From a virus (taxonomy: Duplodnaviria > Heunggongvirae > Uroviricota > Caudoviricetes): a DNA stretch of 63,616 nucleotides. A model generated the notes under the pieces. That model was given only the letters and a program-made list of their open reading frames with translations. It was not told where the DNA came from and searched no databases. This document shows, one piece after another, positions 1 through 63,616 of this stretch. Numbering within the stretch: the first letter of the stretch is position 1; every line of letters starts with the position of its first letter. The position numbers and the translations under genes are program-made. The stretch lies in the IMG/VR virus record IMGVR_UViG_2851982317_000002; one strand, 5' to 3'.

Positions 1-1254
1 ATGCTGGAACAAATGGGCATTGCCGCGAAGCAAGCCTCGTATAAATTAGCGCAACTCTCCAGCCGCGAAAAAAATCGCGTGCTGGAAAAAATCGCCGATG
101 AACTGGAAGCACAAAGCGAAATCATCCTCAACGCTAACGCCCAGGATGTTGCTGACGCGCGAGCCAATGGCCTTAGCGAAGCGATGCTTGACCGTCTGGC
201 ACTGACGCCCGCACGGCTGAAAGGCATTGCCGACGATGTACGTCAGGTGTGCAACCTCGCCGATCCGGTGGGGCAGGTAATCGATGGCGGCGTACTGGAC
301 AGCGGCCTGCGTCTTGAGCGTCGTCGCGTACCGCTGGGGGTTATTGGCGTGATTTATGAAGCGCGCCCGAACGTGACGGTTGATGTCGCTTCGCTGTGCC
401 TGAAAACCGGTAATGCGGTGATCCTGCGCGGTGGCAAAGAAACGTGTCGCACTAACGCTGCAACGGTGGCGGTGATTCAGGACGCCCTGAAATCCTGCGG
501 CTTACCGGCGGGTGCCGTGCAGGCGATTGATAATCCTGACCGTGCGCTGGTCAGTGAAATGCTGCGTATGGATAAATACATCGACATGCTGATCCCGCGT
601 GGTGGCGCTGGTTTGCATAAACTGTGCCGTGAACAGTCGACAATCCCGGTGATCACAGGTGGTATAGGCGTATGCCATATTTACGTTGATGAAAGTGTAG
701 AGATCGCTGAAGCATTAAAAGTGATCGTCAACGCGAAAACTCAGCGTCCGAGCACATGTAATACGGTTGAAACGTTGCTGGTGAATAAAAACATCGCCGA
801 TAGCTTCCTGCCCGCATTAAGCAAACAAATGGCGGAAAGCGGCGTGACATTACACGCAGATGCAGCTGCACTGGCGCAGTTGCAGGCAGGCCCTGCGAAG
901 GTGGTTGCTGTTAAAGCCGAAGAGTATGACGATGAGTTTCTGTCATTAGATTTGAACGTCAAAATCGTCAGCGATCTTGACGATGCCATCGCCCATATTC
1001 GTGAACACGGCACACAACACTCCGATGCGATCCTGACCCGCGATATGCGCAACGCCCAGCGTTTTGTTAACGAAGTGGATTCGTCCGCTGTTTACGTTAA
1101 CGCCTCTACGCGTTTTACCGACGGCGGCCAGTTTGGTCTGGGTGCGGAAGTGGCGGTAAGCACACAAAAACTCCACGCGCGTGGCCCAATGGGGCTGGAA
1201 GCACTGACCACTTACAAGTGGATCGGCATTGGTGATTACACCATTCGTGCGTAA
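1..1254 (+). CDS. proA: gamma-glutamyl phosphate reductase (glutamate-5-semialdehyde dehydrogenase)
   Basis: 417-aa ORF starting at window position 1 with ATG and ending TAA at 1252-1254; length and sequence are as I recall for enterobacterial ProA; lies immediately upstream of thrW as in E. coli. Confidence 0.93.
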
Positions 1255-1368
1255 ATAAAACCGGGTGATGCAAAAGTAGCCATTTGATTCACAAGGCCAT
1301 TGACGCATCGCCCGGTTAGTTTTAACCTTGTCCACCGTGATTCACGTTCGTGAACATGTCCTTTCAGG

Positions 1369-1444
1369 GCCGATATAGCTCAGTTGGTAGAGCAGCGCAT
1401 TCGTAATGCGAAGGTCGTAGGTTCGACTCCTATTATCGGCACCA
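1369..1444 (+). tRNA. thrW: tRNA-Thr (anticodon CGU)
   Basis: 76-nt sequence GCCGATATAGCTCAGTTGGTAGAGCAGCGCATTCGTAATGCGAAGGTCGTAGGTTCGACTCCTATTATCGGCACCA with D-loop AGTTGGTAGAG, anticodon loop TTCGTAA, T-arm GGTTCGACTCC and encoded CCA end. Confidence 0.93.
1399..1444 (+). repeat. attL core: 3' 46 bp of thrW, directly repeated at 47076-47121
   Basis: Exact 46-bp direct repeat ATTCGTAATGCGAAGGTCGTAGGTTCGACTCCTATTATCGGCACCA found at both positions by eye; integrase gene lies immediately adjacent. Confidence 0.75.
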
Positions 1445-1458
1445 TTTAAATCAATAAG

Positions 1459-2622
1459 TTACACATCATTAGTACCTTCCTTATTTTTTGACTGGGACGA
1501 ATTTGGGACCGATGGGTTCAGGATCGAGTCTATTTGCCGTGCGTGTTCGGTAAGGTGATTAGGTGCAAGGTGAGCATATCGACGAACCATTTCGATAGAC
1601 TCCCAGCCTCCCATTTCCTGTAACACTGACAACGGGACTCCGGCTTGAACCAGCCAACTTGCCCAGGTGTGTCTCAAGTCGTGAAATCTGAAATCATCAA
1701 TACCAGCCCGTCTCAGCGCCGCTTTCCAGGCTGTGTTTGCGTCATACCGCATCTTCCTTACTGTTGGCGCTTTCGTTCCGTCTGGTTTGGTACAGCTTTC
1801 CTTGTACACAAATACCCAACGGTGATGATTCCCGATTTGTTTTTTCAAAACGCGACATGCAGTATCATTCAGCGCAACGCCAATTGCGCGGTTTGATTTA
1901 CTCTCTTCCGGGTTTATCCATGCCACCCGGCGCTGCATGTCTATTTGTTGCCATTCAAGGTTGATGATGTTCGAGCGTCTTAAGCCTGTTGCCAGTGCAA
2001 ATTCAACAACAGACTTTAATGGCTCCGGACATTCATCAATCAGCCTTTGTGCTTCATGGGGCTCCAGCCAGCGGATCCGTTTATTCTTTGGTTGAGGCAC
2101 TTTAATAATTGGTGCCTTATCCAGCATTTTCCATTCACGCTCTGCGGCTCTTAGTAGGGCCTTTATAAATGAAAGATGCGTAGCCTTCGTTGCAACGGAC
2201 GCTGGTTTTGGCGTGTATTCTGGAACAGGTTTCCCTTTTTTTCTGCATGCTTCTGCCCTGAGTCTCCAGTTTTCCTCATGACGCCGGTTCGTCATTTTCT
2301 GCATTGCTGAATAAATTTTTGATTCAGTAATGTCTCTTAGTTGCATTCCTGCGAAATGTTGAAGCCAGAATCCGATCCGGCTTTTGTCATCGTCCAGTGA
2401 TTTTTTATGTGCTTTCTCTTCAAGCCACCTGACACACGCTTCCTCGAACGTTATATCAGGTATTTCACCAAGTTTGCTGACCCGCCATGCTTCAGCCTTT
2501 AGCTTGTCATGGAGTTCTGTCGCCTGCCTTTTGTCCTTTGTTCCAAGAGACTGTTTAAATCTTTTACCGTTCGGCAATGTGAAACTGGCGTACCATATTT
2601 CACCTCTGCGGAAGAGTGACAT
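1459..2622 (-). CDS. int: phage integrase, tyrosine recombinase
   Basis: 387-aa ORF ending 15 bp from the tRNA; C-terminal catalytic motifs ([10 protein letters not shown] ... VRRYAHL) typical of the R-H-R-Y tyrosine recombinase family; GAGGA RBS upstream of ATG. Confidence 0.9.
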
Positions 2623-2849
2623 TTTCTTTCCTCTGTTATGCCATCACCCGCGCTCACCTGGACAGTATGCAGCGGAGACTGAAGAGCCGCAATGCAGGCT
2701 TGTCGTGTTGTGAGGTAAGGAGATTTATTCTTAGTGGGATCTTTGCGTGTTGCCTGAAGACGCCCTGTGCGTATCCAGTTAATGGCAGTCGGTCTGGATA
2801 TCTTGAGAAAATGACAGGCCTCATCGAGTGTGAGGCTGTATGGCTCCAT
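2499..2849 (-). CDS. putative excisionase / small DNA-binding protein
   Basis: ORF immediately upstream of int and overlapping its 5' end as lambda xis does; likely start at the internal ATG ([31 protein letters not shown]...) with a helix-turn-helix-like segment; start codon overlaps the stop of the upstream ORF. Confidence 0.45.
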
Positions 2850-3154
2850 TATTTCACCTCTTGCTGTGACATTGTTGAAAAATGGATACCAGCTCGTTGC
2901 TGCCAGACGATCCAACCGAGAGTCATATCCCATGCCATGTATTCGTTATCGCCGTTTTTTGCTCTCCGACGATCTACTAAGTTACCGAAACGCTTTTCCA
3001 TGAATAATTCATAAGATTCGCGTTCATCTGGTTCTACTTCCAGAGATAGGAGTGCGATTTCATAAGCACGGCGCTCAATATCGTCTCGCACGTCAAGGCT
3101 GCTGATACGCTCTTTAATTTCTTTAATCAGTTCTTTGTCGGTAAAAGTGGTCAT
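2849..3154 (-). CDS. hypothetical phage protein
   Basis: 101-aa ORF in the leftward early operon; stop overlaps the start of the xis-like ORF and start overlaps the stop of the next gene (translational coupling). Confidence 0.45.
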   Translation of the reverse strand: MTTFTDKELIKEIKERISSLDVRDDIERRAYEIALLSLEVEPDERESYELFMEKRFGNLVDRRRAKNGDNEYMAWDMTLGWIVWQQRAGIHFSTMSQQEVK

Positions 3155-3516
3155 TATGCTCCAGCCTCCGGTGCTTTTGGCATTACTGCCCAGTGAGTGA
3201 TATTGACGTTTTCAAGGTCCCCGACCTGAAATGTCCACTGCCATTCTCCGGTTTCTTTTTGTCCCCAGGTGTACCAGAGAGAACGCCAGCCAATTAGCCA
3301 GCCTTCTCCGTTAGCATCGAATAACAAAACACTTTCATTTGCTGGTGGCAGTTCAGTTGACACTGGTATTACTTTGTTTTCCTGTGCTGCACATTTAGCT
3401 TCAAGCGCATCGAATTTACGCACCAGGTATTCAGCATCTGTTTCATTTACTTTCAGATCTCGCGGTACACATCTCCCACGAAGAAACCCTTCCATTTCGA
3501 AAACATTCATGCGCAT
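3154..3516 (-). CDS. hypothetical phage protein
   Basis: 120-aa ORF, tightly packed in the leftward operon; no motif recognised. Confidence 0.45.
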   Translation of the reverse strand: MRMNVFEMEGFLRGRCVPRDLKVNETDAEYLVRKFDALEAKCAAQENKVIPVSTELPPANESVLLFDANGEGWLIGWRSLWYTWGQKETGEWQWTFQVGDLENVNITHWAVMPKAPEAGA

Positions 3517-4043
3517 TTGCGTAACTCCGATAACTCGTTAAAGCGTTCCATAAACATCCCGTAGGCATGGCCCGGTGCCAGTGGAATCACGTTGAACATC
3601 TCTGTTGCCGGGATACCTTCCAGTACAGGCCAGAAAGAGCCATCATCAAGCCCGAGATCGCGGCGTTCGGTTGCCAGCATGATGAGATCGGCATATTTCA
3701 CGGGCGTACTCATAACTGGGGGTAACCCGTATTTCTCGCGGATTACGGCGTCTATTTTTTCTTCCATTTGTTTATAGTCAGGAAGAAGGCGTTTCAGTGG
3801 TGCGGGAATGTCCTGGCAATACGCTTCTGTTGCATCATGCATTAACGCTTCAAAAGCAAATTCCTGCGGCACCAACTGGCTGCAAAGAACCGCATGTTGG
3901 GCGACGCTGTAGAAGTGCGAAAGATGACCGGCAAAGCGACAGATATTTGAAAGGGAAACCGCGATATCGTTAATATCGATGTCGTCTTTATTTATCCTGT
4001 CATAATAAAAATGCTTCCCGGAAAAAGTTTTAATAAATGACAT
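3507..4043 (-). CDS. HD-domain phosphohydrolase (YfdR-like 5'-deoxynucleotidase)
   Basis: H...HD-type motif (VAQHAVL ... LMHDATEAY); preferred start is the ATG at 4043 (MSFIKTF...) preceded by GGAGA, giving 178 aa; the ORF track extends it to a GTG at 4070. Confidence 0.7.
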   Translation of the reverse strand: MSFIKTFSGKHFYYDRINKDDIDINDIAVSLSNICRFAGHLSHFYSVAQHAVLCSQLVPQEFAFEALMHDATEAYCQDIPAPLKRLLPDYKQMEEKIDAVIREKYGLPPVMSTPVKYADLIMLATERRDLGLDDGSFWPVLEGIPATEMFNVIPLAPGHAYGMFMERFNELSELRKCA

Positions 4044-4170
4044 TTTGTTCTCCACGTATATGCGCTGCACCGCGCTGAATTTTGGTTAAAGAAAACCCTC
4101 GCCATCAGGCGATTATTGAGTTAATTACGTTTCCATAAATGCCCCCGCAGGGGCATTTGCAGTAATGAAA

Positions 4171-4995
4171 TCAGGCGGTGAAAGTACCAATAAAGGTTTC
4201 TACTTTGCTGTCTTTGAATTTTTCAACAAGCAGATCACGAAATTCGTTAGCCATTTCTTCCTGTACTGCTTCCAGCTGAATGATGCGCAGAACCAGTACA
4301 GGGCGATCACCAGTGATAATGCTGAGGCGTAATTTAAACGGACGTTCTTTCAGGCCTTCAAACGGAACGCATTTAAACTCAAATGCTACTGGCATAATGT
4401 CTTTGGTTTTCGCTTCGACAGACTCCATCAGAGAGCGTTTGCCGCTGAAGTCATTGTCTTCAAAATCAGCGGTCTGGTTTGCTTCAATCGTGATTTTACG
4501 GACCGCCGCAGCCGCTTTTGTTGCCTGAATGGCGTCACCATTAGCATCAAAGCCCACAAGGTAGTCGGCCCAGTCTTCAATCCATTCTGCCAGTGACTTC
4601 TGGGAGTTACGCTCGCCGTTAACAGACAACAGGGCAGAGAACGGTGCTGTCTTTTTCAGTTTGAGAGTGGCGGTGTTATCTGCGTGACCTGGTTCATCAA
4701 TAGTACCCAGGTTAAGCACACTGACGGCTCGCATATTATCAGCATCGATAAAGCAGCGGGTGCCTTCATCTGCAAGATCTTTAGAATAACGGGTAAAGTC
4801 ATCGATGCTGGCAGTGGAAAGCGCACCACGGAAACGGAAGCGATTTAAATTAAATTTTTCCAGATCATGAATGCGGAAATTCTCAGGCAATGCCACAGCA
4901 TCGGCACCAATCTTACTGATAATTTCATTAACACCCTGAGCAGAAATAAGGGCATGGATTTGATTAATTGCGGTTGCGTCTAAGTTCTGAGACAT
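4171..4995 (-). CDS. DUF2303/YfdQ-like prophage protein
   Basis: 274-aa ORF; length and sequence are as I recall for YfdQ-family proteins of lambdoid prophages; family assignment from memory, not searched. Confidence 0.6.
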
Positions 4996-5060
4996 AATAA
5001 GTCCTCACTATATAAAGATATTCAGTGATGAGATAAATAATCAGTTAATTAAGAACGATA

Positions 5061-5423
5061 TTAATGACCTGCTGCGCGGAGTTTTCCGTCAGGTTCACCG
5101 GCAAGAGTCAGTAATTGTCCCTGGTCTTCCTGCAGAATAGTCAGGCGACCACCGCGATTGACATACATCGGCGTTTCGGTGGTGTCTTCTTCGGAAATTT
5201 TCCCGCGGTTAGTCGGGCGAACATATGAGAGTTTGTGTTTGATTTTCACACGGTTCTCATCAAATGGTTCGATTTCCAGGTTGAGTGAGACCTTACCTTT
5301 GGTTTTCGTGTTCATCACACCGGAAGCGACTTCACTGAGAACTGCGCCGATTTTGGTTTCAAATACGCCGCCGTCCAGCTCCCCGATAAATGCCTGCACA
5401 TCAGTACTGCGTTCGCTAGCCAT
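5061..5423 (-). CDS. YfdP-like prophage protein
   Basis: Preferred start is the internal ATG at 5423 (MASERSTDVQ...) preceded by GAGGAG, giving 120 aa; the ORF track's upstream extension overlaps a structured non-coding region. Confidence 0.5.
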   Translation of the reverse strand: MASERSTDVQAFIGELDGGVFETKIGAVLSEVASGVMNTKTKGKVSLNLEIEPFDENRVKIKHKLSYVRPTNRGKISEEDTTETPMYVNRGGRLTILQEDQGQLLTLAGEPDGKLRAAGH

Positions 5424-6125
5424 TTTGCTGCTCCTCATCATATCGACCCTGTAAGGTCGGTTAGTTTCTCCACAAAACAGAGAAGAACACCTGCGGTGGC
5501 AGCCGCCCGGATGGATTGGGTTATGAGCCCGTCGTCCGGTGATGCTCTTCTCTGTTTTGTAAAAAGAGCGGTACCAGCCGGAAGCAAGGGTACAAACTGG
5601 TACCGCCAAAGCAGTGGCTGTTGTGGTGGGGTTGTCACTCAGGCGTATGGTCAACCTGACAATCCGGTGTCCTCAACGGGGAAAGAGTAACCCCGCCATA
5701 CTTACCGCCGCGCCATTTCGCGGATTACCACAACGCTGAGAGCACTTAGCCAGTTACAGCACCACACTTTGTCGCGGCTCCATAAATGCCCTCATCGTTG
5801 CACCCTGGTCTCTTCCCAGGCGTCAAACCGAATCGCCACGCTGGTTAGGCGTCTTATCAGCATCATCATTGACTTGCACATTCCGGCTACCTGGTTTGTT
5901 TGCCCGAGCAAGGAGTGGATTGTCCCCTTTAACGTCCCCAGACCGCTAACGACGCATGTGCCATACGCCGTGTTACAACCAAATTTTGTTAGTACCTTGT
6001 TTGTTTGTCTGGAAAGAAAGATAAAATGAAGTTGCGCATTATGCAAGTGTTTTTGTTGCGAGATATGCAATTTAAAGGGTAATGAAAAGCCACCTTTGGG
6101 TGGCTAATTGATGAGGAGGTAAGGG

Positions 6126-6818
6126 TTAATTGTGTCGCTTAAGGGTTTGTGACTGGCTGATTAAGACCTTTCCAAAGACCATAAACCGGTGTTCATTTTC
6201 GCTGGTAATTCCCCATTCACGGTAAATCTGGTTATCAGAAATCACCAGTAGTTTGTCAGGTATCATTTGCAGTCGTTTGACATAAATTTTATCATCAAAA
6301 CCAAATACATAGATACCATCTCCATCAAACTGATTGATACTGACATCAACGAAGATGAGATCTCCTGGCTCAATGGTTGGACACATACTGTCCCCACGAA
6401 CGTTGATAACTTTAATGTGATTGGCTGGCCGTCCGCCAAACATCGATACAGCATTATCAGTTCTGTATTCAATGGCATGAATCACATCAATGACATCACC
6501 GCCCTGGATAAGGCCATTTCCCGCACTGGCACTGACATCCAGCATTTCAATACGGAATACATCCTTCACCTGCGCAACATCCTCACTAATACTGTTTTTA
6601 CATACAGTATTACTTTTGACGTCTGAGGTAAAGAGATCTGCAATATCAACACCTAAGCTCCTGGCAATATTACTCAGGGCTTGTTCAGTGAATTGTTTCT
6701 GCTTACCTGTTTCCAGGCGTGAGATATTCGCCGCATCCACTCCTATTGCTTCAGCGAGATCGGCGATTTTCATGTTCTTCGCCTGGCGAAGTTGTCTGAC
6801 TCGGTTTCCTATGTTCAT
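6126..6818 (-). CDS. CI-like phage repressor (HTH_XRE N-terminus + S24 LexA-like peptidase C-terminus)
   Basis: 230 aa; N-terminal HTH (VRQLRQAKNMKIADLAEAIGVDAANISRLETGK) and C-terminal autocleavage-type domain with GDSM and KRL motifs; divergent from the cro-like gene. Confidence 0.85.
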   Translation of the reverse strand: MNIGNRVRQLRQAKNMKIADLAEAIGVDAANISRLETGKQKQFTEQALSNIARSLGVDIADLFTSDVKSNTVCKNSISEDVAQVKDVFRIEMLDVSASAGNGLIQGGDVIDVIHAIEYRTDNAVSMFGGRPANHIKVINVRGDSMCPTIEPGDLIFVDVSINQFDGDGIYVFGFDDKIYVKRLQMIPDKLLVISDNQIYREWGITSENEHRFMVFGKVLISQSQTLKRHN

Positions 6819-6915
6819 GCGTTTATTACATTTCTTTATTGCGCGTTAAGCAAATCAACTTGCGCAAAATATTTGCGTGAAATAATATGCTCATCACGCA
6901 ATATGTGGAGGTCAT
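6819..6915. promoter_or_regulatory. immunity operator/promoter region (OR/PR/PRM analogue)
   Basis: 97-bp divergent intergenic region between the repressor and cro-like genes; repeated TTGCGC/TTGCGTG half-site-like motifs and AT-rich -10-like hexamers; GGAGG RBS before cro. Confidence 0.5.
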
Positions 6916-7176
6916 ATGCAATCACCATTACGGAATGTGCGTAAGGCGCACGGATTTACTTTGCAGCATGTTGCTGCTGGCGTTCAGGTCAATCCAGCGA
7001 CGCTGAGTCGTATTGAAAGACTGGAACAAGTTCCATCTATCGATCTTGCAGAACGTCTGGCCAATTTTTTTAAGGGTGAAATCAGCGAAATGCAGATTCT
7101 TTATCCGGCACGTTTTCAATCTAGCCAAAACCAGAATGGGTTTAAACCACAGGAACAGGAGGTAAGCCGTGGGTAA
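6916..7176 (+). CDS. Cro-like HTH transcriptional regulator
   Basis: 86 aa with HTH (FTLQHVAAGVQVNPATLSRIERLEQ); divergent from repressor; GGAGG RBS. Confidence 0.7.
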   Translation: MQSPLRNVRKAHGFTLQHVAAGVQVNPATLSRIERLEQVPSIDLAERLANFFKGEISEMQILYPARFQSSQNQNGFKPQEQEVSRG

Positions 7177-7720
7177 TCATCACTGGAAAGTGGAAAAACA
7201 GCCTGAGTGGTACGTGAAAGCTGTCAGAAAAACTATCGCAAAGTTGCCGGGTGGTTACGCTGAAGCAGCTGACTGGCTGGATGTAACAGAGAACGCATTA
7301 TTTAACCGCCTTCGTGCCGATGGCGATCAGATTTTCCCGCTGGGATGGGCAATGATTTTGCAACGTGCTGGTGGAACTCACTTCATTGCTGACGCTGTGG
7401 CGCAGTCTGCAAATGGCGTCTTTGTGTCTCTTCCTGACGTCGAGGATGTGGACAACGCCGATATTAACCAGCGCCTGCTGGAAGTCATTGAACAGATCGG
7501 CAGTTATTCAAAACAGATTCGTTCAGCAATTGAAGACGGTGTAGTGGAACCGAATGAGAAGACAGCAATTAACGACGAGCTGTACCTCTCAATTTCGAAG
7601 CTGCAGGAGCATGCAGCACTGGTCTACAAAATTTTTTGCATTTCAGAAAGTAATGACGCCCGCGAGTGTGCAGCTCCGGGCGCCGTGGCGTGTCGTGACT
7701 GTGGAGAAACTAACGCATGA
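7169..7720 (+). CDS. CII-like phage regulatory protein
   Basis: 183-aa ORF with GTG start 8 nt after AGGAGG; position after cro and C-terminal Cys-rich tail fit a CII/CP76-family regulator; family call from memory. Confidence 0.5.
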
Positions 7721-8055
7721 ACAGTTTAACAACACACTACCGTCGCTCGCAACTGATTGCGCTTCCTGTACCGGGTGGAAAAGCGAAGGTGGAGTATTGC
7801 TATGCAGTGAATGTACCAGGTGACAGGGAAATTGTAACCCACAGCTTTGCAGAGTGGGCTGTGGGGGATTTCAACCGGCAGAAGGAGACAGTCCTTTGCG
7901 ACAAGTTAACCGCTGGTTCAAAGATCACTACGGAGTGCCCGTCAGAGTCATTCGTTGGGAGCCGGAAACACAACGGGTTATCTACCTCCGCGAAGGCTAT
8001 GAGCATGAGTGCTTCAGCCCGCTCGAACAGTTTCGTCGTAAATTCAGGGAAGTAG
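7717..8055 (+). CDS. hypothetical protein (frame uncertain)
   Basis: ATG overlaps the upstream stop (ATGA); an alternative 73-aa ORF in another frame (7854-8075) covers the 3' half and looks more protein-like, so a frameshift or mis-call is possible. Confidence 0.3.
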
Positions 8056-8064
8056 AGGTCGGTC

Positions 8065-9006
8065 ATGAGCACTAAATTAACCGGCTATGTATGGGATGGT
8101 TGCGCTGCATCAGGCATGAAATTATCCAGCGTGGCAATTATGGCCCGCCTGGCTGATTTCAGTAATGACGAAGGTGTGTGCTGGCCATCAATTGAAACCA
8201 TTGCCCGTCAGATTGGCGCGGGGATGAGTACCGTCAGAACGGCTATCGCACGGCTGGAAGCAGAAGGCTGGTTAACGCGTAAGGCGCGTCGCCAGGGTAA
8301 CCGCAATGCGTCGAATGTTTATCAGCTTAACGTTGCGAAGCTTCAGGCAGCGGCATTTTCTCAACTGTCAGATTCTGACCCGTCAAAATCTGACGCATCA
8401 AAATCTGACCCGTCAAAATTTGATGCGTCGAAATCTGGCAAAAAAGCGGGTTTTCACCCGTCAGAATCTGGCGGGGATCCGTCAGTAAAATCAAAACATG
8501 ATCCGTCAGATAAAAAAACTTCTCGTCCGGACGCTTCGCAACCGGACACGCAGACGGCTGAACAGGAGTTTTTAACTCGCCATCCTGATGCGGTTGTATT
8601 CAGCCCTAAAAAGCGCCAGTGGGGAACGCAGGATGATTTGACCTGTGCACAGTGGCTCTGGAAAAAAATCATCGCCCTGTACGAGCAGGCCGCCGAATGT
8701 GACGGCGAGGTGGTTCGTCCCAAAGAACCGAACTGGACAGCCTGGGCAAACGAAATTCGCCTGATGTGTGTGCAGGATAGTCGTACTCACAAACAAATCT
8801 GCGAGATGTACAGCCGCGTCAGCCGCGATCCGTTCTGGTGCCGTAACGTGCTCAGCCCGTCGAAGCTGCGGGAAAAATGGGATGAGCTTTCCCTGCGCTT
8901 ATCGCCGTCCGTCAGCACGTACACCGAAAAACGCGAAGACCCGTACTTCAAATCCAGTTACGACAACGTGGACTACAGCCAGATCCCGGCAGGATTCAGG
9001 GGGTGA
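8065..9006 (+). CDS. replication initiation protein (O-like, N-terminal winged-helix/HTH)
   Basis: 313 aa; N-terminal HTH-like region (SVAIMARLADFSNDEGVCWPSIETIARQIGAGMSTVRTAIARLEAEGWL); contains an internal array of DNA iterons as in lambda O. Confidence 0.7.
   Translation: MSTKLTGYVWDGCAASGMKLSSVAIMARLADFSNDEGVCWPSIETIARQIGAGMSTVRTAIARLEAEGWLTRKARRQGNRNASNVYQLNVAKLQAAAFSQLSDSDPSKSDASKSDPSKFDASKSGKKAGFHPSESGGDPSVKSKHDPSDKKTSRPDASQPDTQTAEQEFLTRHPDAVVFSPKKRQWGTQDDLTCAQWLWKKIIALYEQAAECDGEVVRPKEPNWTAWANEIRLMCVQDSRTHKQICEMYSRVSRDPFWCRNVLSPSKLREKWDELSLRLSPSVSTYTEKREDPYFKSSYDNVDYSQIPAGFRG
8366..8515 (+). repeat. iteron array (putative phage origin of replication) within the O-like gene
   Basis: At least 7 tandem copies of a 12-15-bp motif, consensus CCGTCA(A/G)AATCTGAC, followed by an A-rich stretch; encodes the repetitive SKSD peptide. 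Confidence 0.6.
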
Positions 9007-9008
9007 TC

Positions 9009-9497
9009 ATGAGTCTGTTAAATGACGTTCAGAAATTCATTGAAGCTCATCCGGGGTGTACTTCCGGAGACATTGCAGATGCTTTTGCTGGTTACTCACG
9101 GCAGCGCGTTCTGCAGTCAGCAAGCAAGTTACGTCAGAGTGGGCGTGTGGCTCACCGTTGTGAAGGGGATACACGCAGACATTTCCCGCGCCTGACTGAG
9201 AGAGCGCAGGAGCCGGAACCACAACCAGTTCGTGAAACCAGACCTGTGCGCAATTTCTATGTCGGCACTAACGACCCCCGGGTGATTTTGTGCCTGACCC
9301 GCCAGGCTGAAGAACTGGAGTCCAGGGGCTTATACCGTCGTGCTGCAACGGTGTGGATGGCGGCATTCCGTGAAAGCCACTCCCAGCCAGAACGAAATAA
9401 TTTTCTGGCGCGTCGTGAACGGTGTTTACGGAAAAGCAACAAGCGGGCTGCATCAGGTGAAGAGTGGTATCTGTCAGGGAATTACGTGGGGGCTTAA
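9009..9497 (+). CDS. PerC-like regulator / hypothetical phage protein
   Basis: ATG at 9009 six nt after AGGGGG; C-terminal GLYRRAATVWMAAF resembles the PerC/Pch signature as I recall it. Confidence 0.45.
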   Translation: MSLLNDVQKFIEAHPGCTSGDIADAFAGYSRQRVLQSASKLRQSGRVAHRCEGDTRRHFPRLTERAQEPEPQPVRETRPVRNFYVGTNDPRVILCLTRQAEELESRGLYRRAATVWMAAFRESHSQPERNNFLARRERCLRKSNKRAASGEEWYLSGNYVGA

Positions 9498-10150
9498 TGA
9501 GTAATAAATATTGCCGGGCGCTGGTGGAGCTGCGGAACAAACCAGCCCATGAACTGAAGGAAGTGGGCGATCAGTGGCGCACGCCGGATAACATTTTCTG
9601 GGGAATTAACACCCTGTTTGGTCCGTTTGTTCTGGATCTGTTCACTGACGGTGATAACGCCAAATGTGCCGCGTATTACACGGCGGAAGACAACGCGCTG
9701 GCACATGACTGGTCAGAACGTCTTGCGGAGCTTAAAGGTGCTGCCTTTGGTAATCCCCCATACAGCCGCGCCAGTCAGCATGAGGGGCAATACATCACCG
9801 GCATGCGTTACATCATGAAGCATGCCAGTGCCATGCGTGATAAAGGCGGTCGCTATGTTTTCCTGATCAAAGCTGCCACCAGCGAAGTGTGGTGGCCGGA
9901 AGATGCAGATCATATTGCTTTTATTCGCGGGCGTATTGGTTTTGAACTGCCTGCCTGGTTTATCCCGAAGGATGAGAAGCAGGTGCCGACAGGCGCTTTC
10001 TTCGCTGGTGCTATTGCTGTTTTCGACAAGACCTGGAAGGGACCGGCAATCAGCTACATCGGGCGCGATGAACTTGAGGCATGTGGTGAGGCCTTTCTGG
10101 CGCAGGTTCGCCAGCAGGCGGAAAAACTGGTCAGGGAGATGGCTGCATGA
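9497..10150 (+). CDS. phage DNA N6-adenine methyltransferase (Dam-like)
   Basis: NPPY catalytic motif (AFGNPPYS); ATG at 9497 overlaps the upstream stop (TAATG). Confidence 0.8.
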   Translation: MSNKYCRALVELRNKPAHELKEVGDQWRTPDNIFWGINTLFGPFVLDLFTDGDNAKCAAYYTAEDNALAHDWSERLAELKGAAFGNPPYSRASQHEGQYITGMRYIMKHASAMRDKGGRYVFLIKAATSEVWWPEDADHIAFIRGRIGFELPAWFIPKDEKQVPTGAFFAGAIAVFDKTWKGPAISYIGRDELEACGEAFLAQVRQQAEKLVREMAA

Positions 10151-10473
10151 CGACGTTAACTCAATGCCAGCAGCAGGTGCTGGATATGCTGATTTCTTAC
10201 CAGAAAGAACGTGGCTTCCCGCCAACCAATCAGGAGGTGGCAACCATGCTGGGATACCGTTCAGTGAATGCAGCGGTGGAGCATCTTCGAGCACTGGAGA
10301 AAAAAGGCGTCATCACGATAAAGCGTGGCGTGGCCCGGGGGATAACGCTTCATACCGCGATGAAGGACGACGACAGCGAGGCGGTCGGGATTATCCGCGC
10401 ACTGCTTGCCGGTGAGGCAAACGCCAGGCTGCGTGCAGCCCACTGGTTACATGAGAGGGGCCTGAAAGTATGA
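10147..10473 (+). CDS. LexA-like DNA-binding domain protein
   Basis: 108 aa; N-terminus resembles the LexA winged-helix DNA-binding domain (LTQCQQQVLDMLISYQKERGFPPTNQEVATMLGYRS); ATGA start/stop overlap. Confidence 0.6.
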   Translation: MTTLTQCQQQVLDMLISYQKERGFPPTNQEVATMLGYRSVNAAVEHLRALEKKGVITIKRGVARGITLHTAMKDDDSEAVGIIRALLAGEANARLRAAHWLHERGLKV

Positions 10474-10859
10474 AGCTAATACTGCCTTTTCCGCCCAGCG
10501 TGAACACGTACTGGCGACACCCCAACAAAGGGGCGTTTGCAGGTAAGAGCCTGATAAGCGCGGCGGGGCGCAAATTCCAGAGCGCGGCGTGTGCAGCAAT
10601 AGTTGAGCAGTTACGTCGTCTGCCAAAACCAACGTCGGCACCTGCTTCAGTGGAGATCGTGTTGTTTCCTCCGGATAACCGGATCCGCGATCTGGACAAC
10701 TATAACAAGGCGCTGTTTGACGCCCTGACCCACGCGGGTGTGTGGGAAGACGACAGTCAGGTGAAAAGAATGCTGGTGGAGTGGGGACCGGTTATCCCGG
10801 AAGGGAAGGTCGAGATCACTATAAGTAAGTACGAGAAAACGGCGGGTGCAGCCGCCTGA
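10470..10859 (+). CDS. rusA: Holliday junction resolvase RusA
   Basis: 129 aa; N-terminal LPFPPSVNTYW and catalytic-region DLDNYNKALFDAL match the RusA family. Confidence 0.85.
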   Translation: MKLILPFPPSVNTYWRHPNKGAFAGKSLISAAGRKFQSAACAAIVEQLRRLPKPTSAPASVEIVLFPPDNRIRDLDNYNKALFDALTHAGVWEDDSQVKRMLVEWGPVIPEGKVEITISKYEKTAGAAA

Positions 10860-10878
10860 TTAAGAGGAGAAACGAAGT

Positions 10879-11688
10879 ATGAATAATCTGATGGTCATTG
10901 ATGGTATTGAAGTTCGTCGTGATGCTTATGGGCGTTACAGTCTGAACGATCTGCATCGCGCAGCAGTAGCATCTGGTGCAAATGCCAGAACCAAGGAGCC
11001 AGGAAAGTTTCTTTCCAGCCAACAAACTGTTGAGCTTGTTCATGAATTGACCAACACCCAGAATTTGGGTGTTGACCCGGTGAGTGTGATTCATGGGGGA
11101 AATGAACGGGGAACGTATGTCTGCAAGGAACTGGTGTATGCCTATGCAATGTGGATCAGCCCGTCATTCCATCTGAAGGTGATCCGTACTTTCGACATGG
11201 TAACCAGCGCACCGGAAAAATTATCCGGACAGGCTGCTGACAAGATGCAGGCTGGTGTGATTCTGCTGGACTTTATGCGCCGGGAATTAAACCTGTCTAA
11301 CTCTTCAGTGCTTGGTGCCTGTCAGAAACTCCAGGAGGCTGTTGGCTTACCGAATCTGGCACCGCGCTATGCCATTGATGCTCCTGCTGACGCGCCTGAT
11401 GGCTCAAGCCGCCCCACGCTGTCACTGAGTGCACTGCTGAAGCAGTATGGTATCCGCCTGACAGCTAATCAGGCATATCACCAGATGGTGAAGCTGGGGA
11501 TCGTCGAGCAGCGCGAACGATACAGCCGTACCGCGATTAACAACATCAAAAAATTCTGGTCGCTGACGGCGAAAGGCTGCATGTTCGGCAAGAACATCAC
11601 CAGTCCTGCAAATCCGCGCGAGACGCAGCCGCATTTCTTCGAATCCCGATTCACTGAGCTGTTAAAGCTGCTCGATACCGTTCATTGA
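10879..11688 (+). CDS. KilA-N domain protein
   Basis: 269 aa; N-terminal segment (IDGIEVRRDAYGRYSLNDLHRAA) typical of KilA-N/Bro-N domains; AGAGGAGA RBS. Confidence 0.65.
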   Translation: MNNLMVIDGIEVRRDAYGRYSLNDLHRAAVASGANARTKEPGKFLSSQQTVELVHELTNTQNLGVDPVSVIHGGNERGTYVCKELVYAYAMWISPSFHLKVIRTFDMVTSAPEKLSGQAADKMQAGVILLDFMRRELNLSNSSVLGACQKLQEAVGLPNLAPRYAIDAPADAPDGSSRPTLSLSALLKQYGIRLTANQAYHQMVKLGIVEQRERYSRTAINNIKKFWSLTAKGCMFGKNITSPANPRETQPHFFESRFTELLKLLDTVH

Positions 11689-11689
11689 G

Positions 11690-12685
11690 GTGACCGTGAG
11701 AGCACTACTGACCCCTGAAATTGCCCCGCGTATGGGGATCGTATTGTTCAGGCCTGGTTCAGAGCTGATGCCCCTGTTTATGCAGGGGCGTGTCCTGCTG
11801 GAGCCTGAGCCGGAAAGTTATTCATCTTTCGCCAGTGGCGCCGTTCCGGCGGCATCACAACCGCTGGCGGATGATCCTGCCGTTCGGGCCGTGTTCCGCA
11901 ATGAGGCAGTGATCCGTCGTGCTGGTGGCGTGGAATGTCTTGAAAGCTGGTTACTTCGTGAAAAGGGCTGCCAGTGGCCTCATTCCGACTGGCACAGCGA
12001 GAACATGACCACAATGCGACACGCTCCGGGCGCAATCCGTCTGTGCTGGCACTGCGATAACCAGCTGCGCGATCAGTTCACGGAACGGCTGGAATCAATG
12101 GCAACGGATAACTGTGCCCGCTGGGTGTTGTCTGTTGTGCGTCGGGATCTCGGTTTTGATGACAGTCACGTTGTGACAATGCCGGAACTGTGCTGGTGGC
12201 TGGTTCGTAATGACCTGGCGGGTGCCTTGCCGGAAAGTGCAGCCCGTAAGGCACTGAGATTACCGAAGCCTGTTGTGCCGTCTGTCACCCGGGAAAGTGA
12301 CCTTGTTCCTTCGGTTCCTGCCACCAGCATCATCCAGGATAAAGTGAAAAAGGTGCTGGCGCTGAAAGTGGATCCGGAGTCGCCGGAGTCTTTTATGTTA
12401 CGCCCAAAACGTCGCCGCTGGGTTAACGAAAAGTACACGCGCTGGGTTAAGACACAGCCGTGTGCATGTTGTGGAAAGCCTGCTGATGATCCCCACCACC
12501 TGATAGGTCACGGTCAGAGGGGAATGGGTACAAAAGCGCATGACCTCTTTGTGTTGCCTTTGTGCAGAAAGCATCACGACGAGCTGCATGCGGATACCGT
12601 GGCATTTGAAGAGAAGTATGGCTCCCAGTTGGAGCTGATATTTCGTTTTATCGATCGTGCGCTGGCAATAGGCGTGCTGGCCTGA
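11690..12685 (+). CDS. DUF968-like phage protein with C-terminal Cys/His (HNH-like) motif
   Basis: 331-aa ORF; C-terminal CACCGK...HH...CRKHHDELH cluster; start uncertain (GTG at 11690 or 11696). Confidence 0.55.
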
Positions 12686-12702
12686 TTTTGTGGAGGAAGT
12701 TG

Positions 12703-13074
12703 ATGCGTGATATTCAAATGGTTCTTGAACGTTGGGGGGCATGGGCGGCTAATAATCATGAGGATGTGACCTGGTCGTCCATTGCTGCCGGTTTTAAGGG
12801 ATTACTTCCTTCAAAAGTAAAATCCCGCCCGCAATGTTGTGACGATGACGCGATGATCATTTGCGGGTGCATGGCCCGTCTGAAAAAGAACAACAGCGAT
12901 TTGCACGATTTATTAGTAGATTATTATGTAGGTGGTATGACGTTTATGGCGCTTGCCCGTAAACATGGGCGTTCTGATTGCTGGGTTGGGCGCTTATTGC
13001 AAAAGGCAGAAGGCATCATTGAAGGTATGTTGATAATGTTAGAAATAGAATTGGAAATGGACTCAAATATCTAG
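12703..13074 (+). CDS. late-gene antiterminator Q (Q82/QuuD-like family)
   Basis: ATG at 12703 six nt after GGAGG; N-terminus [24 protein letters not shown] as I recall for QuuD-type Q proteins; positioned just before the late/lysis region. Confidence 0.75.
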
Positions 13075-13246
13075 AAAGATATTTTATGAGTATCTGGATT
13101 TTTAATTTGTATTGTTAGCATGAAATTAAGGAGGGTGGACTGTTTGTGCTTTATATTAATGTTTTTGTGGGGATTTAATAACCACTGATTTATTTGAGGG
13201 TGGCGCTAATGTACAAGGTTTTTAGTAATTAGCGCCTGCTGGTTTG

Positions 13247-14698
13247 TTATTTTATTTTGCTTACTATATTTGTAATAAGTGGGTCAAATTTCTCATCAAT
13301 AATTTCAATATATTTTTTTATTGCTAAAGTTCTAATTACTTCCTCCTCACATTCTGCTTCTTTAGCAATTGCTTGAGTGTAATTGTGATGATCACTAATC
13401 CCTTCCTTTTTTATTAACCAATCAAAATCAATATGATACTCCTTGTAGAGGAATTTTTTTACTTCCTCATGTTGAAATACTTCTACTTCTGGTGGCCTAT
13501 TGCCAGGGAAAGAAAATAAATCATCTTTAATGTTTTCTCCAACATCTGCATCTCTTACGGCAATAACATTAAGGCCTGCTTTCTTGAATACCTCGACTGC
13601 TTGTCGGACTGCATCTTTATCTCCAATATCAGTGATTTGAATGGATTTAAGAATGTCTCTCCGCTTTGCTCTAATTACTTCACTAAGTAAAACTTTTGCA
13701 AACTGGTCTTCTACGCAAATATGCAGCCCTTTAAACTGCCCATCAGACAGTATTGATCTCACATGAGTTGTTGAAATTCCATCTTTGATATAGACACCAG
13801 TCTGATCTCTAATAAGTAATTTTCGTGCATCAGGAGGTAAAGCATTTAATATCACACTTGAGTGTGTTGATAATATTATTTGATGTTTTCTACGTTGACA
13901 TACTTCCATTAAATATTTTGCAAATTCATACTGTGCGCTTTCATGAAGAGATGTTTCTGGTTCTTCTAGTACGAAAAGACTTTGCTCTGGAGCTGTTTCA
14001 AGCATATCAACCGTATAAAGAACTCTTCCTTCGCCAAACCCCATGTTATTTTCAGAATAAGAATACCCAAGTCTTTCAACAATACCAATTTCTGAACGAC
14101 GTGCTCTATGAGAAATTCCTTGGAATGCGATATCATCATATGGATGACCTATTATTTTTGCCATCTTCAATATTACTGAATGGTCGACGCTTCTTCTCTC
14201 TGTTAAATCAAAGTCTTTACCGCCATAAACACTTATATCTCTACGTTCTACTTTTGGAATATAGACAGTAAAACCAATGTAAAAACAGTGTCTTTCTGGT
14301 TGTCTTTTATATCCAGACCAAGAAGACTTTATGCGAGTGACAGTCACATCTTGTGTTTTCGTTGAATCATTTGTTTCATATTTATAAATGACACTGGCGT
14401 CATTATCGAAAGGGGCTGGATCGGCTTTAGATACAGGAAAAAAATCTTTAATATATAATCTCTTATATTCACGGGCTGTAACTGGTTTTTTATATGCGCA
14501 TATTGCTAACTGCCCAAGAGTGCTTTTCCCAGCGCCGTTTAGCCCTGATATTGCAGTTACCGGAAAATTTATATTTAATGTTAGTTTTTTTATTCCTCGA
14601 AATCCATTTATCTCTAGACTTTTAATTACGGAGCCAAAGTTTGAGTATCTATTTTTATCAAAGTACATGCATTTTAGTATATTTTTTATGTCTGACAT
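13247..14698 (-). CDS. OLD-family ABC-type ATPase with C-terminal TOPRIM-like region (candidate defence nuclease)
   Basis: 483 aa; Walker A GLNGAGKST, Walker B/D-loop LFVLEEPETSLH, H-loop ILSTHS; C-terminal CVED and VRDADVG motifs compatible with TOPRIM; AT-rich, opposite strand to flanking phage genes. Confidence 0.7.
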   Translation of the reverse strand: MSDIKNILKCMYFDKNRYSNFGSVIKSLEINGFRGIKKLTLNINFPVTAISGLNGAGKSTLGQLAICAYKKPVTAREYKRLYIKDFFPVSKADPAPFDNDASVIYKYETNDSTKTQDVTVTRIKSSWSGYKRQPERHCFYIGFTVYIPKVERRDISVYGGKDFDLTERRSVDHSVILKMAKIIGHPYDDIAFQGISHRARRSEIGIVERLGYSYSENNMGFGEGRVLYTVDMLETAPEQSLFVLEEPETSLHESAQYEFAKYLMEVCQRRKHQIILSTHSSVILNALPPDARKLLIRDQTGVYIKDGISTTHVRSILSDGQFKGLHICVEDQFAKVLLSEVIRAKRRDILKSIQITDIGDKDAVRQAVEVFKKAGLNVIAVRDADVGENIKDDLFSFPGNRPPEVEVFQHEEVKKFLYKEYHIDFDWLIKKEGISDHHNYTQAIAKEAECEEEVIRTLAIKKYIEIIDEKFDPLITNIVSKIK

Positions 14699-14963
14699 TT
14701 TTTATCTTTCCTGATATGAATGAGAGTTATCTTTAGAAAAACAATAAATTTATAACATTTAGAGATGTATTCATCAATGATTAGGTAAATATCGTGCATT
14801 TGTTGTTTTAAAATCAACCAAGAATGATTTTTATAATTATGTCAATTGCCTTATTATCAATATGGTAATGTTTTCTCAATCTAATTATTGGGGGGGATAT
14901 ATTATTTACAATCGTAAATAATCAGATATGCTCTCAAGAGTGGTTACTTCGCCACACAACTTA

Positions 14964-14989
14964 AACCCGCCGTCGAGCGGGTTTTTTTG
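14964..14989 (+). terminator. rho-independent terminator (possible tR'-like late terminator)
   Basis: ACCCGC-(CGTCGA)-GCGGGT hairpin followed by TTTTTTT. Confidence 0.6.
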
Positions 14990-15110
14990 TACCTGTAAAC
15001 CTGGTGCAGTACGGTAAACACGCTGGTGGTCGTGAATACTGACTTTTTATCTTGCTGGCTTTTTAGACAAGAGTTATTGGTATGTCATGTTAACCAGAAG
15101 GAAAAAAGAC

Positions 15111-15305
15111 ATGCTAAAACAGCAAGATATGACAGAAACGGCGAAAGTTGTTTTTAATGAATTAAGCATCGAACCGGCAACAGTCGGGGAGATTGCACAA
15201 AACACATATCTTTCACGCGAACGCTGTCAGTTAATACTGACCCAGTTGGTTATGGCGGGGCTGGCAGATTACCAGTTCGGCTGTTACAGACGCCTTCAGC
15301 TATGA
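15111..15305 (+). CDS. hypothetical small protein, possible winged-helix DNA-binding
   Basis: 64-aa ORF from the ATG at 15111 (track start 15087); no strong motif. Confidence 0.4.
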   Translation: MLKQQDMTETAKVVFNELSIEPATVGEIAQNTYLSRERCQLILTQLVMAGLADYQFGCYRRLQL

Positions 15306-15454
15306 AGGACTTTTAATTTGTGAAAATGGGCGGCTGGTGGGTGTTGGTAGCACCTGCCAGCCATTCGCTCATGCTTACTGGTCACAAGCGAACCACGGCC
15401 CACTGCTTTAGCGCAAAAGCAGAGTGAGCCTACCAGAGTTACGCTTACTGATCC

Positions 15455-16507
15455 ATGAAAAATACTGTAAAAATAAACAGTGTTGATTTAATCAACGCTG
15501 ATTGCCTGCATTTTATTCAGTCCCTGCCTGATGATTCCATTGACCTGATTGTTACCGATCCGCCTTACTTCAAGGTGAAACCCAACGGTTGGGACAATCA
15601 GTGGAAAGGGGACGAAGATTACCTTAAGTGGCTGGACCACTGTCTGGCCCAGTTCTGGCGGGTGTTGAAACCTGCCGGAAGCCTTTACCTGTTCTGTGGG
15701 CATCGCCTGGCATCTGATATTGAGATCATGATGCGTGAACGTTTCAACGTGCTTAACCATATCATCTGGGCGAAGCCGTCCGGACGTTGGAATGGGTGTA
15801 ATAAAGAAAGTCTGCGCGCATATTTTCCTGCCACAGAGCGCGTTCTGTTTGCTGAACATTACCAGGGGCCATATCGCGGCAAAAGTGACGGCTATGCGGC
15901 AAAAGAAAGGGAACTCAAACAGCACATAATGGCACCGCTGATATCGTATTTCAGGGATGCTCGTGCCGAACTGGGTATAACGGCAAAACAAATTGCCGAA
16001 GCCACAGGTAAGAAAAATATGGTTTCCCACTGGTTTGGTGCCAGTCAGTGGCAGTTGCCGAATGAGGCTGACTATCGGAAGTTACAGGCACTGTTTTCCC
16101 GTATAGCGGCAGAGAAGTTTCAGGAACAACAACTGGAACAACCACACCACCAGCTGGTGGCATCTTATGATTCACTGAATCGCAAATATTCTGAATTGCT
16201 GGATGAGTTTAAATCTCTCCGGCGCTATTTCTCCGTATCAGTCTCCGTGCCTTATACCGATGTCTGGATGCATAAACCCGTTCAGTTCTACCCGGGTAAA
16301 CATCCGTGTGAGAAACCGGCGGATATGCTCAGGCAAATAATCAATGCCAGTAGTCGACCTGGTGATCTGGTTGCTGATTTTTTTATGGGATCCGGTTCCA
16401 CAATAAAAGCAGCAATGGCGCTGGGGCGTCGGGCCTTAGGTGTTGAGCTTGAGTCAGAGCGGTTTAACCAGACAGTGAAAGAGATAAACGAGCTGGTGGG
16501 GAAATAA
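15455..16507 (+). CDS. DNA methyltransferase (DPPY-motif amino-methyltransferase, N6A/N4C class)
   Basis: 350 aa; catalytic DPPY (LIVTDPPYF) near the N-terminus and AdoMet-binding FxGxG (DFFMGSGST) near the C-terminus. Confidence 0.8.
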
Positions 16508-16574
16508 TCTGGTGGCCACGTCAGGTGGCCTTTTTATTTCCATTACACAGCACCCGCATCTGCGAGGTGGGGTT

Positions 16575-16790
16575 ATGAAATCCATGGATAAGTTAACAAC
16601 GGGTGTCGCCTATGGCACCTCAGCAGGTAGTGCCGGGTACTGGTTTTTACAGTTGCTCGATAAAGTCACGCCCTCACAGTGGGCGGCAATAGGTGTGCTG
16701 GGTAGTCTGGTATTTGGCCTGCTGACGTACCTGACAAACCTTTATTTCAAGATTAAAGAAGATAAGCGCAAGGCTGCGAGAGGTGAATAA
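16575..16790 (+). CDS. holin (lambda S-like, dual-start MKSM)
   Basis: 71 aa from the ATG at 16575; transmembrane segments and charged C-terminus ([13 protein letters not shown]); as I recall for DLP12-type holins; stop overlaps the endolysin start (TAATG). Confidence 0.85.
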
Positions 16791-17287
16791 TGCCTCCATC
16801 ATTACGAAAAGCAGTTGCTGCTGCTATTGGTGGCGGAGCAATTGCTATAGCATCAGTGTTAATCACTGGCCCAAGTGGTGACGATGGCCTGGAAGGTGTC
16901 AGCTACATACCATACAAAGATATCGTTGGCGTATGGACTGTATGTCACGGACACACCGGAAAAGACATCATGCTCGGTAAAACGTATACCGAAGCAGAAT
17001 GCAAAGCCCTCCTGAATAAAGACCTTGCCACGGTTGCCAGACAAATTAACCCGTACATCAAAGTCGATATACCGGAAACAACGCGCGGCGCTCTTTACTC
17101 GTTCGTCTACAACGTGGGTGCTGGCAATTTCAGAACATCGACGCTTCTTCGCAAAATAAACCAGGGCGATATCAAAGGCGCATGTGACCAGCTACGTCGC
17201 TGGATATACGCTGGCGGTAAGCAATGGAAAGGCCTGATGACTCGTCGTGAGATTGAGCGTGAAGTCTGTTTGTGGGGGCAACAATGA
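16790..17287 (+). CDS. endolysin (lysozyme, probable SAR type)
   Basis: 165 aa; hydrophobic N-terminal SAR-like segment ([18 protein letters not shown]) followed by a lysozyme-like domain; immediately after the holin. Confidence 0.88.
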
Positions 17288-17751
17288 GCAGAGTAACCGC
17301 GATTATCTCCGCTCTGGTTATCTGCATCATCGTCTGCCTGTCGTGGGCGGTCAATCATTACCGTGATAACGCCATCGCCTACAAAGAACAGCGAGATAAA
17401 AAAGTCAGTGAGCTGAAGCAGGCGACCGCCACCATTACTGACATGCAGCAGCGCCAGCGTTCTGCTGATGCACTCGATGCTAAATACACGAAGGAGTTAG
17501 CTGATGCGAAAGCTGAAAATGATGCTCTTCGGCGCAAGCTTGATAATGGTGGTCGGGTGTTCGTCAAAGGAAAATGCCCTGTGCCATCCTCAGCCGAAAC
17601 CTCCAGCGCCTCCGGCATGGGCAATGATGCCACCGTCGAACTCTCTCCAGTTGCTGGACGAAACGTTCTCGGTATCCGGGACGGAATTATCCGCGACCAA
17701 ACAGCACTGAGAACGCTTCAGGAATACATCAGGACGCAATGCCTTCGATGA
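17284..17751 (+). CDS. rz: i-spanin Rz
   Basis: ATG at 17284 ([17 protein letters not shown]...), N-terminal TM helix then coiled-coil periplasmic domain; overlaps the endolysin stop. Confidence 0.8.
17504..17710 (+). CDS. rz1: o-spanin Rz1 (lipoprotein embedded in the +1 frame of Rz)
   Basis: 68 aa with lipobox LIMVVGC and proline-rich mature region ([16 protein letters not shown]); AAGGAG RBS 7 nt upstream; entirely within Rz. Confidence 0.75.
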
Positions 17752-18032
17752 TAGCGATAATTTTACTCATCATCCTTCACATCTGGCTCTGTAGACAGGA
17801 TGGTGATCACTTCTGGCATGAATCCAGATTAAACATCTCATTGCTGATGCTTGATATTGAGCATCTTGCGCGCGGTAAGGGGCTGCGTTGAGATAAGAGC
17901 CAGTCATTACAAATACCAGGATTTAGCCTCGCATTCGCGGGGCTTTTTATTGCCATTACAAAAGCCACTCCCTACAGAGTGGCTTTGATAATGGCTTATA
18001 CCCTACACGGGATAGCTTAACTGATATCCCTT

Positions 18033-18248
18033 TTAACGGATAAAGGTATTCAAGCCTGACACATCATGCGCTGTATCGTCGCCGTATTCCCGTATTAACA
18101 GAGACCGTAGCCCGACGGGGAACTCCTTCTGCGCGAGTGTGCGGGAATAATCAAAAACGATGCACACCGGGTTTTTACCGCGTTTATGGTTCGCGGGTTT
18201 GTCTCTCATGCTCGCCAGTCCTGTGCGGGGGTGGAAGAAACAGGACAC
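18033..18248 (-). CDS. hypothetical protein
   Basis: Only ORF of any size between Rz and cos, on the opposite strand (as bor is in lambda, but no similarity seen); weak RBS. Confidence 0.2.
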   Translation of the reverse strand: MSCFFHPRTGLASMRDKPANHKRGKNPVCIVFDYSRTLAQKEFPVGLRSLLIREYGDDTAHDVSGLNTFIR

Positions 18249-18374
18249 TTACACAGATTCTTGTGGGCACGATGCTATGCCTTTCTGGATTATCCCGATG
18301 CCATTCATGCAAGGCGTTGTATCAGACGTTCGTCAGAGCTGTCAGGCTGACGGGTCCTCCCGGTGGGGTGGCCT

Positions 18375-18440
18375 GCCACGGGGCGGGAGCGTCGCGGAAA
18401 AAGGCTAGTTTTTGCATTTTTATCGGCCACCATCATCTTT
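18375..18440. other. cos site (cosN region) upstream of the small terminase gene
   Basis: GGGGCGGGAGCGTCGCGGAAAAAGGCTAGTTTTTGCATTTTTATCGG resembles, as I recall, the lambda cos sequence GGGCGGCGACCTCGCGGGTTTTCGCTATTTATG; located directly 5' of terS. Confidence 0.5.
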
Positions 18441-18566
18441 GCATCTTATTGATTATTAATGGTTATTTGTTTTTTGTATGTCGAATTGAGCGGTTTTTGT
18501 TCGACATCGAACGCGTTTTCTTAAAGTTGTTCGCACGATGCATGTTTAAAGCTCTCCGGAGGAAAT

Positions 18567-19058
18567 ATGGATCATGAGTTGAAAAACTTGGTGCTGAATA
18601 TTAATCAACTGGCGGCTTTATCTGGTCTGCACCGCCAGACTGTCGTGGCAAGACTGAAAAACATTCGTCCCGCTGGTGGACATGACAAACTCAAGCTATA
18701 CCGGTTGACCGATATTCTGACTGAATTTATGGGGTTACCACCGCCGGTTGCTGAGGGCGAAATGGATCCACATGAACGCAAAGCCTGGTATCAGTCTGAA
18801 CGTGAGCGTCTTAAGTTCGAACAGGAAACGGCACAACTCATTCCGGCCAGTGATGTCAGACGGGAGTTTGCCATCTGGGCAAAAGCGGTCGTGCAGGTGC
18901 TGGAGACATTACCGGATATTCTGGAACGTGACTGCGGCCTGCAGCCTGCCGCTGTGAGCCGTGTTCAGTCCATTATTGATGATCTGCGCGATCAGATAGC
19001 CCTGCGGGTGACCGAAGCAGGTGCGGATGATGAGGAGGAATTACAGCAGGAGGAGTAA
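18567..19058 (+). CDS. terminase small subunit (Nu1-like)
   Basis: 163 aa; N-terminal HTH (LNINQLAALSGLHRQTVVARLKNIRP) like lambda Nu1; GGAGG RBS; stop overlaps terL start. Confidence 0.75.
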   Translation: MDHELKNLVLNINQLAALSGLHRQTVVARLKNIRPAGGHDKLKLYRLTDILTEFMGLPPPVAEGEMDPHERKAWYQSERERLKFEQETAQLIPASDVRREFAIWAKAVVQVLETLPDILERDCGLQPAAVSRVQSIIDDLRDQIALRVTEAGADDEEELQQEE

Positions 19059-21160
19059 TGCTGAATCAGGAAACCGCAAAGGCAGCACGAACCGATTCAG
19101 GTTATATCCTTCGCGCACCGAGACGAATGCGGGTTGCTGATGCCGTTGCTCAGTATATGCGGGTGCCCATGGGGGCCGGGAATTCAGTCCCGTGGGATCC
19201 GCTGGTGGCACCGTATGTTATTGAGCCGATGAACTGCCTGGCCTCGCGTGAATACGACGCAGTGATATTTGTTGGCCCGGCACGAACTGGCAAGACTATC
19301 GGCCTGATTGACGGCTGGGTGATTTACAATGTGATTTGCGATCCTGCTGATATGCTGATCATTCAGATGACGGAGGAAAAAGCCCGCGAACACTCCAAAA
19401 AACGACTTGCCAGAACGTTTCGCGTCAGCCCGGAAGTGGTCAGTCGCCTGAGTCCGAACAAAAATGACAACAACGTTTATGACAGAACATTCCTTGCTGG
19501 CAACTACCTGAAAATCGGCTGGCCGTCAGTCAATATCATGTCCTCATCAGATTATAAATGCGTGGCGCTGACGGATTATGACCGTTTTCCGGAAGATATT
19601 GATGGCGAGGGGGATGCCTTCTCTCTTGCCTCAAAACGTACCACCACATTTATGTCCAGTGGTATGACGCTGGTGGAGAGTTCCCCCGGCAGGGATGTGA
19701 AGGATGTGAAATGGCGACGGACTTCACCGCATGAGGCTCCACCAACCACGGGGATACTGTCGCTCTATAACCGTGGCGATCGCCGTCGCTGGTACTGGCC
19801 CTGTCCACACTGTGGTGAGTATTTTCAGCCCTGCGGCGATGTGGTTGCTGGTTTCCGTGATATTGCCGATCCCGTGCTGGCAAGTGAGGCGGCTTATATT
19901 CAGTGTCCTTCCTGTTCAGGACGGATTATGCCTGAACAAAAACGTGAGCTGAACGGACGTGGGGTCTGGTTGCGGGATGGTGAATCCATCAATGCGGATG
20001 GCAGTCGTTATGGTGATCCCCGACGCTCACGTATTGCGTCATTCTGGATGGAGGGTCCGGCAGCTGCTTACCAGACACTCTCGCAACTCGTTTACAAACT
20101 GCTTACTGCAGAACAGGAATACGAGACAACCGGAAGTGAAGAAACACTCAAGACGGTTATCAATACCGACTGGGGATTACCTTATCTTCCCCGTGCCAGC
20201 ATGGAGCAACGAAAAAGTGAACTGCTTGAGCAGCGGGCAGAGCCAGTTCCTTCCCGCAGTGTGCCGGATGGCGTTAATTTCCTGGTGGCGACAGTTGATG
20301 TGCAGGCGGGACGTCATCGCCGTTTTGTGGTTCAGGTAACGGGCTATGGCAGCCGTGGCGAACGCTGGATTATTGATCGTTACAACATCACGCAGTCATT
20401 GCGCGGTGACAGCGACGGGGAGAGCCAGCGAATTGATCCGGCCAGCTATCCGGAAGACTGGGATGTCCTGCTGACGGATGTTTTTCATAAAAGCTGGCCG
20501 CTGGCCTCCGATCCTTCTCAACAAATGCGACTGATGGCAATGGCGGTGGACTCCGGCGGTGAAGACGGGGTCACTGATAATGCCTATAAATTCTGGCGTC
20601 GTTGCCGTCGTGATGGCCTTGGTAAACGTATTTACCTGTTTAAGGGCGACAGCATCCGGCGCGCAAAACTGATCACCCGTACATTCCCTGATAACACCGG
20701 ACGAACGGGCCGACGGGCGCAGGCCGCAGGTGATGTGCCGCTCTGGCTTCTTCAGACGGATGCCCTGAAAGATCGGGTGAATAACGCGTTATGGCGTGAC
20801 TCTCCAGGTCCCGGCTATGTGCATTTCCCTGACTGGCTGGGGAGCTGGTTTTACGACGAACTGACGTATGAAGAGCGGAGTAGTGACGGGAAATGGAGTA
20901 AGCCGGGTCGCGGTGCCAACGAAGCTTTTGACCTGATGGTGTATGCCGAGGCTCTGGTCATTCTGCATGGATACGAAAAGATCCGCTGGCCGGATGCACC
21001 GGAGTGGGCGAGCCGGGAAACCTGGCTGGAGTGTGTCCCGGACAGTACCGAACCGTCACCCTCACCGGAACCGGTATCCACGCCTGTTAAAAAACAAAAA
21101 CGGAAGAAAACAGTAACTGACGATGTTAACCCCTGGCTGACTTCCGGAGGATGGTTATGA
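19058..21160 (+). CDS. terminase large subunit (lambda gpA family)
   Basis: 700 aa; Walker A VGPARTGKT; CxxC zinc-ribbon-like WPCPHCGEYF; size and position as for lambda A. Confidence 0.9.
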   Translation: MLNQETAKAARTDSGYILRAPRRMRVADAVAQYMRVPMGAGNSVPWDPLVAPYVIEPMNCLASREYDAVIFVGPARTGKTIGLIDGWVIYNVICDPADMLIIQMTEEKAREHSKKRLARTFRVSPEVVSRLSPNKNDNNVYDRTFLAGNYLKIGWPSVNIMSSSDYKCVALTDYDRFPEDIDGEGDAFSLASKRTTTFMSSGMTLVESSPGRDVKDVKWRRTSPHEAPPTTGILSLYNRGDRRRWYWPCPHCGEYFQPCGDVVAGFRDIADPVLASEAAYIQCPSCSGRIMPEQKRELNGRGVWLRDGESINADGSRYGDPRRSRIASFWMEGPAAAYQTLSQLVYKLLTAEQEYETTGSEETLKTVINTDWGLPYLPRASMEQRKSELLEQRAEPVPSRSVPDGVNFLVATVDVQAGRHRRFVVQVTGYGSRGERWIIDRYNITQSLRGDSDGESQRIDPASYPEDWDVLLTDVFHKSWPLASDPSQQMRLMAMAVDSGGEDGVTDNAYKFWRRCRRDGLGKRIYLFKGDSIRRAKLITRTFPDNTGRTGRRAQAAGDVPLWLLQTDALKDRVNNALWRDSPGPGYVHFPDWLGSWFYDELTYEERSSDGKWSKPGRGANEAFDLMVYAEALVILHGYEKIRWPDAPEWASRETWLECVPDSTEPSPSPEPVSTPVKKQKRKKTVTDDVNPWLTSGGWL

Positions 21161-21369
21161 ACCAGAATGATATCGAAGCCATGATTCAGCGTTATATGGA
21201 AGCTGAAATGGCGGTGCTGGACGGAAAATCCGTCACCTTTAATGGTCAGCAGATGACCATGGAAAACTTATCTGAGATCCGGCAGGGACGGCAGGAGTGG
21301 GAGCGCCGCCTTGCGGCTCTGATTACACGACGACGGGGGCATCCCGGGTACCGGCTGGCGAGGTTCTGA
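21157..21369 (+). CDS. head-tail joining protein W-like
   Basis: 70 aa from the ATG at 21157, overlapping the terL stop (ATGA); C-terminal RRRGxPG motif as in lambda gpW. Confidence 0.6.
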   Translation: MNQNDIEAMIQRYMEAEMAVLDGKSVTFNGQQMTMENLSEIRQGRQEWERRLAALITRRRGHPGYRLARF

Positions 21370-22877
21370 TGGCAATTCTTGATGATGTGATTGGCGTTTT
21401 TTCACCTGGATGGAAAGCGGCAAGGCTGCGTTCCCGTGCGGTGATCCAGGCTTATGAAGCCGTAAAAACGACGCGGACACACAAAGCCCGACGGGAGAAC
21501 CGAACTGCCGACCAGCTAAGCCAGTACGGGGCCGTGTCGTTACGTGAGCAGGCCCGTTACCTTGATAACAACCACGATCTGGTTATTGGTGTATTTGACA
21601 AGCTGGAAGAACGGGTGGTGGGGAAAAACGGGATTATTGTCGAGCCACATCCGGTATTACGCAATGGGGCCATTGCCCGTGATCTGGCAGCGGAGATTCG
21701 CACCCGATGGAGTGAATGGTCTGTCAGCCCGGAAGTCACCGGGCAGTTTACCCGTCCGATGCTGGAACGTCTGATGCTGCGTACCTGGCTGCGCGATGGT
21801 GAGGTGTTTGCCCAGATGGTTTCCGGGCGCATAAACAGCCTGACGCCTTCTGCCGGTGTTCATTTCTGGCTGGAGGCGCTCGAGCCAGACTTTATTCCCA
21901 TGACCAGTGATGAGAGCAACAGGCTGAATCAGGGCGTGTTTGTTGATGACTGGGGGCGTCCCGAAAAATATCTGGTGTATAAAAGCCGTCCCGTATCCGG
22001 ACGGCAGATGGAAACCAAAGAAGTGGATGCAGAGCGAATGCTGCATCTTAAATTTGTTCGCCGTCTGCACCAGATGCGCGGGACGTCTTTGTTGTCCGGT
22101 GTGCTGATCCGCCTCAGTGCCCTGAAAGATTATGAAGATTATGAGCTGACTGCAGCAAGGATCGCCGCTGCTCTGGGGATGTACATCCGCAAAGGCGACG
22201 GGCAGAGCTATGAACCGGATGGTAATGGCAGCAAGGATAAGGAACGCGAGCTTACCATTCAGCCAGGCATTATTTACGACGATCTGAAACCCGGCGAAGA
22301 AATCGGAATGGTGAAGTCGGATCGCCCCAATCCTAACCTTGAAACTTTTCGTAATGGTCAGTTGCGTGCCGTGGCGGCGGGCAGTCGTCTGAGTTTTTCC
22401 AGTACAGCGCGCAACTATAACGGCACTTACAGCGCCCAGCGTCAGGAGCTGGTTGAATCTACTGATGGCTACCTGATCCTGCAGGACTGGTTTATTGGTG
22501 CCGTCACCCGCCCGATGTATCGTGCATGGCTGAAACAGGCTGTGGCATCCGGTGTTATCAGGCTACCCCGCGATCTTGACCGTTCTTCACTGTATACCGC
22601 GGTGTATTCCGGACCGGTGATGCCGTGGATTGACCCTGTTAAGGAGGCTGAGGCCTGGAAAATCCAGATTCGTGGTGGAGCGGCGACAGAATCAGACTGG
22701 GTACGTGCTGGTGGTCGTAATCCGGATGATGTCAAACGTCGGCGCAAGGCCGAAATTGATGAAAACCGCAAACTGGATCTGGTATTTGATACCGATCCGG
22801 CCAGTGATAAAGGAGGCAGTAGTGCCGCAACGAAACGACAGGAGCCGCAGCACACCGACGACCAGTCCGAAGATTAA
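21369..22877 (+). CDS. portal protein
   Basis: 502 aa from the ATG at 21369 (TGATG overlap with the W-like gene); size and position between W and the protease-capsid gene. Confidence 0.8.
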   Translation: MAILDDVIGVFSPGWKAARLRSRAVIQAYEAVKTTRTHKARRENRTADQLSQYGAVSLREQARYLDNNHDLVIGVFDKLEERVVGKNGIIVEPHPVLRNGAIARDLAAEIRTRWSEWSVSPEVTGQFTRPMLERLMLRTWLRDGEVFAQMVSGRINSLTPSAGVHFWLEALEPDFIPMTSDESNRLNQGVFVDDWGRPEKYLVYKSRPVSGRQMETKEVDAERMLHLKFVRRLHQMRGTSLLSGVLIRLSALKDYEDYELTAARIAAALGMYIRKGDGQSYEPDGNGSKDKERELTIQPGIIYDDLKPGEEIGMVKSDRPNPNLETFRNGQLRAVAAGSRLSFSSTARNYNGTYSAQRQELVESTDGYLILQDWFIGAVTRPMYRAWLKQAVASGVIRLPRDLDRSSLYTAVYSGPVMPWIDPVKEAEAWKIQIRGGAATESDWVRAGGRNPDDVKRRRKAEIDENRKLDLVFDTDPASDKGGSSAATKRQEPQHTDDQSED

Positions 22878-24849
22878 TTCCTGGTTCAGGATGCAGGCTG
22901 GTCACCAGAGTGACGCGGATATTTATATTTATGACGAGATTGGTTTCTGGGGTGTTACAGCGAAGCAGTTTATCAGTGATCTGAATGCACTGGGCGATAT
23001 CACCCACATTAATCTCCATATTAATTCACCGGGTGGCGATGTCTTTGAAGGCATCGCCATTTTTAATGCGCTGAAAACACATGGTGCGTCCATTACCGTT
23101 TATGTCGACGGTGTGGCGGCGTCAATGGCGTCGGTCATTGCGATGGTGGGAAACCCGGTCATTATGCCGGAAAACACCTTCATGATGATTCATAAACCAT
23201 TTGGCTTTACGGGCGGTGATGCGGAGGACATGCGCACCTATGCCGACCTGCTCGATAAGGTTGAGGCGGTTCTGTTACCCGCTTATGCACAGAAAACCGG
23301 GAAAACCACCGATGAAATTGCTGCCATGCTGGCGGATGAGACCTGGATGTCCGGTGCCGAATGTCTGGCACAGGGATTTGCTGATCAGGTGACGCCAGCC
23401 GTTAAGGCAATGGCATGTATTCAGTCAAAACGTACAGAGGAATTTAAAAAGATGCCGGAATCCATTCGAAACATGATTACTCCGCCACGCAACAGTGCTC
23501 CACGCGTACAGGATGATGAACCTGCAGCCTCCCGGACGCCAGTGCAGGCAGCAGCACCCGTGGTGGATGAAAACAGCATCCGTGCGCAGGTCCTGGCAGA
23601 GCAAAAAGCGCGTGTAAACGGTATTAATGATCTGTTTGCCATGTTTGGCGGGCGTTATCAGGCGCTGCAGGCTCAGTGTCTTGCCGATCCTGAATGTTCG
23701 CTGGAGCAGGCCCGCGAAAAGCTGTTGAACGAGATGGGGCGCGAGTCCACGCCATCCAATAAAAATACCCCGGCTCATATTTATGCCGGTAACGGTAATT
23801 TTGTGGGGGACGGGATCCGCCAGGCGCTGATGGCGCGTGCCGGATTTGAAAAAACCGAACGTGATAATGTCTACAACGGGATGACCCTGCGTGAATATGC
23901 CCGTATGTCACTGACTGAACGGGGTATTGGGGTTTCCAGTTATAACCCGATGCAGATGGTCGGTGCGGCGTTCACACACAGTACGTCTGACTTCGGTAAT
24001 ATTCTGCTGGATGTTGCGAACAAAGCCATTCTGCAGGGCTGGGAAGATGCCCCTGAAACCTATGAACAGTGGACGCGGAAAGGTCAGTTGTCTGATTTTA
24101 AAATTGCCCATCGTGTGGGTATGGGGGGCTTCAGTGCTCTGCGTCAGGTGCGTGAAGGGGCGGAATATAAATACGTCACCACCGGAGATAAACAGGCCAC
24201 TATTGCACTGGCGACCTATGGCGAGCTGTTCAGTATCACCCGTCAGGCCATTATCAATGATGATCTGAATATGCTGACCGATGTCCCGATGAAACTGGGC
24301 CGTGCGGCGAAATCCACTATTGCCGATCTGGTTTATGCCATTCTGACGTCTAACCCGAAAATCTCCACAGATAATGTAAGTCTGTTCGATAAAGCGAAAC
24401 ATGCAAACGTACTGGAGAGCGCTGCAATGGACGTGGCATCGCTGGATAAAGCCCGCCAGTTGATGCGCGTTCAGAAAGAGGGTGAGCGTCATCTGAATAT
24501 TCGTCCTGCGTTCGTACTGGTACCGACGGCGATGGAGTCTGTTGCTAACCAGGTCATTCGCTCCTCAAGTGTCAAGGGGGCTGACATTAACGCCGGTATT
24601 ATTAACCCGGTGAAAGATTTTGCGACCGTTATTGCAGAGCCTCGTCTTGATGATAACAGCCAGACCACCTTCTACCTGGCTGCGTCAAAAGGCTCCGATA
24701 CGATTGAAGTGGCTTATCTCAACGGTGTGGATACGCCATATATTGATCAGATGGAGGGCTTCAGTGTGGATGGCGTGACAACGAAAGTGCGTATTGACGC
24801 CGGTGTCGCGCCAGTTGATCACCGCGGTCTGGTGAAATGTACGGCGTAA
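22822..24849 (+). CDS. prohead protease (ClpP/S49-like) - scaffold - major capsid fusion protein
   Basis: GTG at 22822 five nt after AGGAGG; N-terminal protease-like region (IYIYDEIGFWG...INSPGGDVFEG...MASVIAMVGNPV), C-terminal capsid-like region; single long ORF. Confidence 0.75.
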   Translation: MPQRNDRSRSTPTTSPKINSWFRMQAGHQSDADIYIYDEIGFWGVTAKQFISDLNALGDITHINLHINSPGGDVFEGIAIFNALKTHGASITVYVDGVAASMASVIAMVGNPVIMPENTFMMIHKPFGFTGGDAEDMRTYADLLDKVEAVLLPAYAQKTGKTTDEIAAMLADETWMSGAECLAQGFADQVTPAVKAMACIQSKRTEEFKKMPESIRNMITPPRNSAPRVQDDEPAASRTPVQAAAPVVDENSIRAQVLAEQKARVNGINDLFAMFGGRYQALQAQCLADPECSLEQAREKLLNEMGRESTPSNKNTPAHIYAGNGNFVGDGIRQALMARAGFEKTERDNVYNGMTLREYARMSLTERGIGVSSYNPMQMVGAAFTHSTSDFGNILLDVANKAILQGWEDAPETYEQWTRKGQLSDFKIAHRVGMGGFSALRQVREGAEYKYVTTGDKQATIALATYGELFSITRQAIINDDLNMLTDVPMKLGRAAKSTIADLVYAILTSNPKISTDNVSLFDKAKHANVLESAAMDVASLDKARQLMRVQKEGERHLNIRPAFVLVPTAMESVANQVIRSSSVKGADINAGIINPVKDFATVIAEPRLDDNSQTTFYLAASKGSDTIEVAYLNGVDTPYIDQMEGFSVDGVTTKVRIDAGVAPVDHRGLVKCTA

Positions 24850-24872
24850 ACGTCGCAGACAACAACTCTGAT

Positions 24873-24892
24873 GGCCCGTAAGGGCTTTTTTT
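24873..24892 (+). terminator. putative intrinsic terminator after the capsid gene
   Basis: Short GC hairpin GCCCGTAAGGGC followed by TTTTTTT. Confidence 0.45.
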
Positions 24893-24935
24893 GTACCTGA
24901 AATCAGCCCCTGAACGGGGCTGTGCGGAGACAGTT

Positions 24936-25259
24936 ATGGCAAAGAATTTTGTAGAAGAAGGAAAAACGGTGGCGATTGTTGCCAGTGCAGCCATCAGCAG
25001 CGGAGATCTGGTGCAGGTGGGTGATGTTTTTGCGGTGGCGCTGACCGATATTCCACAGGGTGAAACAGGCGACGGCATGACCGAAGGTGTGTTTATGCTG
25101 CCTAAGCTGAAAACGGATGACATGAAAACGGGTAAGAAGGTTTATCTGAAGTCCGGAAAAGTTCAGCTGACTAACAGCGGCTCTGATCCGCTGGTCGGGG
25201 TTGTCTGGGCAGATGCCGGAACCAGTGCAGAAGAAGTGCCGGTAAAACTCAATGTCTGA
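24936..25259 (+). CDS. small head protein (DUF2190-like / possible decoration protein)
   Basis: 107 aa from the ATG at 24936 with GGAGA RBS; family guess from position after the capsid gene and from memory. Confidence 0.45.
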   Translation: MAKNFVEEGKTVAIVASAAISSGDLVQVGDVFAVALTDIPQGETGDGMTEGVFMLPKLKTDDMKTGKKVYLKSGKVQLTNSGSDPLVGVVWADAGTSAEEVPVKLNV

Positions 25260-25527
25260 TCCCTTTTCCCGGCTGGCAGCGCGTATGGATGCGATCACGG
25301 TCAGAAAGATGGGAAAGACAGCCTCGATTAATGATGCCGATATGACTGTGATCCCGGGAGAAACACTGGCAGAGCTGAATGCTCTGTCCGGACCTGCGGT
25401 ATCTCTGGTGGTGTTTTCTTCGGGATACCGCCCACGGCGCGGGGATCGCGTTGTTTATGACGGACAACAATGGACGGTCACACGGCATGAACGTTTTAAC
25501 GGTAAGCCAATGATCTTTATTGAGTAA
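25252..25527 (+). CDS. head-tail connector/adaptor protein
   Basis: 91-aa ORF overlapping the upstream stop; position between head and tail-completion genes. Confidence 0.5.
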   Translation: MSDPFSRLAARMDAITVRKMGKTASINDADMTVIPGETLAELNALSGPAVSLVVFSSGYRPRRGDRVVYDGQQWTVTRHERFNGKPMIFIE

Positions 25528-25538
25528 AGAGGTGTGGG

Positions 25539-26117
25539 ATGAAGGGGCTTGAGAATGCCATCCGTAATCTGAACAGCCTTGATACCCGTATGGTGCCACA
25601 GGCCAGCGCATGGGCGATAAACCGTGTGGCACAGAAAGCGGTCTCGGTCGCCACCCGGCAGGTTGCCGGGAATACCGTTGCGGGAGATAACCAGGTGAAA
25701 GGGATCCCCCTGAAATTGGTACGTCAGCGTGTCCGGGTGTTTAAAGCCAGTCCGTCAGGAAAAATGACGGCCAGGATCCGCGTTAACCGGGGCAATCTGC
25801 CCGCTATTAAGCTGGGGACAGCCCGGGTCAGACTGGCCCGGCGTGGTGGAAAACTGCAGTACCGTGGCAGTGTGCTGAAGGTGGGTAAATATCTTTTCCG
25901 GGATGCGTTTATTCAGCAACTGGCGAATGGTCGCTGGCATGTGATGCGGCGTATTGATGGCAAAAATCGTTACCCCATTGATGTGGTGAAAGTCCCGCTG
26001 TCCGGACCGCTGACACAGGCATTTGAAGATGCCCGCGACCGCATTATTGCTGCGGAAATGCCGAAACAGCTGGGGTATGCACTGAAACAACAACTGAGGT
26101 TATGGCTGACCCGATGA
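25539..26117 (+). CDS. tail completion protein Z-like
   Basis: 192 aa, same length as lambda gpZ and in the same position upstream of U. Confidence 0.6.
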   Translation: MKGLENAIRNLNSLDTRMVPQASAWAINRVAQKAVSVATRQVAGNTVAGDNQVKGIPLKLVRQRVRVFKASPSGKMTARIRVNRGNLPAIKLGTARVRLARRGGKLQYRGSVLKVGKYLFRDAFIQQLANGRWHVMRRIDGKNRYPIDVVKVPLSGPLTQAFEDARDRIIAAEMPKQLGYALKQQLRLWLTR

Positions 26118-26515
26118 ACCGACATACACAAATCCGCCAGGCCGTACTGGCACGCCTTCGGGAACAGTGTGGAGACAGCGCCACGTTTTTTGACGGGCTT
26201 CCGGCATTTATTGATGCGCAGGAACTGCCTGCCGTGGCGGTGTGGCTGAGTGATGCTCAGTACACCGGAAAAATGACGGATGAAGATGACTGGCAGGCTG
26301 TTCTGCATATTGCTGTCTTCATCCGGGCACAGGCACCGGATTCAGAGCTGGATATGTGGATGGAGAGCACCATTTTCCCGGCTCTGAATGATATACCGGC
26401 ACTTTCCGGACTCATCGACACCCTGATCCCTCTCGGTTTTAACTATCAACGTGATAATGAGATGGCCACCTGGGCGATGGCGGAAATCACGTACCAGATC
26501 ACGTACACGAATTAA
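26102..26515 (+). CDS. U: tail terminator protein U
   Basis: Strong resemblance to lambda gpU as I recall it (ATFFDG...PAVAV...SELD.WMES...DIPALS.LI...Y.ITY); start may be the ATG at 26114. Confidence 0.85.
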   Translation: MADPMNRHTQIRQAVLARLREQCGDSATFFDGLPAFIDAQELPAVAVWLSDAQYTGKMTDEDDWQAVLHIAVFIRAQAPDSELDMWMESTIFPALNDIPALSGLIDTLIPLGFNYQRDNEMATWAMAEITYQITYTN

Positions 26516-26526
26516 AGGAGGTGGCA

Positions 26527-27270
26527 ATGACCACACCAAATCCACTGGCAAAAACGAAAGGTGCGGGAACGACGTTCTGGATGTACACCGGCAAGGGCGA
26601 TGCGTTTGCGAACCCTTTATCGGACACTGACTGGCTGCGTCTTGCGATGGTGAAGGATCTGCAACCTGGCGAAATGACCGCTGATGCAGAAGATGACACT
26701 TATCTCGATGATGAAGATGCAGACTGGAAAACGACAACCCAGGGGCAGAAATCCGTCGGTGATACTTCGGCGACGCTGGCCTGGCGTCCGGGTGACAGCG
26801 GGCAGAAAAAACTGGTTCAGTTGTTCGACTCCGGTGAAGTCTGCGCGTTTCGTATCAAATATCCCAACGGCACTGTTGATGTTTTCCGTGGCTGGCTGAG
26901 CTCACTGGGTAAAACCATTGCCTCAAAAGACGTGATGACCCGCACAGTGAAAATCAGCGGTGTGGGGCGTCCGCATCTGGCAGAGGAAGGCACTGAAACA
27001 GTGAGCGTTACCGGGCTGACGGTGGCACCGGCATCTGCCAGTGTAAAAGTGGGAGCAACCACCACGCTGACCTTTACAGTAAAACCTGACGGAGCCAGTG
27101 ACAAAGCGATCAGTGTGCATTCGACAGATCCACAGACTGCCACGGTGACCCTGAACGGGCTTGTGGCCACGGTGAAAGGCGTGAAGCAGGGCAGTGTCAG
27201 CATTGTGGGCATGACTTCTGACGGCGATTTTGTGGCCGTGGCTGCGGTGGCTGTCAGCGCCGCAGGTTAA
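26527..27270 (+). CDS. V: major tail protein V
   Basis: ATG at 26527 six nt after AAGGAG (the track's GTG at 26521 is too close to the RBS); close resemblance to lambda gpV (VKGAGTT...YLDDEDADW...NGTVDVFRGW) with a C-terminal Ig-like extension. Confidence 0.9.
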   Translation: MTTPNPLAKTKGAGTTFWMYTGKGDAFANPLSDTDWLRLAMVKDLQPGEMTADAEDDTYLDDEDADWKTTTQGQKSVGDTSATLAWRPGDSGQKKLVQLFDSGEVCAFRIKYPNGTVDVFRGWLSSLGKTIASKDVMTRTVKISGVGRPHLAEEGTETVSVTGLTVAPASASVKVGATTTLTFTVKPDGASDKAISVHSTDPQTATVTLNGLVATVKGVKQGSVSIVGMTSDGDFVAVAAVAVSAAG

Positions 27271-27290
27271 CAGGACGATACTCATCATTT

Positions 27291-27314
27291 GCCCCGGTTA
27301 TCCGGGGCTTTTTT
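27291..27314 (+). terminator. intrinsic terminator after gene V
   Basis: GCCCCGG-(TTAT)-CCGGGGC hairpin followed by TTTTTT. Confidence 0.6.
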
Positions 27315-27330
27315 GCAGGTGGAGAACATG

Positions 27331-27717
27331 ATGTTTCTGAAACAGGGCTCGTTTAATTATGAAAAGCAGTCCGTGGTGCTCAGTGAGCTGTCCGGGCTGC
27401 AGAGAATTGAATATCTGGCGTTTGTTCAGCAGCGAACGGCAAAGTTTGATGCCGAAGAGGGAGAACTGCCGGAGGCTGAACGACAGATTGCTTTTCTGCG
27501 GATGGGGATGGATATCAATGCCTGGCTGGTTTCCCGCTCACTGTGGAATGCGGAACAGTCTCAGGATGTTGAGACGCTTTGCGCATCCGTTATTACAACA
27601 TGGTCGTATGATGCCCTGGGAGCGGGGGCGGAGATGGTTCTGTCGCTGAGCGGTATGGGAGCCATTGAGAATGCCGGGGATTTGGAGCATGAGGTGCTGA
27701 CGCCGGAAAAGTCCTGA
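27331..27717 (+). CDS. G: tail assembly chaperone G
   Basis: ATG at 27331 (MFLKQGSF...) six nt after GGAG; resembles lambda gpG (MFLK...LSELS.LQRIE.LA). Confidence 0.8.
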   Translation: MFLKQGSFNYEKQSVVLSELSGLQRIEYLAFVQQRTAKFDAEEGELPEAERQIAFLRMGMDINAWLVSRSLWNAEQSQDVETLCASVITTWSYDALGAGAEMVLSLSGMGAIENAGDLEHEVLTPEKS

Positions 27718-28055
27718 CGCGGGAAATGCAGTTTGTCATGCGGCTTGCCCGGGAGTTCCGGCGGGCAGACTGGCGGCGGATGCTGTCGGAAATGTCGGCC
27801 ACTGAGCTTGGTGAATGGGGCGATTATTTCCGGATGCAGAGCTTCAGTGATGTGTGGATGGATGCGCAGTTTGCCTCGCTGAAGGCATTGATCGTGAGAA
27901 TGGTGTCCGGTAGCAGTGATGCTGCGGTGGCTGATTTCAGCCTTTTACCGGAAGAGAACGGGATACCGGAGCGAACGGACGAAGAACTGATGCATCTTGG
28001 GGAAGGTATTTCCGGAGGTGTGCGTTATGGACCAGATAGCCAACCTGGTCATTGA
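27331..28055 (+). CDS. tail assembly chaperone G-T fusion via putative programmed -1 frameshift (G frame to about 27711, then -1 frame to 28055)
   Basis: The -1 frame opens only after a stop at 27690-27692 and runs to 28055; the G stop is at 27715-27717, so any shift must occur within 27693-27714; candidate slip site GGAAAAG (27705-27711). Confidence 0.5.
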
Positions 28056-31000
28056 TTTGGGGATTGATGCGGCAGAGTTTAAAAATGAAATTCCCCGTAT
28101 CAAAAACCTTCTGAATGGTGCAGCCAGCGATGCAGAACGGTCTTCTGCCCGTATGCAGCGTTTTATGGAGCGTCAGACTCAGGCCGCCCGGCAGACAATG
28201 CAGGCGGCTTCTTCGGCTGCAACAGCCGCATCCGTCCATGCGCAGACGGTGGAGAAGAGCGCACAGGCTCATGAACGCATGGCCCGCGAGGTGGAGCAAA
28301 CCCGCCAGCGTATGGAGGCACTGAGCCAGAAAATGCGCGAGGAACAGGCGCAGGCCATGGCTCTGGCGGAGGCTCAGGATAAAGCGGCTGCCGCGTTTTA
28401 TCGTCAGATTGACAGTGTGAAACAGGCCAGTGCGGGACTGCAGGAATTACAGCGTATTCAGCAGCAGATCCGACAGGCCAGAAACAGTGGCGGGATTGGT
28501 CAGCAGGATTATCTGGCGCTGATTTCTGAGGTTACGGCGAAAACCGGTGTTCTTACGCAGGCTGAGGCAGAGGCTACCCGACAGAAAGTGGCGTTTATCC
28601 GTCAGCTTAAAGAGCAGGCAACCCGCCAGAATCTTTCTTCTTCTGAGTTGCTTCGTGCTAAGGCTGCCCAGCTGGGGGTAAGCAGTGCTGCAGAAGTGTA
28701 TATCCGCAAAATGGAGCAGGCAGGAAAAGCCACGCATTCGCTGGGTCTGAAAAGTGCAGCGGCCCGCCAGGAGATAGGCGTTCTGATAGGTGAACTGGCT
28801 CGCGGCAATTTAGGTGCGCTGAGGGGATCCGGGATAACGCTGGCTAACCGTGCCGGATGGATAGACACACTGATGTCACCGAAAGGCATGATGCTGGGCG
28901 GGGTTATTGGCGGTATTGCCGCGGCCGTCTATGGTCTGGGTAAAGCCTGGTATGATGGTCAGAAGGAGGGGGAAGAATTTAACCGCCAGTTGTCGCTGAC
29001 GGGGCATTATGCCGGAGTCACTGCCGGGCAGCTGTGGACGCTCAGTCGTGCTATTTCCGGGAATGGTATTACGCAACATGCTGCAGCCGGTGCGCTGGCT
29101 CAGGTGGTGGGGAGTGGTGCATTTCGTGGAAACGATATCGGTATGGTGGCGAGAGCTGCCGCACAGATGGAGCGATCGGTTGGCCAGTCGGTCAGCGATA
29201 CCATAAATCAGTTTAAGCGGCTGAAGGATGATCCTGTAAATGCCGCGAAGGCTCTGGACAATGAGCTGCATTTTCTTACTGCCACTCAGCTTGAGCAGAT
29301 ACGCGTCCTTGGGGAACAGGGGCGGTCCAGTGATGCGGCACGGATAGCCATGTCTGCACTGGCAGAGGAAACCGGTCGGCGTACTGCGGATATTGATAAT
29401 AACCTCAATGCGCTGGGCAGTACGCTGAAGTATCTGTCTGATTTATGGAGTCGTTTCTGGGATGCGGCCATGAATATTGGTCGTGAAGACTCGCAGGATG
29501 AACAGATTTCCGCTTTACAGGAGAAAGTGTCGCGGGCGAAAAGACTCCCCTGGACGGCATCATCTTCTCAGGTTGAGTACGATCAGCAGCGTCTTAACGA
29601 GCTTCAGGAGAAAAAACGCCAGAAGGATTTGCAGGATGCAAAAGAGCAGGCAGAGCGGAATTATCAGGAGCAACAGAAACGCCGTAATGCTGAAAATGCT
29701 GCACTGAACCGGATGAATGAAACGGAAGCAGCACGACATCAGCGTGAAATTGCGCGTATTAATTCCATGCAGTACGCCGATCAGGCTGTCAGGGATGCGG
29801 CGATACAACGTGAAAATGAACGTTACGAGAAAGCCCTGGCATCCGGTAAGAAAAAAACACGCGACCCCCGTAATGATGAGGCCACCCGGTTATTGCTGCA
29901 GTACAGTCAGCAACAGGCACAGGTGGAAGGACAGATTGCTGCTGCCAGACAGTCAGCAGGCATTGCCACGGAAAGGATGACAGAAGCGCATAAACAGCTT
30001 CTGGCTATGCAGCAGCGCATCAGCGACCTGGACGGGAAAAAACTGACGGCAGATGAAAAGAGTGTGCTGGCCCGTAAAGATGAACTGATTCAGGCACTGA
30101 CGCTGCTGGATGTAAAACAGCAGGAGCTTCAGAAACAGACGGCACTCAACGAGCTGAAGAAAAAAACAATTCAGCTGACCAGTCAACTGGCTGAAGAAGA
30201 GCGCGCTCAGCGTCAGCAACATGACCTGGATATCGCCACGGTGGGTATGGGTGATCAGCAGCGGCAGCGATATCAGGTACAACTGAGTCTTCGCCAGAAA
30301 TACCAGCAACAGCTGGAGCAGTTGAGGCGGGATAGTGAGCAGAAAGGAACATATAACACGGATGACTACAGAAAGGCCGAGCAGGCGCTGACGGAGAGCC
30401 TGAACCGACAACTGAATGAGAATCGCCGTTACTGGCAACAGCTTGAAGTTGTGCAGGGTAACTGGAAAAACGGAGTCCTGCGTGCATTTCAGGATTTTAC
30501 CGTGGATGCAGATAATACGGCAGGAACAGCAGAACAGGTGTTCTCGTCAGCCTTCAGCAACATGGGAAATGGCCTGGCAACTTTTGTCACTACCGGCAAA
30601 CTCAATTTCAAATCCTTCACCTCTTCTGTGCTGTCAGATATGGCGAAAATCCTGGCGCAGGCAACCATGATGAAATCGATAAAAGGGATTGGCAGTGTAC
30701 TGAGATTTGATCTCAGCAGCCTTTCCCTGAATGCCAATGGGGGGATTTATCAGTCTGCTGATTTGAGTCGTTACAGTGGCACGGTGGTTAACCGTCCGAC
30801 GTTTTTTGCTTTTGCAAAAGGCGCGGGTGTGATGGGGGAAGCGGGACCTGAAGCCATTCTGCCACTGCGTCGTGGTGCTGACGGTAAGCTGGGGGTTGTG
30901 GCGGATATTGGTGGTTCAGGTATGGCGATGTTTGCCCCGCAGTACAACATCGAGATCAATAACGATGGCACGAACGGGCAGATAGGTCCGGCTGCCCTGA

Positions 31001-31092
31001 AGGTGGTTTATGACCTCGGGAAAAAAGCGGCAGCGGACTTTATGCAACAGCAGGCCCGTGATGGTGGTCGGTTAAGTGGAGCATATCGGTAA
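28027..31092 (+). CDS. H: tail tape measure protein H
   Basis: 1021 aa from the ATG at 28027; long coiled-coil-rich protein in the canonical position after G/GT. Confidence 0.88.
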   Translation: MDQIANLVIDLGIDAAEFKNEIPRIKNLLNGAASDAERSSARMQRFMERQTQAARQTMQAASSAATAASVHAQTVEKSAQAHERMAREVEQTRQRMEALSQKMREEQAQAMALAEAQDKAAAAFYRQIDSVKQASAGLQELQRIQQQIRQARNSGGIGQQDYLALISEVTAKTGVLTQAEAEATRQKVAFIRQLKEQATRQNLSSSELLRAKAAQLGVSSAAEVYIRKMEQAGKATHSLGLKSAAARQEIGVLIGELARGNLGALRGSGITLANRAGWIDTLMSPKGMMLGGVIGGIAAAVYGLGKAWYDGQKEGEEFNRQLSLTGHYAGVTAGQLWTLSRAISGNGITQHAAAGALAQVVGSGAFRGNDIGMVARAAAQMERSVGQSVSDTINQFKRLKDDPVNAAKALDNELHFLTATQLEQIRVLGEQGRSSDAARIAMSALAEETGRRTADIDNNLNALGSTLKYLSDLWSRFWDAAMNIGREDSQDEQISALQEKVSRAKRLPWTASSSQVEYDQQRLNELQEKKRQKDLQDAKEQAERNYQEQQKRRNAENAALNRMNETEAARHQREIARINSMQYADQAVRDAAIQRENERYEKALASGKKKTRDPRNDEATRLLLQYSQQQAQVEGQIAAARQSAGIATERMTEAHKQLLAMQQRISDLDGKKLTADEKSVLARKDELIQALTLLDVKQQELQKQTALNELKKKTIQLTSQLAEEERAQRQQHDLDIATVGMGDQQRQRYQVQLSLRQKYQQQLEQLRRDSEQKGTYNTDDYRKAEQALTESLNRQLNENRRYWQQLEVVQGNWKNGVLRAFQDFTVDADNTAGTAEQVFSSAFSNMGNGLATFVTTGKLNFKSFTSSVLSDMAKILAQATMMKSIKGIGSVLRFDLSSLSLNANGGIYQSADLSRYSGTVVNRPTFFAFAKGAGVMGEAGPEAILPLRRGADGKLGVVADIGGSGMAMFAPQYNIEINNDGTNGQIGPAALKVVYDLGKKAAADFMQQQARDGGRLSGAYR

Positions 31093-31421
31093 TGGAGACG
31101 TTTCACTGGAAAGTGCGCCCGGATATGAATGTGGTATCAGAGCCGAAAGTGGTGACAGTGAAGCTGGGCGATGGTTATGAACAGCGTCGTGCGGCGGGAC
31201 TGAATAACCAGTTGTCGATTTACAGCGTGACGATACGTGTTCGTAAATGTGAACACCCATCTTTAAAAGCCTTTCTGGAACGGCACGGTGGCGTCCGCGC
31301 ATTTCAGTGGACGCCACCTTATGACTGGAAGCCGATCAGGGTGGTTTGTCGTAAATGGTCGGCAAGCGTGGGGGCGCTGTGGATAACCATAACGGCAGAT
31401 TTTGAACAGGTCGTGGCATAG
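31092..31421 (+). CDS. M: minor tail protein M
   Basis: 109 aa, same length and position as lambda gpM; TAATG overlap with H. Confidence 0.85.
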   Translation: METFHWKVRPDMNVVSEPKVVTVKLGDGYEQRRAAGLNNQLSIYSVTIRVRKCEHPSLKAFLERHGGVRAFQWTPPYDWKPIRVVCRKWSASVGALWITITADFEQVVA

Positions 31422-31430
31422 GAGGCTCTG

Positions 31431-32129
31431 ATGCAGGATATTCCACAGGAAACACATCATGAGACGACACGCCTCACTCAGTCAGCCCAGGTGGTGCTCT
31501 GGGAAATCGATCTGACAGAGGTCGGTGGTGAACGTTATTTTTTCTGTAATGAGCAGAACGAAAAAGGTGAGCCGGTTACCTGGCAGGGGCGGCAGTATCA
31601 GGCATACCCCATTCAGGGGACGGGATTTGAACTGAATGGCAAGGGCAGTGCTGCCCGTCCGACACTGACGGTTTCTAACCTGCACGGCATGGTCACCGGG
31701 ATGGCGGAAGACCTGCAGAGTCTGGTCGGCGGAACGGTGGTCCGGCGTAAGGTTTACGCCCGTTTTCTGGATGCGGTGAACTTCGTCAACGGAAACAGTG
31801 ACGCCGATCCGGAGCAGGAGGTGATTAGCCGCTGGCGCATCGAGCAGTGCAGCGAACTGAGCGCGGTGAGTGCCTCTTTTGTACTGTCCACGCCGACGGA
31901 AACGGACGGTGCCGTTTTTCCGGGACGTATCATGCTGGCCAACACCTGCACCTGGACCTATCGCGGTGACGAGTGCGGTTATCACGGTCCGGCGGTCGCG
32001 GATGAATATGATCAGCCGACGTCCGATATCACGAAGGATAAATGCAGCAAATGCCTGAGCGGCTGTAAGTTTCGCAATAACGTCGGCAACTTTGGCGGCT
32101 TCCTTTCCATTAACAAACTTTCGCAGTGA
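31431..32129 (+). CDS. L: minor tail protein L
   Basis: 232 aa, same length as lambda gpL; C-terminal Cys cluster (CGYHG...CSKCLSGC); AGGAGG RBS. Confidence 0.88.
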   Translation: MQDIPQETHHETTRLTQSAQVVLWEIDLTEVGGERYFFCNEQNEKGEPVTWQGRQYQAYPIQGTGFELNGKGSAARPTLTVSNLHGMVTGMAEDLQSLVGGTVVRRKVYARFLDAVNFVNGNSDADPEQEVISRWRIEQCSELSAVSASFVLSTPTETDGAVFPGRIMLANTCTWTYRGDECGYHGPAVADEYDQPTSDITKDKCSKCLSGCKFRNNVGNFGGFLSINKLSQ

Positions 32130-32878
32130 ATCCCATGACAGAGACAGAATCAGCGATTCTGGCGCATGCCCGGCGATGTGCGCCAGCGGAGTCGTGCGGC
32201 TTCGTGGTGAGAACACCGGAGGGGGAAAGATATTTTCCCTGCGTGAATATCTCTGGTGAGCCGGAGGCGTATTTCCGGATGTCGCCGGAGGACTGGCTGA
32301 GTGCAGAAATGCAGGGAGAGATTGTGGCGCTGGTCCACAGCCACCCCGGTGGTCTGCCCTGGCTGAGTGAGGCCGACCGGCGGCTGCAGGTGCAGAGTGA
32401 TTTGCCGTGGTGGCTGGTCTGCCGGGGGGCGATTCATAAATTCCGCTGTGTGCCGCATCTCACCGGGCGGCGCTTTGAGCACGGGGTGACGGACTGTTAC
32501 ACGCTGTTCCGGGACGCTTACCATCTGGCGGGAATTGAGATGCCGGATTTGCATCGCGGGGATGACTGGTGGCGTCACGGCCAGAATCTCTATCTTGACA
32601 ATATGGAGGCAACGGGTTTTTACCGTGTCCCACTGACAGAGGCGCAGCCTGGCGACGTGCTGCTGTGCTGTTTTGGTTCATCGGTGCCGAATCATGCCGC
32701 CATTTACTGTGGCGACGGCGAGCTGCTGCACCATATTCCTGAACAACTGAGTAAACGAGAGAGGTACACCGACAAATGGCAGCGACGCACACACTCCCTC
32801 TGGCGTCACCGGGCATGGCACGCATCTGCCTTTACGGGGATTTGCAACGATTTGGTCGCCGTATCGACCTTCGTGTGA
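32126..32878 (+). CDS. K: tail assembly protein K (NlpC/P60 + JAB/MPN-like)
   Basis: 250-aa ORF (GTG at 32126 or ATG at 32135); JAB-like HSHP motif (ALVHSHPGG); canonical position. Confidence 0.82.
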   Translation: MNPMTETESAILAHARRCAPAESCGFVVRTPEGERYFPCVNISGEPEAYFRMSPEDWLSAEMQGEIVALVHSHPGGLPWLSEADRRLQVQSDLPWWLVCRGAIHKFRCVPHLTGRRFEHGVTDCYTLFRDAYHLAGIEMPDLHRGDDWWRHGQNLYLDNMEATGFYRVPLTEAQPGDVLLCCFGSSVPNHAAIYCGDGELLHHIPEQLSKRERYTDKWQRRTHSLWRHRAWHASAFTGICNDLVAVSTFV

Positions 32879-33423
32879 AAACGGGGGCTGAAGCCATCCG
32901 GGCACTGGCCACACAGCTCCCGGTGTTTCGTCAGACACTGAATGAGGGCTGGTATCAGGTGCGCATTGCCGGGCGTGATGCAGGCGAAAATGAATTATCT
33001 GCCCGTCTTAATGAGCCGCTGGCAAATGGTGCCGTGATCCACATCGTGCCGCGTCTGGCGGGAGCTAAAAGTGGCGGTGTGTTTCAGGTGGTGCTTGGGG
33101 CGGCGCTGATTGCGGTGGCATGGTGGAACCCTGTGGGCTGGCTGGGGGCCGCGGCTGTATCGGGCATGTATGCGGCAGGGGCCAGTATGATCCTGGGCGG
33201 AGTGGCGCAGATGCTGGCACCGAAAGCCAGGACGCCCACGGCAGCCAGTACAGATAACGGCAAACAGAACACCTATTTCTCCTCACTGGATAACATGGTT
33301 GCCCAGGGCAATGTTCTGCCTGTTCTGTACGGTGAAATGCGCGTGGGGTCACGTGTGGTTTCTCAGGAGATCAGCACGGCAGACGAAGGGGATGGTGGTC
33401 AGGTTGTGGTGATTGGTCGCTGA
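32776..33423 (+). CDS. I: tail assembly protein I
   Basis: 215 aa overlapping the 3' end of K as in lambda; C-terminus NGKQNTYFSSLDNMVAQGNVLPVLYGEMRVGSRVVSQEISTADEGDGGQVVVIGR as I recall for gpI. Confidence 0.8.
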   Translation: MAATHTLPLASPGMARICLYGDLQRFGRRIDLRVKTGAEAIRALATQLPVFRQTLNEGWYQVRIAGRDAGENELSARLNEPLANGAVIHIVPRLAGAKSGGVFQVVLGAALIAVAWWNPVGWLGAAAVSGMYAAGASMILGGVAQMLAPKARTPTAASTDNGKQNTYFSSLDNMVAQGNVLPVLYGEMRVGSRVVSQEISTADEGDGGQVVVIGR

Positions 33424-33483
33424 TGCAAAATGTTTTATGTGAAACCGCCTCCGGGCGGTTTTGTCGTTTATGGAGCATGACGA

Positions 33484-36400
33484 ATGGGTAAAGGCAGCAG
33501 TAAGGGGCATACCCCGCGCGAAGCGAAGGATAACCTGAAATCCACGCAGCTGCTGAGTGTGATCGATGCCATCAGCGAAGGGCCGATTGAAGGTCCGGTG
33601 GATGGATTAAAAAGCGTGCTGCTGAACAGTACACCGGTGCTGGACAGTGAGGGGAATACCAACATCTCCGGTGTCACGGTGGTGTTCCGGGCAGGTGAGC
33701 AAGAGCAGACACCGCCGGAGGGATTTGAATCCTCCGGTTCCGAGACGGTGCTGGGTACGGAAGTGAAATACGACACGCCGATCACCCGGACCATCACGTC
33801 TGCAAACATCGACCGTCTGCGCTTTACCTTCGGTGTGCAGGCACTGGTGGAAACCACCTCAAAGGGGGACCGGAATCCGTCGGAAGTCCGCCTGCTGGTT
33901 CAGATACAACGTAACGGTGGCTGGGTGACGGAAAAAGACATCACCATTAAGGGCAAAACCACCTCGCAGTATCTGGCCTCGGTGGTGGTGGGTAACCTGC
34001 CGCCGCGCCCGTTCAATATACGGATGCGCAGGATGACGCCGGACAGCACCACAGACCAGCTGCAGAACAAAACGCTCTGGTCGTCATACACCGAAATCAT
34101 CGATGTGAAACAGTGCTACCCGAACACGGCACTGGTCGGCGTGCAGGTGGATTCGGAGCAGTTCGGCAGCCAGCAGGTGAGCCGTAATTATCATCTGCGC
34201 GGGCGCATTCTGCAGGTGCCGTCGAACTATAACCCGCAGATGCGGCAATACAGCGGTATCTGGGACGGAACGTTTAAGCCAGCATACAGCAACAACATGG
34301 CCTGGTGTCTGTGGGATATGCTGACCCATCCGCGCTACGGCATGGGGAAACGTCTTGGTGCGGCGGATGTGGACAAATGGGCGCTGTATGTCATCGGCCA
34401 GCATTGCGATCAGTCGGTGCCGGACGGTTTTGGCGGCACGGAGCCGCGCATCACCTGTAATGCGTACCTGACCACACAGCGCAAGGCGTGGGATGTGCTC
34501 AGTGATTTCTGCTCGGCGATGCGCTGTATGCCGGTATGGAACGGGCAGACGCTGACGTTCGTGCAGGACCGACCATCAGATAAGGTGTGGACCTATAACC
34601 GCAGTAATGTGGTGATGCCGGATGATGGCGCGCCGTTCCGCTACAGCTTCAGCGCCCTGAAGGACCGCCATAATGCCGTTGAGGTGAACTGGATTGACCC
34701 GGATAACGGCTGGGAGACGGCGACAGAGCTTGTGGAGGACACGCAGGCCATTGCCCGTTACGGTCGTAACGTCACGAAGATGGATGCCTTTGGCTGTACC
34801 AGCCGGGGGCAGGCGCACCGCGCCGGGCTGTGGCTGATTAAAACGGAACTGCTGGAAACGCAGACCGTGGACTTCAGCGTGGGTGCCGAAGGGCTTCGCC
34901 ATGTACCGGGCGATGTCATTGAAATCTGTGATGATGACTATGCGGGGATCAGCACCGGCGGGCGTGTGCTGGCGGTGAACAGCCAGACCCGGACACTGAC
35001 GCTCGACCGTGAAATCACGCTGCCATCCTCCGGCACCACGCTGATAAGCCTGGTTGACGGGCAGGGTAATCCGGTGAGCGTGGAGGTCCAGTCCGTCACC
35101 GACGGCGTGAAGGTGAAAGTGAGCCGGGTTCCTGACGGCGTTGCCGAGTACAGCGTGTGGGGGCTGAAGCTGCCGACGCTGCGCCAGCGCCTGTTCCGCT
35201 GCGTGAGTATCCGTGAGAACGATGACGGCACGTATGCCATCACCGCCGTGCAGCATGTACCGGAAAAAGAGGCCATCGTGGATAACGGGGCGCACTTTGA
35301 CGGCGACCAGAGCGGCACGGTGAATGGTGTCACGCCGCCAGCAGTGCAGCATCTGACCGCAGAAGTCACCGCAGACAGCGGGGAATACCAGGTGCTGGCC
35401 CGCTGGGACACGCCGAAGGTGGTGAAGGGGGTGAGCTTTATGCTTCGCCTGACCGTGGCAGCGGATGACGGCAGTGAGCGACTGGTCAGCACGGCCCGGA
35501 CGACGGAAACCACATACCGCTTCACGCAACTGGCGCTGGGGAACTACAGGCTGACAGTCCGGGCGGTAAATGCGTGGGGACAGCAGGGCGATCCGGCATC
35601 GGTATCGTTCCGGATTGCCACACCGGCAGCGCCGTCGCGGATTGAGCTGACGCCGGGCTATTTTCAGATAACCGCCACGCCGCATCTTGCGGTTTATGAT
35701 CCGACGGTACAGTTTGAGTTCTGGTTCTCGGAAAAGCGGATTGCGGATATCAGGCAGGTTGAAACCAGCGCGCGTTATCTTGGCACGGCGCTGTACTGGA
35801 TAGCCGCCAGTATCAATATCAAACCGGGCCATGATTATTATTTTTACGTTCGCAGTGTGAACACCGTTGGCAAATCGGCATTCGTGGAGGCTGTTGGTCA
35901 GCCGAGTGATGACGCATCCGGCTATCTGGATTTTTTCAAAGGCGAGATAGGGAAAACCCATCTGGCTCAGGAGCTGTGGACGCAGATTGATAACGGTCAG
36001 CTTGCGCCTGACCTGGCTGAAATCAGGACATCCATTACGGATGTCAGCAATGAAATCACACAGACCGTCAATAAGAAACTGGAAGACCAGAGTGCAGCGA
36101 TCCAGCAGATACAGAAGGTTCAGGTTGATACAAATAATAATCTGAACAGCATGTGGGCTGTGAAGCTGCAGCAGATGCAGGATGGACGCCTTTATATTGC
36201 GGGTATCGGTGCCGGTATTGAGAACACCCCTGACGGCATGCAGAGTCAGGTGCTGCTGGCGGCGGACAGGATTGCGATGGTTAATCCTGCGAATGGCAAC
36301 ACAAAACCGATGTTTGTTGGTCAGGGCGATCAGATATTCATGAATGACGTGTTCCTGAAACGCCTGACGGCTCCCACCATTACCAGCGGTGGAAATCCGC

Positions 36401-36981
36401 CGGCATTTTCCCTGACACCGGACGGAAAGCTGACCGCTAAAAATGCGGATATCAGTGGCAGTGTGAATGCGAACGCCGGGACGCTCAACAATGTCACGGT
36501 AAATGAAAACTGTACGATTAAGGGCATGCTGGAGGCGACTCAGGTCAGAGGTGACTTCGTTAAAGCTGTATCCAAATCATTCCCGAAACAGGCTGGTACG
36601 TGGGGTAATACGGAAACACCAAACGGGACGGTTACAGTCACCATCAGCGATGATCATAACTTTGACCGTCAAATCATTATTCCGCCCATTATCTTTAACG
36701 GAATAGCGTATAGCGATCCGGGAAGTGGTAATAACCCGGGAGGTACAAGATACACGGGTTATGGTTTTGAAGTTCGCAAAAACGGCGTATTAATCGCATC
36801 CAGAGAAACTAAAGGGGCCATTCCCGGTAGTTACAGTGCAGTTATTGATATGCCGAGTGGCAGGGGAAGCGTCACTCTGGAGTTTAAGATTTTCCAGAAA
36901 GGCAATCAGGGGGCAGGCAATATCACCGACTGTACGGTGATTGTGACCAAAAAAGCCGCTTCCGGCATCAGTATTCGTTGA
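33484..36981 (+). CDS. J: central tail fiber / host specificity protein J
   Basis: 1165 aa, canonical position after I; size close to lambda gpJ. Confidence 0.9.
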
Positions 36982-37003
36982 AATATTTATAACCCCAATA
37001 AAG

Positions 37004-37027
37004 GGCGTCAGGAATGACGCCTTTTTT
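37004..37027 (+). terminator. intrinsic terminator after J
   Basis: GGCGTCA-(GGAA)-TGACGCC hairpin followed by TTTTTT. Confidence 0.6.
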
Positions 37028-37051
37028 ATTGCAGAAAAGCGAGAGGTAATT

Positions 37052-37651
37052 ATGCGTAAAGTTTGTGCAGCAATTTTGTCCGCAGCCATTTGTCTGGCCG
37101 TATCCGGTGCGCCTGCATGGGCGTCTGAACATCAGTCCACGCTGAGCGCGGGGTATCTTCATGCTTCGACGAACGTCCCCGGCAGTGATGATCTGAACGG
37201 GATTAACGTGAAATACCGTTATGAGTTTACGGACACACTGGGGCTGGTGACGTCATTCAGCTATGCAGGAGACAAGAATCGCCAGCTGACCCGTTACAGC
37301 GATACCCGCTGGCATGAAGATTCCGTTCGTAACCGCTGGTTCAGCGTAATGGCGGGGCCGTCTGTGCGCGTGAATGAATGGTTCAGCGCGTATGCGATGG
37401 CGGGTGTGGCTTACAGCCGTGTGTCGACTTTCTCCGGGGATTATCTCCGCGTAACTGACAACAAGGGGAAAAAGCACGATGTGCTGACCGGAAGTGATGA
37501 CGGTCGCCACAGCAACACGTCTCTGGCGTGGGGGGCTGGCGTGCAGTTTAACCCGACCGAATCCGTGGCCATTGATATTGCTTATGAAGGCTCCGGCAGT
37601 GGTGACTGGCGCACTGACGGTTTCATCGTGGGTGTCGGTTATAAATTCTGA
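37052..37651 (+). CDS. lom: Lom-like outer membrane protein (Ail/OmpX family)
   Basis: 199 aa; signal peptide then beta-barrel-like sequence ending in aromatic YKF; position between J and stf as in lambda. Confidence 0.85.
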   Translation: MRKVCAAILSAAICLAVSGAPAWASEHQSTLSAGYLHASTNVPGSDDLNGINVKYRYEFTDTLGLVTSFSYAGDKNRQLTRYSDTRWHEDSVRNRWFSVMAGPSVRVNEWFSAYAMAGVAYSRVSTFSGDYLRVTDNKGKKHDVLTGSDDGRHSNTSLAWGAGVQFNPTESVAIDIAYEGSGSGDWRTDGFIVGVGYKF

Positions 37652-37678
37652 TTAGCCAGGTAACACAGTGTTATGACA

Positions 37679-37704
37679 GCCCGCCGGTTCAGGCGGGCTT
37701 TTTT
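37679..37704 (+). terminator. intrinsic terminator after lom
   Basis: GCCCGCC-(GGTTCA)-GGCGGGC hairpin followed by TTTTTT. Confidence 0.6.
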
Positions 37705-37715
37705 GTGGGGTGAAT

Positions 37716-40700
37716 ATGGCAGTAAAGATTTCAGGTGTACTGAAAGACGGCACAGGAAAACCGGTACAGAACTGCACAATCCAGCTGAAAGCAAAACGTA
37801 ACAGCACCACGGTGGTGGTGAACACGCTGGCCTCAGAAAATCCGGATGAAGCCGGGCGTTACAGCATGGACGTTGAGTACGGGCAGTACAGCGTTATTCT
37901 GTTGGTGGAGGGATTCCCGCCGTCACATGCCGGGACCATCACCGTGTATGAAGATTCCCGACCCGGTACGCTGAATGATTTTCTCGGTGCCATGACGGAG
38001 GATGATGCCCGTCCTGAGGCACTGCGCCGTTTTGAACTGATGGTGGAAGAGGTGGCGCGTAACGCGTCCGCGGTGGCACAGAACACGGCAGCCGCGAAGA
38101 AGTCAGCCAGCGATGCCGGCACATCAGCCCGTGAGGCGGCAACCCATACGACTGATGCTGCAGGCTCAGCACGCGCAGCCAGCACGTCAGCCGGACAGGC
38201 CGCGTCGTCGGCTCAGTCAGCATCTTCCAGCGCAGGAACGGCATCAACAAAGGCCAGTGAAGCATCGAAAAGTGCTGCTGCTGCAGAGTCCTCAAAAAGC
38301 GCGGCAGCTACCAGTGCCGCTGCGGCGAAAACGTCAGAAACGAATGCGGCAGCGTCACAACAATCAGCAGCCACTTCTGCATCCGCCGCGACCACGAAGG
38401 CGTCAGAAGCAGCCACCTCAGCCCGGGATGCGGCGGCCTCAAAAGAGGCAGCGAAATCATCAGAAACGAACGCATCATCAAGCGCCAGTAGTGCCGCTTC
38501 CTCGGCAACGGCGGCAGGCAATTCCGCGAAGGCGGCAAAGACGTCTGAGACAAACGCCAGGTCTTCTGAAACGGCAGCGGGACAGAGCGCCTCGGCTGCG
38601 GCAGGCTCAAAAACAGCGGCTGCGTCGTCTGCCAGTGCCGCGTCAACAAGTGCCGGGCAGGCCTCAGCCAGTGCCACCGCCGCCGGAAAATCGGCAGAAA
38701 GTGCCGCATCGTCTGCTTCAACAGCCACAACGAAGGCTGGCGAAGCCACTGAACAGGCCAGCGCAGCAGCGAGGTCTGCTTCCGCAGCGAAGACATCCGA
38801 GACGAACGCGAAAGCGTCGGAAACCAGCGCAGAATCCTCAAAAACGGCTGCCGCATCGTCCGCCAGTTCGGCGGCGTCATCGGCATCATCGGCGTCTGCT
38901 TCAAAAGATGAGGCGACCAGACAAGCGTCCGCAGCGAAGGGCAGCGCCACGACAGCATCCACGAAGGCGACAGAGGCAGCTGGCAGTGCGACGGCGGCAG
39001 CACAGAGCAAAAGTACGGCGGAATCCGCGGCAACGCGCGCCGAGACAGCGGCAAAACGGGCAGAGGATATTGCATCCGCCGTGGCGCTTGAGGATGCAAG
39101 TACGACGAAAAAGGGGATAGTACAGCTCAGCAGTGCGACCAACAGTACGTCTGAAACGCTGGCGGCAACGCCAAAGGCAGTAAAATCAGCCTATGACAAT
39201 GCAGAGAAACGTCTGCAGAAAGACCAGAACGGCGCTGATATACCCGATAAGGGACGCTTCCTGAACAACATTAACGCGGTCAGTAAAACAGACTTTGCTG
39301 ATAAGCGTGGTATGCGTTATGTGCGGGTTAACGCTCCTGCAGGTGCAACATCTGGAAAATATTACCCTGTTGTTGTTATGCGTTCTGCTGGCTCAGTAAG
39401 CGAACTGGCATCAAGGGTCATTATCACCACGGCAACGCGAACCGCAGGCGATCCGATGAATAACTGCGAGTTTAACGGATTTGTTATGCCTGGTGGCTGG
39501 ACTGACAGGGGGCGTTATGCTTATGGAATGTTCTGGCAATATCAAAACAATGAACGAGCCATCCACTCAATAATGATGAGTAATAAGGGCGATGATTTGC
39601 GCTCTGTGTTCTATGTTGATGGCGCTGCTTTCCCTGTTTTTGCGTTTATCGAAGATGGCCTGTCAATATCCGCACCTGGTGCTGATCTCGTTGTTAATGA
39701 TACGACCTATAAGTTTGGGGCAACAAATCCGGCGACTGAATGTATCGCGGCGGACGTTATCCTTGATTTTAAGAGTGGGCGTGGTTTTTATGAGTCTCAT
39801 TCATTAATCGTTAACGATAACTTGTCGTGCAAAAAACTTTTTGCCACAGACGAAATTGTAGCGCGTGGTGGTAATCAGATTCGAATGATAGGTGGGGAGT
39901 ATGGGGCATTATGGCGTAATGATGGCGCTAAAACTTACCTGCTGCTTACCAATCAAGGTGATGTTTATGGTGGCTGGAATACATTAAGACCGTTTGCTAT
40001 TGATAACGCAACCGGCGAACTGGTTATTGGAACCAAACTGTCCGCAAGTCTGAACGGTAATGCATTAACAGCAACAAAGCTGCAAACGCCAAGACGGGTT
40101 TCTGGTGTTGAGTTTGATGGTTCCAAAGATATTACTTTAACCGCCGCGCATGTGGCTGCTTTTGCCAGAAGGGCAACGGATACATATGCCGATGCGGATG
40201 GTGGCGTTCCCTGGAATGCCGAATCAGGCGCTTATAATGTCACCCGCTCTGGCGACAGCTATATTCTGGTTAACTTCTATACCGGAGTCGGAAGTTGCCG
40301 GACCTTGCAGATGAAGGCGCATTACAGAAATGGTGGTCTGTTCTACCGTTCTTCAAGAGACGGTTATGGTTTTGAGGAAGACTGGGCAGAAGTTTATACC
40401 TCGAAAAATCTTCCACCAGAAAGCTACCCAGTCGGCGCACCAATCCCGTGGCCATCAGATACCGTTCCGCCTGGTTATGCCCTGATGCAGGGGCAGACTT
40501 TTGACAAATCTGCATACCCGAAACTTGCAGCCGCTTATCCGTCAGGCGTGATCCCTGATATGCGTGGCTGGACGATTAAGGGCAAACCTGCCAGTGGTCG
40601 CGCCGTATTGTCTCAGGAACAGGACGGCATTAAATCGCACACCCACAGCGCCAGCGCATCCAGTACGGATTTGGGGACGAAAAACACATCGTCGTTTGAT

Positions 40701-41117
40701 TACGGAACCAAATCCACGAATAACACCGGGGCGCATACCCATAGTATTAGCGGGACTGCAAATAGTGCCGGTGCGCACCAACACAAGAGTTCCGGTGCAT
40801 TTGGTGGCACGAACACGAGCATTTTCCCTAATGGTTATACCGCGATTTCAAATCCAAGCGCGGGGATTATGAGCACAACAAGCGGTAGTGGCCAGACTCG
40901 TAATGCAGGGAAGACATCATCAGATGGTGCTCATACCCACTCGCTGTCCGGCACTGCTGCAAGCGAAGGCGCACATGCACATACTGTCGGTATTGGTGCT
41001 CATACGCACTCCGTTGCGATTGGCTCACATGGACACACCATCACCGTTAACGCTGCTGGTAACGCGGAAAACACCGTCAAAAACATCGCATTTAACTATA
41101 TTGTGAGGCTTGCATAA
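37716..41117 (+). CDS. stf: side tail fiber protein
   Basis: ATG at 37716 ([26 protein letters not shown]...) matches the lambda Stf N-terminus as I recall it; long Ala/Ser/Thr-rich repeat region (about 38100-39100) and C-terminal GAHxHS/HxH repeats. Confidence 0.85.
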
Positions 41118-41701
41118 TGGTATTCAGAATGAGTGAACAACCACGGACCATAACAATTTATAATCTGCTGGCCGGAACTAATGAATTTATTGGTGAAGGT
41201 GATGCATATATTCCGCCTCATACAGGTCTGCCAGCAAACAGTACCGATATTGCACCGCCAGATATTCCGGCAGGCTTCGTGGCTGTTTTCAACAGTGATG
41301 AGGCATCGTGGCATCTCGTTGAAGATCATCGGGGTAAAACGGTTTATGACGTGGCTTCCGGCGACGCGTTATTTATTTCTGAACTCGGTCCGTTACCGGA
41401 AAATGTTACCTGGTTATCGCCGGGAGGGGAATATCAGAAGTGGAACGGCACAGCCTGGGTGAAGGATACGGAAGCAGAAAAACTGTTCCGGATCCGGGAG
41501 GCGGAAGAAACAAAAAACAGCCTGATGCAGGTAGCCAGTGAGCATATAGCGCCGCTTCAGGATGCTGTAGATCTGGAGATCGCAACGGAGGAAGAAAACT
41601 CGTTGCTGGAAGCCTGGAAAAAGTATCGGGTGTTGCTGAACCGTGTTGATACATCAACTGCACCGGATATTGAGTGGCCTGCTGTCCCTGTTATGGAGTA
41701 A
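41117..41701 (+). CDS. tfa: tail fiber assembly protein
   Basis: 194 aa, near-identical by memory to lambda Tfa ([59 protein letters not shown]...). Confidence 0.9.
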
Positions 41702-42045
41702 TCGTTTTGTGATATGCCGCAGACACGTCGTATGCAGAAACGTGCTGCGGCTGGCTGGTGAACTTTCAATAGTGCGAGTATTGAATGATTTCCAGCTGTT
41801 ATCGATTTTATGTGTTTTTTGCATGAGGGGATTTCCACCACCTCCCACCGACCATCTAAGACTTTATGCCACTGTCCCTAGGACTGCTATGTACTAGGAG
41901 CGGATGTTAAACTCAGACTCGTTTCAGCTACATTGCGTTTTGAATAATATTCCATCATAATAACTCTTTGAAAAATGTGATCTTTTCATTTATAACACTG
42001 ATGACTTGCTTATCTCATTGGGATATCGGAGGAGAATACTTAACT

Positions 42046-42174
42046 ATGACAAGCCCGATTATTATGACACTGGCTATATTATATAGATTGATATTAAAAT
42101 GTAGGATTAGGTTCTTGCCAAGGTGTCAAGATTTACAGATAGGTTTAAAACCATATAAATATGTTTTACGGTGA
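42046..42174 (+). CDS. hypothetical small hydrophobic protein
   Basis: 42-aa ORF (MTSPIIMTLAILYRLILKCRIRF...) with GGAGGAG upstream, in the AT-rich leader of the NACHT-like gene; could be spurious. Confidence 0.2.
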   Translation: MTSPIIMTLAILYRLILKCRIRFLPRCQDLQIGLKPYKYVLR

Positions 42175-42238
42175 GATACAATACATATTGTAAGGCATAA
42201 ACGCTTGGTAAAATTTTAATTATTGGAAGAAGCTAATC

Positions 42239-45200
42239 ATGGAACCCATATCAATTACAGTGGCAACTTATGTAGCAACTAAACTTATTGATCAATTCAT
42301 CTCTCAAGAAGGATATGGTTGTATTAAGAAAGCATTATTCCCCCAAAAAAGATATGTGGATAGATTATATCAACTAATTGAAGAGACGGCAATTGAGTTT
42401 GAAGAAATATATCCAGTAGAAAGTGGAGCAATACCATTTTATCATTCCGAACCATTGTTTGAGATGTTGAATGAGCACATCTTTTTTAAAGAGTTCCCTG
42501 ACAAAGAGATATTATTAGACAAGTTCAAAGAATATCCAAGTATCACTCCCCCAACTCAACAACAACTCAGCCTTTTTTATGAGATGTTATCATTAAAAAT
42601 CAATAATTGTTCGAAGTTAAAAAAGCTACATATCGAAGAAACGTATAAAGAAAAAATATTCGATATTAATGAAGAGCTCATTCAAGTCAAACTTATTTTA
42701 CGGTCTATAGATGAGAAACTAACTTTTCACTTAAGTGATGATTGGTTAAATGAAAAAAATAGTCAAGCAATAGCTGACTTGGGAGGTCGATACACACCCG
42801 AACTCAACGTAAAGCTAGAAATAGCAGAGATATTTGATGGCCTCGGTAGAACTAATGATTTTTCTAAAATATTTTATTCGCATATAGATAGCTTTCTGGT
42901 CGCTGGAAAGAAATTACATAGTTGCGATGTAATTTCCTCAGAATTATTTGAAATAAACCAGTCCTTAAAAGAAATTTCTGATATATATCAGGAGATTAAT
43001 TTTTCTAAATTAGATGAAATCCCTATAAATAAATTTAATAACTATGTTTCTAGCTGCCAGACAGCTATTGGCGGAGCGGTATCAATATTGTGGGAACTCC
43101 GAGAAAAGTCAGAGCAAGTAGGTGAAACCAAGCATTACAGTGATAAGTATTCATCTACTCTGCGAATGCTTCGGGAATTTGACTATGCGTGCAATGAATT
43201 ACGTATATTCATTAATTCAACAACAGTGAAGTTGGCTAACAACCCATTCTTACTTCTCGAAGGAAAAGCAGGAATTGGTAAGTCTCATTTACTGGCTGAT
43301 GTGATTAAAAATCGAATTGCTTCTGGGTATCCTTCACTACTCATACTAGGGCAACAACTTACTTCAGATGAATCTCCATGGTCACAAATCTTCAAGAGAT
43401 TACAGCTTAAAATCACTTCTCGTGAATTCCTAGAAAAACTGAATTTATATGGCAAAAAAACAGGAAAAAGAGTCTTAGTTTTTATTGATGCTATTAATGA
43501 AGGTAATGGAAATAAATTCTGGAATGACAATATTAACAGTTTTGTCGATGAAATCAGATGCTTTGAATGGCTTGGTCTGATAATGTCAGTCAGAACAACA
43601 TATAGAAATGTAACAATTTCACATGAGAATGTTGTGCGAAATAATTTTGAAATTCATGAACATATTGGATTCCAGAACGTTGAGTTGGAAGCGGTTAGTC
43701 TATTTTATGATTATTACAATATTGAGAGGCCTTCATCTCCTAACCTTAATCCAGAGTTTAAAAATCCTCTATTTCTTAAGTTATTGTGTGAAGGCATTAA
43801 GAAAAATGGTTTAACCAAAGTGCCTGTTGGATTTAATGGGATTTCAAATATTTTTAACTTTTTAGTTGAAGGGGTAAATAAATCATTAGCATCGCCAAAA
43901 AAATATGCATTCGATCCCAGTTTTCCTCTTGTTAAAGATGCTCTCAATGAAATCATAAAATTCAAATTAGAGATTGGTCGTAATAGTATTTCACTTAAAG
44001 ATGCTCACTCAGTGGTTCAATCTGTAGTTAATGATTATGTTGCTGATAAAACCTTCCTCAGCGCCTTGATTGACGAAGGATTATTGACTAAAGGCATAGT
44101 GAGAAATGATGATAATTCTACTGAGGAAGTAGTTTATGTGGCTTTTGAAAGGTTTGATGATCATTTAACTGTTAATTTTTTATTAAATGATGTTGAAAAT
44201 ATCGAAAGTGAATTTAAGCCTGATGGTCGTCTGAAAAAATATTTTCATGATGAATGTGATTTTTATATAAAATCGGGAATAGTAGAGGCGTTGTCTATTC
44301 AATTGCCAGAAAGGTATGAAAAAGAGCTTTATGAATTTCTGCCGGAGTTCAGCAATAATCTTAAATTACTAGAAGCCTTTATTGATAGCTTGATATGGCG
44401 CGATATTAAGGCTATTGATTTCGAAAAAATTAGACCTTTCATCAATGAACATGTTTTTAAATTTAAAGATAGTTTTGATCATTTCCTCGAGGCAGTGATC
44501 TCTATTTCAGGTTTAGTTGGCCATCCCTTTAATGCTAATTTCTTGCATGATTGGCTAAAAGATTATTCTTTGGCAAATCGAGATTCGTTTTGGACTACAG
44601 AACTTAAATATAAATATAGTGAAGACTCAGCATTTAGGCATCTAATCGATTGGGCATGGGCCAGAACAGATAAAAGCTTTGTTTCGGATGAGTCAATCGA
44701 GCTAGTTGCAACTAGTTTATGCTGGTTTTTAACTTCTAGTAACCGAGAACTTCGAGATTGCTCAACTAAGGCTTTAGTGAGTTTACTCGAGCCAAGAATT
44801 CCTGTATTGAGAAAAATAATTGATAAGTTTTATGGTGTAAATGATCCTTACGTTTGGGAAAGAATATTTGCAGTTGCATTAGGCTGTACATTGCGAACTG
44901 ATAATATTAAAGAACTAAAATATTTAGCCGAAACTGTTTACCAAAAGGTATTTTGTTCTAAGTATGTGTATCCAAATATATTACTTAGAGATTATGCTAG
45001 AGAGATTATTGAATTTGCTAATCATCTTGGATTGGAACTTGAAAGCATTGAATTATCCAAGACTAGACCACCCTACAACAGCATTTGGCCTGACAAGATT
45101 CCTTCAAAAGAGGAACTAGAGTCCCTTTATGATAAAGAACCTTATCGGGAACTCTGGAGCTCTATTATGGAAGATGGTGACTTTTCACGATATACTATTG

Positions 45201-46693
45201 GAACAAATTATAATCATTCTGATTGGTCTGGTTGCAAGTTTAATGAAACCCCTGTTGACCGTAAGCAAGTTTTTAAAACTTTCAAATGTAAACTAACTGA
45301 TCAACAAAAAGACTTGTATGATGCCACAGATCCTTTCATTTATGATGATAAATGCGAAGGAATTAAATTTGGTCGTGTGGTCGGTAGAAAAGCACAGGAA
45401 GAAATAAAGGCGAGCAAGAAATTATTTAAGAATTCATTGTCATACGATCTGTTAAGTGAGTTTGAAAATGAAATAGAGCCATACCTGGATCATAATAATA
45501 ATCTGCTGGAAACTGATAAACACTTTGATCTTCGACTAGCTCAACAATTTATATTCAATCGTGTTATAGAGCTTGGTTGGGATCCGGAGAAGCATGGTAA
45601 TTTTGACCAACAAATAGGAACTGGACGTGGACGTAGAGAGGCATTCCAAGAACGGATTGGTAAAAAATACCAATGGATTGCTTATTATGAATACATGGCA
45701 AGGCTAGCCGATAATTTTACTCGTTTTGAAGGTTATGGTGACGAACGAAAGGAAAATCCATACCAAGGGCCATGGGAGCCTTACGTAAGAGATATAGATC
45801 CCACTATCTTACTTAAAGAAACTGGAACGAAAAAAATAAGCAATAAAGAAATGTGGTGGCTTAATGATGAAGTGTTTGATTGGACTTGCTCTAATGAAGA
45901 CTGGGTTAAAAGTTCTACTACTATAACTAATTCATATGCTTTTATTGAAGTTAAAGATGATAATGGTGATGAATGGATAGTATTAGAAAGTCATCCATCA
46001 TGGAAAGAACCAAAAATTATTGGAAACGATGATTGGGGGCACCCACGAAAAGAGGTTTGGTATCAGATCAGAAGTTATATCGTTAAAGTTGAAGAATTTG
46101 AAAATTTTAGATGTTGGGCAATAGCTCAAGACTTTATGGGCAGGTGGATGCCGGAATGTACTGATAGATACCAATTATTTAATAGGGAGTACTATTGGTC
46201 CGAAGCATTTAAGTCTTTTAAATCAGATTATTATGGTGGATCTGACTGGACTTCGGTAACAGACCGGGAGTCTGGAGCTAAGATAGCTGATGTTAGTGTC
46301 ACTTCGATTAATTATTTGTGGGAAGAGGAGTTCGACAAATCAAAAATAGAAACTTTGAATTTTTTGAAGCCTAGTAACTTAATCTTTGAAAAGATGGGAT
46401 TAAAAAGTGGGGAAGTAGAGGGTAGCTTCAATGATGAAAATGGAACTATGGTTTGCTTTGCAGCTGAAGCTGTATATGCTTCAAAGCCGCATCTACTTGT
46501 TAAAAAAGAACCATTTTTAACAATGTTAAGGGACAATGGTTTTGAAATCGTTTGGACATTATTAGGTGAAAAGGGCGTTATAGGGGGCTCACTCATATCA
46601 AGTCATCATTATGGTCGACAGGAGTTTAGTGGAGCATTTTATTATGAAGACAGTCAGCTAACAGGAAGTCATAAAACTAGCTTTACGAGATAA
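42239..46693 (+). CDS. NACHT-like STAND NTPase, 1484 aa (candidate single-gene anti-phage defence protein)
   Basis: Single uninterrupted ORF; NACHT-type Walker A GKAGIGKS (aa 342-349; nt 43262-43285) and Walker B-like VLVFIDAINEG (aa 412-422); about 340 aa N-terminal and 850 aa C-terminal regions without recognisable motifs; AT-rich, located between tfa and attR. Confidence 0.75.
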   Translation: MEPISITVATYVATKLIDQFISQEGYGCIKKALFPQKRYVDRLYQLIEETAIEFEEIYPVESGAIPFYHSEPLFEMLNEHIFFKEFPDKEILLDKFKEYPSITPPTQQQLSLFYEMLSLKINNCSKLKKLHIEETYKEKIFDINEELIQVKLILRSIDEKLTFHLSDDWLNEKNSQAIADLGGRYTPELNVKLEIAEIFDGLGRTNDFSKIFYSHIDSFLVAGKKLHSCDVISSELFEINQSLKEISDIYQEINFSKLDEIPINKFNNYVSSCQTAIGGAVSILWELREKSEQVGETKHYSDKYSSTLRMLREFDYACNELRIFINSTTVKLANNPFLLLEGKAGIGKSHLLADVIKNRIASGYPSLLILGQQLTSDESPWSQIFKRLQLKITSREFLEKLNLYGKKTGKRVLVFIDAINEGNGNKFWNDNINSFVDEIRCFEWLGLIMSVRTTYRNVTISHENVVRNNFEIHEHIGFQNVELEAVSLFYDYYNIERPSSPNLNPEFKNPLFLKLLCEGIKKNGLTKVPVGFNGISNIFNFLVEGVNKSLASPKKYAFDPSFPLVKDALNEIIKFKLEIGRNSISLKDAHSVVQSVVNDYVADKTFLSALIDEGLLTKGIVRNDDNSTEEVVYVAFERFDDHLTVNFLLNDVENIESEFKPDGRLKKYFHDECDFYIKSGIVEALSIQLPERYEKELYEFLPEFSNNLKLLEAFIDSLIWRDIKAIDFEKIRPFINEHVFKFKDSFDHFLEAVISISGLVGHPFNANFLHDWLKDYSLANRDSFWTTELKYKYSEDSAFRHLIDWAWARTDKSFVSDESIELVATSLCWFLTSSNRELRDCSTKALVSLLEPRIPVLRKIIDKFYGVNDPYVWERIFAVALGCTLRTDNIKELKYLAETVYQKVFCSKYVYPNILLRDYAREIIEFANHLGLELESIELSKTRPPYNSIWPDKIPSKEELESLYDKEPYRELWSSIMEDGDFSRYTIGTNYNHSDWSGCKFNETPVDRKQVFKTFKCKLTDQQKDLYDATDPFIYDDKCEGIKFGRVVGRKAQEEIKASKKLFKNSLSYDLLSEFENEIEPYLDHNNNLLETDKHFDLRLAQQFIFNRVIELGWDPEKHGNFDQQIGTGRGRREAFQERIGKKYQWIAYYEYMARLADNFTRFEGYGDERKENPYQGPWEPYVRDIDPTILLKETGTKKISNKEMWWLNDEVFDWTCSNEDWVKSSTTITNSYAFIEVKDDNGDEWIVLESHPSWKEPKIIGNDDWGHPRKEVWYQIRSYIVKVEEFENFRCWAIAQDFMGRWMPECTDRYQLFNREYYWSEAFKSFKSDYYGGSDWTSVTDRESGAKIADVSVTSINYLWEEEFDKSKIETLNFLKPSNLIFEKMGLKSGEVEGSFNDENGTMVCFAAEAVYASKPHLLVKKEPFLTMLRDNGFEIVWTLLGEKGVIGGSLISSHHYGRQEFSGAFYYEDSQLTGSHKTSFTR

Positions 46694-47075
46694 AAATGAA
46701 TCTCAGAGCTGAATATATAAGTAGTATTAGAAACCGGGTTATACTTAAGAAATCAATCTTAAGTGTGGCAGTCGAATGGTAGCTAATATGCTAGCGGCGC
46801 TAATGCCTGTTTGTTGCTCATAACAGGCATTCACTTTAGTTATGGCAGAAAAGTATACATGCTGGGTTGGGAAAGTGTGAAAGAAAGGAAGATTGCTGCG
46901 CCGTTTGTCGTCACGTTTATCTTCATTGGCTATGCAAGTCGTAATAAAAGGTGGGACAAAACTGAGACACATAAAGCCTCGCAATGGCTTGCAAGGCTTT
47001 ACATGTTTTGATGTGGTGGGACGTGTGAGCGCAGTGTTGATGGGGTAATGCTTTGAATTAGAAGCGGATTCTTAT

Positions 47076-47121
47076 AATTCGTAATGCGAAGGTCGTAGGT
47101 TCGACTCCTATTATCGGCACC
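47076..47121 (+). repeat. attR core: 46-bp direct repeat of the thrW 3' end (tRNA fragment, not an intact tRNA)
   Basis: Identical to 1399-1444; lacks the tRNA 5' half. Confidence 0.75.
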
Positions 47122-47731
47122 ATTAAGAAAATCAATAACTTAGCTTAGCTTCTCTAAGAAATTGTATCTTCTGTTATCACTTACAAACGCCTATACGTTG
47201 TTATGGGCTTTGGTAGTGTAACACGTATGGGCGAGTAGTTCCCAGGCTCAACCTCGTAACAAGTTCCTTTGAAGCTGGAAGACGTGCCACCGTCTCTAAA
47301 CCTTCTACCAAAACTCTTAGCAAGATGTTCCACACCTGGCGCGGTGTCCAATGATGCTACACGTCGAGATGACGTTGCAGAGGATAAACAGGCTAAATGA
47401 TGGGAAGAGTAGTTTTAAGTGCATAGTGGATTAAAGCCCACCTCTTCAAAACCTAACTTGATCGGGAAAGAATCAAGCTCTAGCACGGTTTCGTCCACCG
47501 GAGTACAACGGGTGCCTGATAAGAGAAGAACTGCTAAGACTTCATAGCTTTTGTGAAAAAGCCCTTTTTAGTGGATACGCCTACGGCGCTTATTTTTTGG
47601 GGTAGCCCATCAAAGGCGCTTTATGGCTCCTATTGTCTTGAAAATGTATCTTTACTTGTATTGTGTTTTATGCGTAGTCTCCCTGTGTAGTATGTAACTT
47701 GTTAATTTTCATATGAATACAGAGGCACACG

Positions 47732-47896
47732 ATGAAAAACATTGCAGCTATCAAACGTAATAACCGCAAGATTCACGCTCGTAAGTTCCTGTCTACGCCA
47801 GAAGGAAAAGCCTGGCTAGAGCGTAAACAGAGAGAGAACGAAGAAAGAAAACTCCTTAGTGAGTTGAAAGTAAGCGACTCGTCAGAACCGTATTGA
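47732..47896 (+). CDS. small hypothetical protein, 3' end altered by IS66 insertion
   Basis: ATG at 47732 with AGAGG RBS; reading frame runs into the IS left end at 47870 (last residues now VSDSSEPY); joining the two target-duplication copies would restore ...SELKWLKD-stop. Confidence 0.4.
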   Translation: MKNIAAIKRNNRKIHARKFLSTPEGKAWLERKQRENEERKLLSELKVSDSSEPY

Positions 47897-47899
47897 TAT

Positions 47900-49471
47900 T
47901 TACTGAGAGCTCAGATCAACTTTCCAGGGCAACAGATCGCGTACCCGGTTTGCCGGCCAGTCCTGGATATGTTCAATGACGTAACGCAGCCACTTTTCTG
48001 GCTCCACATTGTTCAGACGGCATGTGCCGATCAGCGAGTACAACACCGCCGCATGTTCACCACCGCTGTCGGAACCCGCGAACATCCAGTTTTTCCGGCC
48101 TACGGCCACTCCCCGTAAGGCGTTCTCTGCGATGTTGTTGTCGATTTCCACCCAGCCATTACTGCAGTACACGTTCAGTGCATCCCACTGTTTCAGCAGG
48201 TATGCGAACGCTTTTGCCGTATCTGAGTGACGCGACAGTGTTTTCATCTGTTGCTGTATCCAGTCATACAGTGACTGCATCAGTGGCGCGGCTCTGGCTT
48301 TTCTTGCCGCCAGACGCTGTTCTGCTGAACAGCCCCGGACCTCTGCCTCGATGGCATACAGTTCACCGATACGCTGCAGGGCTTCCGTGGTGATGTAGGT
48401 GGGCGCTCTTGCATGCACATCGTGGATTTTTCTCCGGGCATGAGCCATACACGCGGCTTCCGTTATTCTGCCGGATTCGTATAACGCCCGGTAACCACCG
48501 TAAGCATCGGCCTGAAGCACACCGCTGTAACCGGCCAGGTGATTTTGTGGATGGATACCTTTCCGGTCCGGACTGTACGCGAACCAGACCGCCGGGGGCA
48601 TCTGTGAACCGGCGTTACGGTCATCACGGACGTAGACCCACAGCCGGGCTGTCCGGGTTTTACCGCTGCCCGGCTCCTGGACCGGGACGGGGATATCATC
48701 AGCATGGACTTTACCGGGCATCAGCACATACTGGCGCAGGACGTCATACAGCGGCTCCAGCAGTTCAGCAACAGCACCTGTCCAGCGCCCCAGTGTGGCA
48801 CGGCTCAGCTCCACTCCCTGACGACGGTATATTTCTGACTGGCGGTATAACGGCAGATGGTCTGCATATTTCCCGGTGACAACATGGGCCAGAAGCCCCG
48901 CTCCGGCATAACTGCGTGCAATGGGTTTTGAAGGTACTGGTGCCTGCACGATATGGTCGCACCGGCAACAGGCCTGTTTCGGACGTTGTGTTTCAATAAC
49001 CTTAAAGGCGCTGCTGATAAGCTCCAGTTGCTCTGACACATCACATCCCAGAGAACTGAGTTCACCACCACAGGCAGGACAGCATTCCTCTTCCGGCCGG
49101 ATAACCCGGGTTTCACGGGGAAGTGAGGCCGGTAACGGTTTACGGGCTGAAGACTGGCGCAGGGCGGATGGCAGTACCGGGTCATATTGCTCACCCAGCG
49201 TTTCCGCCATTTCTTCCTGAAGTGCGCTGATTCGCTCCTGTGCTTCCTGTATCTGCCGTTCGGTTTTTGCACGAAGTTTTTCTGAGCTTTTACCGAACTG
49301 CATACGTTGCAGTTTCGCAACCAGCGCCTTCAGCCGGTTGATTTCGGAAGCATAAGCCGCCACCCGCTGTGAGAGCAGGCGGTTGTATTCAGCCATCTGG
49401 CGGATGGTGTCCTGTTGCGTCTGCAACAGTGCCCGCAGGCGGGCGTTCTCATGAGCAAGTGAGGTGTCCAT
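47900..49471 (-). CDS. tnpC: IS66-family transposase (TnpC/Orf3)
   Basis: 523 aa; N-terminal leucine-zipper-like region, CxxC...C motifs (CCPACGG) and conserved IS66 transposase core. Confidence 0.85.
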
Positions 49472-49490
49472 ATCCTCACTTTACAACGGG

Positions 49491-49838
49491 TTATATGCGG
49501 ATTCCAGCGCGTTCCGTTCGTTTCGGGTGCTTCCAGTTGATACCTTCAAGAAGCATGGATAACTGAGCCGGAGTAAGGTGCACCTTGCCGTCACGGGTGA
49601 CTGGCCAGACGAAGCGGCCCCGCTCCAGGCGTTTGGTGAAGAGGCACAGTCCGTCACTGTCAGCCCACAACACTTTTATCTGGTCACCCCGGCGTCCGCG
49701 GAAGATGAACAGGTGTCCGGAGAACGGGTCATCCTTCAGGACGTTCTGAACTTTTGATGCCAGGCCGTTAAAGCCATTTCGCATATCGGTGATACCTGCA
49801 ACCAGCCAGATACGCGAACCTGCAGGGAGAGATATCAT
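49491..49838 (-). CDS. tnpB: IS66 Orf2 (TnpB)
   Basis: 115 aa, MISLPAGSRIWLVAGITDMRNGFNGLA... characteristic of IS66 Orf2. Confidence 0.8.
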   Translation of the reverse strand: MISLPAGSRIWLVAGITDMRNGFNGLASKVQNVLKDDPFSGHLFIFRGRRGDQIKVLWADSDGLCLFTKRLERGRFVWPVTRDGKVHLTPAQLSMLLEGINWKHPKRTERAGIRI

Positions 49839-50515
49839 CAGTGGCTGCTCCCTTTTATTTCGCGGATAAGTGTCTGTAATAACGCCGGCGTCAGTTTACC
49901 TTTAAGCCTGAGAGTTCCGGCCGGCAGAACCAGCTCACAACACAGACTGTCGGACGGTGTATTTATCTGCTCTGGTTCCTGTGCGGGGGCCGGGATTTTA
50001 TTATCCGGCTCCGGCGTTAACGTCACGGGAAGCAGTGCCGGCATATTTTTTCCGGAAGGCAGCAGGCCACCTTTCCGGTATTGATGGCGCCAGTTGAAGA
50101 GCAGGTTATCGTTGATTCCGTTTTCCCGGGCGATCTGCGCCACACAGGCTCCGGGCTGCAGTGACTGCTCCACTAAGGCGATTTTAAACTCATAAGGGAA
50201 GTTGGGCCGCCGGGGACGTTTTTTTACCACGGGGGCTTCGGATATAACGGTGCTTTCAGGACGTACGACTGGTACCGTGGAAAATTGTCCGTAAAGGCAG
50301 GCATCAAGTTCCTGCTCCGACATGCCTGCGGGCAAAGGCCACGAAAGGCCAGCTCTCCGAAAGCGCACGAACATACTACAAACTGTTGATTTTGGTACAC
50401 CCAGGCGACGCCCGGCCACAACCCGGGGTAAATGTTCTTCAAAGTGAAGACGTAAAGCTTCAGTGATCCAGGTCCGGTGTTTCATACGATAGTGTCCATT
50501 AAAAATGATGGACAT
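49838..50515 (-). CDS. tnpA: IS66 Orf1 (TnpA, HTH)
   Basis: 225-aa ORF overlapping the tnpB start; HTH-like region (FKIALVEQSLQPGACVAQIARENGINDNLLFNW); true start may be the internal ATG near 50485. Confidence 0.65.
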   Translation of the reverse strand: MSIIFNGHYRMKHRTWITEALRLHFEEHLPRVVAGRRLGVPKSTVCSMFVRFRRAGLSWPLPAGMSEQELDACLYGQFSTVPVVRPESTVISEAPVVKKRPRRPNFPYEFKIALVEQSLQPGACVAQIARENGINDNLLFNWRHQYRKGGLLPSGKNMPALLPVTLTPEPDNKIPAPAQEPEQINTPSDSLCCELVLPAGTLRLKGKLTPALLQTLIREIKGSSH

Positions 50516-50657
50516 TATTTTTGTAGAGCCGGAGGAAACAGACCAGACGGTTTAAATGAGCCGGTTACAGTTGAAATGGCTTAAGGATTGAATCACCAGT
50601 AGGCGCATAACACATCCAGCGATCAAAGATGTGTTTATGCGCCTGATAGTGAAATTA

Positions 50658-50816
50658 TTAAAGTCGTTTAGTTAACATCGCCATTGCTTGAGCAATAATT
50701 GCAACAGCGTCCATCTCTTCACTGGAAGCGATGCAAATGCGGTAACTAATAGCCACAATGAATACATCAATAACGAGAAAGTGAATAGTGTGAAGATGTT
50801 TTGAAAGTAAATGCAT
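50658..50816 (-). CDS. hypothetical small protein (52 aa)
   Basis: ATG 5 nt after GGAGG (minus strand); translation MHLLSKHLHTIHFLVIDVFIVAISYRICIASSEEMDAVAIIAQAMAMLTKRL done by hand; followed downstream by an imperfect 15-16-bp hairpin (50610-50651); not in the supplied ORF track (below 60 aa). Confidence 0.3.
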   Translation of the reverse strand: MHLLSKHLHTIHFLVIDVFIVAISYRICIASSEEMDAVAIIAQAMAMLTKRL

Positions 50817-51210
50817 AACTTCCTCCGGTTTTGGGATAGGAGGATTAGAACATGCATTAAATGATGTTGCAAGAATGGCAATTTACCCTAATAGTCTACT
50901 ATTCACCTCAATCTACGTCAACCAATATTTGATGTAGATTTAATTTTCTTTTAAAAACAATATGTTGTTATTTGTTGAATTTTGGGGTTAGGTTGTTTTT
51001 TGAACGTTTTCATCAAGTGTAAAGATACGTTTAGCCTTCATAGTGAGTTCAGTTACTGTCTTTTTCTCTGAAATCGGCGCAAACGTGATCATCGCTTGAG
51101 GTTGCTGCTCTTACTTCTCAAATTGTGATGGAGAACGATAAAGGTTAGAGGGCACTTTTATTTTTTTAAGCAAGTGTATAGCATAAGAATAATCTAAAAA
51201 GGGAGGTTAT

Positions 51211-51762
51211 ATGCGCAGGTCTGCATTTGTGAGGATGATGATTTTTACAACGTTGTTTGTAGGGGGAACTTCTACCGCAGTTGCTAAAAACTGCAAAAAA
51301 GGAATACCTTGTGGTAACTCGTGTATAGCTGTTGGTAAGACGTGCCGGATTGGCTCTTATGCCCCTTCATCTTATAAAAATCATTCATACTCTTATCCTT
51401 CATCCTCTATTCGAAGCTCGCAATCAAATAATTCACGAAAAACTGAAGGAGTGAAAACGACTCCTGCTGCCAAAAATTATCTTTGCCAATACTCTATTGC
51501 ATCAATCGAAAACGGACGTTTAGGGGCATTACGTGTTCAGGGATACGCACAAGTAACTTTATATGCAGATAGCTTCAAGGCTAACAGATTAAATGGAACA
51601 TATTTGATATCGCCAAAACTGAATGCTAACGGCAAGTTTATGATGGCAGATGATAAAAGCAAGGTTTATGCTTATGATTCTTGGCTATTAAATTTTGCAA
51701 TAAGCGATCGTATCACAAGAACGACAGAACAATGGGATCGATGTAAGCTCAATCAAAAATAA
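51211..51762 (+). CDS. hypothetical secreted protein (signal peptide, Cys-rich N-terminus)
   Basis: 183 aa; ATG 4 nt after GGGAGG; N-terminal signal-like MRRSAFVRMMIFTTLFVGGTSTAVA then CKKGIPCGNSCIAVGKTC. Confidence 0.5.
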   Translation: MRRSAFVRMMIFTTLFVGGTSTAVAKNCKKGIPCGNSCIAVGKTCRIGSYAPSSYKNHSYSYPSSSIRSSQSNNSRKTEGVKTTPAAKNYLCQYSIASIENGRLGALRVQGYAQVTLYADSFKANRLNGTYLISPKLNANGKFMMADDKSKVYAYDSWLLNFAISDRITRTTEQWDRCKLNQK

Positions 51763-52158
51763 CAGTTAGAGAAGCTCTTGTAGAGGCATTATTGAGTTAT
51801 TGGTTTTAATATTTTTGTGCCTCTATGGGCTTTTTTTGCCTTTTTGCAAAGTAGGAGAGAGCACAGGAATCGTTAAAATTAATTATTGGGGTATTTAAGG
51901 TTATTTTCAGGTGGTTTAAGGGTATTAAACTTGATTTAATTGATTAAAATATAAACAGATAGCCCTGCATCTTATTGATTTATAAGGTTATTTTTAAATT
52001 AAGGTAAATAAAAAATAAATAGCCATAAATAGCTATAAATACATCTAAATACCTTTATCCCTTCCCTTATGGCTAGATTGCGAGAAGTGCTTAACGCGAT
52101 TTTCACCGCCCCCTGATCTGGAAAATCCAGAATCCCCAAATATCAGCAAGGAATTTTC

Positions 52159-52452
52159 TTGCGTAATCAACATCGTTTTTACCTATTAAATCATTACACA
52201 GAAAGCCTTTCTGTAATGTCTCTCACTAAACTTTCACTAAACACGAGAATGATCGGTTTTATGTCGGATCAGATGCTAGAAACAGCACCACGTCTCACAA
52301 GGGCTGTAAGCGATGAAACCAGTGTTTATGCGGGTGCAGGTCAAAATATGGGCCAAAATCCATTTAACATAATAATCGTAATATGCACTAAGGAACACAT
52401 AGAACGCCTTGAGTTGATGTATCAGGGGAAAAGTGGTGGATTTTTTACGTAG
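52159..52452 (+). CDS. hypothetical protein
   Basis: 97-aa ORF in an AT-rich region; no RBS or motif support. Confidence 0.2.
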   Translation: MRNQHRFYLLNHYTESLSVMSLTKLSLNTRMIGFMSDQMLETAPRLTRAVSDETSVYAGAGQNMGQNPFNIIIVICTKEHIERLELMYQGKSGGFFT

Positions 52453-52916
52453 GAGCACGAGAGGGCTTCTATTGACTTTTGTATGCTATGAAATATAATA
52501 GAAGGTTTTTTATTTTTATGTTGATAGTGATTGCACATTAAAGATTGAAAGCAAATTTAAACATAAATTTTCAACACGTGAAAGAAACTTGTTCGACAAA
52601 TAATAGATTGATTTTTAATCAACAATTTCTGATAGTGCGCTGTAGCCGCATTACACAAGGCTTTGCGAAAGTGATGTAAAAGTGAAGAAAGTAAGAATTG
52701 CACTTTTAAGCTACTTTTCATTGAATTTTTACGTAGGAATTACACAGGGATTAATCATCAATTACATTGAATTTAAGCCTGTTTTAGATGTTTAATTTTG
52801 GTAGCAAGAAACACTTTTAGAAGATCATTGCACAGATGTTATGTGATAAATGGATGTAACGGTAGGTCACTGTGAGCTACCCCTATCAAGTCTGATACCC
52901 GATAAGTATAAATAAC

Positions 52917-53019
52917 ACCTGGGAAATGAGTTCCGATCTATTTAGGAAATAACCGTGGAAGTGGTTTCCTACCTACCTAGGAAATGAGTTCCTATCACCT
53001 AGGAAATGATTTCCGACAA
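52917..53019. repeat. array of four palindromic (T)AGGAAAT(G/A)A...TTTCC motifs followed by a very AT-rich stretch
   Basis: Motifs at about 52921, 52944, 52979 and 53000 (GGGAAATGAGTTCC, AGGAAATAACC...GGTTTCCT, AGGAAATGAGTTCC, AGGAAATGATTTCC), then AT-rich 53020-53090. Confidence 0.5.
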
Positions 53020-54122
53020 TACTATAATTAAACTACAATTAAACTATATAATATAATTCTTTTTTATCTTTATAAGAATAATTATAGGGATACCCGTTAG
53101 GGAGTCTAACGACTATCCCTTAATCTATTGGCATTCGCCAGAACCTTGCACAAGTTAGAGTGTTAGTCGTTAGACTGCTTGTCATAACACATAGTTTTTG
53201 TTTGTTGATGTTAGTTAGTAGATCTATGTTCGCTAATGCCGCTCACAACGAATATGTAATCTACTATGTGCAAATAGCCTACGGCTTGCGTAAGGCTAAA
53301 TAGTCTTGCGCTGTGCGCAGAACGATAATTAACTAACTACCATCTAACGATTGAAATTTACTTGTGCAATAACCTGAGCGTAAGCGAATGGTTGTTAGTG
53401 TCTATGCGCTGTGCGCTTCAATAGTTCCATTGATGAGGCTTACGCCAATCTAACGATCATCAATCTATTTAAGAGAAAATCTATTGTGCAATACTCTGAC
53501 GAGTGCAATAACCTTGTGTGCTACGCGTTAGCGATGTTAGCACATAGACACAGACAACAACCAACAACAAACAAAAAAGAATGGTTTTAGTAGTTGAAGG
53601 TTAAATAAGTTTCTACCGCTTAAATCAAGCCGTAGGCGAGCTAAACGTATATAAGGCAGGGAAACCTTAGCGGTAATAGATTAGCTCATTATAGAGCTTC
53701 TGAGGAGCTTTACAGGTATTTTATAAGGTGTCTGAAATTAGAGTTTATCTATCATCTCCTTTTCATATACCTAACAAATACAAAATAAGCCCCTTAAATA
53801 AACCTCTGGCGAGCTAAACTGTCATTACATAAGGGAATGTATTGTTTTTATCAAAACCTCGTTAGAACGCGTTTTAGAGAATAAGGAAGAATAGCATCAC
53901 ACAGAAGAGCACGAATTGCTAAGCAAAATCATAACATACTGAAAAATGATCAATATTTTATGGGTGGGGGTTGACAAAAGCCTTTAGTTATGGTAAAGTA
54001 ATATTAGGGACAGGAAAACATTCCTATCCTCTAAATAATTAAACCAATGCACCGCACTTTGAAGCCCAAGAGGCTTGCAAGGTGTCTTTTTCTTTTAACC
54101 AAATAGAATAGGAGGTTAATTA

Positions 54123-54299
54123 GTGAAGTATTTCACTTCTCAAGATGTAGTTGAAGCCTGGAAACGTGGTGAGATCAACCGCTTTAGGGTAAGAATGAAT
54201 AGGAACACAGCGCGACGCTGTGGTTATCCAGAGCGTGAAAAATGTTTTGACGATGCACTAAAAATTATTGATGAACTGCGTAAAGCAGAGAAAGAATAA
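54123..54299 (+). CDS. hypothetical small protein (58 aa)
   Basis: GTG start 7 nt after AGGAGG; hand translation MKYFTSQDVVEAWKRGEINRFRVRMNRNTARRCGYPEREKCFDDALKIIDELRKAEKE; not in the ORF track (below 60 aa). Confidence 0.35.
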   Translation: MKYFTSQDVVEAWKRGEINRFRVRMNRNTARRCGYPEREKCFDDALKIIDELRKAEKE

Positions 54300-54322
54300 T
54301 AACAGGAGAAGGAGAAAACCAA

Positions 54323-54511
54323 ATGAATATTAATTTTGATTCTGCAACTTATAACGCGTTGTTAAATCGTGCAAAGGCAGAAGGGAAATCAATTCCAAAA
54401 CTTGTTAATGAATTACTAATTACAGTCCTTACAAAGGAGGAACTAAATGATCAAAAATATCAAAACAATTGCCGAAGCGAAAGCCAAATGTCTAAATCAG
54501 AAAGATGGTAA
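54323..54511 (+). CDS. hypothetical small protein, possible ribbon-helix-helix regulator
   Basis: 62 aa; AGGAGAAGGAGA RBS; N-terminal YNALLNRAKAEGKSIPKLVNELL resembles an RHH/CopG-like fold; overlaps the next gene by 65 nt. Confidence 0.4.
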   Translation: MNINFDSATYNALLNRAKAEGKSIPKLVNELLITVLTKEELNDQKYQNNCRSESQMSKSERW

Positions 54512-55115
54512 ACAAAAATATGTAGTCGTTGAGCAGTGGTTGAAGATGTTTAAAAAGTGGTTCTCACCGTCAGGTAATGAATACACCGCTACACTGCCAG
54601 CCGTTGAAATCTATAGCTATATAGCTGGATTCAATGAACAAGGGCAAGAATGTTACGCCACTCAAAAAACATTATCTAATATTGGAATGGTTAGTGATCG
54701 CCAGGTTCGCAATATTATAAATATGTTTGTTGATATGGGAGTTCTTTCTGTAGAGGCTCGGGACGGGCAAACATCACTCTATAAAGCATTACCATTCACA
54801 GATGCACATATTACTCCCCCTGGAGAGTCATCACTACCTGATCCTTCTGAGAAAGAAGACGAATCTAATGAAATATTGAATGTTTCAGAAATCATCATTG
54901 AAGAAGAAACACAGGAATCAGAGTTCCCTGAGCGGCCCGAAATTTTTACTTGGCTTCTTTCCCTTGATAAGAAGAAACCACCGCACGAAGAAACAGAAGA
55001 TTTTGTAAAACGAGCATTAGATTCAAAGAATATCTATCTTTGTGAAAATGATTTTGACTCTTTGATAATTGATCTCAAAAGTGAGAGCACAATATATGAT
55101 TCACTACCCTTTTAA
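54447..55115 (+). CDS. hypothetical protein with HTH-like segment
   Basis: 222 aa; strong RBS AAGGAGG 6 nt upstream; HTH-like TQKTLSNIGMVSDRQVRNIINMFVDMGVL; acidic C-terminal half. Confidence 0.5.
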   Translation: MIKNIKTIAEAKAKCLNQKDGKQKYVVVEQWLKMFKKWFSPSGNEYTATLPAVEIYSYIAGFNEQGQECYATQKTLSNIGMVSDRQVRNIINMFVDMGVLSVEARDGQTSLYKALPFTDAHITPPGESSLPDPSEKEDESNEILNVSEIIIEEETQESEFPERPEIFTWLLSLDKKKPPHEETEDFVKRALDSKNIYLCENDFDSLIIDLKSESTIYDSLPF

Positions 55116-55381
55116 GGAGAATAAATGGCTTATAACATCACTATAGGAAACAAAACTATTGAAATAACTGAGAGCGGATACCACATTTTAAAAGCTATTT
55201 TGGAAATAGAGTTCTCACCGCCGACAGTGGTTAGCTTTTAGGGTTTAGCTCCTATCATCATTTTTTGGGATTTAACGCTTTCAATAATTGTGTAGGTGGT
55301 GCATCGGAAGTCGATCTGATGGCTCATTTAGAAGATACATTAGCTTCTAACAAACGTTCTAACTAATAAAATGATGGGTGT

Positions 55382-55627
55382 ATGTATAAGCGCCCAATGA
55401 AAATATTCGAAAAAGGAAAAATAATGATTGGCTATATTCAAGAAACACAATTATTTCAGATGATCCTGTCTGATGCAAAAAACTATGCTGAGTTAATCCG
55501 ACTGGCAAAAGAAACAGAAGACTACGAAGCATTAGAGCGTTATCGTGATGAAGTGCTGACGCTCAAGACACCTTTTAACATCGTATTGAATATGATTAAT
55601 GATGCATTACAAGGAGAAGCCGCATAA
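55382..55627 (+). CDS. hypothetical protein
   Basis: 81-aa ORF; start ambiguous (ATG 55382, 55397 or 55424; the last has the best RBS). Confidence 0.35.
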   Translation: MYKRPMKIFEKGKIMIGYIQETQLFQMILSDAKNYAELIRLAKETEDYEALERYRDEVLTLKTPFNIVLNMINDALQGEAA

Positions 55628-55935
55628 TGGAAGAAGATATTAGCAATGCAATGGAACAACTTTTAGATCTGACTATCTCACTACAAACAAGAATAAATCA
55701 AGCCTATTCAGATTTATGCGATTACACGCTCTCTCAATGCGTTATTAGCTTAATGAAGGTGAATGTAAGCCTTGACGATTTTATCTCTCTGGTGAGCGAT
55801 TTAGAGCTAATTGAGGACGATGCCAAGATGTGCACTCAAACCATCACAGACACCGCCAGCACGTTAAAGGCTGCAAGTGAAGAGATTCAGCAATTAGTAG
55901 ACGATTTAGCAAAAAGTGCTATTTTCTCTAAATGA
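55627..55935 (+). CDS. hypothetical protein
   Basis: 102 aa; AGGAGA RBS; TAATG overlap with the upstream ORF. Confidence 0.4.
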   Translation: MEEDISNAMEQLLDLTISLQTRINQAYSDLCDYTLSQCVISLMKVNVSLDDFISLVSDLELIEDDAKMCTQTITDTASTLKAASEEIQQLVDDLAKSAIFSK

Positions 55936-56919
55936 TAATGAAAATAATTTGCATTTATAACGATTTCATTATATAATGATATTAGGGGTAGATAAAAAGG
56001 TTTTGACTGGTGTTAATCCTTCTACTGTCATAAATCCCTGCATATGGAAGGTGATAGCCTCAAAGGTTGAGTGGCATTAACCTCTAACAAATATTACCTT
56101 CCATCTCTCAAGAAGTTTTAGAATAATCATAACTCCCTCTTTGATTGTTGATTGTTTCTACGTTGTGTTGATGAATGTTGTTAGGCATTGTGCTTAATTT
56201 TGATAAAAGCGGGTAGGTGTTATCTCCTTGCCCTTCCCGCTCTTATTTTTCATCTATGCTTATCCTAAAGCTCCTTATTTTGTCAGAAAATATTAAAGAG
56301 CCTTACACTGATAGTTATATTTTATAACTATTTACTAACATCATTAAACTATTATTTAATGACAGAAGTTAGTAACAGAATAATCTATTAAGTTGTTGTC
56401 AAAAACAATCATCTGCATAGCGTTAGCCGCAAGCAGAGAGAGTTTAGCTAAGAATGGTGCAATAAACTTTGGAAATATTGATAGCAAAACGGGTTTTATA
56501 GAATGCGGATCTATAAGCTTTGGTTGTAAAAACGATTTTCTGAAACGGTAGATTACTGTTGGTGTAGTTAATCATTATTAAAAATTTAATCTGTGAGTAG
56601 ATTGGAATAGTGATTCCTTAAAATCTGACTGGTGCATCCACACCATGAAAGATAGCGGTTGGCCACCGCGCCCCGAATAGATATTCCTGATTGATTCCGC
56701 ATGTTTTCCTAAGAGCATGTTTTCAGGAGTATCTATTCACCCTTTAAGCATATCATCAAGTATATTTAAAAAGTGTATTTGCTGATATGTTTAATCCTCT
56801 TATAGTTTAACTTATCAATTATGTAATTGCCCGCACGTTAAAGCCCCTTTGCTGGTCAGAATTAACCTCTTACGGCATTGGGGCTTTTTATTTGTCTGGC
56901 ACTAACAGGAACGTTATTT

Positions 56920-57117
56920 ATGAAACAAGAAATGATTATCAGCAAAGACGGGGAAACGATGATTGTTAGTGATGAAAACCTCATTAAGGTTGCCGCACTG
57001 TTGGGAGTTACTCCCGAAAGTCTTCGTTCTACCACTGCTCAATTATTTAAATCGGCTGATGCGGTTAGTCTTGCTGATGCCCTTAAATCTAAAATTAAAC
57101 AACTGAAAGGAAAATAA
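56920..57117 (+). CDS. hypothetical small protein
   Basis: 65 aa from the ATG at 56920 (track TTG at 56878 lies inside an upstream hairpin); first gene of a six-gene same-strand cluster. Confidence 0.4.
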   Translation: MKQEMIISKDGETMIVSDENLIKVAALLGVTPESLRSTTAQLFKSADAVSLADALKSKIKQLKGK

Positions 57118-57121
57118 TCTT

Positions 57122-57505
57122 ATGGCTAACCCATATGGAAAATTAAAAGTAGTGAATGCGGATAACTCCCGTTCACGCTGTAAGGTAGTAGCTTACGCTG
57201 CTGATCCAGTGCTGCAAGATCGCCTCGTCAAACTGGCTTCACCTCTCACTGACGATCTTATTGTCGGGGCTTTGCTGAAAGCCGATGGCACCAAAGCAAC
57301 AACCGCATCTGATATTGCTCACGTAGTAGTTGAACCGGCTTATGAAGGACAGGAAAGCGTAGTGGTTGCACATCCTACTTTCGTTATTCTGGCTGAAGAT
57401 GGGATTGAATTTAACAGCATGGAAAAGGCAAGTGTTATTGCAAAACTGCAATCTCTCGGCTTTGTAATTGCTGGTTATGAAGAACTTGCGATCCCTACGA
57501 CTTAA
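57122..57505 (+). CDS. hypothetical protein
   Basis: 127 aa; AAGGAAAA RBS; 4-nt spacing from the upstream gene. Confidence 0.5.
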   Translation: MANPYGKLKVVNADNSRSRCKVVAYAADPVLQDRLVKLASPLTDDLIVGALLKADGTKATTASDIAHVVVEPAYEGQESVVVAHPTFVILAEDGIEFNSMEKASVIAKLQSLGFVIAGYEELAIPTT

Positions 57506-57519
57506 CAAGGAAAATAATA

Positions 57520-58551
57520 ATGAATGATTTATCAACATATTTTGGCGTTAATACTGCGGTAGTAACTCCTTTTGCTTATGAGAATGCACTTAATACCCTG
57601 ATTACTAATCTCGATCTGTTCGATGTGCAATATCATACAGAAAACAGCATTCTTCTTACCGACCTGATTGATCAGTTTGTGCAGGTAGCTGGGGAAACCT
57701 CGCCTTACGCTCAAAGCGACTGGAACGCCTCTAAACGTCAGGAATGGTCAAACAAACTTTTCCAGATGAAACACGTCGGCAGTATTAACGCTGTTACTTC
57801 TCGTGACCTGGAACAATACAGCCGCCAATATCCAAACCGTTCTGATGCTATGCTGGTAGCGGTTAATGATTTCTCTGAGGCTCATTACCGTTCACACGCA
57901 AACCGTGTTGAAGTGGATCTGATTACCGCGCTGCTGGGCCTGAAAGTTGAATCTGAATATGCCGGACAAGGTGATCTCGACTTCCTCGACGGTCAGGCTA
58001 AAACCACGGTACCCGCTATCGACTTTGCATCGACAACTGTTAACCCGTTCCTTGCTATTCGTAAAGCGGTGCGCTTACAGAGTGAAAAGCTGGGGTCTGG
58101 TCTTGCTGCAAAGCGAACTGGTGTAATTATCTTTGCTGCTGGCGCTGCTGCTGATGGTTTGTCATCTAACCCGCTGATCAGTGACATGGTGAAATATGCA
58201 GGCGATGCGAGTGCTACGGCCCTGTTTACCCGTATGGTTGATTCTAACCCAGCCTATGACTCTTTCCAGATTGGTGGGATCACTGTTATTGATGTGTCAA
58301 TGTTTCCTGAGATTGTTGCTCACATCGGAGAGAACGGTTTCGCAATTGTTCCGGTAATGGATAAAGCGGCACAGTGTTACCAGCTTCATAGCGGCGTTGG
58401 TGTGCGTCATGCTGAGTTAGGTCAAGATGCCGTGTTGCATCACCAATATCTAATCAAGGATGAATTCCAATTCCCATCTGTGGTTACTGAGACATCTTAT
58501 CTGCCAGTAAACAACATTCCGCAAGCTATCATCTTCGGATCTGCTGCGTAA
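57520..58551 (+). CDS. hypothetical protein (possible phage structural protein)
   Basis: 343 aa; AAGGAAAA RBS; no catalytic motif; position ahead of a small ORF and a tape-measure-like gene suggests a major tail or capsid-type protein, but this is inference only. Confidence 0.5.
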   Translation: MNDLSTYFGVNTAVVTPFAYENALNTLITNLDLFDVQYHTENSILLTDLIDQFVQVAGETSPYAQSDWNASKRQEWSNKLFQMKHVGSINAVTSRDLEQYSRQYPNRSDAMLVAVNDFSEAHYRSHANRVEVDLITALLGLKVESEYAGQGDLDFLDGQAKTTVPAIDFASTTVNPFLAIRKAVRLQSEKLGSGLAAKRTGVIIFAAGAAADGLSSNPLISDMVKYAGDASATALFTRMVDSNPAYDSFQIGGITVIDVSMFPEIVAHIGENGFAIVPVMDKAAQCYQLHSGVGVRHAELGQDAVLHHQYLIKDEFQFPSVVTETSYLPVNNIPQAIIFGSAA

Positions 58552-58702
58552 TAAAGCGTTAATAGACGATTCCCCATCGGGGCAATAAGGGTAAAGGGAT
58601 TAACTAACCTGTAGGCGCAAATACAGTAACGAATCTCTTTGCCCTTTTTGTTTTTCTACTGTCTACAAACCCAAATAAAAATATATATGTGAGAGAAAAC
58701 CA

Positions 58703-58900
58703 ATGAATACAGAAAACCCACAATCCTTTATTCTTAAGGCTGTAAAAGAACTGGCAGCTATTAGCGATGACTCAATAATCAATGTCAGTGCCTTATGCAG
58801 AATGCTTTCAATTGATGCAAATAATGTGCGGCAGCGTGTGTTTCAGACTGGGTGCAGCACTTTTGAGGCAATCCAATATTATTGCTCTAAAAAACAATAA
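58703..58900 (+). CDS. hypothetical small protein
   Basis: 65-aa ORF between the 343-aa and 633-aa genes. Confidence 0.35.
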   Translation: MNTENPQSFILKAVKELAAISDDSIINVSALCRMLSIDANNVRQRVFQTGCSTFEAIQYYCSKKQ

Positions 58901-58934
58901 CAAACAATAATCATAATACAGGGAAACAATTAAC

Positions 58935-60836
58935 ATGTTAGAAATTACCGCCTCACGAATTAGTAATGTTGTGACATTTACCACTGATTTCAAGAGCTTA
59001 CAGAAAGCTAAGAATGAAGTGGATAAGCTACAAAAGAAGATGCAGGGGATCAAACCTGTGCAAGTGGCGGCAGCACGTCAGAAAGATTTACAGAGGCTGG
59101 GAAAAGAGATTCAGCGCCAGCATGATCAGCATGTTAAGCGGGCTGTTAAATCTGAGACACAGGCATCTAAAGCCAGCACTAAACAGAAGCTACAGGAAGC
59201 TAAAAACCTCGCTAAAGCACAGGCTAAACAAGCCTCAATTGCTGAAAAGGCAGAGATCAAGCGCCTTGCATCATATCGCCAGTTACAAGGCATCAAGAAC
59301 AATTCCCGCTATGGCGAAGGGATGGATATTAAGAAATATCACGATGCTCTACGTTACATTAAGGAACAAACCCGCCTCTATGAATCCGGCGCTATATCGC
59401 AAGCGAAGATGAATGCCCTGATCCGTGACCGCATCACATTAGAAAGACGAGCCGCAGCCGCTGCTACGCGTCGTAATGCTGCCGCTGGGGGTGTATATCC
59501 AGTTACTTCTAAGAAGCTCCACAAAGAAGGTGTTAGCGGCGGTGGCGCGTTAATGATGGGCGGTGTTGGTGGCATTATCGGCGGCGCTGCCGTTGGCTTA
59601 GGAAGTATGGCTGTATCTGCTGGAATGGAAAAAGCCCGTGAACGTATGGAATTGCAGAAGATGAGCGATCTGGTAGGCGCAGACTCCAACCAGGTGGCTG
59701 CAATGGTTAATTGGGGGAGGGCAAACGGTGTATCAAGTGCAAGCGTGGACAAGACCACTGACAATATCAAAGACTTAAACGAACGCATTGGTCATCAAAG
59801 CCGAACTGCTGAATGGGATAGTAAGAAAAAAGAGTGGCGAGGCGGGGAAGGATCATTAAATGATATTCAGAATGCCTTTGCATGGAACAAAGATAAGATA
59901 GCTTCCTACCAGGGGCGACCGCTGCAACTCCTGCAAGACGTGGTGAGAGAAGGTGAACGCCGAGGAATGACTAAAGAAGCCATCATATCCCTGATCGAAC
60001 CATTAGCAGACGATGCCAGCCATTATCTCAAGATGTTTTCCCGTGATGGGGAAGAGTTCCGTAAAACGATGGTTGATATGGAAAACAACGGGCAGCTACT
60101 GACAGAAGCACAGAAAGAGCAATATCGCGCAGCTAACAAGACAGCTACAGCCTTTGACCGTCTGACAGATGGACTATCGAATCAGGCTATTTTGGGCTTC
60201 TTTGATGGCATAGCCAACATGCCAGCACTCAAACCGGAAGAAAGCAAAGCCTTACAGAATGCAGCTTATGGTGTTGGTGCATCGTTCGGGGATTTGGCTA
60301 AACAAGGCGCTGTATTACTGACCTCTATGACTTCTTACGGGAATCAAATCACAAGCTGGATTAATAAACATCTTAGCCGTGGTGAGAATGATAACCGACC
60401 TGAGACACAAAAGGTTATGGACGCTGTTACAGATGGGGAATGGTCGCCATCAACGATTATCAATGAAGGTATTCGTTATGCAACTGGACTCGATACGAAA
60501 GATGTAGGGCGTATTGTGCGCGGTGAGGAAACACAGTCCGGCGTTCCAGGGTGGTGGACTGATTTAATTAATGGCAATGCTAACAGCTACGGATCAACCC
60601 TTGTTGCACGTAAAGCAGAAGCCTATCAGCCGACTGTAAGCCTACAACGTCAATACGCAACTCCTGTTAACGTGAATGCACAGGTTACGGTGCCGAGTGA
60701 TATGATCTCTGTTAACGTCATCCCTAACGGTCCCGGCTTTCAGGATTTAATCCGCACTGAGATCAGAGCGAACAACAATCAGTTTAGTTCGAATCTGATT
60801 CTTAGCACGTTGTCAGGACAGAGTAGCGTTAACTAA
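58935..60836 (+). CDS. tape-measure-like protein (coiled-coil N-terminus + Gly-rich hydrophobic segment)
   Basis: 633 aa; N-terminal Lys/Gln/Ala-rich coiled-coil-like region, then GGGALMMGGVGGIIGGAAVGLGSMAVSAG; overall composition reminiscent of small tape-measure or pilot proteins. Confidence 0.5.
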   Translation: MLEITASRISNVVTFTTDFKSLQKAKNEVDKLQKKMQGIKPVQVAAARQKDLQRLGKEIQRQHDQHVKRAVKSETQASKASTKQKLQEAKNLAKAQAKQASIAEKAEIKRLASYRQLQGIKNNSRYGEGMDIKKYHDALRYIKEQTRLYESGAISQAKMNALIRDRITLERRAAAAATRRNAAAGGVYPVTSKKLHKEGVSGGGALMMGGVGGIIGGAAVGLGSMAVSAGMEKARERMELQKMSDLVGADSNQVAAMVNWGRANGVSSASVDKTTDNIKDLNERIGHQSRTAEWDSKKKEWRGGEGSLNDIQNAFAWNKDKIASYQGRPLQLLQDVVREGERRGMTKEAIISLIEPLADDASHYLKMFSRDGEEFRKTMVDMENNGQLLTEAQKEQYRAANKTATAFDRLTDGLSNQAILGFFDGIANMPALKPEESKALQNAAYGVGASFGDLAKQGAVLLTSMTSYGNQITSWINKHLSRGENDNRPETQKVMDAVTDGEWSPSTIINEGIRYATGLDTKDVGRIVRGEETQSGVPGWWTDLINGNANSYGSTLVARKAEAYQPTVSLQRQYATPVNVNAQVTVPSDMISVNVIPNGPGFQDLIRTEIRANNNQFSSNLILSTLSGQSSVN

Positions 60837-60909
60837 GTTTAACGATAACTAATAATAAAGCGGGGGCAATATTTATTGCTTTCCGCTCATTACACAAGGA
60901 TTAATATAA

Positions 60910-61566
60910 ATGGTTATCAAAGAAAGTCAGATCAACAGCACATCTAACATTAATACATCTAACAGCAAGGTTAAATCTGATAACGGATTTGCCATTATAT
61001 GTAGCAACCTGAATAACGAAAATGCATCAACGATAGCCAGTTATAAAGCTATTACTTTTGACGCTGTTCCGGCAACTAAGGTTTCACGTTCTGCCGATGT
61101 TACATCGTATCCTGTGCAGGATGGTAATGATGTATCTGATAATGTCAGGATCAAGAATAATAAACTTATGCTTTCAGGCATTATTACAGAAACACCATTA
61201 GCATTACGTGGTGATATGCTATCAAGTGCAGGGGTGAACGGTAACAGGTGTTCACAGGCTATTACTTATCTTGATGAAATAATGAATGCCAGACAGCCTA
61301 TTATTGTAAGCACAGAGCATAAGACGTTTGATAATATGATTCTGACAGGCATTGACTACGAATATAAAACAGAATCAGCTTTACAGTTTGATTTGCAGTT
61401 CGAACAGATAAGATTAGTGAGTTATGCAACTACTAACGCTATTGCTGTAAAGACCGCATCACCTAAGAGCACAGGCGGACAGGTAAAAAGCCGAGTGCCA
61501 ACCAATGCAGGAACAGCCAGCACCACTAAAGACACCCTTCCGACGTATGACGGAGAAGTGAAATAA
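60910..61566 (+). CDS. hypothetical protein
   Basis: 218-aa ORF, last gene of the cluster before the integrase. Confidence 0.45.
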   Translation: MVIKESQINSTSNINTSNSKVKSDNGFAIICSNLNNENASTIASYKAITFDAVPATKVSRSADVTSYPVQDGNDVSDNVRIKNNKLMLSGIITETPLALRGDMLSSAGVNGNRCSQAITYLDEIMNARQPIIVSTEHKTFDNMILTGIDYEYKTESALQFDLQFEQIRLVSYATTNAIAVKTASPKSTGGQVKSRVPTNAGTASTTKDTLPTYDGEVK

Positions 61567-61640
61567 TCCCTATAAAGAACGATGTAGCGAGATAATCATA
61601 AAAGAGGCTACCAATCTATGTTGAAGCCTCTTTATTGCGT

Positions 61641-62918
61641 CTATGGCGTTGTTTTACGCCTTAAATTTGATTTTTTATTGATTGATAAGCCTTTCTCTAT
61701 TTCAGGGTAGCGTAAAAGCTCAATATATTTTTTAAGCTCTACTGGAGAAGCTGCATTCTTGCTATATGTGCGGAATGTTTCTGTATTGCCGCGCTGATGG
61801 CCCAACATTAAAGCTATGCGGTCCTCTGGAATTTGATTTCGATCAAGAAGCTGTGCTACTCCGTGTCTCAGAGAATGAAACACTTTCCTTTCTGTTACCT
61901 TTTCCCCTAAAGCCTTTCGTTTAGCTCTTGTAAATCGTTGTGTATGCCACGTAGAGCGTTTACCGTCAGCACGCTCTGTAATGCTGGCGTGATAGAACAA
62001 AAAGCCATTGTGAGGCTTTTCACGAAGAGATAACACCAATGGAGTGATAAGGCTATGCACAGGCACAAGACGTGCCGCAGCTTTCGTTTTTCCCTGTGTG
62101 ATTTCAAAACACAGCACACCTTCGATCTCTTTCACATCGTCTATTGTGAGACTTGCTATCTCATTGATCCGCATCCCTGTATATAAACCGATAAGACATA
62201 AAGCCGTCATTTCTTTGTTTTCTGCTGAATTACCGGAAAATACTTGCAACACCTGCAATAGCTCTTTGTTAGAAAATGCCTCGTAGCTCTCTCTACTTTG
62301 TGCCACATCAAGCCTATGCCCTCGCCAGGGGGAGAGCGCCCTTTCTGGCGCATCGTGGTAACGTGATGAAGCTAATTCCCATAGCTGGGCCATTGGGCTG
62401 ATATAATTTGCAATTGATTGTTGTGAAAGAGTTTTTTGCATGTGTTCAATCCAGCCTGTAACAGTGGTGCGGCTTACATCTTGCAATGCAATATCAGGCT
62501 TTTTACGGTAGGAGAGAAACATCTCTACCGCTTTTCTTGCCTTAGCTAAAGTGGCTGGCTTCTTCTTCGTGCTGTTAATTGTCAGGTAGATTTCAAGAAT
62601 TTTAAGCAATGACGGACACGAAGACGCTGTATCTTGCATTCTGGTAGCTGTTTTGGCGTATTTAGCCTTACTGCGTAACAGTTCCAGCGTGTTTTCTATT
62701 GTGCTGTTTACAGGGGCAACACTCTCCCGTAAGCAATGGTATTCATCTGCAATCTGATCACGCTTTCTACGTGCAACACGAAGATTACTTGTGTGCAGAC
62801 TTCTAACAAACGTCCTTTTTCCTTCAAAAAAGGGCTGCATATACACAGGCAACGTGATCCTCAAATAGTAGTTACCGTAAGAATTACAGATTAAGTATTG
62901 GTTAGGCTTGTATCTCAT
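61641..62918 (-). CDS. int: tyrosine recombinase / integrase
   Basis: Catalytic motifs FHSLRHGVAQ and LGHQRGN...Y; preferred start is the ATG at 62918 with GGAGA RBS (track TTG at 63005 has none); adjacent to the degenerate tRNA fragment. Confidence 0.82.
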   Translation of the reverse strand: MRYKPNQYLICNSYGNYYLRITLPVYMQPFFEGKRTFVRSLHTSNLRVARRKRDQIADEYHCLRESVAPVNSTIENTLELLRSKAKYAKTATRMQDTASSCPSLLKILEIYLTINSTKKKPATLAKARKAVEMFLSYRKKPDIALQDVSRTTVTGWIEHMQKTLSQQSIANYISPMAQLWELASSRYHDAPERALSPWRGHRLDVAQSRESYEAFSNKELLQVLQVFSGNSAENKEMTALCLIGLYTGMRINEIASLTIDDVKEIEGVLCFEITQGKTKAAARLVPVHSLITPLVLSLREKPHNGFLFYHASITERADGKRSTWHTQRFTRAKRKALGEKVTERKVFHSLRHGVAQLLDRNQIPEDRIALMLGHQRGNTETFRTYSKNAASPVELKKYIELLRYPEIEKGLSINKKSNLRRKTTP

Positions 62919-63009
62919 AAAATCTCCGGCTAAAGTGTCGGAGCGTTTGTAATGTGAAAATTGATTGTGACGCATAGAAAATGATGATTTTTCTATAAGA
63001 TTCAATCAA

Positions 63010-63081
63010 TTAGTAATGGTCGTAGGTGATGGCATTAACACGAGATTAATCGAGTGTTTTACTCCTATTATCGGCACCATT
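63010..63081 (+). repeat. degenerate thrW 3' fragment (pseudo-tRNA / right att remnant of element 2)
   Basis: 63061-63081 ACTCCTATTATCGGCACCATT is identical to the thrW 3' end; upstream ATTAGTAATGGTCGTAGGT resembles ATTCGTAATGCGAAGGTCGTAGGT, separated by about 30 unrelated bp. Confidence 0.6.
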
Positions 63082-63205
63082 AAAATCAAAGAGTTACCCC
63101 ATATTTAAATACACCACGTTTCCTCCTGTGCCGTATTTGTGCCATTGTAACCTTGGCAATTCATCAAAATACTGTTCTGACATCAGGCAGTGCAGGTGCA
63201 GACAT

Positions 63206-63616
63206 TTAAGCCAATTGCTGCCGCCATTCTTTGACGTAGTCAATCAGGGCGCGGAGCTTTGGTGCAATATTGCGACGCTGTGGGAAATACAGATAGAAGC
63301 CCGGAAATTGTGGAAGAAAGTCATCAAGCAGCGATACAAGCTTACCGCTTTCAATATATGGCCTGAAAGTTTCCTGAGTGGCAATTGTTATTCCTCCGCC
63401 GGCAAGAGCCAGCCTCAACATCAGACGCAGATCATTAGTCGTAATCTGCGGTTCAATCGCAAGGTCGAAAGTTCTCCCGTTTTCTTCAAATGGCCAGCGA
63501 TAAGGCGCAACCTCCGGGGACTGACGCCAGCCGATACACTTATGGGTATTTCCCCCGGAGGCGAGAAAGCGCTCTCCACGCCCGGCCGCAAGGATCAGGA
63601 CGACGGGGGCAGGCAT
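63206..63616 (-). CDS. LysR-family transcriptional regulator, C-terminal substrate-binding domain (partial, N-terminus beyond window)
   Basis: ORF runs off the window end; sequence typical of a LysR periplasmic-binding-like effector domain. Confidence 0.65.
   Translation of the reverse strand: MPAPVVLILAAGRGERFLASGGNTHKCIGWRQSPEVAPYRWPFEENGRTFDLAIEPQITTNDLRLMLRLALAGGGITIATQETFRPYIESGKLVSLLDDFLPQFPGFYLYFPQRRNIAPKLRALIDYVKEWRQQLA

Follow-up and report, generated by a model that had tools for sequence, protein, structure and literature searches.

The thrW locus and its repeats

The 63,616-nucleotide stretch analyzed here (the window) covers the thrW locus of Escherichia coli E2528-C1, where a lambda-like prophage (element 1) is followed by a phage-related integrative island (element 2; Table 1). 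The tRNA-Thr gene at one end had been described as intact in the initial annotation, and both ARAGORN and Rfam bear this out; direct repeats of its 3' part lie at each element boundary. The longest exact repeat, shared by the first and middle copies, is 48 bp and consists of the last 46 nucleotides of the tRNA followed by TT; it begins at nucleotide 31, immediately ahead of the anticodon loop, and includes the terminal CCA. The exact 46-bp copy reported initially at 47076-47121 is real, but its coordinates were one base off, the tRNA bases being 47077-47122. The 3' part of thrW from nucleotide 31 onwards is supplied by element 1.

The third copy starts at tRNA nucleotide 58, within the T loop. 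It is identical to the first copy over 21 bp (1426-1446 and 63061-63081) and to the second over 23 bp (47104-47126 and 63061-63083), so that the end of the middle copy (47104-47126; 21-23 bp) doubles as attL of element 2. Chance alone would not be expected to give a 21-mer match in 2 x 63.6 kb, and the last 12 nucleotides of the tRNA have no further copy anywhere in the window. Each segment has its own integrase matching Phage_integrase or integrase families, placed as originally noted: that of element 1 beside the tRNA, and that of element 2 at the distal end beside the third copy.

Table 1. Features of the thrW locus in the window
Feature	Position	Strand	Evidence or remark
proA 3' part, left chromosomal flank	1-1254	+	RefSeq annotation of NZ_CP035870.1 (E. 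coli E2528-C1)
thrW, intact tRNA-Thr(CGT)	1369-1444	+	ARAGORN; Rfam tRNA 71.8 bits; cloverleaf parsed
attL of element 1, 48-bp identity block	1399-1446	+	Exact repeat of 47077-47124
Element 1, 45.6-kb lambda-like prophage	1447-47076		RefSeq annotation; joined ends match SfIV attP
Element 1 integrase, 387 aa, P22/Sf-phage type	1459-2622	-	Adjoins tRNA
Element 1 excisionase-like HTH protein	2499-2933	-	Pfam HTH_17, E = 3e-8
Avs2 anti-phage gene, cargo at right end of element 1	42239-46693	+	PADLOC Avs2, 1750 bits
P arm of element 1 attP, ~260 bp	46816-47076	+	Common to all prophages with the same integrase module
attR of element 1	47077-47124	+	Exact repeat; junctions seen in other genomes
Element 2, phage-related integrative island	47125-63060		15.9 kb; 13.2 kb without IS
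IS66-family (ISCro1-like) insertion	47870-50568	-	RefSeq annotation
Element 2 putative control and replication region	52917-55115	+	Predicted function
Element 2 HTH protein, 222 aa	54447-55115	+	Pfam HTH_36, E = 5e-5
127-aa protein, head-decoration by gene position only	57122-57505	+	Kept in family
Element 2 major capsid protein, HK97 fold	57520-58551	+	Pfam, Foldseek, hhalign
Element 2 tape-measure homologue, 633 aa	58935-60836	+	PDB Phi92_gp134, E = 6.7e-49
Element 2 tail tube initiator (Dit-like), 218 aa	60910-61566	+	Pfam Dit_like, E = 5.6e-28
Element 2 integrase, 425 aa from ATG	61641-62918	-	Pfam Phage_integrase, DUF6538 (N-terminal), Phage_int_SAM_5
P arm of element 2 attP	62919-63060	+	Includes tRNA-like 'degenerate' stretch 63010-63060
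attR of element 2, 21-bp core	63061-63081	+	tRNA nucleotide 58 to CCA, plus TT
LysR-family pseudogene, right chromosomal flank	63206-63544	-	RefSeq annotation; paoD comes next

Element 1 is a lambda-like prophage with a P22/Sf integration module

Element 1 looks complete. In the RefSeq annotation it contains int, xis, repressor/cro, replication genes, Q, lysis genes, terminase, portal, a protease-capsid fusion, tail genes through J, Lom and a tail fibre, together with the Avs2 gene, which RefSeq labels 'AVAST type 2'. The integrase is 99.5% identical over 387 aa to that of Shigella phage SfIV and 89.7% identical to that of the Salmonella P22-like phage SPN9CC, and the excisionase-like reading frame overlaps the start of int, the position of the annotated SfIV excisionase. 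The attP of element 1 was rebuilt by joining the sequence left of copy 2, the core and the sequence right of copy 1; it matches the contiguous attP-int region of the isolated phage SfIV at 98.7% over 627 bp, the P arm being contiguous with the int side in that phage. Matches to the P arm in other genomes begin at window positions 46812-46816. Element 1 therefore has the attributes of the P22/Sf integration module, namely a close integrase and an attP in which the 46-nucleotide 3' part of thrW lies between phage arms. Sf phages are known to integrate at thrW (PMC3306764).

Element 2 represents an undescribed family of islands

Element 2 has a G+C content of 39.9%, as against 49.5% for element 1, and the two have no protein or DNA similarity in common beyond a weak local match between the integrases (26% over 89 residues). 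It belongs to an undescribed family with capsid, tape-measure and tube-initiator genes, whose compact gene order is kept in E. coli and Klebsiella. The copy in O157:H16 98-3133 is 99.8-99.9% identical to that of the window outside a mosaic middle part. The IS insertion is bounded by an 8-bp target duplication (AGTTGAAA, at 47862-47869 and 50569-50576) and is absent from an otherwise identical copy of element 2 in L005.

The ten main reading frames of element 2 (at least 79 aa) were scanned with Pfam, PHROG and NCBIfam, and several of the smaller ones with Pfam or NCBIfam. The putative control and replication region contains three 22-nucleotide iteron-like repeats found by repeat search (52917-53018), small reading frames, and the HTH protein, which is weakly similar to PHROG replication-initiator families (E = 4e-6). 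The capsid assignment is based on three comparisons: Pfam Phage_cap_E is matched by 11 of 15 family members; at E <= 0.001, every one of the 30 Foldseek matches of the capsid model in the PDB is to a shell protein of the HK97 fold (phage capsids and a few encapsulins), although the mean pLDDT of the model is only 54.7; and hhalign aligns the protein over its full length with the major head protein of phage phAPEC8 (E = 4e-5), indicating distant homology to the phi92/phAPEC8 head protein. The tape measure is 32% identical over 450 aa to that of phAPEC8 and matches PHROG 16051 (E = 3.6e-72), and the tube initiator matches Phi92_gp135 in the PDB (E = 3.3e-69). The similarity of the 127-aa protein to Phi92_gp123 and to the phAPEC8 decoration protein is non-significant. 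Profile scans of the element 2 reading frames recognized neither an excisionase nor genes for terminase, portal, sheath, tube or lysis.

The two elements occur independently at thrW

Empty, single-element and tandem configurations are all found at the thrW loci of other genomes. Searches with synthetic junctions at a coverage of at least 80% in 5426 complete E. coli genomes found the empty junction between thrW and the flank in 948 genomes, element 2 alone in 400 (thrW|E2 junction) and an element-1-type prophage alone in 341 (attR|flank junction). The tandem order seen here occurs in 18-19 genomes, and the reverse order in three, with three further partial matches; one reverse case was checked by annotation. 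The breakpoints coincide with the repeats in every configuration; the middle-copy junction, for instance, is met as thrW|E2, E1|flank and E1|E2. The proA flank is kept beside thrW in all configurations, and the LysR-family pseudogene adjoins thrW directly in empty-site genomes. The two segments are thus present or absent separately, and the unoccupied site exists.

Individual strains illustrate this independence. At thrW of strain 26561 there is only a cut-down, degraded element 1, which has the same Avs2, and strains 98232 and O157:H16 98-3133 have element 2 alone. In TB06052, the prophage ahead of element 2 is not element 1 but a myovirus that shares its P arm, and a third element comes after element 2; similarity to the window stops exactly at 63081. 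In the reverse array of GENOMIC23-002, the annotation shows a degraded element-1-type prophage in the distal position and an intact element 2 proximal to the tRNA.

These comparisons establish where each element begins and ends, that the two are independent, and which att systems they use. They also bear on a bare possibility raised in the initial annotation, that the window holds a single composite 61-kb island in which 47077-47124 is internal and the third copy is a chance match or decayed remnant. This is refuted by the junction counts, by the occurrence of the halves in both orders and by the SfIV attP match: in related genomes the middle repeat marks an element boundary, either half can be found by itself in hundreds of genomes that diverge at the repeats, the attP of an actual phage is restored by joining the ends of element 1, and the halves differ in sequence and in G+C content as described above. 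We give a composite island next to no chance. The initial reading, a two-element tandem array at thrW with three copies of the tRNA 3' end, is strongly supported by the att, junction and distribution data alike, including the comparison with related genomes that could have refuted it.

Probable integration at two parts of thrW

The window very probably contains two unrelated elements head to tail, each inserted by its own tyrosine integrase at a different part of thrW. The attP of element 1 belongs to a P22/SfIV-type module and includes the tRNA sequence that begins shortly ahead of the anticodon loop and runs through the 3' end; because it carries 46 tRNA nucleotides plus TT, a 48-bp repeat is present at both ends of the element. 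The attP of element 2 has only ~21 bp in common with thrW, beginning in the T loop and ending with CCA and TT, and an overlap of this size explains why element 2 is bounded by a 21-23-bp repeat nested in the larger one. The middle copy combines attR of element 1 with attL of element 2. Taking the starts of the identity blocks as a guide, the crossovers probably fell in the anticodon-loop region for element 1 and in the T-loop/3' end for element 2. Both elements may still be able to excise; for element 2, present-day mobility is indicated solely by its distribution, since no excised circle or attP junction was found in IMG/VR, JGI metagenome contigs or the 5426 E. coli genomes.

The third copy was initially taken to extend over 63010-63081 in degenerate form. 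Its 21 identical base pairs stand, but the similarity of 63010-63060 to the tRNA is weak: 9/10 matches (ATTAGTAATG), then 10/10 (GGTCGTAGGT), then ~33 unrelated bases. In local alignment this stretch scores 20, a value that 30 of 5000 shuffles reached as well, and 22 is scored by unrelated 60-bp windows in the same sequence. All element-2 copies examined, which lie in five different right-hand contexts, agree completely in the 60-75 bp to the left of the core; the core itself is the junction in each of these copies, whatever sequence lies beyond, and similarity to other genomes stops exactly at 63061-63081. The interrupted tRNA-like stretch is part of element 2's own att arm. Since it is base-for-base the same across strains and array positions, it does not reflect decay in E2528-C1, and the short core is the family's normal att site, since relatives at tRNA-Gly(CCC) (glyU), which also have the integrase at the distal end, likewise have terminal repeats of only 21-22 bp.

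Order of arrival

The degenerate att had also been read as a sign that element 2 is the older resident. That argument fails for the reasons just given, while the order itself stays plausible. Both orders yield the same product, which makes the structure uninformative on the order of arrival; given the IS insertion and a precedent from experiment, it is likelier that element 2 came first and element 1 later entered the thrW regenerated by it, and we lean towards this sequence of events. The window has an apparently complete element 1 beside an IS-bearing element 2, and in the laboratory phage SfI inserted into attL of the resident SfX at thrW (PMC3306764). The only reverse array inspected, with its intact tRNA-proximal element, also fits a newcomer next to the tRNA.

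A lambda-like prophage that was resident first, with element 2 later inserted into its attR, is less probable, yet deserves serious consideration. The prophage attR holds the full 21-bp core needed by element 2, and the final structure would be the same. Use of a resident attR as target is documented for Sp10, which lies beside Rac (PMC2669165); by themselves, element-1-type prophages and element 2 occur about equally often (341 and 400 genomes), and the related Avs2-bearing element 1 of strain 26561 is alone and already degraded. Set against this are the apparent completeness of element 1 here, the IS in element 2, the reverse array and the SfI insertion at attL.

Alternatively, the array may have been assembled in another lineage and have reached E2528-C1 whole, by transduction or conjugation followed by homologous recombination in the conserved proA and pao flanks. 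Many strains have nearly the same flanking sequence, which would provide ample homology; array ends are conserved while interiors vary, and one and the same P arm is attached to a lambda-like prophage in the window and to a myovirus in TB06052, showing that recombination reshuffles the locus. However, an Avs2 prophage, the IS and element 2 are combined exactly in this way in no other of the 5426 complete E. coli genomes, so that a donor is not seen, and import would only move the assembly to another strain rather than replace site-specific integration. We consider it improbable.

Relation to known arrays and satellites

The tandem array is in itself ordinary, since arrays at thrW are already documented. 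Tandem SfI/SfX prophages occupy thrW in Shigella flexneri (PMC3306764); they resemble the present array in site, in the integrase family of element 1, in the att copy at each junction and in the newcomer beside the tRNA. Both of those partners, however, have the same integrase type and the same 46-bp core, whereas here the partner integrase is unrelated and its core shorter and nested. The Sp1/Sp2 compound prophage region of E. coli O157:H7 Sakai (PMC8190617, PMC2669165) likewise places two elements, small or defective and phage-related, on one E. coli thrW. By its description Sp2 is P4-like, unlike element 2.

CP4-6 of K-12 is similar to element 2 in its thrW site, in its distal, inward-reading integrase beside a copy of the tRNA 3' end and in its right-hand chromosomal junction, which is the same as here. 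The thrW pseudo-copy at its distal end, known as ptwF, is a perfect 48-bp block as against 21 bp at element 2, and the gene content is unrelated. Element 2 is not of the CP4-6 family: megablast similarity to K-12 starts at 63061 (core and flank), and its integrase resembles K-12 IntF only locally (24% identity over 153 residues).

More interesting than the array is a by-product of its analysis, an undescribed island family with virion genes in common with large virulent phages. Like known satellites (cf-PICI, P4-like, PICI, PLE and PICMI), which are 10-15-kb integrase-bearing islands with few virion genes, element 2 is without genes for independent phage life, and its phage relatives are virulent, as are those of PLE and PICMI. 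The cf-PICI are defined by eleven core components, which include the integrase, AlpA, primase, small and large terminases, portal, protease, capsid and head-tail adaptor/connector, and in SatelliteFinder tail genes count as forbidden components of both PICI and cf-PICI (PMC10085698). Element 2 does not fit: of this core only the integrase and capsid were found, AlpA, primase, terminases, portal, protease, adaptor and connector being unmatched in Pfam, PHROG and NCBIfam, and a tape measure and tube initiator are present. A P4-like assignment was also rejected, as Psu, Delta, Sid, AlpA, epsilon and alpha were unmatched in the same databases.

The closest virion relatives are phi92 and phAPEC8 (Stephanstirmvirinae), three of whose virion proteins are homologous to element 2 proteins and encoded in the same order. 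These phages are 145-155 kb, virulent and non-integrating, whereas element 2 is 13 kb, integrates and is without phi92/phAPEC8-type portal, terminase, sheath, tube and baseplate genes. Because its tube initiator is 60-64% identical to theirs (62-63% for phAPEC8 and phi92 themselves), element 2 may be a satellite of phi92/phAPEC8-type myoviruses. The same protein is 60-80% identical to proteins in 132 phage records and, among the matches listed, all are phi92/phAPEC8-type myoviruses.

Two elements at one tRNA gene

The window is the reverse complement of positions 2179525-2243140 of the Escherichia coli E2528-C1 chromosome (NZ_CP035870.1). On the left it opens with the end of proA and with thrW, continues with a lambda-like prophage of 45.6 kb (element 1) and a phage-related island of 15.9 kb bearing an insertion sequence (element 2), and closes with a LysR-family pseudogene and paoD. 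A single tRNA gene, the tRNA-Thr(CGT) of thrW, was found in the window by both ARAGORN and Rfam. The longest exact repeat of its 3' part is the 48 bp common to copies 1 and 2; the repeat noted in the initial annotation is thus real, although its second interval was placed one base off. Copy 3 is identical to copy 1 over 21 bp (63061-63081) and to copy 2 over 23 bp (63061-63083), and no further copy of the tRNA 3' end, down to its last 12 nucleotides, occurs in the window.

Features of the thrW locus and of related loci
Feature	Sequence	Position	Strand	Remarks
tRNA-Thr(CGT), thrW	window	1369-1444		
Copy 1 of tRNA 3' end	window	1399-1446		48 bp, identical to copy 2
Element 1	window	1447-47076		lambda-like prophage
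Element 1 integrase	window	1459-2622	minus	P22/SfIV-type
ATP-dependent nuclease	window	13247-14698	minus	483 aa
IS009 (RF02111)	window	41460-41658		222.7 bits, full-length match
Avs2 (AVAST type 2)	window	42239-46693		1484 aa
Copy 2 of tRNA 3' end	window	47077-47124		attR of element 1 and attL of element 2
Element 2	window	47125-63060		phage-related island
Small conserved ORF	window	47732-47896		about 50 aa
IS66-family insertion	window	47870-50568		8-bp duplication AGTTGAAA
AT-rich stretches	window	51800-54100; 55940-56870		
22-nt direct repeats	window	52917-53018		three repeats, ACCTRGGAAATGAKTTCC...
Virion-gene block	window	57122-61566		capsid, tape measure, tube initiator
Element 2 integrase	window	61641-62918	minus	Phage_integrase, SAM-like and DUF6538 domains
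Copy 3 of tRNA 3' end	window	63061-63081		21-bp core
glyU relative, Klebsiella	L007	1756-14519		DUF6538 integrase at distal end
glyU relative, E. coli	L010	1055-15391		DUF6538 integrase at distal end

Synthetic junctions were searched in 5426 complete E. coli genomes and counted where at least 80% of the junction was found in one place. The right flank directly follows thrW (empty site) in 948 genomes, the left end of element 2 follows thrW in 400, and an element-1-type attR adjoins the right flank in 341. The order of the window, with an element-1-type attR joined to element 2, occurs in 18-19 genomes, and the reverse order, in which the arm and core of element 2 are joined to an element-1-type left end, in three genomes and partially in three more. 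Annotated examples confirm each of these configurations. In strain TB06052 a myovirus with the same att arm lies upstream of element 2 and a third element lies downstream, and similarity to the window stops exactly at 63081. With each element occurring alone, an empty site and both orders represented, our analysis supports, with high confidence, the tandem array of two elements at thrW that had been proposed; comparison with the thrW loci of other genomes, on which that proposal had been staked, favours an array in which the repeat is not internal.

Other thrW arrays in E. coli (L006 of strain TB06052, L012 of strain GENOMIC23-002, and L013-L022) are made up of at least three elements, whose order varies. 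In them, element 2 adjoins four or more other types of att arm, some with short cores, and genes for ABC-three-component defence and for conjugative transfer lie at the end of one of these arrays.

The thrW gene is a textbook integration hotspot. It is listed among the most used tRNA integration sites of E. coli (PMC7545054), is shared by Sp1 and Sp2 in O157 Sakai (PMC8190617) and has received tandem Sf phages in the laboratory (PMC3306764). Since stacked elements at thrW are already documented both experimentally and genomically, the array is a further, ordinary instance of a familiar arrangement. What deserves pursuit is the question of what element 2 is.

Element 1 and its attachment sites

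The integrase of element 1 is 99.5% identical to that of Shigella phage SfIV over all 387 residues and 89.7% identical to the integrase of a P22-like Salmonella phage. To reconstruct its attP, the left-hand flank of copy 2 was fused through a single core to the right-hand flank of copy 1; the product is 98.7% identical over 627 bp to the contiguous attP-int region of the SfIV virion genome. This match of the joined ends to the attP of SfIV proves directly that a single phage has copy 1 as its attL and copy 2 as its attR. The identity block begins at nucleotide 31 of the tRNA, one base ahead of the anticodon loop, and Williams is said to have described in 2002 a block starting there as the pattern of integrases with crossover in the anticodon loop; from these two points, a putative crossover of element 1 is placed in that loop.

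With int, xis, repressor, replication, Q, lysis, terminase, portal, capsid, tail, J, Lom and tail fibre genes all annotated, element 1 looks complete. The anti-phage gene Avs2 is carried as cargo between the tail-fibre assembly gene and attR, and a heavily deleted relative of element 1 in strain 26561 still keeps it. In addition, the prophage encodes an ATP-dependent nuclease, with the gene for the Q antiterminator on one side and those for the methyltransferase and lysis on the other. In PADLOC this protein scores best against HEC-04, a candidate defence family (E = 4e-47), and less well against ATPases of the OLD family and of the AriA and GajA-like types. A complete-looking prophage that may still be inducible thus carries two anti-phage genes, Avs2 and the OLD-family nuclease candidate. 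The IS009 match falls within the tail-fibre assembly gene.

The attachment arm of element 2

The integrase gene of element 2 occupies the distal end of the element, points inward and immediately precedes copy 3; the similarity of its product to the integrase of element 1 and to K-12 IntF is only weak and local. Upstream of copy 3, the part described as recognisable but interrupted tRNA sequence consists of a 9/10 block and a 10/10 block, then about 33 unrelated bases. Its score is reached in 30 of 5000 shuffles, and unrelated windows of the same sequence score higher. The similarity of this stretch is weak, and its significance comes from comparative data and not from the alignment.

Copies of element 2 were compared from strains 98232, O157:H16 98-3133, TB06052 and GENOMIC23-002 and from ten IMG/VR loci. 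In every copy examined, the 60-75 bp left of the 21-bp core are identical base for base, whereas the right-hand side of the core differs: some copies adjoin either of two alleles of the chromosomal flank, some the left end of an element-1-type prophage, and others one of three or more further elements. Since the stretch is invariant while the sequence to the right of the core varies, it is part of the att arm of element 2 and is not a product of decay here. The layout recurs in two related sub-families, of Klebsiella and of E. coli, that occupy tRNA-Gly(CCC) and end in 21-22-bp repeats of the tRNA 3' end. A short core beginning in the T loop (nucleotide 58 here) is the normal att site of the family. 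The ends of element 2 are present in 531 of the 5426 E. coli genomes; an attP junction of the excised or circular element was found neither in these genomes nor in IMG/VR or the JGI metagenome contigs.

The locus is a clean example of two integrase systems acting on nested parts of one tRNA gene, which extend to the 3' end from the anticodon loop for element 1 and from the T loop for element 2. Such nested use explains the alternating lengths of att copies in arrays of this kind. A short or 'degenerate' att copy must not be taken as a sign of old age, a practical point for setting prophage boundaries and orders of acquisition.

The K-12 element CP4-6 resembles element 2 in its distal-integrase layout, but differs in having a perfect 48-bp copy and an unrelated integrase. 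An ancestral att block, longer than the present one, may survive in the arm of element 2 as two decayed copies that overlap. In K-12, the arm just upstream of the perfect CP4-6 thrW copy (L004 2960-3001) has the 9-mer GCATTAACA in common with the 33-bp 'interruption' of the element 2 arm (63025-63060).

Order of arrival

Both orders of insertion yield an identical structure. Had element 2 arrived first, it would have regenerated thrW for element 1 to enter; had element 1 arrived first, its attR, which holds the 21-bp core, would have been the target of element 2. The initial annotation regarded element 2 as the older resident on the grounds of its degenerate att site and its IS insertion. The first argument is wrong, as the arm is identical in every copy of element 2 examined and the glyU relatives also have short cores; the conclusion itself may still be right. 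The IS66-family insertion is absent from a 99.8-99.9% identical copy of element 2 in another strain, and its presence in element 2, set against the complete-looking element 1, favours arrival of element 2 first. The reverse array of strain GENOMIC23-002, in which the tRNA-proximal element is intact and the distal one degraded, also favours this order, as does, by analogy, the experimentally shown insertion of SfI into attL of resident SfX at thrW (PMC3306764). Certainty is tempered by two observations in line with the opposite order, in which element 2 entered the attR of a resident element 1: Sp10 took the attR of Rac as its target (PMC2669165), and an Avs2-bearing relative of element 1 stands alone, and already degraded, in strain 26561. 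Against these, the IS, the reverse array and the SfI precedent all speak for element 2, and we regard its arrival before element 1 as somewhat the likelier course.

The IS interrupts the 3' end of the small conserved ORF at the left end of element 2, whereas copies without the IS have the whole ORF (L005 16656-16808). At the left junction of element 2, the base two positions after CCA (47126) is T in the window and in some arrays, and C in the examined genomes in which thrW directly adjoins element 2 (compared at L005 16048, L012 2946 and other junctions). As a crossover footprint dating the insertions this base was rejected: both alleles occur behind the same upstream element (C in L014 and L017, T in L020), so the base is polymorphic and says nothing about order. 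Should the crossover region extend this far, the polymorphism may stem from the resolution of a heteroduplex.

Gene content of element 2

Without the IS, element 2 is 13.2 kb long, with a G+C content of 39.9% compared with 49.5% in element 1. It encodes small regulators, an HTH protein, a 127-aa protein, a capsid protein, a 65-aa protein, a 633-aa protein, a Dit-like protein and the integrase. Genes for a terminase, portal, sheath, tube, baseplate or lysis were not recognised in the element, PADLOC detected no defence gene among the five proteins scanned, and Rfam detected no RNA family.

Three observations identify the capsid protein. The Pfam family Phage_cap_E is matched by 11 of 15 family members; the full-length profile matches the major head protein of phAPEC8 (E = 4e-5); and every Foldseek match at E <= 0.001 is to a shell protein with the HK97 fold, mostly from phage capsids and in a few cases an encapsulin, although the predicted structure is of low confidence (mean pLDDT 54.7) and serves only to back the sequence evidence. 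A tblastn search with this protein gave no match in 50,697 phage records. Nine of its ten IMG/VR matches are on contigs named in the style of isolate genomes, probably predicted prophage regions, and none carries evidence of packaging.

The tail proteins point to the same phages. The 633-aa protein matches the solved Phi92_gp134 (E = 6.7e-49) and is 32% identical to the phAPEC8 tape measure, and the Dit-like protein matches Phi92_gp135 (E = 3.3e-69). The latter has matches at 60-80% identity in 132 phage records; those listed are all virulent myoviruses of 130-155 kb from the phi92/phAPEC8 group, and some annotate the protein as tail tube initiator. The identity of this tube initiator to phi92/phAPEC8-type phages is 60-64%. 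Capsid, tape-measure and tube-initiator genes follow one another as in phi92/phAPEC8, with the neck, sheath and tube block missing. No tie was established between the 127-aa protein and the phAPEC8 decoration protein, or between the 65-aa protein and the small gene upstream of the phAPEC8 tape measure; the comparison covered phAPEC8 outside 50-61.7 kb and 90.8-147.7 kb, and homologues of other element 2 genes may lie in these two parts. The compact gene order is common to the E. coli and Klebsiella relatives at 42-56% capsid identity, which argues for a minimal gene set under selection and not for random decay. The Klebsiella relative (L007) is without the Dit-like gene.

A possible satellite family

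It is possible, though we would not wager on it, that element 2 and its thrW and glyU relatives in E. coli, Klebsiella and other Enterobacteriaceae form an undescribed family of satellites or 'hitchers', with large virulent myoviruses of the phi92/phAPEC8 type as helpers. The island would keep only its own capsid protein, tape measure and tail tube initiator, and would either make particles that fit its 13 kb, with tail and packaging machinery borrowed from the phage, or poison phage assembly as a defence. Element 1 was rejected as the helper; tblastn (E <= 0.01) showed no similarity between the proteins of the two elements, and their DNA matches do not exceed 15 bp.

If the satellite reading is true, element 2 would be to enterobacteria what PLE is to ICP1 hosts, while differing in gene set from every satellite family described. 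Judged by their defining genes, it falls outside cf-PICI, PICI and P4-like satellites. Nothing relevant was found in the literature, of which coverage was incomplete and which does not prove novelty, that ties phi92/phAPEC8 phages to satellites or describes the island, and likewise nothing on thrW with a satellite or on DUF6538. Phages of the phi92/phAPEC8 type are used in therapy and biocontrol collections, and, if element 2 is their satellite, an element that can ride on these phages or interfere with them would be present in roughly a tenth of E. coli genomes.

The HTH protein is weakly replication-initiator-like and adjoins the three 22-nt repeats in the ORF-poor middle of element 2. The repeats may be iterons or operator sites. 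A similar repeated motif is present in the glyU-inserted E. coli relative (L010 4601-4646). The long AT-rich stretches of element 2 contain no ORF of at least 100 aa and no Rfam match, and it is in the first of them that copies which are elsewhere nearly identical diverge (mosaic region 52884-55234 in comparison with the IS-free copy L005).

Follow-up and report, generated by a model that had tools for sequence, protein, structure and literature searches.

Solo proteins combining an ATPase with a TOPRIM domain have already been named, and phage resistance has been demonstrated for some of them. HEC-04 (Hma-embedded candidate 04 of E. coli MOD1-EC5853, Payne et al) was validated as an anti-phage gene in 2024 from a chromosomal, Hma-embedded copy; it protected against T4, T5, and BASEL phages, was toxic upon induction, and its defense was abolished when K62 was mutated, or when E319, D375, and D377 were mutated together (bioRxiv 10.1101/2024.01.29.577857). 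IbfA of the IncI1 plasmids R64 and pUA1135 has been reported as a HEC-04 homolog that makes infection by a P22-like phage abortive (PMC12111858). The same combination, encoded by a solo gene, defines Class 1 OLD proteins by context (PMC10568477), for which a length window of 500–600 aa is given (PMC12392090), and whose function in vivo depends on the ATPase and on acidic residues of the TOPRIM domain (PMC10568477, PMC12392090). Proteins of the OLD type are not always defensive, an example being archaeal Cran1, whose role is in the cell cycle (PMC12796447).

The gene analyzed here is located on 63,616 nt of viral DNA, from a lambda-like E. coli prophage (IMG/VR record IMGVR_UViG_2851982317_000002; hereafter, the window) and encodes a protein of 483 aa. 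An earlier reading of the letters, made without database searches (the sequence-only reading), had taken it for an OLD-like ATPase with a TOPRIM-like C-terminus. Judged by its sequence, the protein is a divergent member of the HEC-04/IbfA family and not a new kind of system. Most probably, it is a stand-alone anti-phage nuclease of this type, which would exclude other phages in an ATP-gated manner.

The predicted nuclease gene and its insertion site

RefSeq/PGAP lists the ORF with the same coordinates (Table 1) as WP_032083250.1, “ATP-dependent nuclease”; a literature search with the accession WP_032083250 found no mention of it. As the ORF has 736 homologs (at E ≤ 1e-5), the best 120 of which are 57–100% identical to it, it is not a chance frame. 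All annotated neighbors, from the early-right operon to the terminase and portal genes, are encoded on the plus strand, and the nuclease gene lies antisense to them. Its GC content is 0.341, compared with 0.483 in the rest of the window, and a Shine-Dalgarno-like sequence is found 7 nt 5′ of its ATG. Position, composition, and annotation thus agree with the AT-rich ORF, antisense to its surroundings, that had been described from the letters.

Table 1. Features at the nuclease locus, in window coordinates.
Feature	Position	Strand	Remarks
Antiterminator Q (QuuD-like)	12703..13074	+	PGAP “antiterminator Q family protein”; convergent with the nuclease gene
Variable cargo cassette, Q-to-pR′ slot	13062..14904	.	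blastn boundaries versus PhiR40_1 and E. coli LD39-1
Hairpin	13202..13236	-	Perfect stem of 9 bp (12 pairs when extended); located 10 nt past the stop codon
Nuclease ORF, 483 aa	13247..14698	-	ATG start; stop codon included; HEC-04 family
Predicted TOPRIM core and helical bundle, residues 317–483	13250..13750	-	C-terminal
D383-A-D385	13544-13552	-	TOPRIM DxD
E330-D331	13706-13711	-	TOPRIM acidic pair
ABC ATPase region, ~residues 24–300	13799..14629	-	Pfam AAA_15, AAA_21, AAA_23 above threshold
Walker B and D-loop, E245, E246	13943-13978	-	ABC ATPase region
Walker A	14519-14545 (K58 = 14525-14527)	-	ABC ATPase region
AT-rich upstream region, presumed own promoter	14699..14904	-	GC ~0.29; contains AGGAAAG (Shine-Dalgarno-like) at 14706-14712
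Candidate late promoter pR′ and terminator, probably tR′	14905..14992	+	Promoter/terminator scan

Homology to sibling prophages ends at 13034–13061, within the 3′ end of Q, and restarts at 14905; the GC content of the cassette in between is 0.329. In other prophages, the interval between Q and the methylase gene contains an antisense porin gene or a 148-aa ORF. Constant flanks enclosing variable cargo are what the sequence-only reading had postulated when it called this interval a moron slot. Since the Q-to-pR′ interval swaps its cargo (nuclease, porin, small ORFs), it is also a place to seek further accessory genes. When the cassette was searched for small ORFs and known RNAs, only ORFs of 21–43 aa without support were found; Rfam yielded nothing above threshold between 12900 and 15500, and one sub-threshold match, to Trp_leader, was rejected because it was caused by the terminator.

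A hairpin is located between the convergent Q and nuclease genes. Its 9-nt arms (13202–13210 and 13228–13236) are perfectly complementary, as had been noted before, and 17 nt apart; the boundaries then given (13201–13237) were off by one base at each end. As minus-strand RNA, that is, at the 3′ end of the nuclease gene, the hairpin folds with −15.6 kcal/mol (z = −5.6; 0 of 200 shuffled sequences were as good), compared with a z of only −1.0 on the plus strand, and it is probably a 3′-end or terminator element. A classical intrinsic terminator of the nuclease gene was considered and rejected because no U-run follows the hairpin on the minus strand; a T-rich tract follows on the plus strand.

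At the other end of the gene, sigma-70-like matches were present on the minus strand (including 14911→14884 and 14860→14833), not enriched over shuffled sequences (13 found versus 9.9 ± 3.6 expected), and the upstream region was not conserved with those preceding the Klebsiella or Logan phage homologs. In E. coli, foreign DNA that is rich in AT may be subject to silencing. Beyond the cassette, a promoter candidate (TTTACA-N16-TATGCT, 14905–14932) is followed by an intrinsic terminator (stem 14963–14984 plus T-run; −13.8 kcal/mol, z −2.5), which are probably pR′ and tR′. Conservation of the promoter segment extends to prophages with the same Q type; with phage Ayreon, which has a different Q, common sequence is found only from the terminator onward. 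The cassette is probably located upstream of pR′ and not inside the late transcript. An inverted repeat (14901–14922) overlaps the −35 element of the candidate pR′. As a weaker, secondary reading, the back-to-back arrangement with pR′ could couple expression of the nuclease gene to the lysogenic or lytic state.

ATPase and TOPRIM halves

Every ATPase and TOPRIM-type motif quoted in the sequence-only reading was found in the protein: Walker A GLNGAGKST (residues 52–60), Walker B/D-loop LFVLEEPETSLH (residues 241–252), H-loop STHS (residues 277–280, the H-loop residue being H279), CVED (residues 328–331), and VRDADVG (residues 381–387). The ATPase half also contains a signature-like MGFGEGR. Pfam matches to AAA_15 (70.8 bits), AAA_21 (54.1), and AAA_23 (34.1) were all over cut-off, as was DUF2813 on residues 26–132 (31.9 bits versus a cut-off of 21), a family that covers YbjD-like N-termini. 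Among 97 diverse family representatives, K58 and E246 were invariant and H279 was present in 96. A Foldseek search with the full-length predicted model, which is of mediocre confidence (pLDDT 70), gave TsOLD (E 1e-11), GajA, and PtuA as the best matches and, together with the Pfam result, bears out the assignment as an ABC ATPase; the most conserved inserts of the ATPase (residues 53–94 and 122–159) were modeled at pLDDT < 50. TsOLD (6p74) was also the best sequence match in a profile search against the PDB (E 1.9e-11), limited to the ATPase motifs in two stretches, residues 25–61 and 242–302. The spacing from Walker A to Walker B is ~188 residues, compared with ~265 in Vc OLD (reference positions K48 and D313; PMC12392090), that is, ~77 residues shorter, so the insert in the ATPase is probably much smaller than that of Vc OLD.

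For the C-terminal half, Pfam and NCBIfam alone, with generic AAA/ABC matches and a sub-threshold match to OLD-like_TOPRIM (PF20469; 13.0–14.3 bits versus 23.2), were insufficient for a TOPRIM claim, which is why the call is based on predicted structure and motif conservation. Because the sequence signal against the PDB was too weak (the C-terminal profile retrieved de novo TIM barrels at E ~0.05 and no meaningful match), the comparison was made at the level of the fold. The C-terminal domain alone was modeled confidently, and this model resolved the question in favor of the TOPRIM fold. E330, D331, D383, and E404 were invariant across the 97 representatives, which are 25–52% identical, and D385 was kept in 84 of them; besides E404, H438 is conserved in the C-terminal region. 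Among solved structures, Class 1 OLD proteins matched best, in both halves of the protein. As part of the stand-alone HEC-04/IbfA-type reading, and with the same high confidence, the C-terminal half is predicted to be an OLD-type, metal-dependent TOPRIM nuclease followed by a helical bundle. The ATPase plus TOPRIM arrangement assumed from the start is thus supported by the predicted fold and by motif conservation.

Family, distribution, and neighbors

The best PADLOC match of the protein was HEC-04 (PDLC04149; E 3.9e-47, 159 bits), ranked by E-value and bits alone as the top defense family. The alignment connects residues 5–410 with model positions 7–403 of 494; the ~75 residues at the C-terminus lie beyond the profile match. 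The C-terminal domain alone still matched HEC-04 (E 9.9e-7), the profile was matched by 29 of 31 diverse family members, and the protein also matched PHROG 3940 (E 1.5e-77). Thus, when compared with the OLD, GajA, AriA/AriB, and AAA models, to which the sequence-only reading had pointed, HEC-04 came out on top, with AAA_15 and AAA_21 passing and OLD-like_TOPRIM staying below the cut-off.

The HEC-04 protein that was tested (WP_044502283.1) is 26% identical over residues 1–402 (E 5e-30). In the alignment, its K62, E319, D375, and D377 correspond to K58, E330, D383, and D385, and both proteins also have an [LF]PG..PE motif C-terminal to the DxD. A plasmid-encoded ATPase (WP_000741348.1, 521 aa), designated here only as a HEC-04-type plasmid ATPase related to, and not equated with, IbfA, is 23% identical over residues 25–392 (E 2e-19); its FVED and DGD stand opposite CVED and DAD, and it scores 109 bits on the HEC-04 profile, compared with 159 for the 483-aa protein. 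The relatives in which phage resistance was demonstrated (HEC-04, IbfA) are 23–26% identical to the 483-aa protein, which, together with its close homologs, forms a separate, tight subfamily (57–78% identity; 27 sequences of 482–496 aa) with members in Klebsiella, Vibrio, Pseudomonas, Aeromonas, Shewanella, and others.

Of 5426 complete E. coli genomes, 11 (0.2%) have the gene, each time in the Q-to-pR′ slot, and it was also found on 14 viral contigs of IMG/VR. Over the 2.9 kb compared, identity between the window and E. coli ATCC 43886 (from human feces) is 100%. Among the isolated phages of INPHARED, neither a close homolog nor the full locus was found, only two weak matches in Burkholderia phages. 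In every host, the GC content of the gene is 7–19 points under that of its flanks, and the gene has the appearance of an AT-rich, horizontally acquired moron.

Seven genomic contexts of homologs (63–100% identical) were compared: three in prophages, one beside a ThsB-TIR-like gene, one in an integrase island, and two chromosomal insertions. They had no neighbor in common, which indicates that the gene works alone. Beside the ORF in the window, no partner of any kind was found, be it a helicase, a DUF4435 protein, or a reverse transcriptase, so that the solo status claimed earlier, without a GajB-like helicase or a DUF4435 gene, holds. The upstream genes in Aeromonas (167 aa), Pseudomonas (168 aa, DUF3916), and Shewanella (140 aa), and the downstream genes, were rejected as a conserved partner because they proved unrelated in an all-against-all blastp comparison. 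A shared promoter or terminator was likewise rejected: the copies in E. coli, Klebsiella, and Logan phage have only the ORF in common, and the 200 nt on either side of it could not be aligned. As far as its contexts indicate, the nuclease gene acts without a dedicated partner.

Predicted function and comparison with known systems

Transcription of the nuclease gene would start in its own 5′ region and run opposite to the phage genes, which would make expression in the lysogen possible. The ATPase module would serve as sensor and switch: upon infection by a heterologous phage, it would allow nucleic acid to be cleaved at the TOPRIM site, whereupon phage development would be halted and the infected cell lost. 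The outcome would be abortive infection or superinfection exclusion, from which the lysogen population and the prophage would gain.

As for the substrate, the chances are about even that DNA would be nicked or cleaved. We lean toward DNA because the C-terminus matches the profiles of HEC-04 and of the retron type I-B (Retron-Eco8) OLD effector, and the latter is reported to cut dsDNA. The retron I-B OLD profile matched the full protein over residues 238–470 (E 2.5e-22), the C-terminal domain alone (E 6.6e-5), and 12 of 31 family members and, besides HEC-04, was the only defense profile to match the C-termini of many of them. The predictions made here do not discriminate between DNA and RNA as the substrate.

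Within the same family and with the same role, the TOPRIM site may instead be that of an RNase which cuts host tRNA and provides defense via translation arrest, a tentative reading that we consider clearly less probable. P2 Old, the founding solo OLD protein, is reported to amputate anticodon arms of tRNA, dependent on ATP hydrolysis (PMC12445682); it cuts tRNA-Thr(UGU), and PARIS AriB, reported as a tRNA nuclease (PMC12409363, PMC11464382), cuts tRNA-Lys. With IbfA, phage DNA replication is unaffected, early transcripts go up and late ones down, and cells lose viability without lysis (PMC12111858), a pattern compatible with a translation block, which is our present inference and not the conclusion of the authors of that study. 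On the other hand, C-termini of the family match HEC-04 and retron I-B OLD, as detailed above, whereas AriAB and Old (E 0.005) were each matched by 1 of 31 and DUF4435 by 1 of 31 (E 0.013); furthermore, Vc OLD is reported to nick DNA, and Retron-Eco8 OLD to cut it. If the target were tRNA, the protein would be a one-protein analog of PARIS or P2 Old in which the ATPase senses a phage product, more compact than any other ATP-gated immune nuclease known to target tRNA, and the IbfA phenotype would have to be reinterpreted as translation arrest.

It is unlikely that the protein is an ordinary Class 1 OLD of the P2 Old, TsOLD, Vc OLD, or YbjD kind, with no separate HEC-04 lineage. The solo ATPase–TOPRIM gene fits the definition of that class by context (PMC10568477), TsOLD was the best PDB match by sequence and by fold, DUF2813 was over its cut-off, and the name given by PGAP is consistent with it. 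However, TsOLD is matched in sequence only along the two ATPase stretches, the Walker A–Walker B spacing is shorter than in Vc OLD, PF20469 stayed below cut-off, PADLOC Old was absent from the top 25 matches of the protein, and, at 483 aa, the length lies under the 500–600 aa window, in line with the earlier remark that the protein is unusually short.

Less probable still is a non-defense function, be it as a repair or chromosome ABC ATPase (RecF, SbcC, SMC) or as a nuclease serving the prophage in replication, recombination, or takeover of the host. One archaeal ATPase of the OLD family does have a role in the cell cycle (PMC12796447), host-beneficial roles were raised for distant IbfA homologs (PMC12111858), and the N-terminus weakly matches SMC_N, RecF, Rad50, and MukB, but these matches cover the P-loop region only (residues 25–61 or 25–123) and stay below the family cut-offs, and the gene is accessory, AT-rich and foreign in every host with freely changing neighbors, antisense in a slot otherwise holding lysogenic-conversion cargo such as porin, and, since sibling phages do without it, dispensable for the phage life cycle.

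As a stand-alone HEC-04/IbfA-type nuclease, the protein is a probable candidate for a phage-resistance determinant in E. coli ATCC 43886 and ten other E. coli genomes, with a bearing on phage typing, phage therapy, and prophage competition. Being compact and strongly conserved, it suits the question of whether TOPRIM nucleases of the OLD type act on DNA or tRNA, and likewise the question of what the ATPase senses.

Compared with the described systems, the gene differs most clearly from those that depend on partners. In PARIS (Class 4 OLD), the functions are split into AriA and AriB, and the TOPRIM is of the DUF4435 type; the 483-aa gene has no such effector, separate or fused. In Gabija (Class 2 OLD), GajA has an extra helical insert and needs the GajB helicase, and no UvrD-like helicase of this kind adjoins the ORF in the window or its homologs in their contexts. 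Sequence matches to PARIS and Gabija are limited to the C-lobe of the ATPase. The Eco8 OLD (Class 3 OLD) works only within the RT–msDNA–OLD complex, and neither a reverse transcriptase ORF nor, in the Rfam scan, an ncRNA above threshold was found in the neighborhood of the gene in the window. Class 1 OLD proteins (P2 Old, Thermus scotoductus OLD 6P74, Vc OLD, E. coli YbjD) are solo ATPase–TOPRIM proteins as is the one described here, and P2 Old is also prophage-borne and excludes another phage, but they are longer, with a large dimerization insert in the ATPase, and differ among each other in substrate (tRNA for P2 Old, nicking of DNA for Vc OLD).

The closest relationship is to HEC-04 and IbfA. 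HEC-04 has the Walker A Lys, the TOPRIM Glu, and the DxD in common with the 483-aa protein, at aligned positions; its gene is embedded in an Hma system, whereas the gene in the window occupies a lambdoid prophage slot instead. IbfA is likewise a single-protein ATPase–TOPRIM on a mobile element, but proteins of its type are plasmid-borne and have 518–521 aa, whereas the 483-aa protein is prophage-borne. The solo ATPase–TOPRIM architecture thus already bears a name, HEC-04, and has experimental support in relatives; the contexts compared here show this family also traveling with prophages, lambdoid ones among them, as a moron, and, across Gammaproteobacteria, inserted by itself.

The antisense gene and its slot

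Embedded in a prophage whose annotated genes, from the early-right operon through terminase and portal, all lie on the opposite strand, the ORF under study coincides with a RefSeq gene of E. coli ATCC 43886 named 'ATP-dependent nuclease' (WP_032083250.1), the chromosome of which is 100% identical to the window across the 2.9 kb compared. Its GC content is 0.341, versus 0.483 across the remaining window. Both the antisense orientation and the AT-richness asserted in the sequence-only reading were thus correct; all five motifs quoted there were located in the translated ORF, and the observation as such is confirmed.

Features of the nuclease gene, its product and their surroundings (window coordinates unless indicated)
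Feature	Position	Strand	Basis or remark
ORF, 483 aa	13247..14698	-	ORF scan; RefSeq coordinates identical
Walker A GLNGAGKST	residues 52-60		
Motif LFVLEEPETSLH	residues 241-252		
Motif STHS	residues 277-280		
Motif CVED	residues 328-331		
Motif VRDADVG	residues 381-387		
Inverted-repeat arms	13202-13210 and 13228-13236		inverted-repeat search
Promoter-like TTTACA-N16-TATGCT	14905-14932		exact start of common right flank
Strong intrinsic terminator	14963-14992		promoter/terminator scan and folding
First genes past putative tR'	15087-16507		72-aa ORF, then 350-aa DNA methyltransferase
Second methyltransferase, annotated N-6-adenine-specific	2898-3551 of the ATCC 43886 locus (L001)		early-right operon

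Because homology to sibling prophages runs through the antiterminator gene Q up to 13034-13061 and restarts only at 14905, the interval between being different, the variable cassette comprises about 13062-14904. PhiR40_1 carries an antisense ORF for a 148-aa hypothetical protein there, many E. coli prophages an antisense porin gene (nmpC/ompC-like), and comparison of the window with PhiR40_1 and E. coli LD39-1 shows that cargo is exchanged in the slot between Q and pR'. The 2.9-kb query was at least partly matched in 4543 of 5426 E. coli genomes. The promoter segment is common to prophages with the Q type of the window, whereas phage Ayreon, which has a different Q, has sequence in common from the terminator onward only. 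Such a distribution would be expected if a pR' specific to the Q type, including the Q-binding site, preceded a shared tR', which is how 14905-14992 may be read. Cargo between Q and pR' would be divergent from pR' and convergent with Q, and the late transcript would then not run across it. The earlier placement 'between Q and the late operon' can therefore be kept and, judging from the flanks, probably narrowed to the Q-pR' interval.

The putative pR' region contains a perfect 9-bp inverted repeat (14901-14922; ATTATTTAC/GTAAATAAT, 4-nt spacer) overlapping the -35 hexamer. Its core, TTTAC-N4-GTAAA, is retained in PhiR40_1, and one arm is changed in LD39-1; it could be a Q-binding element or operator. 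An Rfam Trp_leader match over the putative leader and terminator (14883-14990; 22.6 bits versus a gathering score of 41, E 0.16) is almost certainly due to chance, arising from the terminator hairpin. Past the putative tR', the 72-aa ORF (a TrmB-family regulator according to the annotation of related records) and the 350-aa methyltransferase gene come before holin, lysozyme and Rz; late synthesis of a methylase might affect self/non-self discrimination.

The palindrome reported 3' of the gene exists, but each of the ends given for it (13201-13237) was off by one base. In the RNA orientation of the gene, it folds at -15.6 kcal/mol (z -5.6), which none of 200 shuffles equaled. As no U-run follows on that strand, the palindrome is regarded only as a putative 3'-end element of the nuclease gene.

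An ABC-type ATPase with a TOPRIM-like domain

The N-terminal part of the protein is an ABC-type ATPase, matching Pfam AAA_15 (70.8 bits), AAA_21 (54.1), AAA_23 (34.1) and DUF2813 (31.9) above cut-off. Among solved structures, the Thermus scotoductus Class 1 OLD nuclease (6P74) was its top relative by sequence, with E 5.8e-7 for a single-sequence query and 1.9e-11 for a family profile; the alignment was limited in both searches to the P-loop and the Walker B-to-H-loop stretches. In the AlphaFold model, residues 122-159 and 209-225 (window ∼14222-14335 and ∼14024-14074) had pLDDT values <50. These worst-modelled segments rank among the best conserved in the subfamily, SWSGYKRQPERHCYYVGFTVYIPKVERRD and YSYSENNMGFGEGR being almost unchanged throughout, and probably correspond to a structured insert and to the ABC signature region, not to disordered loops, which makes them candidates for sensor or dimer surfaces.

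Evidence from sequence was insufficient to assign the C-terminus to TOPRIM: Pfam OLD-like_TOPRIM scored 13-14 bits, below its 23.2 cut-off, and the domain profile found no match in the PDB. Residues 317-483 were therefore modelled separately, from an alignment with 31 relatives whose identity to the window domain was 20-70%; the resulting model is confident (pLDDT 95.6, pTM 0.90). Fold-comparison scores were 9.9 for TsOLD, 9.3 for PARIS AriB (147/167 residues aligned), 9.2 for the Burkholderia OLD C-terminal region, 7.9 for PH0156 and 7.8 for GajA, versus at most 6 for generic Rossmann-like folds. Top Foldseek matches were the C-terminal regions of XccOLD and BpOLD, and AriB (probability 0.99-1.0). 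The full-length model was weaker (pLDDT 70) and had TsOLD (E 1.1e-11), GajA, retron and Septu PtuA proteins, and Eco8 on top. The domain model and its fold matches thus support the TOPRIM-like C-terminus that had been proposed.

Relatives and genomic contexts

When 1.84 billion representative proteins were searched exhaustively, 3072 relatives had E ≤ 1e-3, 128 of them E ≤ 1e-30. Across the window protein and 96 of the best 150 relatives (465-545 aa), K58, E246, E330, D331, D383 and E404 are invariant; H279, D385, P398, P403 and H438 are nearly so. The close subfamily is uniform (27 aligned sequences, 57-78% identical to the window protein, 482-496 aa), with named sources including Klebsiella, Vibrio, Pseudomonas, Aeromonas, Shewanella, Methylomonas and Acidithiobacillus. 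Seven contexts were compared: the E. coli Q slot, a Klebsiella prophage, a phage contig (terminase and portal genes adjoining), Pseudomonas (a ThsB-TIR-like gene adjoining), Pseudomonas oleovorans (nrdAB adjoining), an Aeromonas integrase island and a Shewanella chromosomal site. They have no common neighbour, the adjoining genes being mutually unrelated, which bears out the claim of a solo gene. The non-coding flanks of three phage-borne copies did not align either, and in every host the gene is 7-19 points lower in GC than its surroundings. In IMG/VR, 14 viral contigs carry it, in three sequence types; among complete E. coli genomes it occurs in 11 of 5426, always at least 99.7% identical and always in the Q slot. 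None of the isolated phage genomes of INPHARED contained it.

Three of these loci deserve mention in their own right. In Klebsiella (L007, GCA_916161295.1, 3584-9408), a 75%-identical homologue lies between two prohead protease-capsid-fusion-like genes (637 aa upstream, 555 aa downstream), both matching CLP_protease and Phage_capsid_4. In three further loci (L004-L006), chromosomal genes follow the same upstream gene, which points to prophages, tandem or truncated, at whose junction the nuclease gene lies. In the integrase-bearing Aeromonas island (L014, 6468-7274), a 268-aa DUF3427/HNH-like gene, missing from every other context, starts 13 bp past the homologue's stop codon; this could be either a defence gene of its own or a partner specific to that lineage. 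In Pseudomonas (L008, 7703-8522), a 65%-identical homologue adjoins a 131-aa protein weakly matching ThsB_TIR and a 146-aa partner on the opposite strand, and the region looks like a small defence island.

Family assignment and proposed mode of action

By a wide margin, the best defence-family profile was PADLOC HEC-04 (E 3.9e-47, 159 bits), whose model positions 7-403 (of 494) aligned to residues 5-410; second came the retron type I-B ATPase-Toprim effector (E 2.5e-22, residues 238-470). PHROG 3940 was also matched (E 1.5e-77). HEC-04 is described as a system of one gene, which encodes an ABC ATPase with a fused TOPRIM; it reportedly reduces plaquing of several coliphages, is toxic on induction and loses activity when K62, or E319, D375 and D377 jointly, are mutated (Payne et al., bioRxiv 10.1101/2024.01.29.577857); T4 and T5 are listed among the phages blocked (PMC12111858). 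Aligned with the first 399 residues of the tested HEC-04 (Table S2 of Payne et al.), residues 1-402 of the window protein show 26% identity (E 5e-30), and K58, E330, D383 and D385 lie opposite the four mutated positions.

Judged by genetic context, a gene that joins ATPase and TOPRIM and has no partner counts as Class 1 OLD (PMC10568477). The plain Class 1 label is nevertheless disfavored: with 483 aa, and 482-496 aa for its close subfamily, the protein is shorter than the 500-600 aa range applied to that class (PMC12392090), in line with the earlier remark that it is unusually short; its Walker A and Walker B are ∼188 residues apart, versus ∼265 in Vc OLD, and it fails the OLD-specific profiles of Pfam and PADLOC. 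Near the gene, neither the GajB helicase of Gabija, nor the DUF4435 effector of PARIS, nor a retron reverse transcriptase with ncRNA was found, ORF, annotation and profile checks concurring with the earlier statement on the first two. For these reasons, the protein is assigned to the HEC-04 lineage, in which it is divergent, inside the wider OLD-like ATPase-TOPRIM assemblage. The initial interpretation, an OLD-like ATPase plus TOPRIM, is supported.

Architecture, fold, intact conserved catalytic residues, family membership and solo status are established, and the location is typical of lysogen-expressed cargo. The ATPase would act as sensor and switch, and the two-metal site of TOPRIM as effector, cutting nucleic acid upon infection by a foreign phage. 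The outcome may be abortive, by analogy with IbfA of IncI1 plasmids, a reported HEC-04 homologue that aborts infection by a P22-like phage (PMC12111858), and this would fit the toxicity of induced HEC-04. Nucleases of the OLD type differ in substrate: Vc OLD nicks DNA and Retron-Eco8 cuts dsDNA, P2 Old amputates tRNA anticodon arms, and AriB cuts tRNA. We lean slightly toward DNA, at roughly even chances, because HEC-04 and the Eco8-type effector are the domain's sole recurrent sequence-level relatives. A less likely but serious alternative is tRNA, since the modelled domain matches AriB equally well and a block of translation would fit the IbfA phenotype (replication unaffected, more early and less late mRNA, cells not lysed; PMC12111858).

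A plasmid ATPase (WP_000741348.1, 521 aa) is 23% identical to the window protein (E 2e-19), its FVED and DGD lying opposite CVED and DAD, and it scores lower against the HEC-04 profile (109 bits). The gene is not a new kind of system; its product is predicted to be a divergent, prophage-borne single-protein ATPase-TOPRIM defence nuclease of the HEC-04/IbfA family.

Follow-up and report, generated by a model that had tools for sequence, protein, structure and literature searches.

A complete lysis cassette of four genes, S, R, Rz and Rz1, occupies positions 16575–17751 of the stretch of DNA analysed here (“the window”, 63,616 nucleotides in all). The cassette belongs to a lambdoid prophage of about 45.7 kb at tRNA-Thr in Escherichia coli E2528-C1, and the features of the cassette and of the prophage around it are collected in Table 1. 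A preliminary description of this DNA had claimed a complete cassette with a dual-start holin, a SAR-type endolysin and an embedded Rz1, and this claim is borne out: all four proteins match their own families far above threshold, in Pfam and among the holin, endolysin and spanin families of PHROG, and no sequence contradicting the assignment was seen. The coordinates that it gave, 17284–17751, are exact for Rz with Rz1 inside it, but the whole cassette begins further upstream, with the holin gene. Neighboring genes overlap at their ends: the start of R overlaps the stop of S (ATAATG), and the start of Rz overlaps the stop of R (ATGA). An NCBIfam scan of the four cassette proteins and of a 50-codon ORF that follows them gave no family above the cut-off. 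An Rfam scan of the whole window matched tRNA-Thr and IS009 (41460–41658) and nothing else, so that neither the cassette nor its vicinity has a match to an RNA family.

Table 1. Positions of the lysis genes, their signals and the prophage features discussed in the text
Feature	Position in window	Strand	Basis or remark
S71, antiholin (antipinholin), 71 aa, begins MKSM	16575..16790	+	PF04971; identity to phages 434 and 21; PGAP name essD
S68, pinholin (class II holin), 68 aa, starts at S71 Met4	16584..16790	+	In-frame ATG
Tandem Shine-Dalgarno-like sequences GAGGT and GGGGT, for the two holin starts	16564..16573	+	Sequence
R, SAR (signal-anchor-release) endolysin, GH24 T4-type lysozyme, 165 aa	16790..17287	+	PF00959; identity to phage 21 R
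Rz, i-spanin, 155 aa, N-terminal TM anchor and periplasmic domain	17284..17751	+	PF03245; PHROG 13
Rz1, predicted o-spanin lipoprotein, 68 aa, embedded in Rz, +1 frame	17504..17710	+	PF06085; PHROG 3198
AAGGAG ribosome-binding site of Rz1, 7 nt upstream of ATG	17491..17496	+	Sequence
Terminator-like hairpin and T-run, between DNA methylase gene and holin gene	16514..16530	+	Terminator annotated at equivalent place in Ayreon
Q-family antiterminator	12703..13074	+	PF06530, E=1.6e-51; PGAP “antiterminator Q family protein”
Strong terminator-like hairpin closing the lysis region, 8 pairs, 6 GC, T-run	17925..17944	+	
50-codon ORF, hydrophobic N-terminus, begins MPSM, candidate coding	17739..17891	+	Overlaps Rz 3' end by 13 nt; PHROG 11822
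attL, left copy of perfect 48-bp direct repeat	1399..1446	+	3' part of tRNA-Thr(CGT) plus 2 bases
attR, right copy of perfect 48-bp repeat	47077..47124	+	Prophage boundary
Integrase gene, next to attL	1459–2577	-	PF00589, E=3e-48
Large terminase subunit gene	19058–21160		
Avs2 gene, inside att-bounded element	42239–46693		1750 bits
ATPase-nuclease gene	13247–14698	antisense	

The holin gene carries two in-frame ATG codons, at 16575 and 16584, with a common stop at 16790. The N-terminus of the longer product is therefore M1-K2-S3-M4, a motif also present in phages 21 and 434. The preliminary description had reported two in-frame Met codons separated by Lys; both codons are there, but the spacer is Lys-Ser, not Lys alone. 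A “dual-start” motif of this kind, in which the longer antiholin has an extra N-terminal positive charge, has been described (PMC9636201), and both starts are predicted to be used here, giving S71 and S68. In the phage 434 record, where the gene is identical, one ribosome-binding site is annotated for each of S71 and S68, at positions corresponding to the tandem Shine-Dalgarno-like sequences of Table 1. S matches PF04971 (“Bacteriophage P21 holin S”) with 121 bits (cut-off 26; E=2e-35). It is identical to phage 434 S71 at 71/71 residues and to phage 21 S71 at 61/71 (86%), with the same MKSMDK start, and S68 is identical to the holin of phage Ayreon at 68/68. The transmembrane domains (TMDs) were evaluated by composition alone: TMD1, residues 8–28, is weakly hydrophobic (Kyte-Doolittle [KD] value 0.55, 57% Gly/Ala/Ser/Thr), and TMD2, residues 36–56, is hydrophobic (KD 1.57).

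The endolysin was said to have a hydrophobic N-terminal segment, and it does: basic residues R6-K7 are followed by a SAR-type segment, residues 8–27, of which 65% are Gly, Ala, Ser or Thr. Residues 1–30, which include this segment, are identical to those of phage 21 R (“R21”), and the catalytic triad, E35-X8-D44-X5-T50, is kept. Over its full length R is identical at 160/165 positions (97%) to R21, which has been crystallised, and at 162/165 to the lysozyme RrrD (PDB 4zpu), from which its PGAP name, rrrD, is taken. It matches PF00959 with E=1.8e-45 and the structures 3hde/3hdf and 4zpu with E of about 1e-109; 3hde and 3hdf are the solved tethered and released forms of R21. Both the E-X8-D-X5-T motif and a set of criteria for SAR endolysins have been published, and release of an exported, tethered endolysin on depolarisation, or by a pinholin, is there called “the definitive test” for SAR (PMC9239132). 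With 97% identity to R21, the present R would be expected to undergo Sec-dependent export, tethering and release in the same way.

Rz matches PF03245 (E=8e-29) and PHROG 13 (E=5e-75), and its predicted TMD, at about residues 5–23, is strongly hydrophobic (KD 2.63). Alignment with the Rz proteins of lambda and 434 shows a protein in two parts, residues 1–83 being near-identical and residues 84–155 divergent; Cys98 and Cys153 align with lambda C99 and C152. Rz1 lies wholly within Rz in the +1 frame with its own AAGGAG ribosome-binding site, exactly as the preliminary description had it, at an offset of 220 nt from the Rz start. It spans 0.47–0.91 of the length of Rz, a layout that matches the modal position of embedded spanins (PMC6139136). 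Rz1 matches PF06085 (E=3.8e-21) and, over its full length (residues 1–68), PHROG 3198 (E=3.8e-26). Its lipobox, VVGC with Cys19, fits the consensus [LVI][ASTVI][GAS]C (PMC6139136), and position +2 is Ser, not Asp; Rz1 is thus a predicted outer-membrane lipoprotein. The mature part is proline-rich, with 8 Pro in 50 aa and a PPAPPAW motif in common with lambda Rz1, and Cys27 is near lambda Rz1 C29. The ORF, lipobox, Cys27 and stop codon are kept in Ayreon, Kati, PhiR70_1 and 569R4.

Phage 21 (OL657228) is the experimental paradigm of lysis by a pinholin and a SAR endolysin, and its cassette is alike in gene order and overlaps, in the dual start, and in having Rz1 embedded in the +1 frame. Residues 1–83 of Rz are near-identical in the two phages. 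By contrast, the two cassettes carry different alleles for the C-terminal half of Rz and the whole of mature Rz1, such that overall identity is 92/156 for Rz and 29/70 for Rz1, and Rz1 is 60 aa long in phage 21 and 68 aa here. The flanks differ as well: phage 21 has tRNA genes upstream and an opposite-strand bor gene downstream, whereas the present cassette has a methylase gene upstream and the + strand 50-codon ORF downstream. Phage 434 (OL657227), with an identical S and an R identical at 162/165 positions, has an expert annotation in which the genes are labelled antiholin (S71), holin class II (S68), SAR endolysin, i-spanin and o-spanin. DNA similarity to 434 stops at about window position 17528, where the Rz1 overlap begins, and beyond this point the Rz of 434 has a C-terminus of the lambda type and its Rz1 is 60 aa long. 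Lambda itself shares the embedded +1 layout, the N-terminal TMD of Rz and the aligned pair of Rz cysteines, as well as an Rz1 that combines a lipobox and one periplasmic Cys with a proline-rich core containing PP.PPAW. Identity to lambda is lower, at 63% for Rz and 46% for Rz1, and mature Rz1 is 40 aa there but 50 aa here, with a longer C-terminal tail. Since the C-terminal half of Rz and Rz1 have only about 41–59% identity to the studied proteins of lambda and phage 21, a function for them is assigned from family membership and from identity to Ayreon. The Rz C-terminal/Rz1 allele is present in 2119/5426 complete E. coli genomes.

Another close match is Ayreon (MF807953), a temperate, plaque-forming siphophage with E. 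coli K-12 as its isolation host (PMC5764929). The 1.5-kb lysis region has 99.7% DNA identity to that of Ayreon, the four cassette products S68, R, Rz and Rz1 agree with their Ayreon counterparts at every residue (100% identity), and both phages have the same methylase and terminators in the flanks. The two phages differ elsewhere, Ayreon having its own integrase, immunity region, Q region and distal tail fibre, and the Ayreon record has neither an Rz1 nor an S71 start annotated. Because a known phage that forms plaques has the very same cassette proteins, the lysis mechanism can be regarded as already well understood. Together, these comparisons make it very probable that the cassette is of the phage 21 type, i.e., pinholin, SAR endolysin and two-component spanin, in a lambdoid prophage at tRNA-Thr.

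Two alternative readings concern individual genes. In its plain sense, “dual-start holin” suggests a canonical lambda-type holin, which makes micron-scale holes for a cytoplasmic endolysin, and the dual start, with one more Lys in the longer product, does recall lambda S107/S105. We consider this reading scarcely credible: S belongs to PF04971 and has two TMDs, not three, it has the identities to S21 and to 434 S given above, and it is paired with a SAR endolysin. S21 forms heptameric pinholes that depolarise the membrane (PMC6116005, PMC9636201), and these, at ~2 nm, do not let lambda R through (PMC6116005). Judged by its sequence, S is a pinholin of the phage 21 type and differs in kind from the large-hole holin of lambda. 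A holin of the PF04971/S21 type would therefore act by membrane depolarisation that frees a pre-exported endolysin, not through large holes, and at 86% identity to S21 the present S probably forms ~2 nm heptameric pinholes too. The other reading is that the Rz1 frame is a chance open frame within Rz and no gene. Its length is indeed unremarkable, with 17.5% of 20,000 codon shuffles of Rz containing a +1 ATG ORF of at least 68 aa, and neither PGAP nor four phage records annotate it. We therefore dropped ORF length as evidence for Rz1 and used homology and motifs instead. A comparison of substitution density between the dual- and single-coding parts of Rz in three relatives was also discarded, the counts being mixed (2 v 17, 6 v 26 and 8 v 6) and confounded by mosaic recombination. 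It is homology (PF06085 and PHROG 3198), not length, that makes Rz1 a real gene; with the well-spaced AAGGAG, the consensus lipobox, PPAPPAW and Cys27, and with frame, lipobox and stop conserved across four diverged phages, a chance frame can be given practically no credence. Rz1 is nonetheless missing from the RefSeq (PGAP) annotation of the genome, and all the related phage records that were inspected lack it too; in some the S71 start is missing as well. Gaps of this kind in annotation are known, and because of this one, automated checks of whether a lysis cassette is complete would wrongly call this one incomplete.

Upstream of the cassette, a 3.5-kb insert separates Q from S. The insert comprises the antisense ATPase-nuclease gene, a small ORF and the methylase gene, with the terminator-like hairpin of 16514–16530 directly upstream of S. 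Late transcription would have to pass this hairpin, presumably by means of Q-modified polymerase. Following the lambdoid paradigm, Q is the presumed activator of late transcription, i.e., of lysis and morphogenesis genes, including the cassette. A consensus scan picked out a candidate late promoter-like site at 14905–14932, followed by a strong terminator at 14963–14984, an arrangement that resembles pR'/tR' as a pattern match only. Downstream, the terminator annotated in Ayreon (2953–2998 of its locus) corresponds to about 17952–17997 of the window, which is near but not over the hairpin that closes the lysis region here.

The 50-codon ORF at the 3' end of Rz sits before this closing hairpin, in the place where lambda, 21 and 434 have bor. 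It belongs to PHROG 11822, a family of unknown function, and has no match in Pfam, NCBIfam or PADLOC. The ORF is open in five genomes, with mainly nonsynonymous substitutions among them, and in about 1600 complete genomes of E. coli it adjoins the present allele of Rz and Rz1. With no match in these three collections and mostly nonsynonymous substitutions, it is left out of the established members of the cassette. It seems rather improbable that it is an uncharacterised fifth member of this very common cassette variant, for instance a small membrane protein that modulates the triggering of the pinholin, the release of the SAR endolysin or the action of the spanins. Further downstream, neither a minus-strand ORF at 18033–18248 nor the frame annotated in Ayreon as a “late gene regulator”, at 18272–18577, gave a convincing family match. 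We take the segment to be non-coding and to form the right end of the virion chromosome, ahead of cos (~18541/18542).

The sequence itself establishes the identities and all of the sequence-level hallmarks given above. A mechanism for the present cassette can be drawn from experiments on the proteins of phage 21 and lambda, to which S and R (86–97% identical to those of phage 21) and Rz and Rz1 (homologous) are related. Late in the lytic cycle, Q-antiterminated transcription would cross the 16514–16530 terminator, such that S, R, Rz and Rz1 are expressed. Two proteins would be made from S, from starts three codons apart, with S68 as the pinholin; the extra N-terminal Lys of S71 would keep its TMD1 in the membrane, making S71 an antiholin that delays triggering. 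R would meanwhile be exported by Sec and held, inactive, in the inner membrane by a SAR segment that is weakly hydrophobic and rich in Gly and Ala. When the programmed time arrives, the SAR-like TMD1 of the pinholin would exit the bilayer, leaving TMD2 to form heptameric pinholes of about 2 nm and causing the proton-motive force to collapse. This collapse would free the SAR domain of R, which could then refold to an active lysozyme (E35/D44/T50) and degrade the murein. Rz in the inner membrane and Rz1, as an outer-membrane lipoprotein, would be joined via their C-termini and by homotypic disulphides and, once released from the murein meshwork, would fuse the two membranes and complete lysis. 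For the present proteins, the Rz-Rz1 complex and the fusion of inner and outer membranes are likely by virtue of an allele that is that of plaque-forming Ayreon. Expression and triggering of the cassette as a whole would be expected to follow the same course.

Whether the cassette serves a functional phage depends on the prophage around it. The preliminary description had counted int, cI, terminase and tail genes as intact, in support of a potentially inducible prophage, and all of these are present and uninterrupted, with no PGAP pseudogene flag inside the element. The CI repressor has HTH and Peptidase_S24 domains (E=6e-19); in an alignment with lambda CI the Ser (in GDSM) and the Lys (in VKRL) are conserved, and an Ala-Gly near the lambda cleavage site is a candidate for self-cleavage. 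TerL, portal and protease-capsid domains were detected, and 19 of the 20 packaging, head and tail proteins of Ayreon have full-length matches in the prophage, at 86–100% identity. Most of these genes are 93–100% identical; the exceptions are TerS (86.5%, aligned over 156/164 residues) and the side tail fibre, the twentieth protein, in which the match is limited to the N-terminal 153 aa. The side tail fibre gene is itself intact here, with an ORF of 1135 aa. The early region matches phage SfV, which has a named phage record, at 97% identity, and prophages of the same type, spanning 80% or more of a 25-kb query, are present in 71 complete genomes. A complete-looking, SOS-inducible prophage is therefore plausible from its gene content.

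Intact lysis genes persist in defective prophages, as in DLP12 of E. coli K-12, which carries the essD-rrrD-rzpD/rzoD genes. The RrrD lysozyme of PDB 4zpu, nearly identical to the present R, is a product of that defective prophage; an intact lysis cassette is by itself no evidence of inducibility. The present cassette could likewise be a retained or domesticated remnant, without a role in virion release, in a prophage that is unable to finish the lytic cycle. The DLP12-derived names essD and rrrD that PGAP transfers, and the identity of the endolysin to RrrD at 162/165 positions, point in that direction. DLP12 is a decayed prophage, however, while the present one is apparently complete and bounded by att sites: it has perfect 48-bp att repeats, an intact int, a CI with an S24 domain, no pseudogene flags, the full-length Ayreon matches and the SfV-like early region. 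For these reasons we regard a remnant as unlikely. Another possibility is that the prophage is complete but its induction abortive, with its own late proteins triggering Avs2 or the antisense ATPase-nuclease, such that the lysis genes are switched on without a productive burst. Avs2 recognises terminase. The Avs2 gene here is identified with a high score inside the att-bounded element, and Avs1–4 are described as recognising large terminase subunit or portal folds (PMC13581612). This reading is purely hypothetical, and we hold it to be decidedly improbable: defence genes are common on prophages, nothing here indicates that Avs2 recognises a GpA-type terminase, and the occurrence of the prophage type in 71 complete genomes suggests that it spreads.

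The scientific weight of the cassette is small, as it represents the textbook phage 21 pathway in an unremarkable E. coli prophage. Nevertheless, with a complete cassette inside an apparently complete prophage, the element is a candidate for an active temperate phage; its host was isolated from human stool. The prophage also carries defence cargo, consisting of Avs2, the ATPase-nuclease and two methylases, which could move between strains with such a phage.

The lysis cassette of the lambdoid prophage in Escherichia coli E2528-C1 occupies positions 16575–17751 of the window and comprises four tightly packed genes, all on the + strand, with stop codons overlapping start codons, as both the list of ORFs and the nucleotide sequence show. 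A preliminary description had assigned the cassette to 17284–17751, but these coordinates are those of Rz alone. Judged by its sequence, the cassette is of the phage 21 type: all sequence features that define an S21-type pinholin, a SAR endolysin, and an embedded two-component spanin are present.

Features of the lysis cassette, its surroundings and other parts of the window
Feature	Position	Strand	Remarks
Integrase	1459–2577		Inside the att-bounded element
CI-like repressor	6126–6818		HTH and Peptidase_S24 domains
DNA methyltransferase	9497–10150	+	Early/nin region
Q-family antiterminator	12703–13074		PF06530
ATPase-nuclease	13247–14698	-	483 aa; AAA_15/AAA_21; PGAP “ATP-dependent nuclease”; antisense, between Q and late genes
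Promoter-like site	14905–14932	+	TTTACA-16-TATGCT
Strong terminator hairpin	14963–14984	+	AAACCCGC...GCGGGTTT plus T-run; ~30 nt after promoter-like site
DNA methyltransferase	15455–16507	+	PF01555, N6_N4_Mtase; directly 5' of holin gene
Terminator-like hairpin	16514–16530		Directly 5' of S, at end of Q–S cargo
Holin S	ATGs 16575 and 16584; common end 16790	+	Same frame; M-K-S-M-D-K...; 71 and 68 residues
Endolysin R	16790–17287	+	165 aa; ATG overlaps holin TAA
Rz	17284–17751	+	155 aa; ATG overlaps endolysin TGA
AAGGAG before Rz1	17491–17496	+	7 bases 5' of Rz1 ATG
Rz1	17504–17710	+	68 aa; starts 220 nt into Rz, +1 frame, wholly within Rz
50-codon ORF	17739–17891	+	Overlaps Rz stop by 13 nt; before terminator 17925–17944; hydrophobic N-terminus
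Hairpin	17925–17944		3' of cassette
avs2	42239–46693	+	Full length, 1484 aa; PADLOC 1750 bits; inside prophage, just before attR
Second element	~47125–63083		IS66-family element (47900–50515) and series of hypothetical genes

The holin matches the Pfam family “Bacteriophage P21 holin S” (PF04971; 121 bits, cut-off 26) and agrees with phage 434 S (OL657227) at 71 of 71 positions. In the phage 434 record, S71 is annotated as an antiholin and S68 as a class II holin, with one ribosome-binding site each. S21 of phage 21 (OL657228) also starts with MKSMDK and is identical at 61/71 positions, the changes being conservative. The dual in-frame start noted in the preliminary description is present in the sequence, although the spacer is Lys-Ser rather than Lys, and “holin” is better read as “pinholin,” i.e., a protein that depolarizes the membrane and gives the enzyme no passage. 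Of the two hydrophobic segments, the first is weak (Kyte-Doolittle [KD] 0.55; 57% Gly/Ala/Ser/Thr), and the second is a normal TMD (KD 1.57). The endolysin matches the phage lysozyme family (PF00959; E=1.8e-45) and, with E ~1e-109, the crystal structures of RrrD (4zpu) and of R21 in its full-length (3hde) and released (3hdf) forms. It shares 160/165 residues with phage 21 R, without any difference in residues 1–30. Its N-terminal segment, also recognized earlier, consists of R6-K7 and then 20 residues, 65% of them Gly/Ala/Ser/Thr; E35-X8-D44-X5-T50 forms the lysozyme triad. Such an N-terminal segment and the triad are stated hallmarks of SAR endolysins (PMC9239132).

Rz matches PF03245 (Pfam; E=8e-29), like the holin and endolysin far above the threshold of its family, and its N-terminal anchor is strongly hydrophobic (KD 2.63). 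Its two periplasmic cysteines, C98 and C153, align with C99 and C152 of lambda Rz, which form homotypic disulphides (PMC6139136). The embedded Rz1, with its own AAGGAG, was correctly described from the start; it spans 0.47–0.91 of Rz length, the modal place of embedded o-spanins (PMC6139136). Its length alone is not significant, since a +1 ATG ORF of 68 codons or more occurs in 17.5% of 20,000 Rz codon shuffles. That Rz1 is a real gene follows instead from family matches (PF06085, E=3.8e-21; PHROG 3198, full length, E=3.8e-26), from its motifs, and from its retention in four phages. The motifs comprise a consensus VVGC lipobox (Cys19) followed by Ser at +2, another Cys at position 27, and the proline-rich core PKPPAPPAW, which is shared with lambda Rz1. 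The start, lipobox, Cys27, and stop are kept in phages Ayreon, Kati, PhiR70_1, and vB_EcoS-569R4, even though Rz of the last three has 15–33 nucleotide differences. Rz1 is unannotated in the RefSeq (PGAP) annotation of E2528-C1 and in all four phage records, some of which also omit the S71 start; the missing Rz1 suggests a systematic gap in how embedded genes are annotated.

The spanin genes contain a mosaic junction. Rz residues 1–83 are near-identical to those of lambda, 434, and 21, whereas residues 84–155 and the whole mature Rz1, i.e., the DNA common to both genes, represent a different allele, in which Rz1 has 68 aa rather than 60. Over its whole length, Rz agrees with its phage 21 counterpart at 92/156 positions and Rz1 at 29/70, and DNA similarity between phage 434 and the window stops at ~17528. 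Because the same DNA encodes the interacting C-terminal parts of Rz and Rz1, both necessarily travel together. The allele is common: of 5426 complete E. coli genomes, 2119 match a 371-nt probe that spans the allele and the ORF after it, and in 1594 of these the match extends over at least 80% of the probe.

The cassette is already known: a sequenced phage carries an identical one, and few phage lysis proteins have been studied as well as its components. The most likely mechanism is transferred by identity from experiments with phage 21 and lambda (PMC6116005, PMC9636201, PMC6139136): gene presence, integrity, motifs, and identity with characterized proteins are read from the cassette itself, and expression, timing, topology changes, and membrane fusion from those precedents. 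Late transcription would express all four genes. R would be exported via Sec and kept tethered and inactive by its SAR segment, while S68 and S71 would build up in the inner membrane. Because of its additional Lys, S71 would release TMD1 more slowly and so act as antiholin. On triggering, S68 would form heptameric pinholes of ~2 nm, collapsing the proton-motive force. Depolarization would free and activate R, leading to murein degradation, and the Rz-Rz1 complex across the periplasm would then fuse the inner and outer membranes.

We infer that the Q-family antiterminator controls the cassette. Between Q and S lies ~3.5 kb of cargo, consisting of the antisense ATPase-nuclease gene, a small ORF, and a DNA methylase gene. 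The promoter-like site and strong terminator at 14905–14984 resemble, as a pattern match only, a pR'/tR' pair, located downstream of the antisense nuclease gene and not directly after Q. The best PADLOC match of the ATPase-nuclease is the candidate defense protein HEC-04 (E=3.9e-47); ATPase-Toprim, AriA, and GajA match less well. The ATPase-nuclease gene is probably a defense moron in the Q–S cargo site. Both prophage methyltransferases match PADLOC Type II methyltransferase models (E ~1e-152 to 1e-158), and PGAP annotates no restriction gene beside either.

Downstream of the cassette, the 50-codon ORF takes the place that bor holds, on the opposite strand, in lambda, 21, and 434. PHROG 11822, a family of unknown function, matches the ORF, whereas Pfam, NCBIfam, and PADLOC give no match. 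The ORF lies beside the Rz C-terminal/Rz1 allele in ~1600 complete E. coli genomes. Among five genomes (the window and four relatives), its substitutions are mostly nonsynonymous, making its coding status doubtful; it may not be a conserved protein. The ~650 bp from the lysis terminator to the small terminase gene (17900–18566) contain no convincing gene; the Ayreon record has a “putative late gene regulator” here, whereas the corresponding frame in the window is without family support. Both the Ayreon and the mEp460 record end at a point corresponding to ~18541/18542, which places the cassette ~0.8 kb away from the right virion DNA end, as in lambda, and suggests that 17900–18566 probably holds cos and accessory sites.

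The window is 100% identical to the reverse strand of the chromosome of E2528-C1, a human stool isolate (NZ_CP035870.1, 2179525–2243140), and runs from proA and tRNA-Thr(CGT) (1369–1444) to paoD, with the prophage and a second island in between. The last 46 bases of the tRNA gene plus two more (1399–1446) are perfectly repeated at 47077–47124, bounding an element of ~45.7 kb. A third, 21–23 bp copy (63061–63083) adjoins a second tyrosine integrase gene (61641–62918, - strand), indicating two elements in tandem at tRNA-Thr. Three hypothetical genes of the second element (54447–55115, 57520–58551, and 58935–60836) have no PADLOC match.

The preliminary description took the cassette, together with intact int, cI, terminase, and tail genes, to argue for potential inducibility. 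An intact lysis cassette alone is weak evidence, because DLP12, a defective prophage of E. coli K-12 with RrrD as its lysozyme, keeps a near-identical one. The other genes are indeed present, with no PGAP pseudogene flag inside the prophage, as are a divergent Cro-like gene, Q, and genes for a GpA-type large terminase, a lambda-family portal, and a protease-capsid fusion. In the CI-like repressor, both residues of the LexA/CI self-cleavage dyad (Ser and Lys) are conserved, and an Ala-Gly lies near the lambda CI cleavage site. Ayreon, a temperate plaque-forming Escherichia phage (MF807953), encodes exactly the same S68, R, Rz, and Rz1 (100% identity), and 19 of its 20 packaging, head, and tail proteins have full-length counterparts in the prophage (86–100% identity). 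Its side tail fiber shares only the N-terminal 153 residues; the fiber gene here has an undisrupted ORF of 1135 aa. In the early region, identity to the phage SfV record is 97%. Together with the perfect repeat that bounds the element and the lambda-like position of the cassette near the virion DNA end, these features make inducibility plausible, with one caveat: on induction, the Avs2 encoded by the prophage might react to the prophage's own GpA-type terminase (19058–21160). Avs2 is an antiviral STAND NTPase. Avs1–4 sense the large terminase subunit or portal (PMC13581612). Inside the tail fiber assembly gene (41117–41701) there is also a full-length Rfam match to IS009 (RF02111; 222.7 bits) at 41460–41658 on the + strand.

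Follow-up and report, generated by a model that had tools for sequence, protein, structure and literature searches.

EcAvs2 in the tfa–attR cargo slot of a thrW-integrated lambdoid prophage

Main finding

The large open reading frame in the last slot before attR of the stretch analysed here (63,616 nucleotides in total, hereafter the window) is almost certainly avs2, the gene for the one-gene defence protein EcAvs2 (a STAND NTPase of AVAST type 2), and makes up the cargo at the right-hand end of a lambdoid prophage whose integration site is thrW. Together with the mechanism described for this protein in the literature, this assignment is the best explanation for the gene. The gene itself is already known: its product serves the field as the model Avs2 protein, RefSeq annotates it, and both its structure and its phenotypes have been published. 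The novelty implied by an earlier interpretation of the same DNA from its letters alone (the sequence-only reading) therefore fails, as the gene is listed as avs2 in RefSeq. What this locus offers is a calibration case: with nothing but the letters to go on, the sequence-only reading had rightly recognised a STAND defence gene on a prophage, placed it in a cargo slot next to an att site and picked out the lysine of its Walker A motif.

Gene and identity as Avs2

The ORF listing of the window contains a single frame at 42239..46693 on the plus strand, which starts with ATG and encodes 1484 amino acids followed by a stop. An uninterrupted 4.4-kb frame at about 33% GC is not a product of chance. 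GC content lies between 0.31 and 0.39 over positions 42000–47000, as against 0.44–0.64 in the upstream tail genes; the frame itself has 31–38%, its flanks about 50%. Both NTPase motifs named in the sequence-only reading were located by motif search, the Walker B stretch at residues 412–421, and about 1060 amino acids of the protein follow Walker B:

42239..46693, plus strand: avs2 coding sequence, equal to EcAvs2 with I57 replacing T57
43262..43285, plus strand: Walker A, GKAGIGKS, aa 342–349, with K348 as catalytic lysine
43472..43501, plus strand: Walker B, VLVFIDAINE, aa 412–421, with D417

The assignment to Avs2 is carried by profile and sequence comparisons that agree over the full length of the protein. 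The NCBIfam Avs2 equivalog NF041813 matches with 1689.6 bits (cutoff 1000) over residues 178–1476, covering model positions 1–1317 of 1317; in PADLOC, six Avs2 models match, the best being PDLC02164 (1750.3 bits, aa 22–1483). The PDB chain 9o4e_A ("AVAST type 2 anti-phage system protein Avs2") matches the entire protein, from residue 1 to 1484, with 3442.9 bits. Relative to WP_063118745.1 from strain EC19, which is the EcAvs2 accession in Table S1 of Evans et al. 2026 (bioRxiv 10.64898/2026.04.30.721860), the window differs by one nucleotide in 4455 and by one residue (T57I), and the 540 nucleotides upstream of avs2 are identical between the two. The locus of ATCC 43886 is 100% identical to that of the window and encodes WP_032199984.1, an accession that appears in Table S4 of the same preprint. 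All contact residues named in the preprint are kept in the window protein (D981, T1128, R1130, R1132, W1266, E1362, E1364, E1444 and E1462), as is K348. The protein likewise has the tripartite layout of Avs2, i.e., a separable N-terminal module, a STAND NTPase with Walker A and B, and a long C-terminal part, where the domain map is taken from the structure of the one-residue variant. Of 5426 complete E. coli genomes in RefSeq, 88 have an avs2 annotation. No PHROGs family was matched by the window protein. Taken as a whole, the earlier proposal of a single-gene STAND anti-phage protein with effector–NTPase–sensor architecture, carried as prophage cargo by attR and with Avs among the named candidates, proved correct in the light of the Avs2 models, the near-identity to the validated EcAvs2 and the att sites.

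Prophage, cargo slot and leader

The prophage is lambdoid, measures 45.7 kb and is integrated at thrW, with avs2 as its last gene before attR:

1399..1446, plus strand: attL, the 3′ part of thrW (tRNA-Thr CGT, 1369–1444)
37710–41117: stf, directly upstream of tfa
41117..41701, plus strand: tfa, for tail fibre assembly; final structural gene of the prophage
41746..46813, plus strand: avs2 cassette, about 5.07 kb, AT-rich, between shared prophage sequences
42119..42238, plus strand: native promoter and leader as cloned in published EcAvs2 constructs
47077..47124, plus strand: attR, a 48-bp exact copy of attL in direct repeat

The distance from the tfa stop (41701) to the avs2 ATG is 537 nt, and 383 nt separate the avs2 stop from attR. 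The earlier description of an AT-rich frame of 1484 codons with its own leader ahead of attR is thus borne out by the ORF listing, the GC profile and the 48-bp repeat. Within the leader, positions 42119–42226 are identical to the first 108 nt of the "Native" EcAvs2 sequence in Table S1 of Evans et al. 2026. In a promoter and terminator consensus scan, the sites were no more numerous than in shuffled sequence, and the leader showed neither a strong sigma-70 match nor a convincing promoter.

Both edges of the cassette can be placed by comparison with other elements. On the left, tfa and the next 60–120 nt, up to about 41757–41816, are common to thousands of lambdoid prophages; where pinE is the upstream neighbour, similarity reaches about 490 nt upstream of the ATG. 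On the right, positions 46810–47124 are common to other thrW elements that bear other cargo. The locus accordingly has the hallmarks of a moron: it is bounded by att sites, follows the last structural gene, deviates in GC content, and is variably occupied, with other cargo or none in related elements. Neither blastn against 50,697 phage records nor megablast against 72,556 plasmids gave a match to the avs2 DNA. In strain EC19, the published allele occupies the same tfa–avs2–attR–paoD slot; in the window, attR and paoD are separated by a further thrW-type island, some 16 kb long and inserted in tandem. The tfa–attR slot of thrW-integrated lambdoid prophages is the native place of EcAvs2, and it is this context, of which we found no discussion in the literature we looked at, that constitutes the residual value of the observation.

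Terminase sensing and the published mechanism

Earlier work on EcAvs2 is that of Gao et al. 2020/2022, to which the preprint refers. What EcAvs2 senses is the large terminase, the enzyme with which phages package their DNA. The complex of EcAvs2 with a phage terminase has been solved by cryo-EM at 2.3 Å (PDB 9O4E) as a C4 tetramer, in which a TPR domain, a C-terminal sensor rich in beta structure and a bridging ATP are seen (Evans et al. 2026). In that study, screens of the PhiV-1 and ZL19 proteomes identified the terminase as the sole EcAvs2 activator found, its ATPase domain sufficed for activation, and size-exclusion chromatography showed that oligomerisation needs the terminase. The recognised terminases share less than 10% identity among themselves. 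Interface mutants defend more weakly, and K348A abolishes defence against Pal009, T7 and PhiV-1 (Evans et al. 2026), so that the Walker A control proposed in the sequence-only reading is already in print. All published EcAvs2 assays used a plasmid-borne gene in E. coli K-12 rather than the native lysogen.

Two further regions of the window protein are mapped from this work:

42734..43228, plus strand: helical extension that connects effector and NTPase, about aa 166–330, with approximate boundaries, following the preprint description and covered by the Avs2 profiles
44036..46690, plus strand: post-NTPase region, about aa 600–1484, with TPR and beta-rich C-terminal sensor forming the terminase pocket, following the cryo-EM paper and with an approximate start

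The large helical extension between effector and ATPase touches the terminase (Evans et al. 2026). On infection, the following steps take place, which the literature shows for a protein one residue different and which are expected of the window protein too. A large pocket is formed jointly by the TPR domain, the beta-rich sensor at the C-terminus and the helical extension that precedes the NTPase; through complementary shape and charge, it binds the large-terminase ATPase domain of the invading phage, and the "bridging" ATP seals the interface. Binding allows the ATP-loaded STAND NTPase domains to assemble as a flat C4 tetramer, the tetramer gathers the four N-termini, and cell death or growth stop ensues before phage progeny are made (abortive infection). 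The N-terminal module of about 165 residues would kill via proximity-induced oligomerisation. In the lysogen, avs2 would shield both host and prophage from superinfecting tailed phages.

When Pfam was run on four sub-fragments of the protein, with E-values of 10 still admitted, the effector, the TPR region and the sensor had no match apart from one to Gp38_E217 (12.7 bits), which was discarded as chance level. The statement that no motif is recognisable outside the NTPase core is hence right at the level of Pfam and wrong structurally: the solved structure of EcAvs2 contains a TPR domain, the absence of which had been claimed, and the sensor, which had been suspected to be uncharacterised, is the beta-rich C-terminal terminase sensor described in the cryo-EM work.

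The N-terminal effector module

Avs2 family models begin only at residues 131–178, and, together with the module search and an AF2 model, this delimits an N-terminal effector:

42239..42733, plus strand: effector module, aa 1 to about 165

In an exhaustive search of 1.84 billion representatives, this stretch alone recovered 219 clusters; its homologues were N-terminal in 150 of the 150 matches listed and sat on differing backbones, namely Avs2, NB-ARC+TPR, nSTAND3 and PIN-TPR proteins. With the effector as query, a word-indexed search for homologues yielded mainly fragments. The AF2 model is an all-alpha bundle (pLDDT 82; 56–67 for the first 35 or so residues), and conservation in the module falls almost wholly on hydrophobic positions (F67, Y68, L43, L77, P105, F113, L127, I140). 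Foldseek comparison of this model with the PDB reached no E-value better than 0.98 and no TM-score above 0.25, and no fold relative was found. In Pfam, residues 1–177 had no match at E-values up to 10. This result, the all-alpha model and a set of fold matches free of nucleases give no indication of an Mrr or PD-(D/E)xK nuclease effector. A Bcl-2-like pore-former was rejected, as the Bcl-xL entries in the Foldseek search had probabilities of at most 0.06. A simple membrane anchor is likewise without support: by Kyte–Doolittle hydropathy and hydrophobic moment, the first 40 residues contain no transmembrane segment and show modest amphipathicity (muH 0.17–0.38, helix 5–23).

Because the conserved positions are almost all hydrophobic and a fold relative is lacking, we infer that the module is most likely non-enzymatic and acts, for example, by perturbing membranes or protein assemblies. 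The preprint describes the EcAvs2 effector as a distinct and less common type, does not resolve it in the cryo-EM map, and flags its killing mechanism as open (Evans et al. 2026). The suspicion of an uncharacterised effector voiced in the sequence-only reading holds, in line with this literature; of the structure prediction and Foldseek comparison that it suggested for both termini, the N-terminal part yielded an all-alpha domain without a fold match, and the C-terminal region is known from cryo-EM instead.

Alternative readings of the locus

The label "NACHT-like" raises the question whether the protein might be a bNACHT and so fall, within the STAND NTPases, into the NACHT clade instead of Avs2. 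NACHT, NPHP3_N and NB-ARC do occur among the weak Pfam matches at the P-loop, all of which stay below threshold (nSTAND6 18.4, NPHP3_N 16.2, nSTAND3 13.2, NACHT 13.1 and NB-ARC 12.4 bits) and all of which are STAND families apart from generic P-loop AAA models. The NACHT match (PF05729), however, has a gathering cutoff of 26.7 bits and covers just the 20-residue P-loop at residues 338–357, the best of these weak matches is nSTAND6, and PADLOC gives no match to bNACHT models as opposed to six full-length Avs2 models. With the equivalog assignment of NCBIfam also being Avs2, the Pfam, PADLOC and NCBIfam scores refute a bNACHT assignment, which we regard as extremely improbable: Avs2 is a STAND protein, and NACHT membership finds no support. 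The profile check that had been recommended thus came out with full-length Avs2 matches and Pfam NACHT below cutoff. The NBD–HD1–WHD arrangement and the tetramer are known from the cryo-EM structure of the near-identical EcAvs2 (Evans et al. 2026). Only marginally more credible, and still highly improbable, is that this Avs2 gene has been inactivated or has diverged, either as a decaying moron or through disabling of the effector by T57I, with loss of defence in this strain. The one non-synonymous change relative to the tested allele does lie within the effector, and the locus is placed in a mosaic, IS-containing region; yet all 1484 codons are intact, the near-identity to the EC19 allele extends through the upstream sequence, and among the 88 annotated genomes the gene is present at at least 99% identity in 78 and at full length in 87. 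Column 57, moreover, is variable, with K in 21 and I, a natural residue at this position, in 5 of 62 sequences; because the column varies in the family, an effect of T57I on function is unlikely as judged from the alignment.

The prophage has a large terminase of its own:

19058..21160, plus strand: large terminase (TerL), GpA family (Pfam GpA_ATPase 242 bits, GpA_nuclease 288 bits)

This TerL belongs to the protein class sensed by Avs2. With the TerL of phage vB_EcoS-569R4 it shares 99.9% identity, with lambda gpA about 24.6%; the vB_EcoS-569R4 record is partial and stops inside the tail-fibre gene, which leaves its cargo slot unreadable. Since the prophage carries its own TerL, its defence and its own lytic cycle could conflict, and avs2 might serve the biology of the prophage itself by sensing this terminase and controlling or aborting induction, as a lysogeny lock or addiction module. 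We consider this unlikely. In its favour are the apparently intact GpA-family enzyme of the carrier prophage, the breadth of EcAvs2 recognition noted above, and the finding that in some genomes the gene lies beside heavily decayed prophage remnants, as expected if avs2-bearing prophages cannot complete lytic growth. Decay of thrW prophages is, however, common regardless of cargo, and defence against external phages has been demonstrated directly (Evans et al. 2026); a role in the prophage's own biology is also compatible with avs2 as a defence gene and not an alternative to it. Somewhat less doubtful, though still tentative, is a broader proposal: the prophage TerL may be an escape variant unseen by EcAvs2, or else avs2 may abort the prophage's own lytic cycle and drive decay of the locus, and the effector may kill by an undescribed non-enzymatic, oligomerisation-driven mechanism. 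If the TerL were a natural escape variant, it would define what hides a terminase from a broad pattern-recognition receptor, and the presence of avs2 together with the prophage's own terminase turns self versus non-self into a testable question.

Comparison with known systems

With EcAvs2 (WP_063118745.1, PDB 9O4E), the window protein shares its length of 1484 residues, 1483 of which are identical, as well as the 540-nt upstream sequence and the tfa–avs2–attR(thrW)–paoD slot; T57I in the effector and the tandem island of about 16 kb set the window apart. KpAvs2 from Klebsiella pneumoniae (Béchon et al., Nat Commun 2024, PMC11564622) belongs to the same family, follows the same tripartite logic and senses large terminase. 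Its effector, however, is an Mrr-like nuclease that degrades DNA, and it is encoded in an operon with radical-SAM and DUF6375 proteins, whereas in the window the effector is of the rarer non-nuclease type and the gene, flanked by tfa and attR, is without accessory genes. Ksap1 activates both EcAvs2 and KpAvs2, while Ksap2 activates only KpAvs2 (Evans et al. 2026). SeAvs3 (PDB 8DGC) and Avs1 are likewise STAND proteins that sense terminase, form tetramers once bound to it and use a C-terminal beta-rich sensor to contact the same terminase surface; they differ from EcAvs2 in having another TPR domain, an elongated tetramer, a nuclease effector and a terminase nuclease domain bound in its native fold, in contrast to the flat tetramer, bridging ATP and partly unfolded terminase nuclease helix of EcAvs2 (Evans et al. 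2026). The other carriers of the effector module, namely NB-ARC+TPR STANDs, nSTAND3 NTPases and PIN-TPR-GreABC-like proteins (about 1255 aa), have a homologous N-terminal domain of some 160 aa (E-values as low as 1e-38) on backbones unrelated to Avs2, most of them without a PADLOC match, and their sensors and triggers presumably differ from those of Avs2.

Identity of the Giant Open Reading Frame

In the ORF listing of the window, a single frame with an ATG start runs on the plus strand from 42239 to 46693 and encodes 1484 residues. The GC content over 42.0–47.0 kb is 0.31–0.39 compared with 0.44–0.64 in the upstream tail genes, and a chance 4.4-kb open frame in DNA so AT-rich is impossible: The giant ORF noticed in the sequence-only reading is real. 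Its Walker A motif GKAGIGKS (residues 342–349) and Walker B-like motif VLVFIDAINE (residues 412–421, with D417 within) lie where that reading had placed them.

Profile libraries settle the assignment of the predicted protein as Avs2. NF041813, the NCBIfam equivalog model for Avs2, aligns over its whole length with 1689.6 bits (cutoff 1000), and six PADLOC Avs2 models match, the top one with 1750 bits across residues 22–1483. A PDB sequence search returned a single chain, 9o4e_A, a 1484-residue entry named "AVAST type 2 anti-phage system protein Avs2", which aligns over residues 1–1484 with 3442.9 bits. The proposal of a STAND NTPase was right, whereas the description as "NACHT-like" does not hold: Pfam gave only sub-threshold P-loop matches (nSTAND6, 18.4 bits; NACHT, 13.1 bits, with its cutoff at 26.7). 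A PHROGs profile search with the protein gave no match.

In E. coli ATCC 43886 (NZ_CP024256.1) the DNA is 100% identical and the gene is RefSeq-annotated as avs2 (WP_032199984.1), an accession included in Table S4 of a recent preprint on EcAvs2 (bioRxiv 10.64898/2026.04.30.721860). Among 5426 complete E. coli genomes, avs2 occurs in 88, and in 78 of these with at least 99% identity. In strain EC19 the slot tfa–avs2–attR–paoD carries WP_063118745.1, which is the accession of EcAvs2 itself (bioRxiv 10.64898/2026.04.30.721860). Compared with the EC19 locus, the window shows a single nucleotide change and a single residue change (T57I) and 0 differences in the 540 nt upstream, and the "Native" promoter sequence in Table S1 of the preprint is identical to window 42119–42226; a promoter consensus scan of the avs2 leader gave nothing significant. 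The suggestion of a single-gene anti-phage system, with Avs named as a candidate, was therefore correct, as the ORF is EcAvs2 but for T57I. The implied novelty, in contrast, is lost: This is the field's reference Avs2, already annotated in RefSeq and with a structure solved at 2.3 Å.

Position within the Prophage

With proA at the window start, the locus comprises the following features:

1369–1444, thrW, tRNA-Thr(CGT)
1399–1446, attL, 48 bp of the thrW 3′ end plus flank
attL–attR interior: integrase, immunity, replication, Q, lysis, terminase, portal, head, tail, J, lom, stf, tfa, giant ORF
37710–41117, stf
41117–41701, tfa
42239–46693, plus strand, avs2
47077–47124, attR, exact repeat of attL

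The att-bounded segment is a 45.7-kb lambdoid prophage, and avs2, which follows tfa after a 537-nt gap and ends 383 nt from attR, occupies its last slot. The gene had been read as prophage cargo adjoining attR, and the att repeats indeed bracket it. The limits of the cassette were set by comparison with the 5426 complete E. coli genomes: tfa and the next 60–120 nt are common to thousands of prophages, and 46810–47124 also occurs in other thrW elements with different cargo (DUF262, ParA, AraC, and GIY-YIG genes), so that these common flanks on both sides confine the cassette to approximately 41746–46813.

Within the attR-proximal segment common to other thrW elements, a long terminator-like hairpin of 18 pairs (46964–47006, minus strand) lies between avs2 and attR and overlaps a 66-residue ORF (46811–47011) labelled hypothetical in one genome. 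Two further E. coli loci (NZ_CP068591.1 and NZ_CP068155.1; locus positions 5924–11455) hold the same avs2 cassette at the thrW/paoD site; the similarity includes approximately 490 nt upstream of avs2, and the cassette is preceded there by a pinE invertase together with tail-fibre fragments of e14- or Mu-like type, in place of stf–tfa. The Avs2 allele of EF7-18-58 differs at 78 residues spread from position 3 to at least 1333, with a dense cluster among residues 206–323 (helical extension).

Mechanism of EcAvs2

What is known of EcAvs2 function comes entirely from the published T57 allele on a plasmid, of which the window allele is a one-residue variant. EcAvs2 defends against PhiV-1, T7, ZL19, and Pal009; when the entire proteomes of PhiV-1 and ZL19 were screened by co-expression, the sole activator was the large terminase, whose ATPase domain suffices alone, and oligomerisation is seen only with terminase present (bioRxiv 10.64898/2026.04.30.721860). 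Activating terminases reportedly reach co-folding ipTM values above 0.7. The 2.3 Å cryo-EM structure is a flat C4 tetramer in which every protomer binds a single terminase. Three parts contribute to the binding pocket, namely the helical extension that precedes the NTPase, an elaborate TPR domain, and the C-terminal sensor, which is beta-rich; a third, "bridging" ATP lies at the interface (bioRxiv 10.64898/2026.04.30.721860). The limits of the domains downstream of the NTPase are approximate. This structure bears out the effector–NTPase–sensor architecture anticipated from the sequence, but it contradicts two accompanying statements, namely that no TPR periodicity was seen and that the sensor may be uncharacterised. 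Replacement K348A abolishes defence and combined interface mutations, e.g., R1132A/D981A/E1364A, weaken it (bioRxiv 10.64898/2026.04.30.721860); K348 is thus the key lysine, and the K348A control that had been proposed is a published mutant. The window protein retains all of these residues (K348, R1132, D981, and E1364). In the tetramer the four N-termini come together, from which cell death would follow.

The N-Terminal Effector Module

The effector is invisible in the cryo-EM map and described as having "no clear enzymatic function" (bioRxiv 10.64898/2026.04.30.721860). Since Avs2 family models start at residues 131–178 of the window protein, residues 1 to approximately 165 constitute a separate module. 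An exhaustive HMMER search with residues 1–169 against 1.84 billion representatives yielded 219 clusters at E ≤ 1e-3. Among the best 150 of these 219 clusters, the domain is N-terminal in 150 of the 150 matches listed, and the proteins bearing it measure approximately 870, 1250, or 1400–1490 residues; its partners in sampled proteins are Avs2, NB-ARC+TPR STANDs, nSTAND3 NTPases, and a PIN-TPR-GreABC-like protein. Judged from these homologues, the distribution agrees, independently, with the modular-domain statement of the preprint (bioRxiv 10.64898/2026.04.30.721860).

In a 62-sequence alignment the invariant or near-invariant columns are F67, Y68, L43, L77, P105, F113, L127, and I140, and charged columns are all at most 79%. 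AlphaFold2 with this alignment predicts an all-alpha effector (mean pLDDT 82), the first ~35 residues, helix 5–23 included, having pLDDT 56–67. Foldseek against the PDB found no fold relative (best E-value 0.98, TM-scores ≤0.25), in line with the earlier proposal of an uncharacterised effector. Non-enzymatic killing driven by oligomerisation is therefore still our best guess, although only a guess. Because column 57 is variable (K in 21/62, I in 5/62), we expect T57I to be neutral.

The Terminase of the Carrier Prophage

The prophage that carries avs2 encodes a large terminase (TerL) of its own:

19058–21160, plus strand, large terminase, GpA family, apparently intact

This TerL shares 99.9% identity with its counterpart in Escherichia phage vB_EcoS-569R4 but just ~24.6% with lambda gpA, so that the published library's lambda terminase cannot stand in for it. 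It falls into the protein class that is sensed by the Avs2 of the same prophage. EcAvs2 may ignore this TerL, or it may abort the induction of its own prophage. In other strains avs2 adjoins decayed prophage remnants, with pinE and tail-fibre fragments upstream, which is compatible with either answer.

Further Cargo and a Second thrW Element

Besides avs2, the window contains the following genes and elements:

9497–10150, plus strand, phage N-6-adenine methyltransferase (RefSeq annotation)
13247–14698, minus strand, defence-like cargo gene, 483-residue ABC/OLD-type ATPase, between the Q antiterminator and lysis genes of the same prophage as avs2
15455–16507, plus strand, DNA methyltransferase, N6_N4 type II-like (PADLOC MTase_II, 505 bits), adjoining the HEC-04-like ATPase
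47900–50515, minus strand, complete IS66-family element, ISCro1-like (tnpA, tnpB, 523-residue transposase)
60910–61566, Dit-like tail protein of the second element
61641–62918, minus strand, tyrosine integrase of the second element

Among PADLOC models, the 483-residue ATPase matches HEC-04 (159 bits), ATPase-Toprim_I-B, and those of AriA/GajA type, and in Pfam it matches AAA_15 and AAA_21; the corresponding slot of the sibling phage vB_EcoS-569R4 is filled by two other, hypothetical genes. A restriction enzyme that would pair with either of the two prophage methyltransferases was not seen, so both are probably orphan methylases of the anti-restriction type.

A tandem insertion of a second thrW-type element follows the prophage attR and precedes paoD; this AT-rich element (~47125–63093) is closed by a degenerate third thrW copy at 63055–63093. 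Several of its ORFs, e.g., a 633-residue one at 58935–60836, had no Pfam or PADLOC match. Strain EC19 is entirely without this element. The IS66-family element sits near the left end of this second island.
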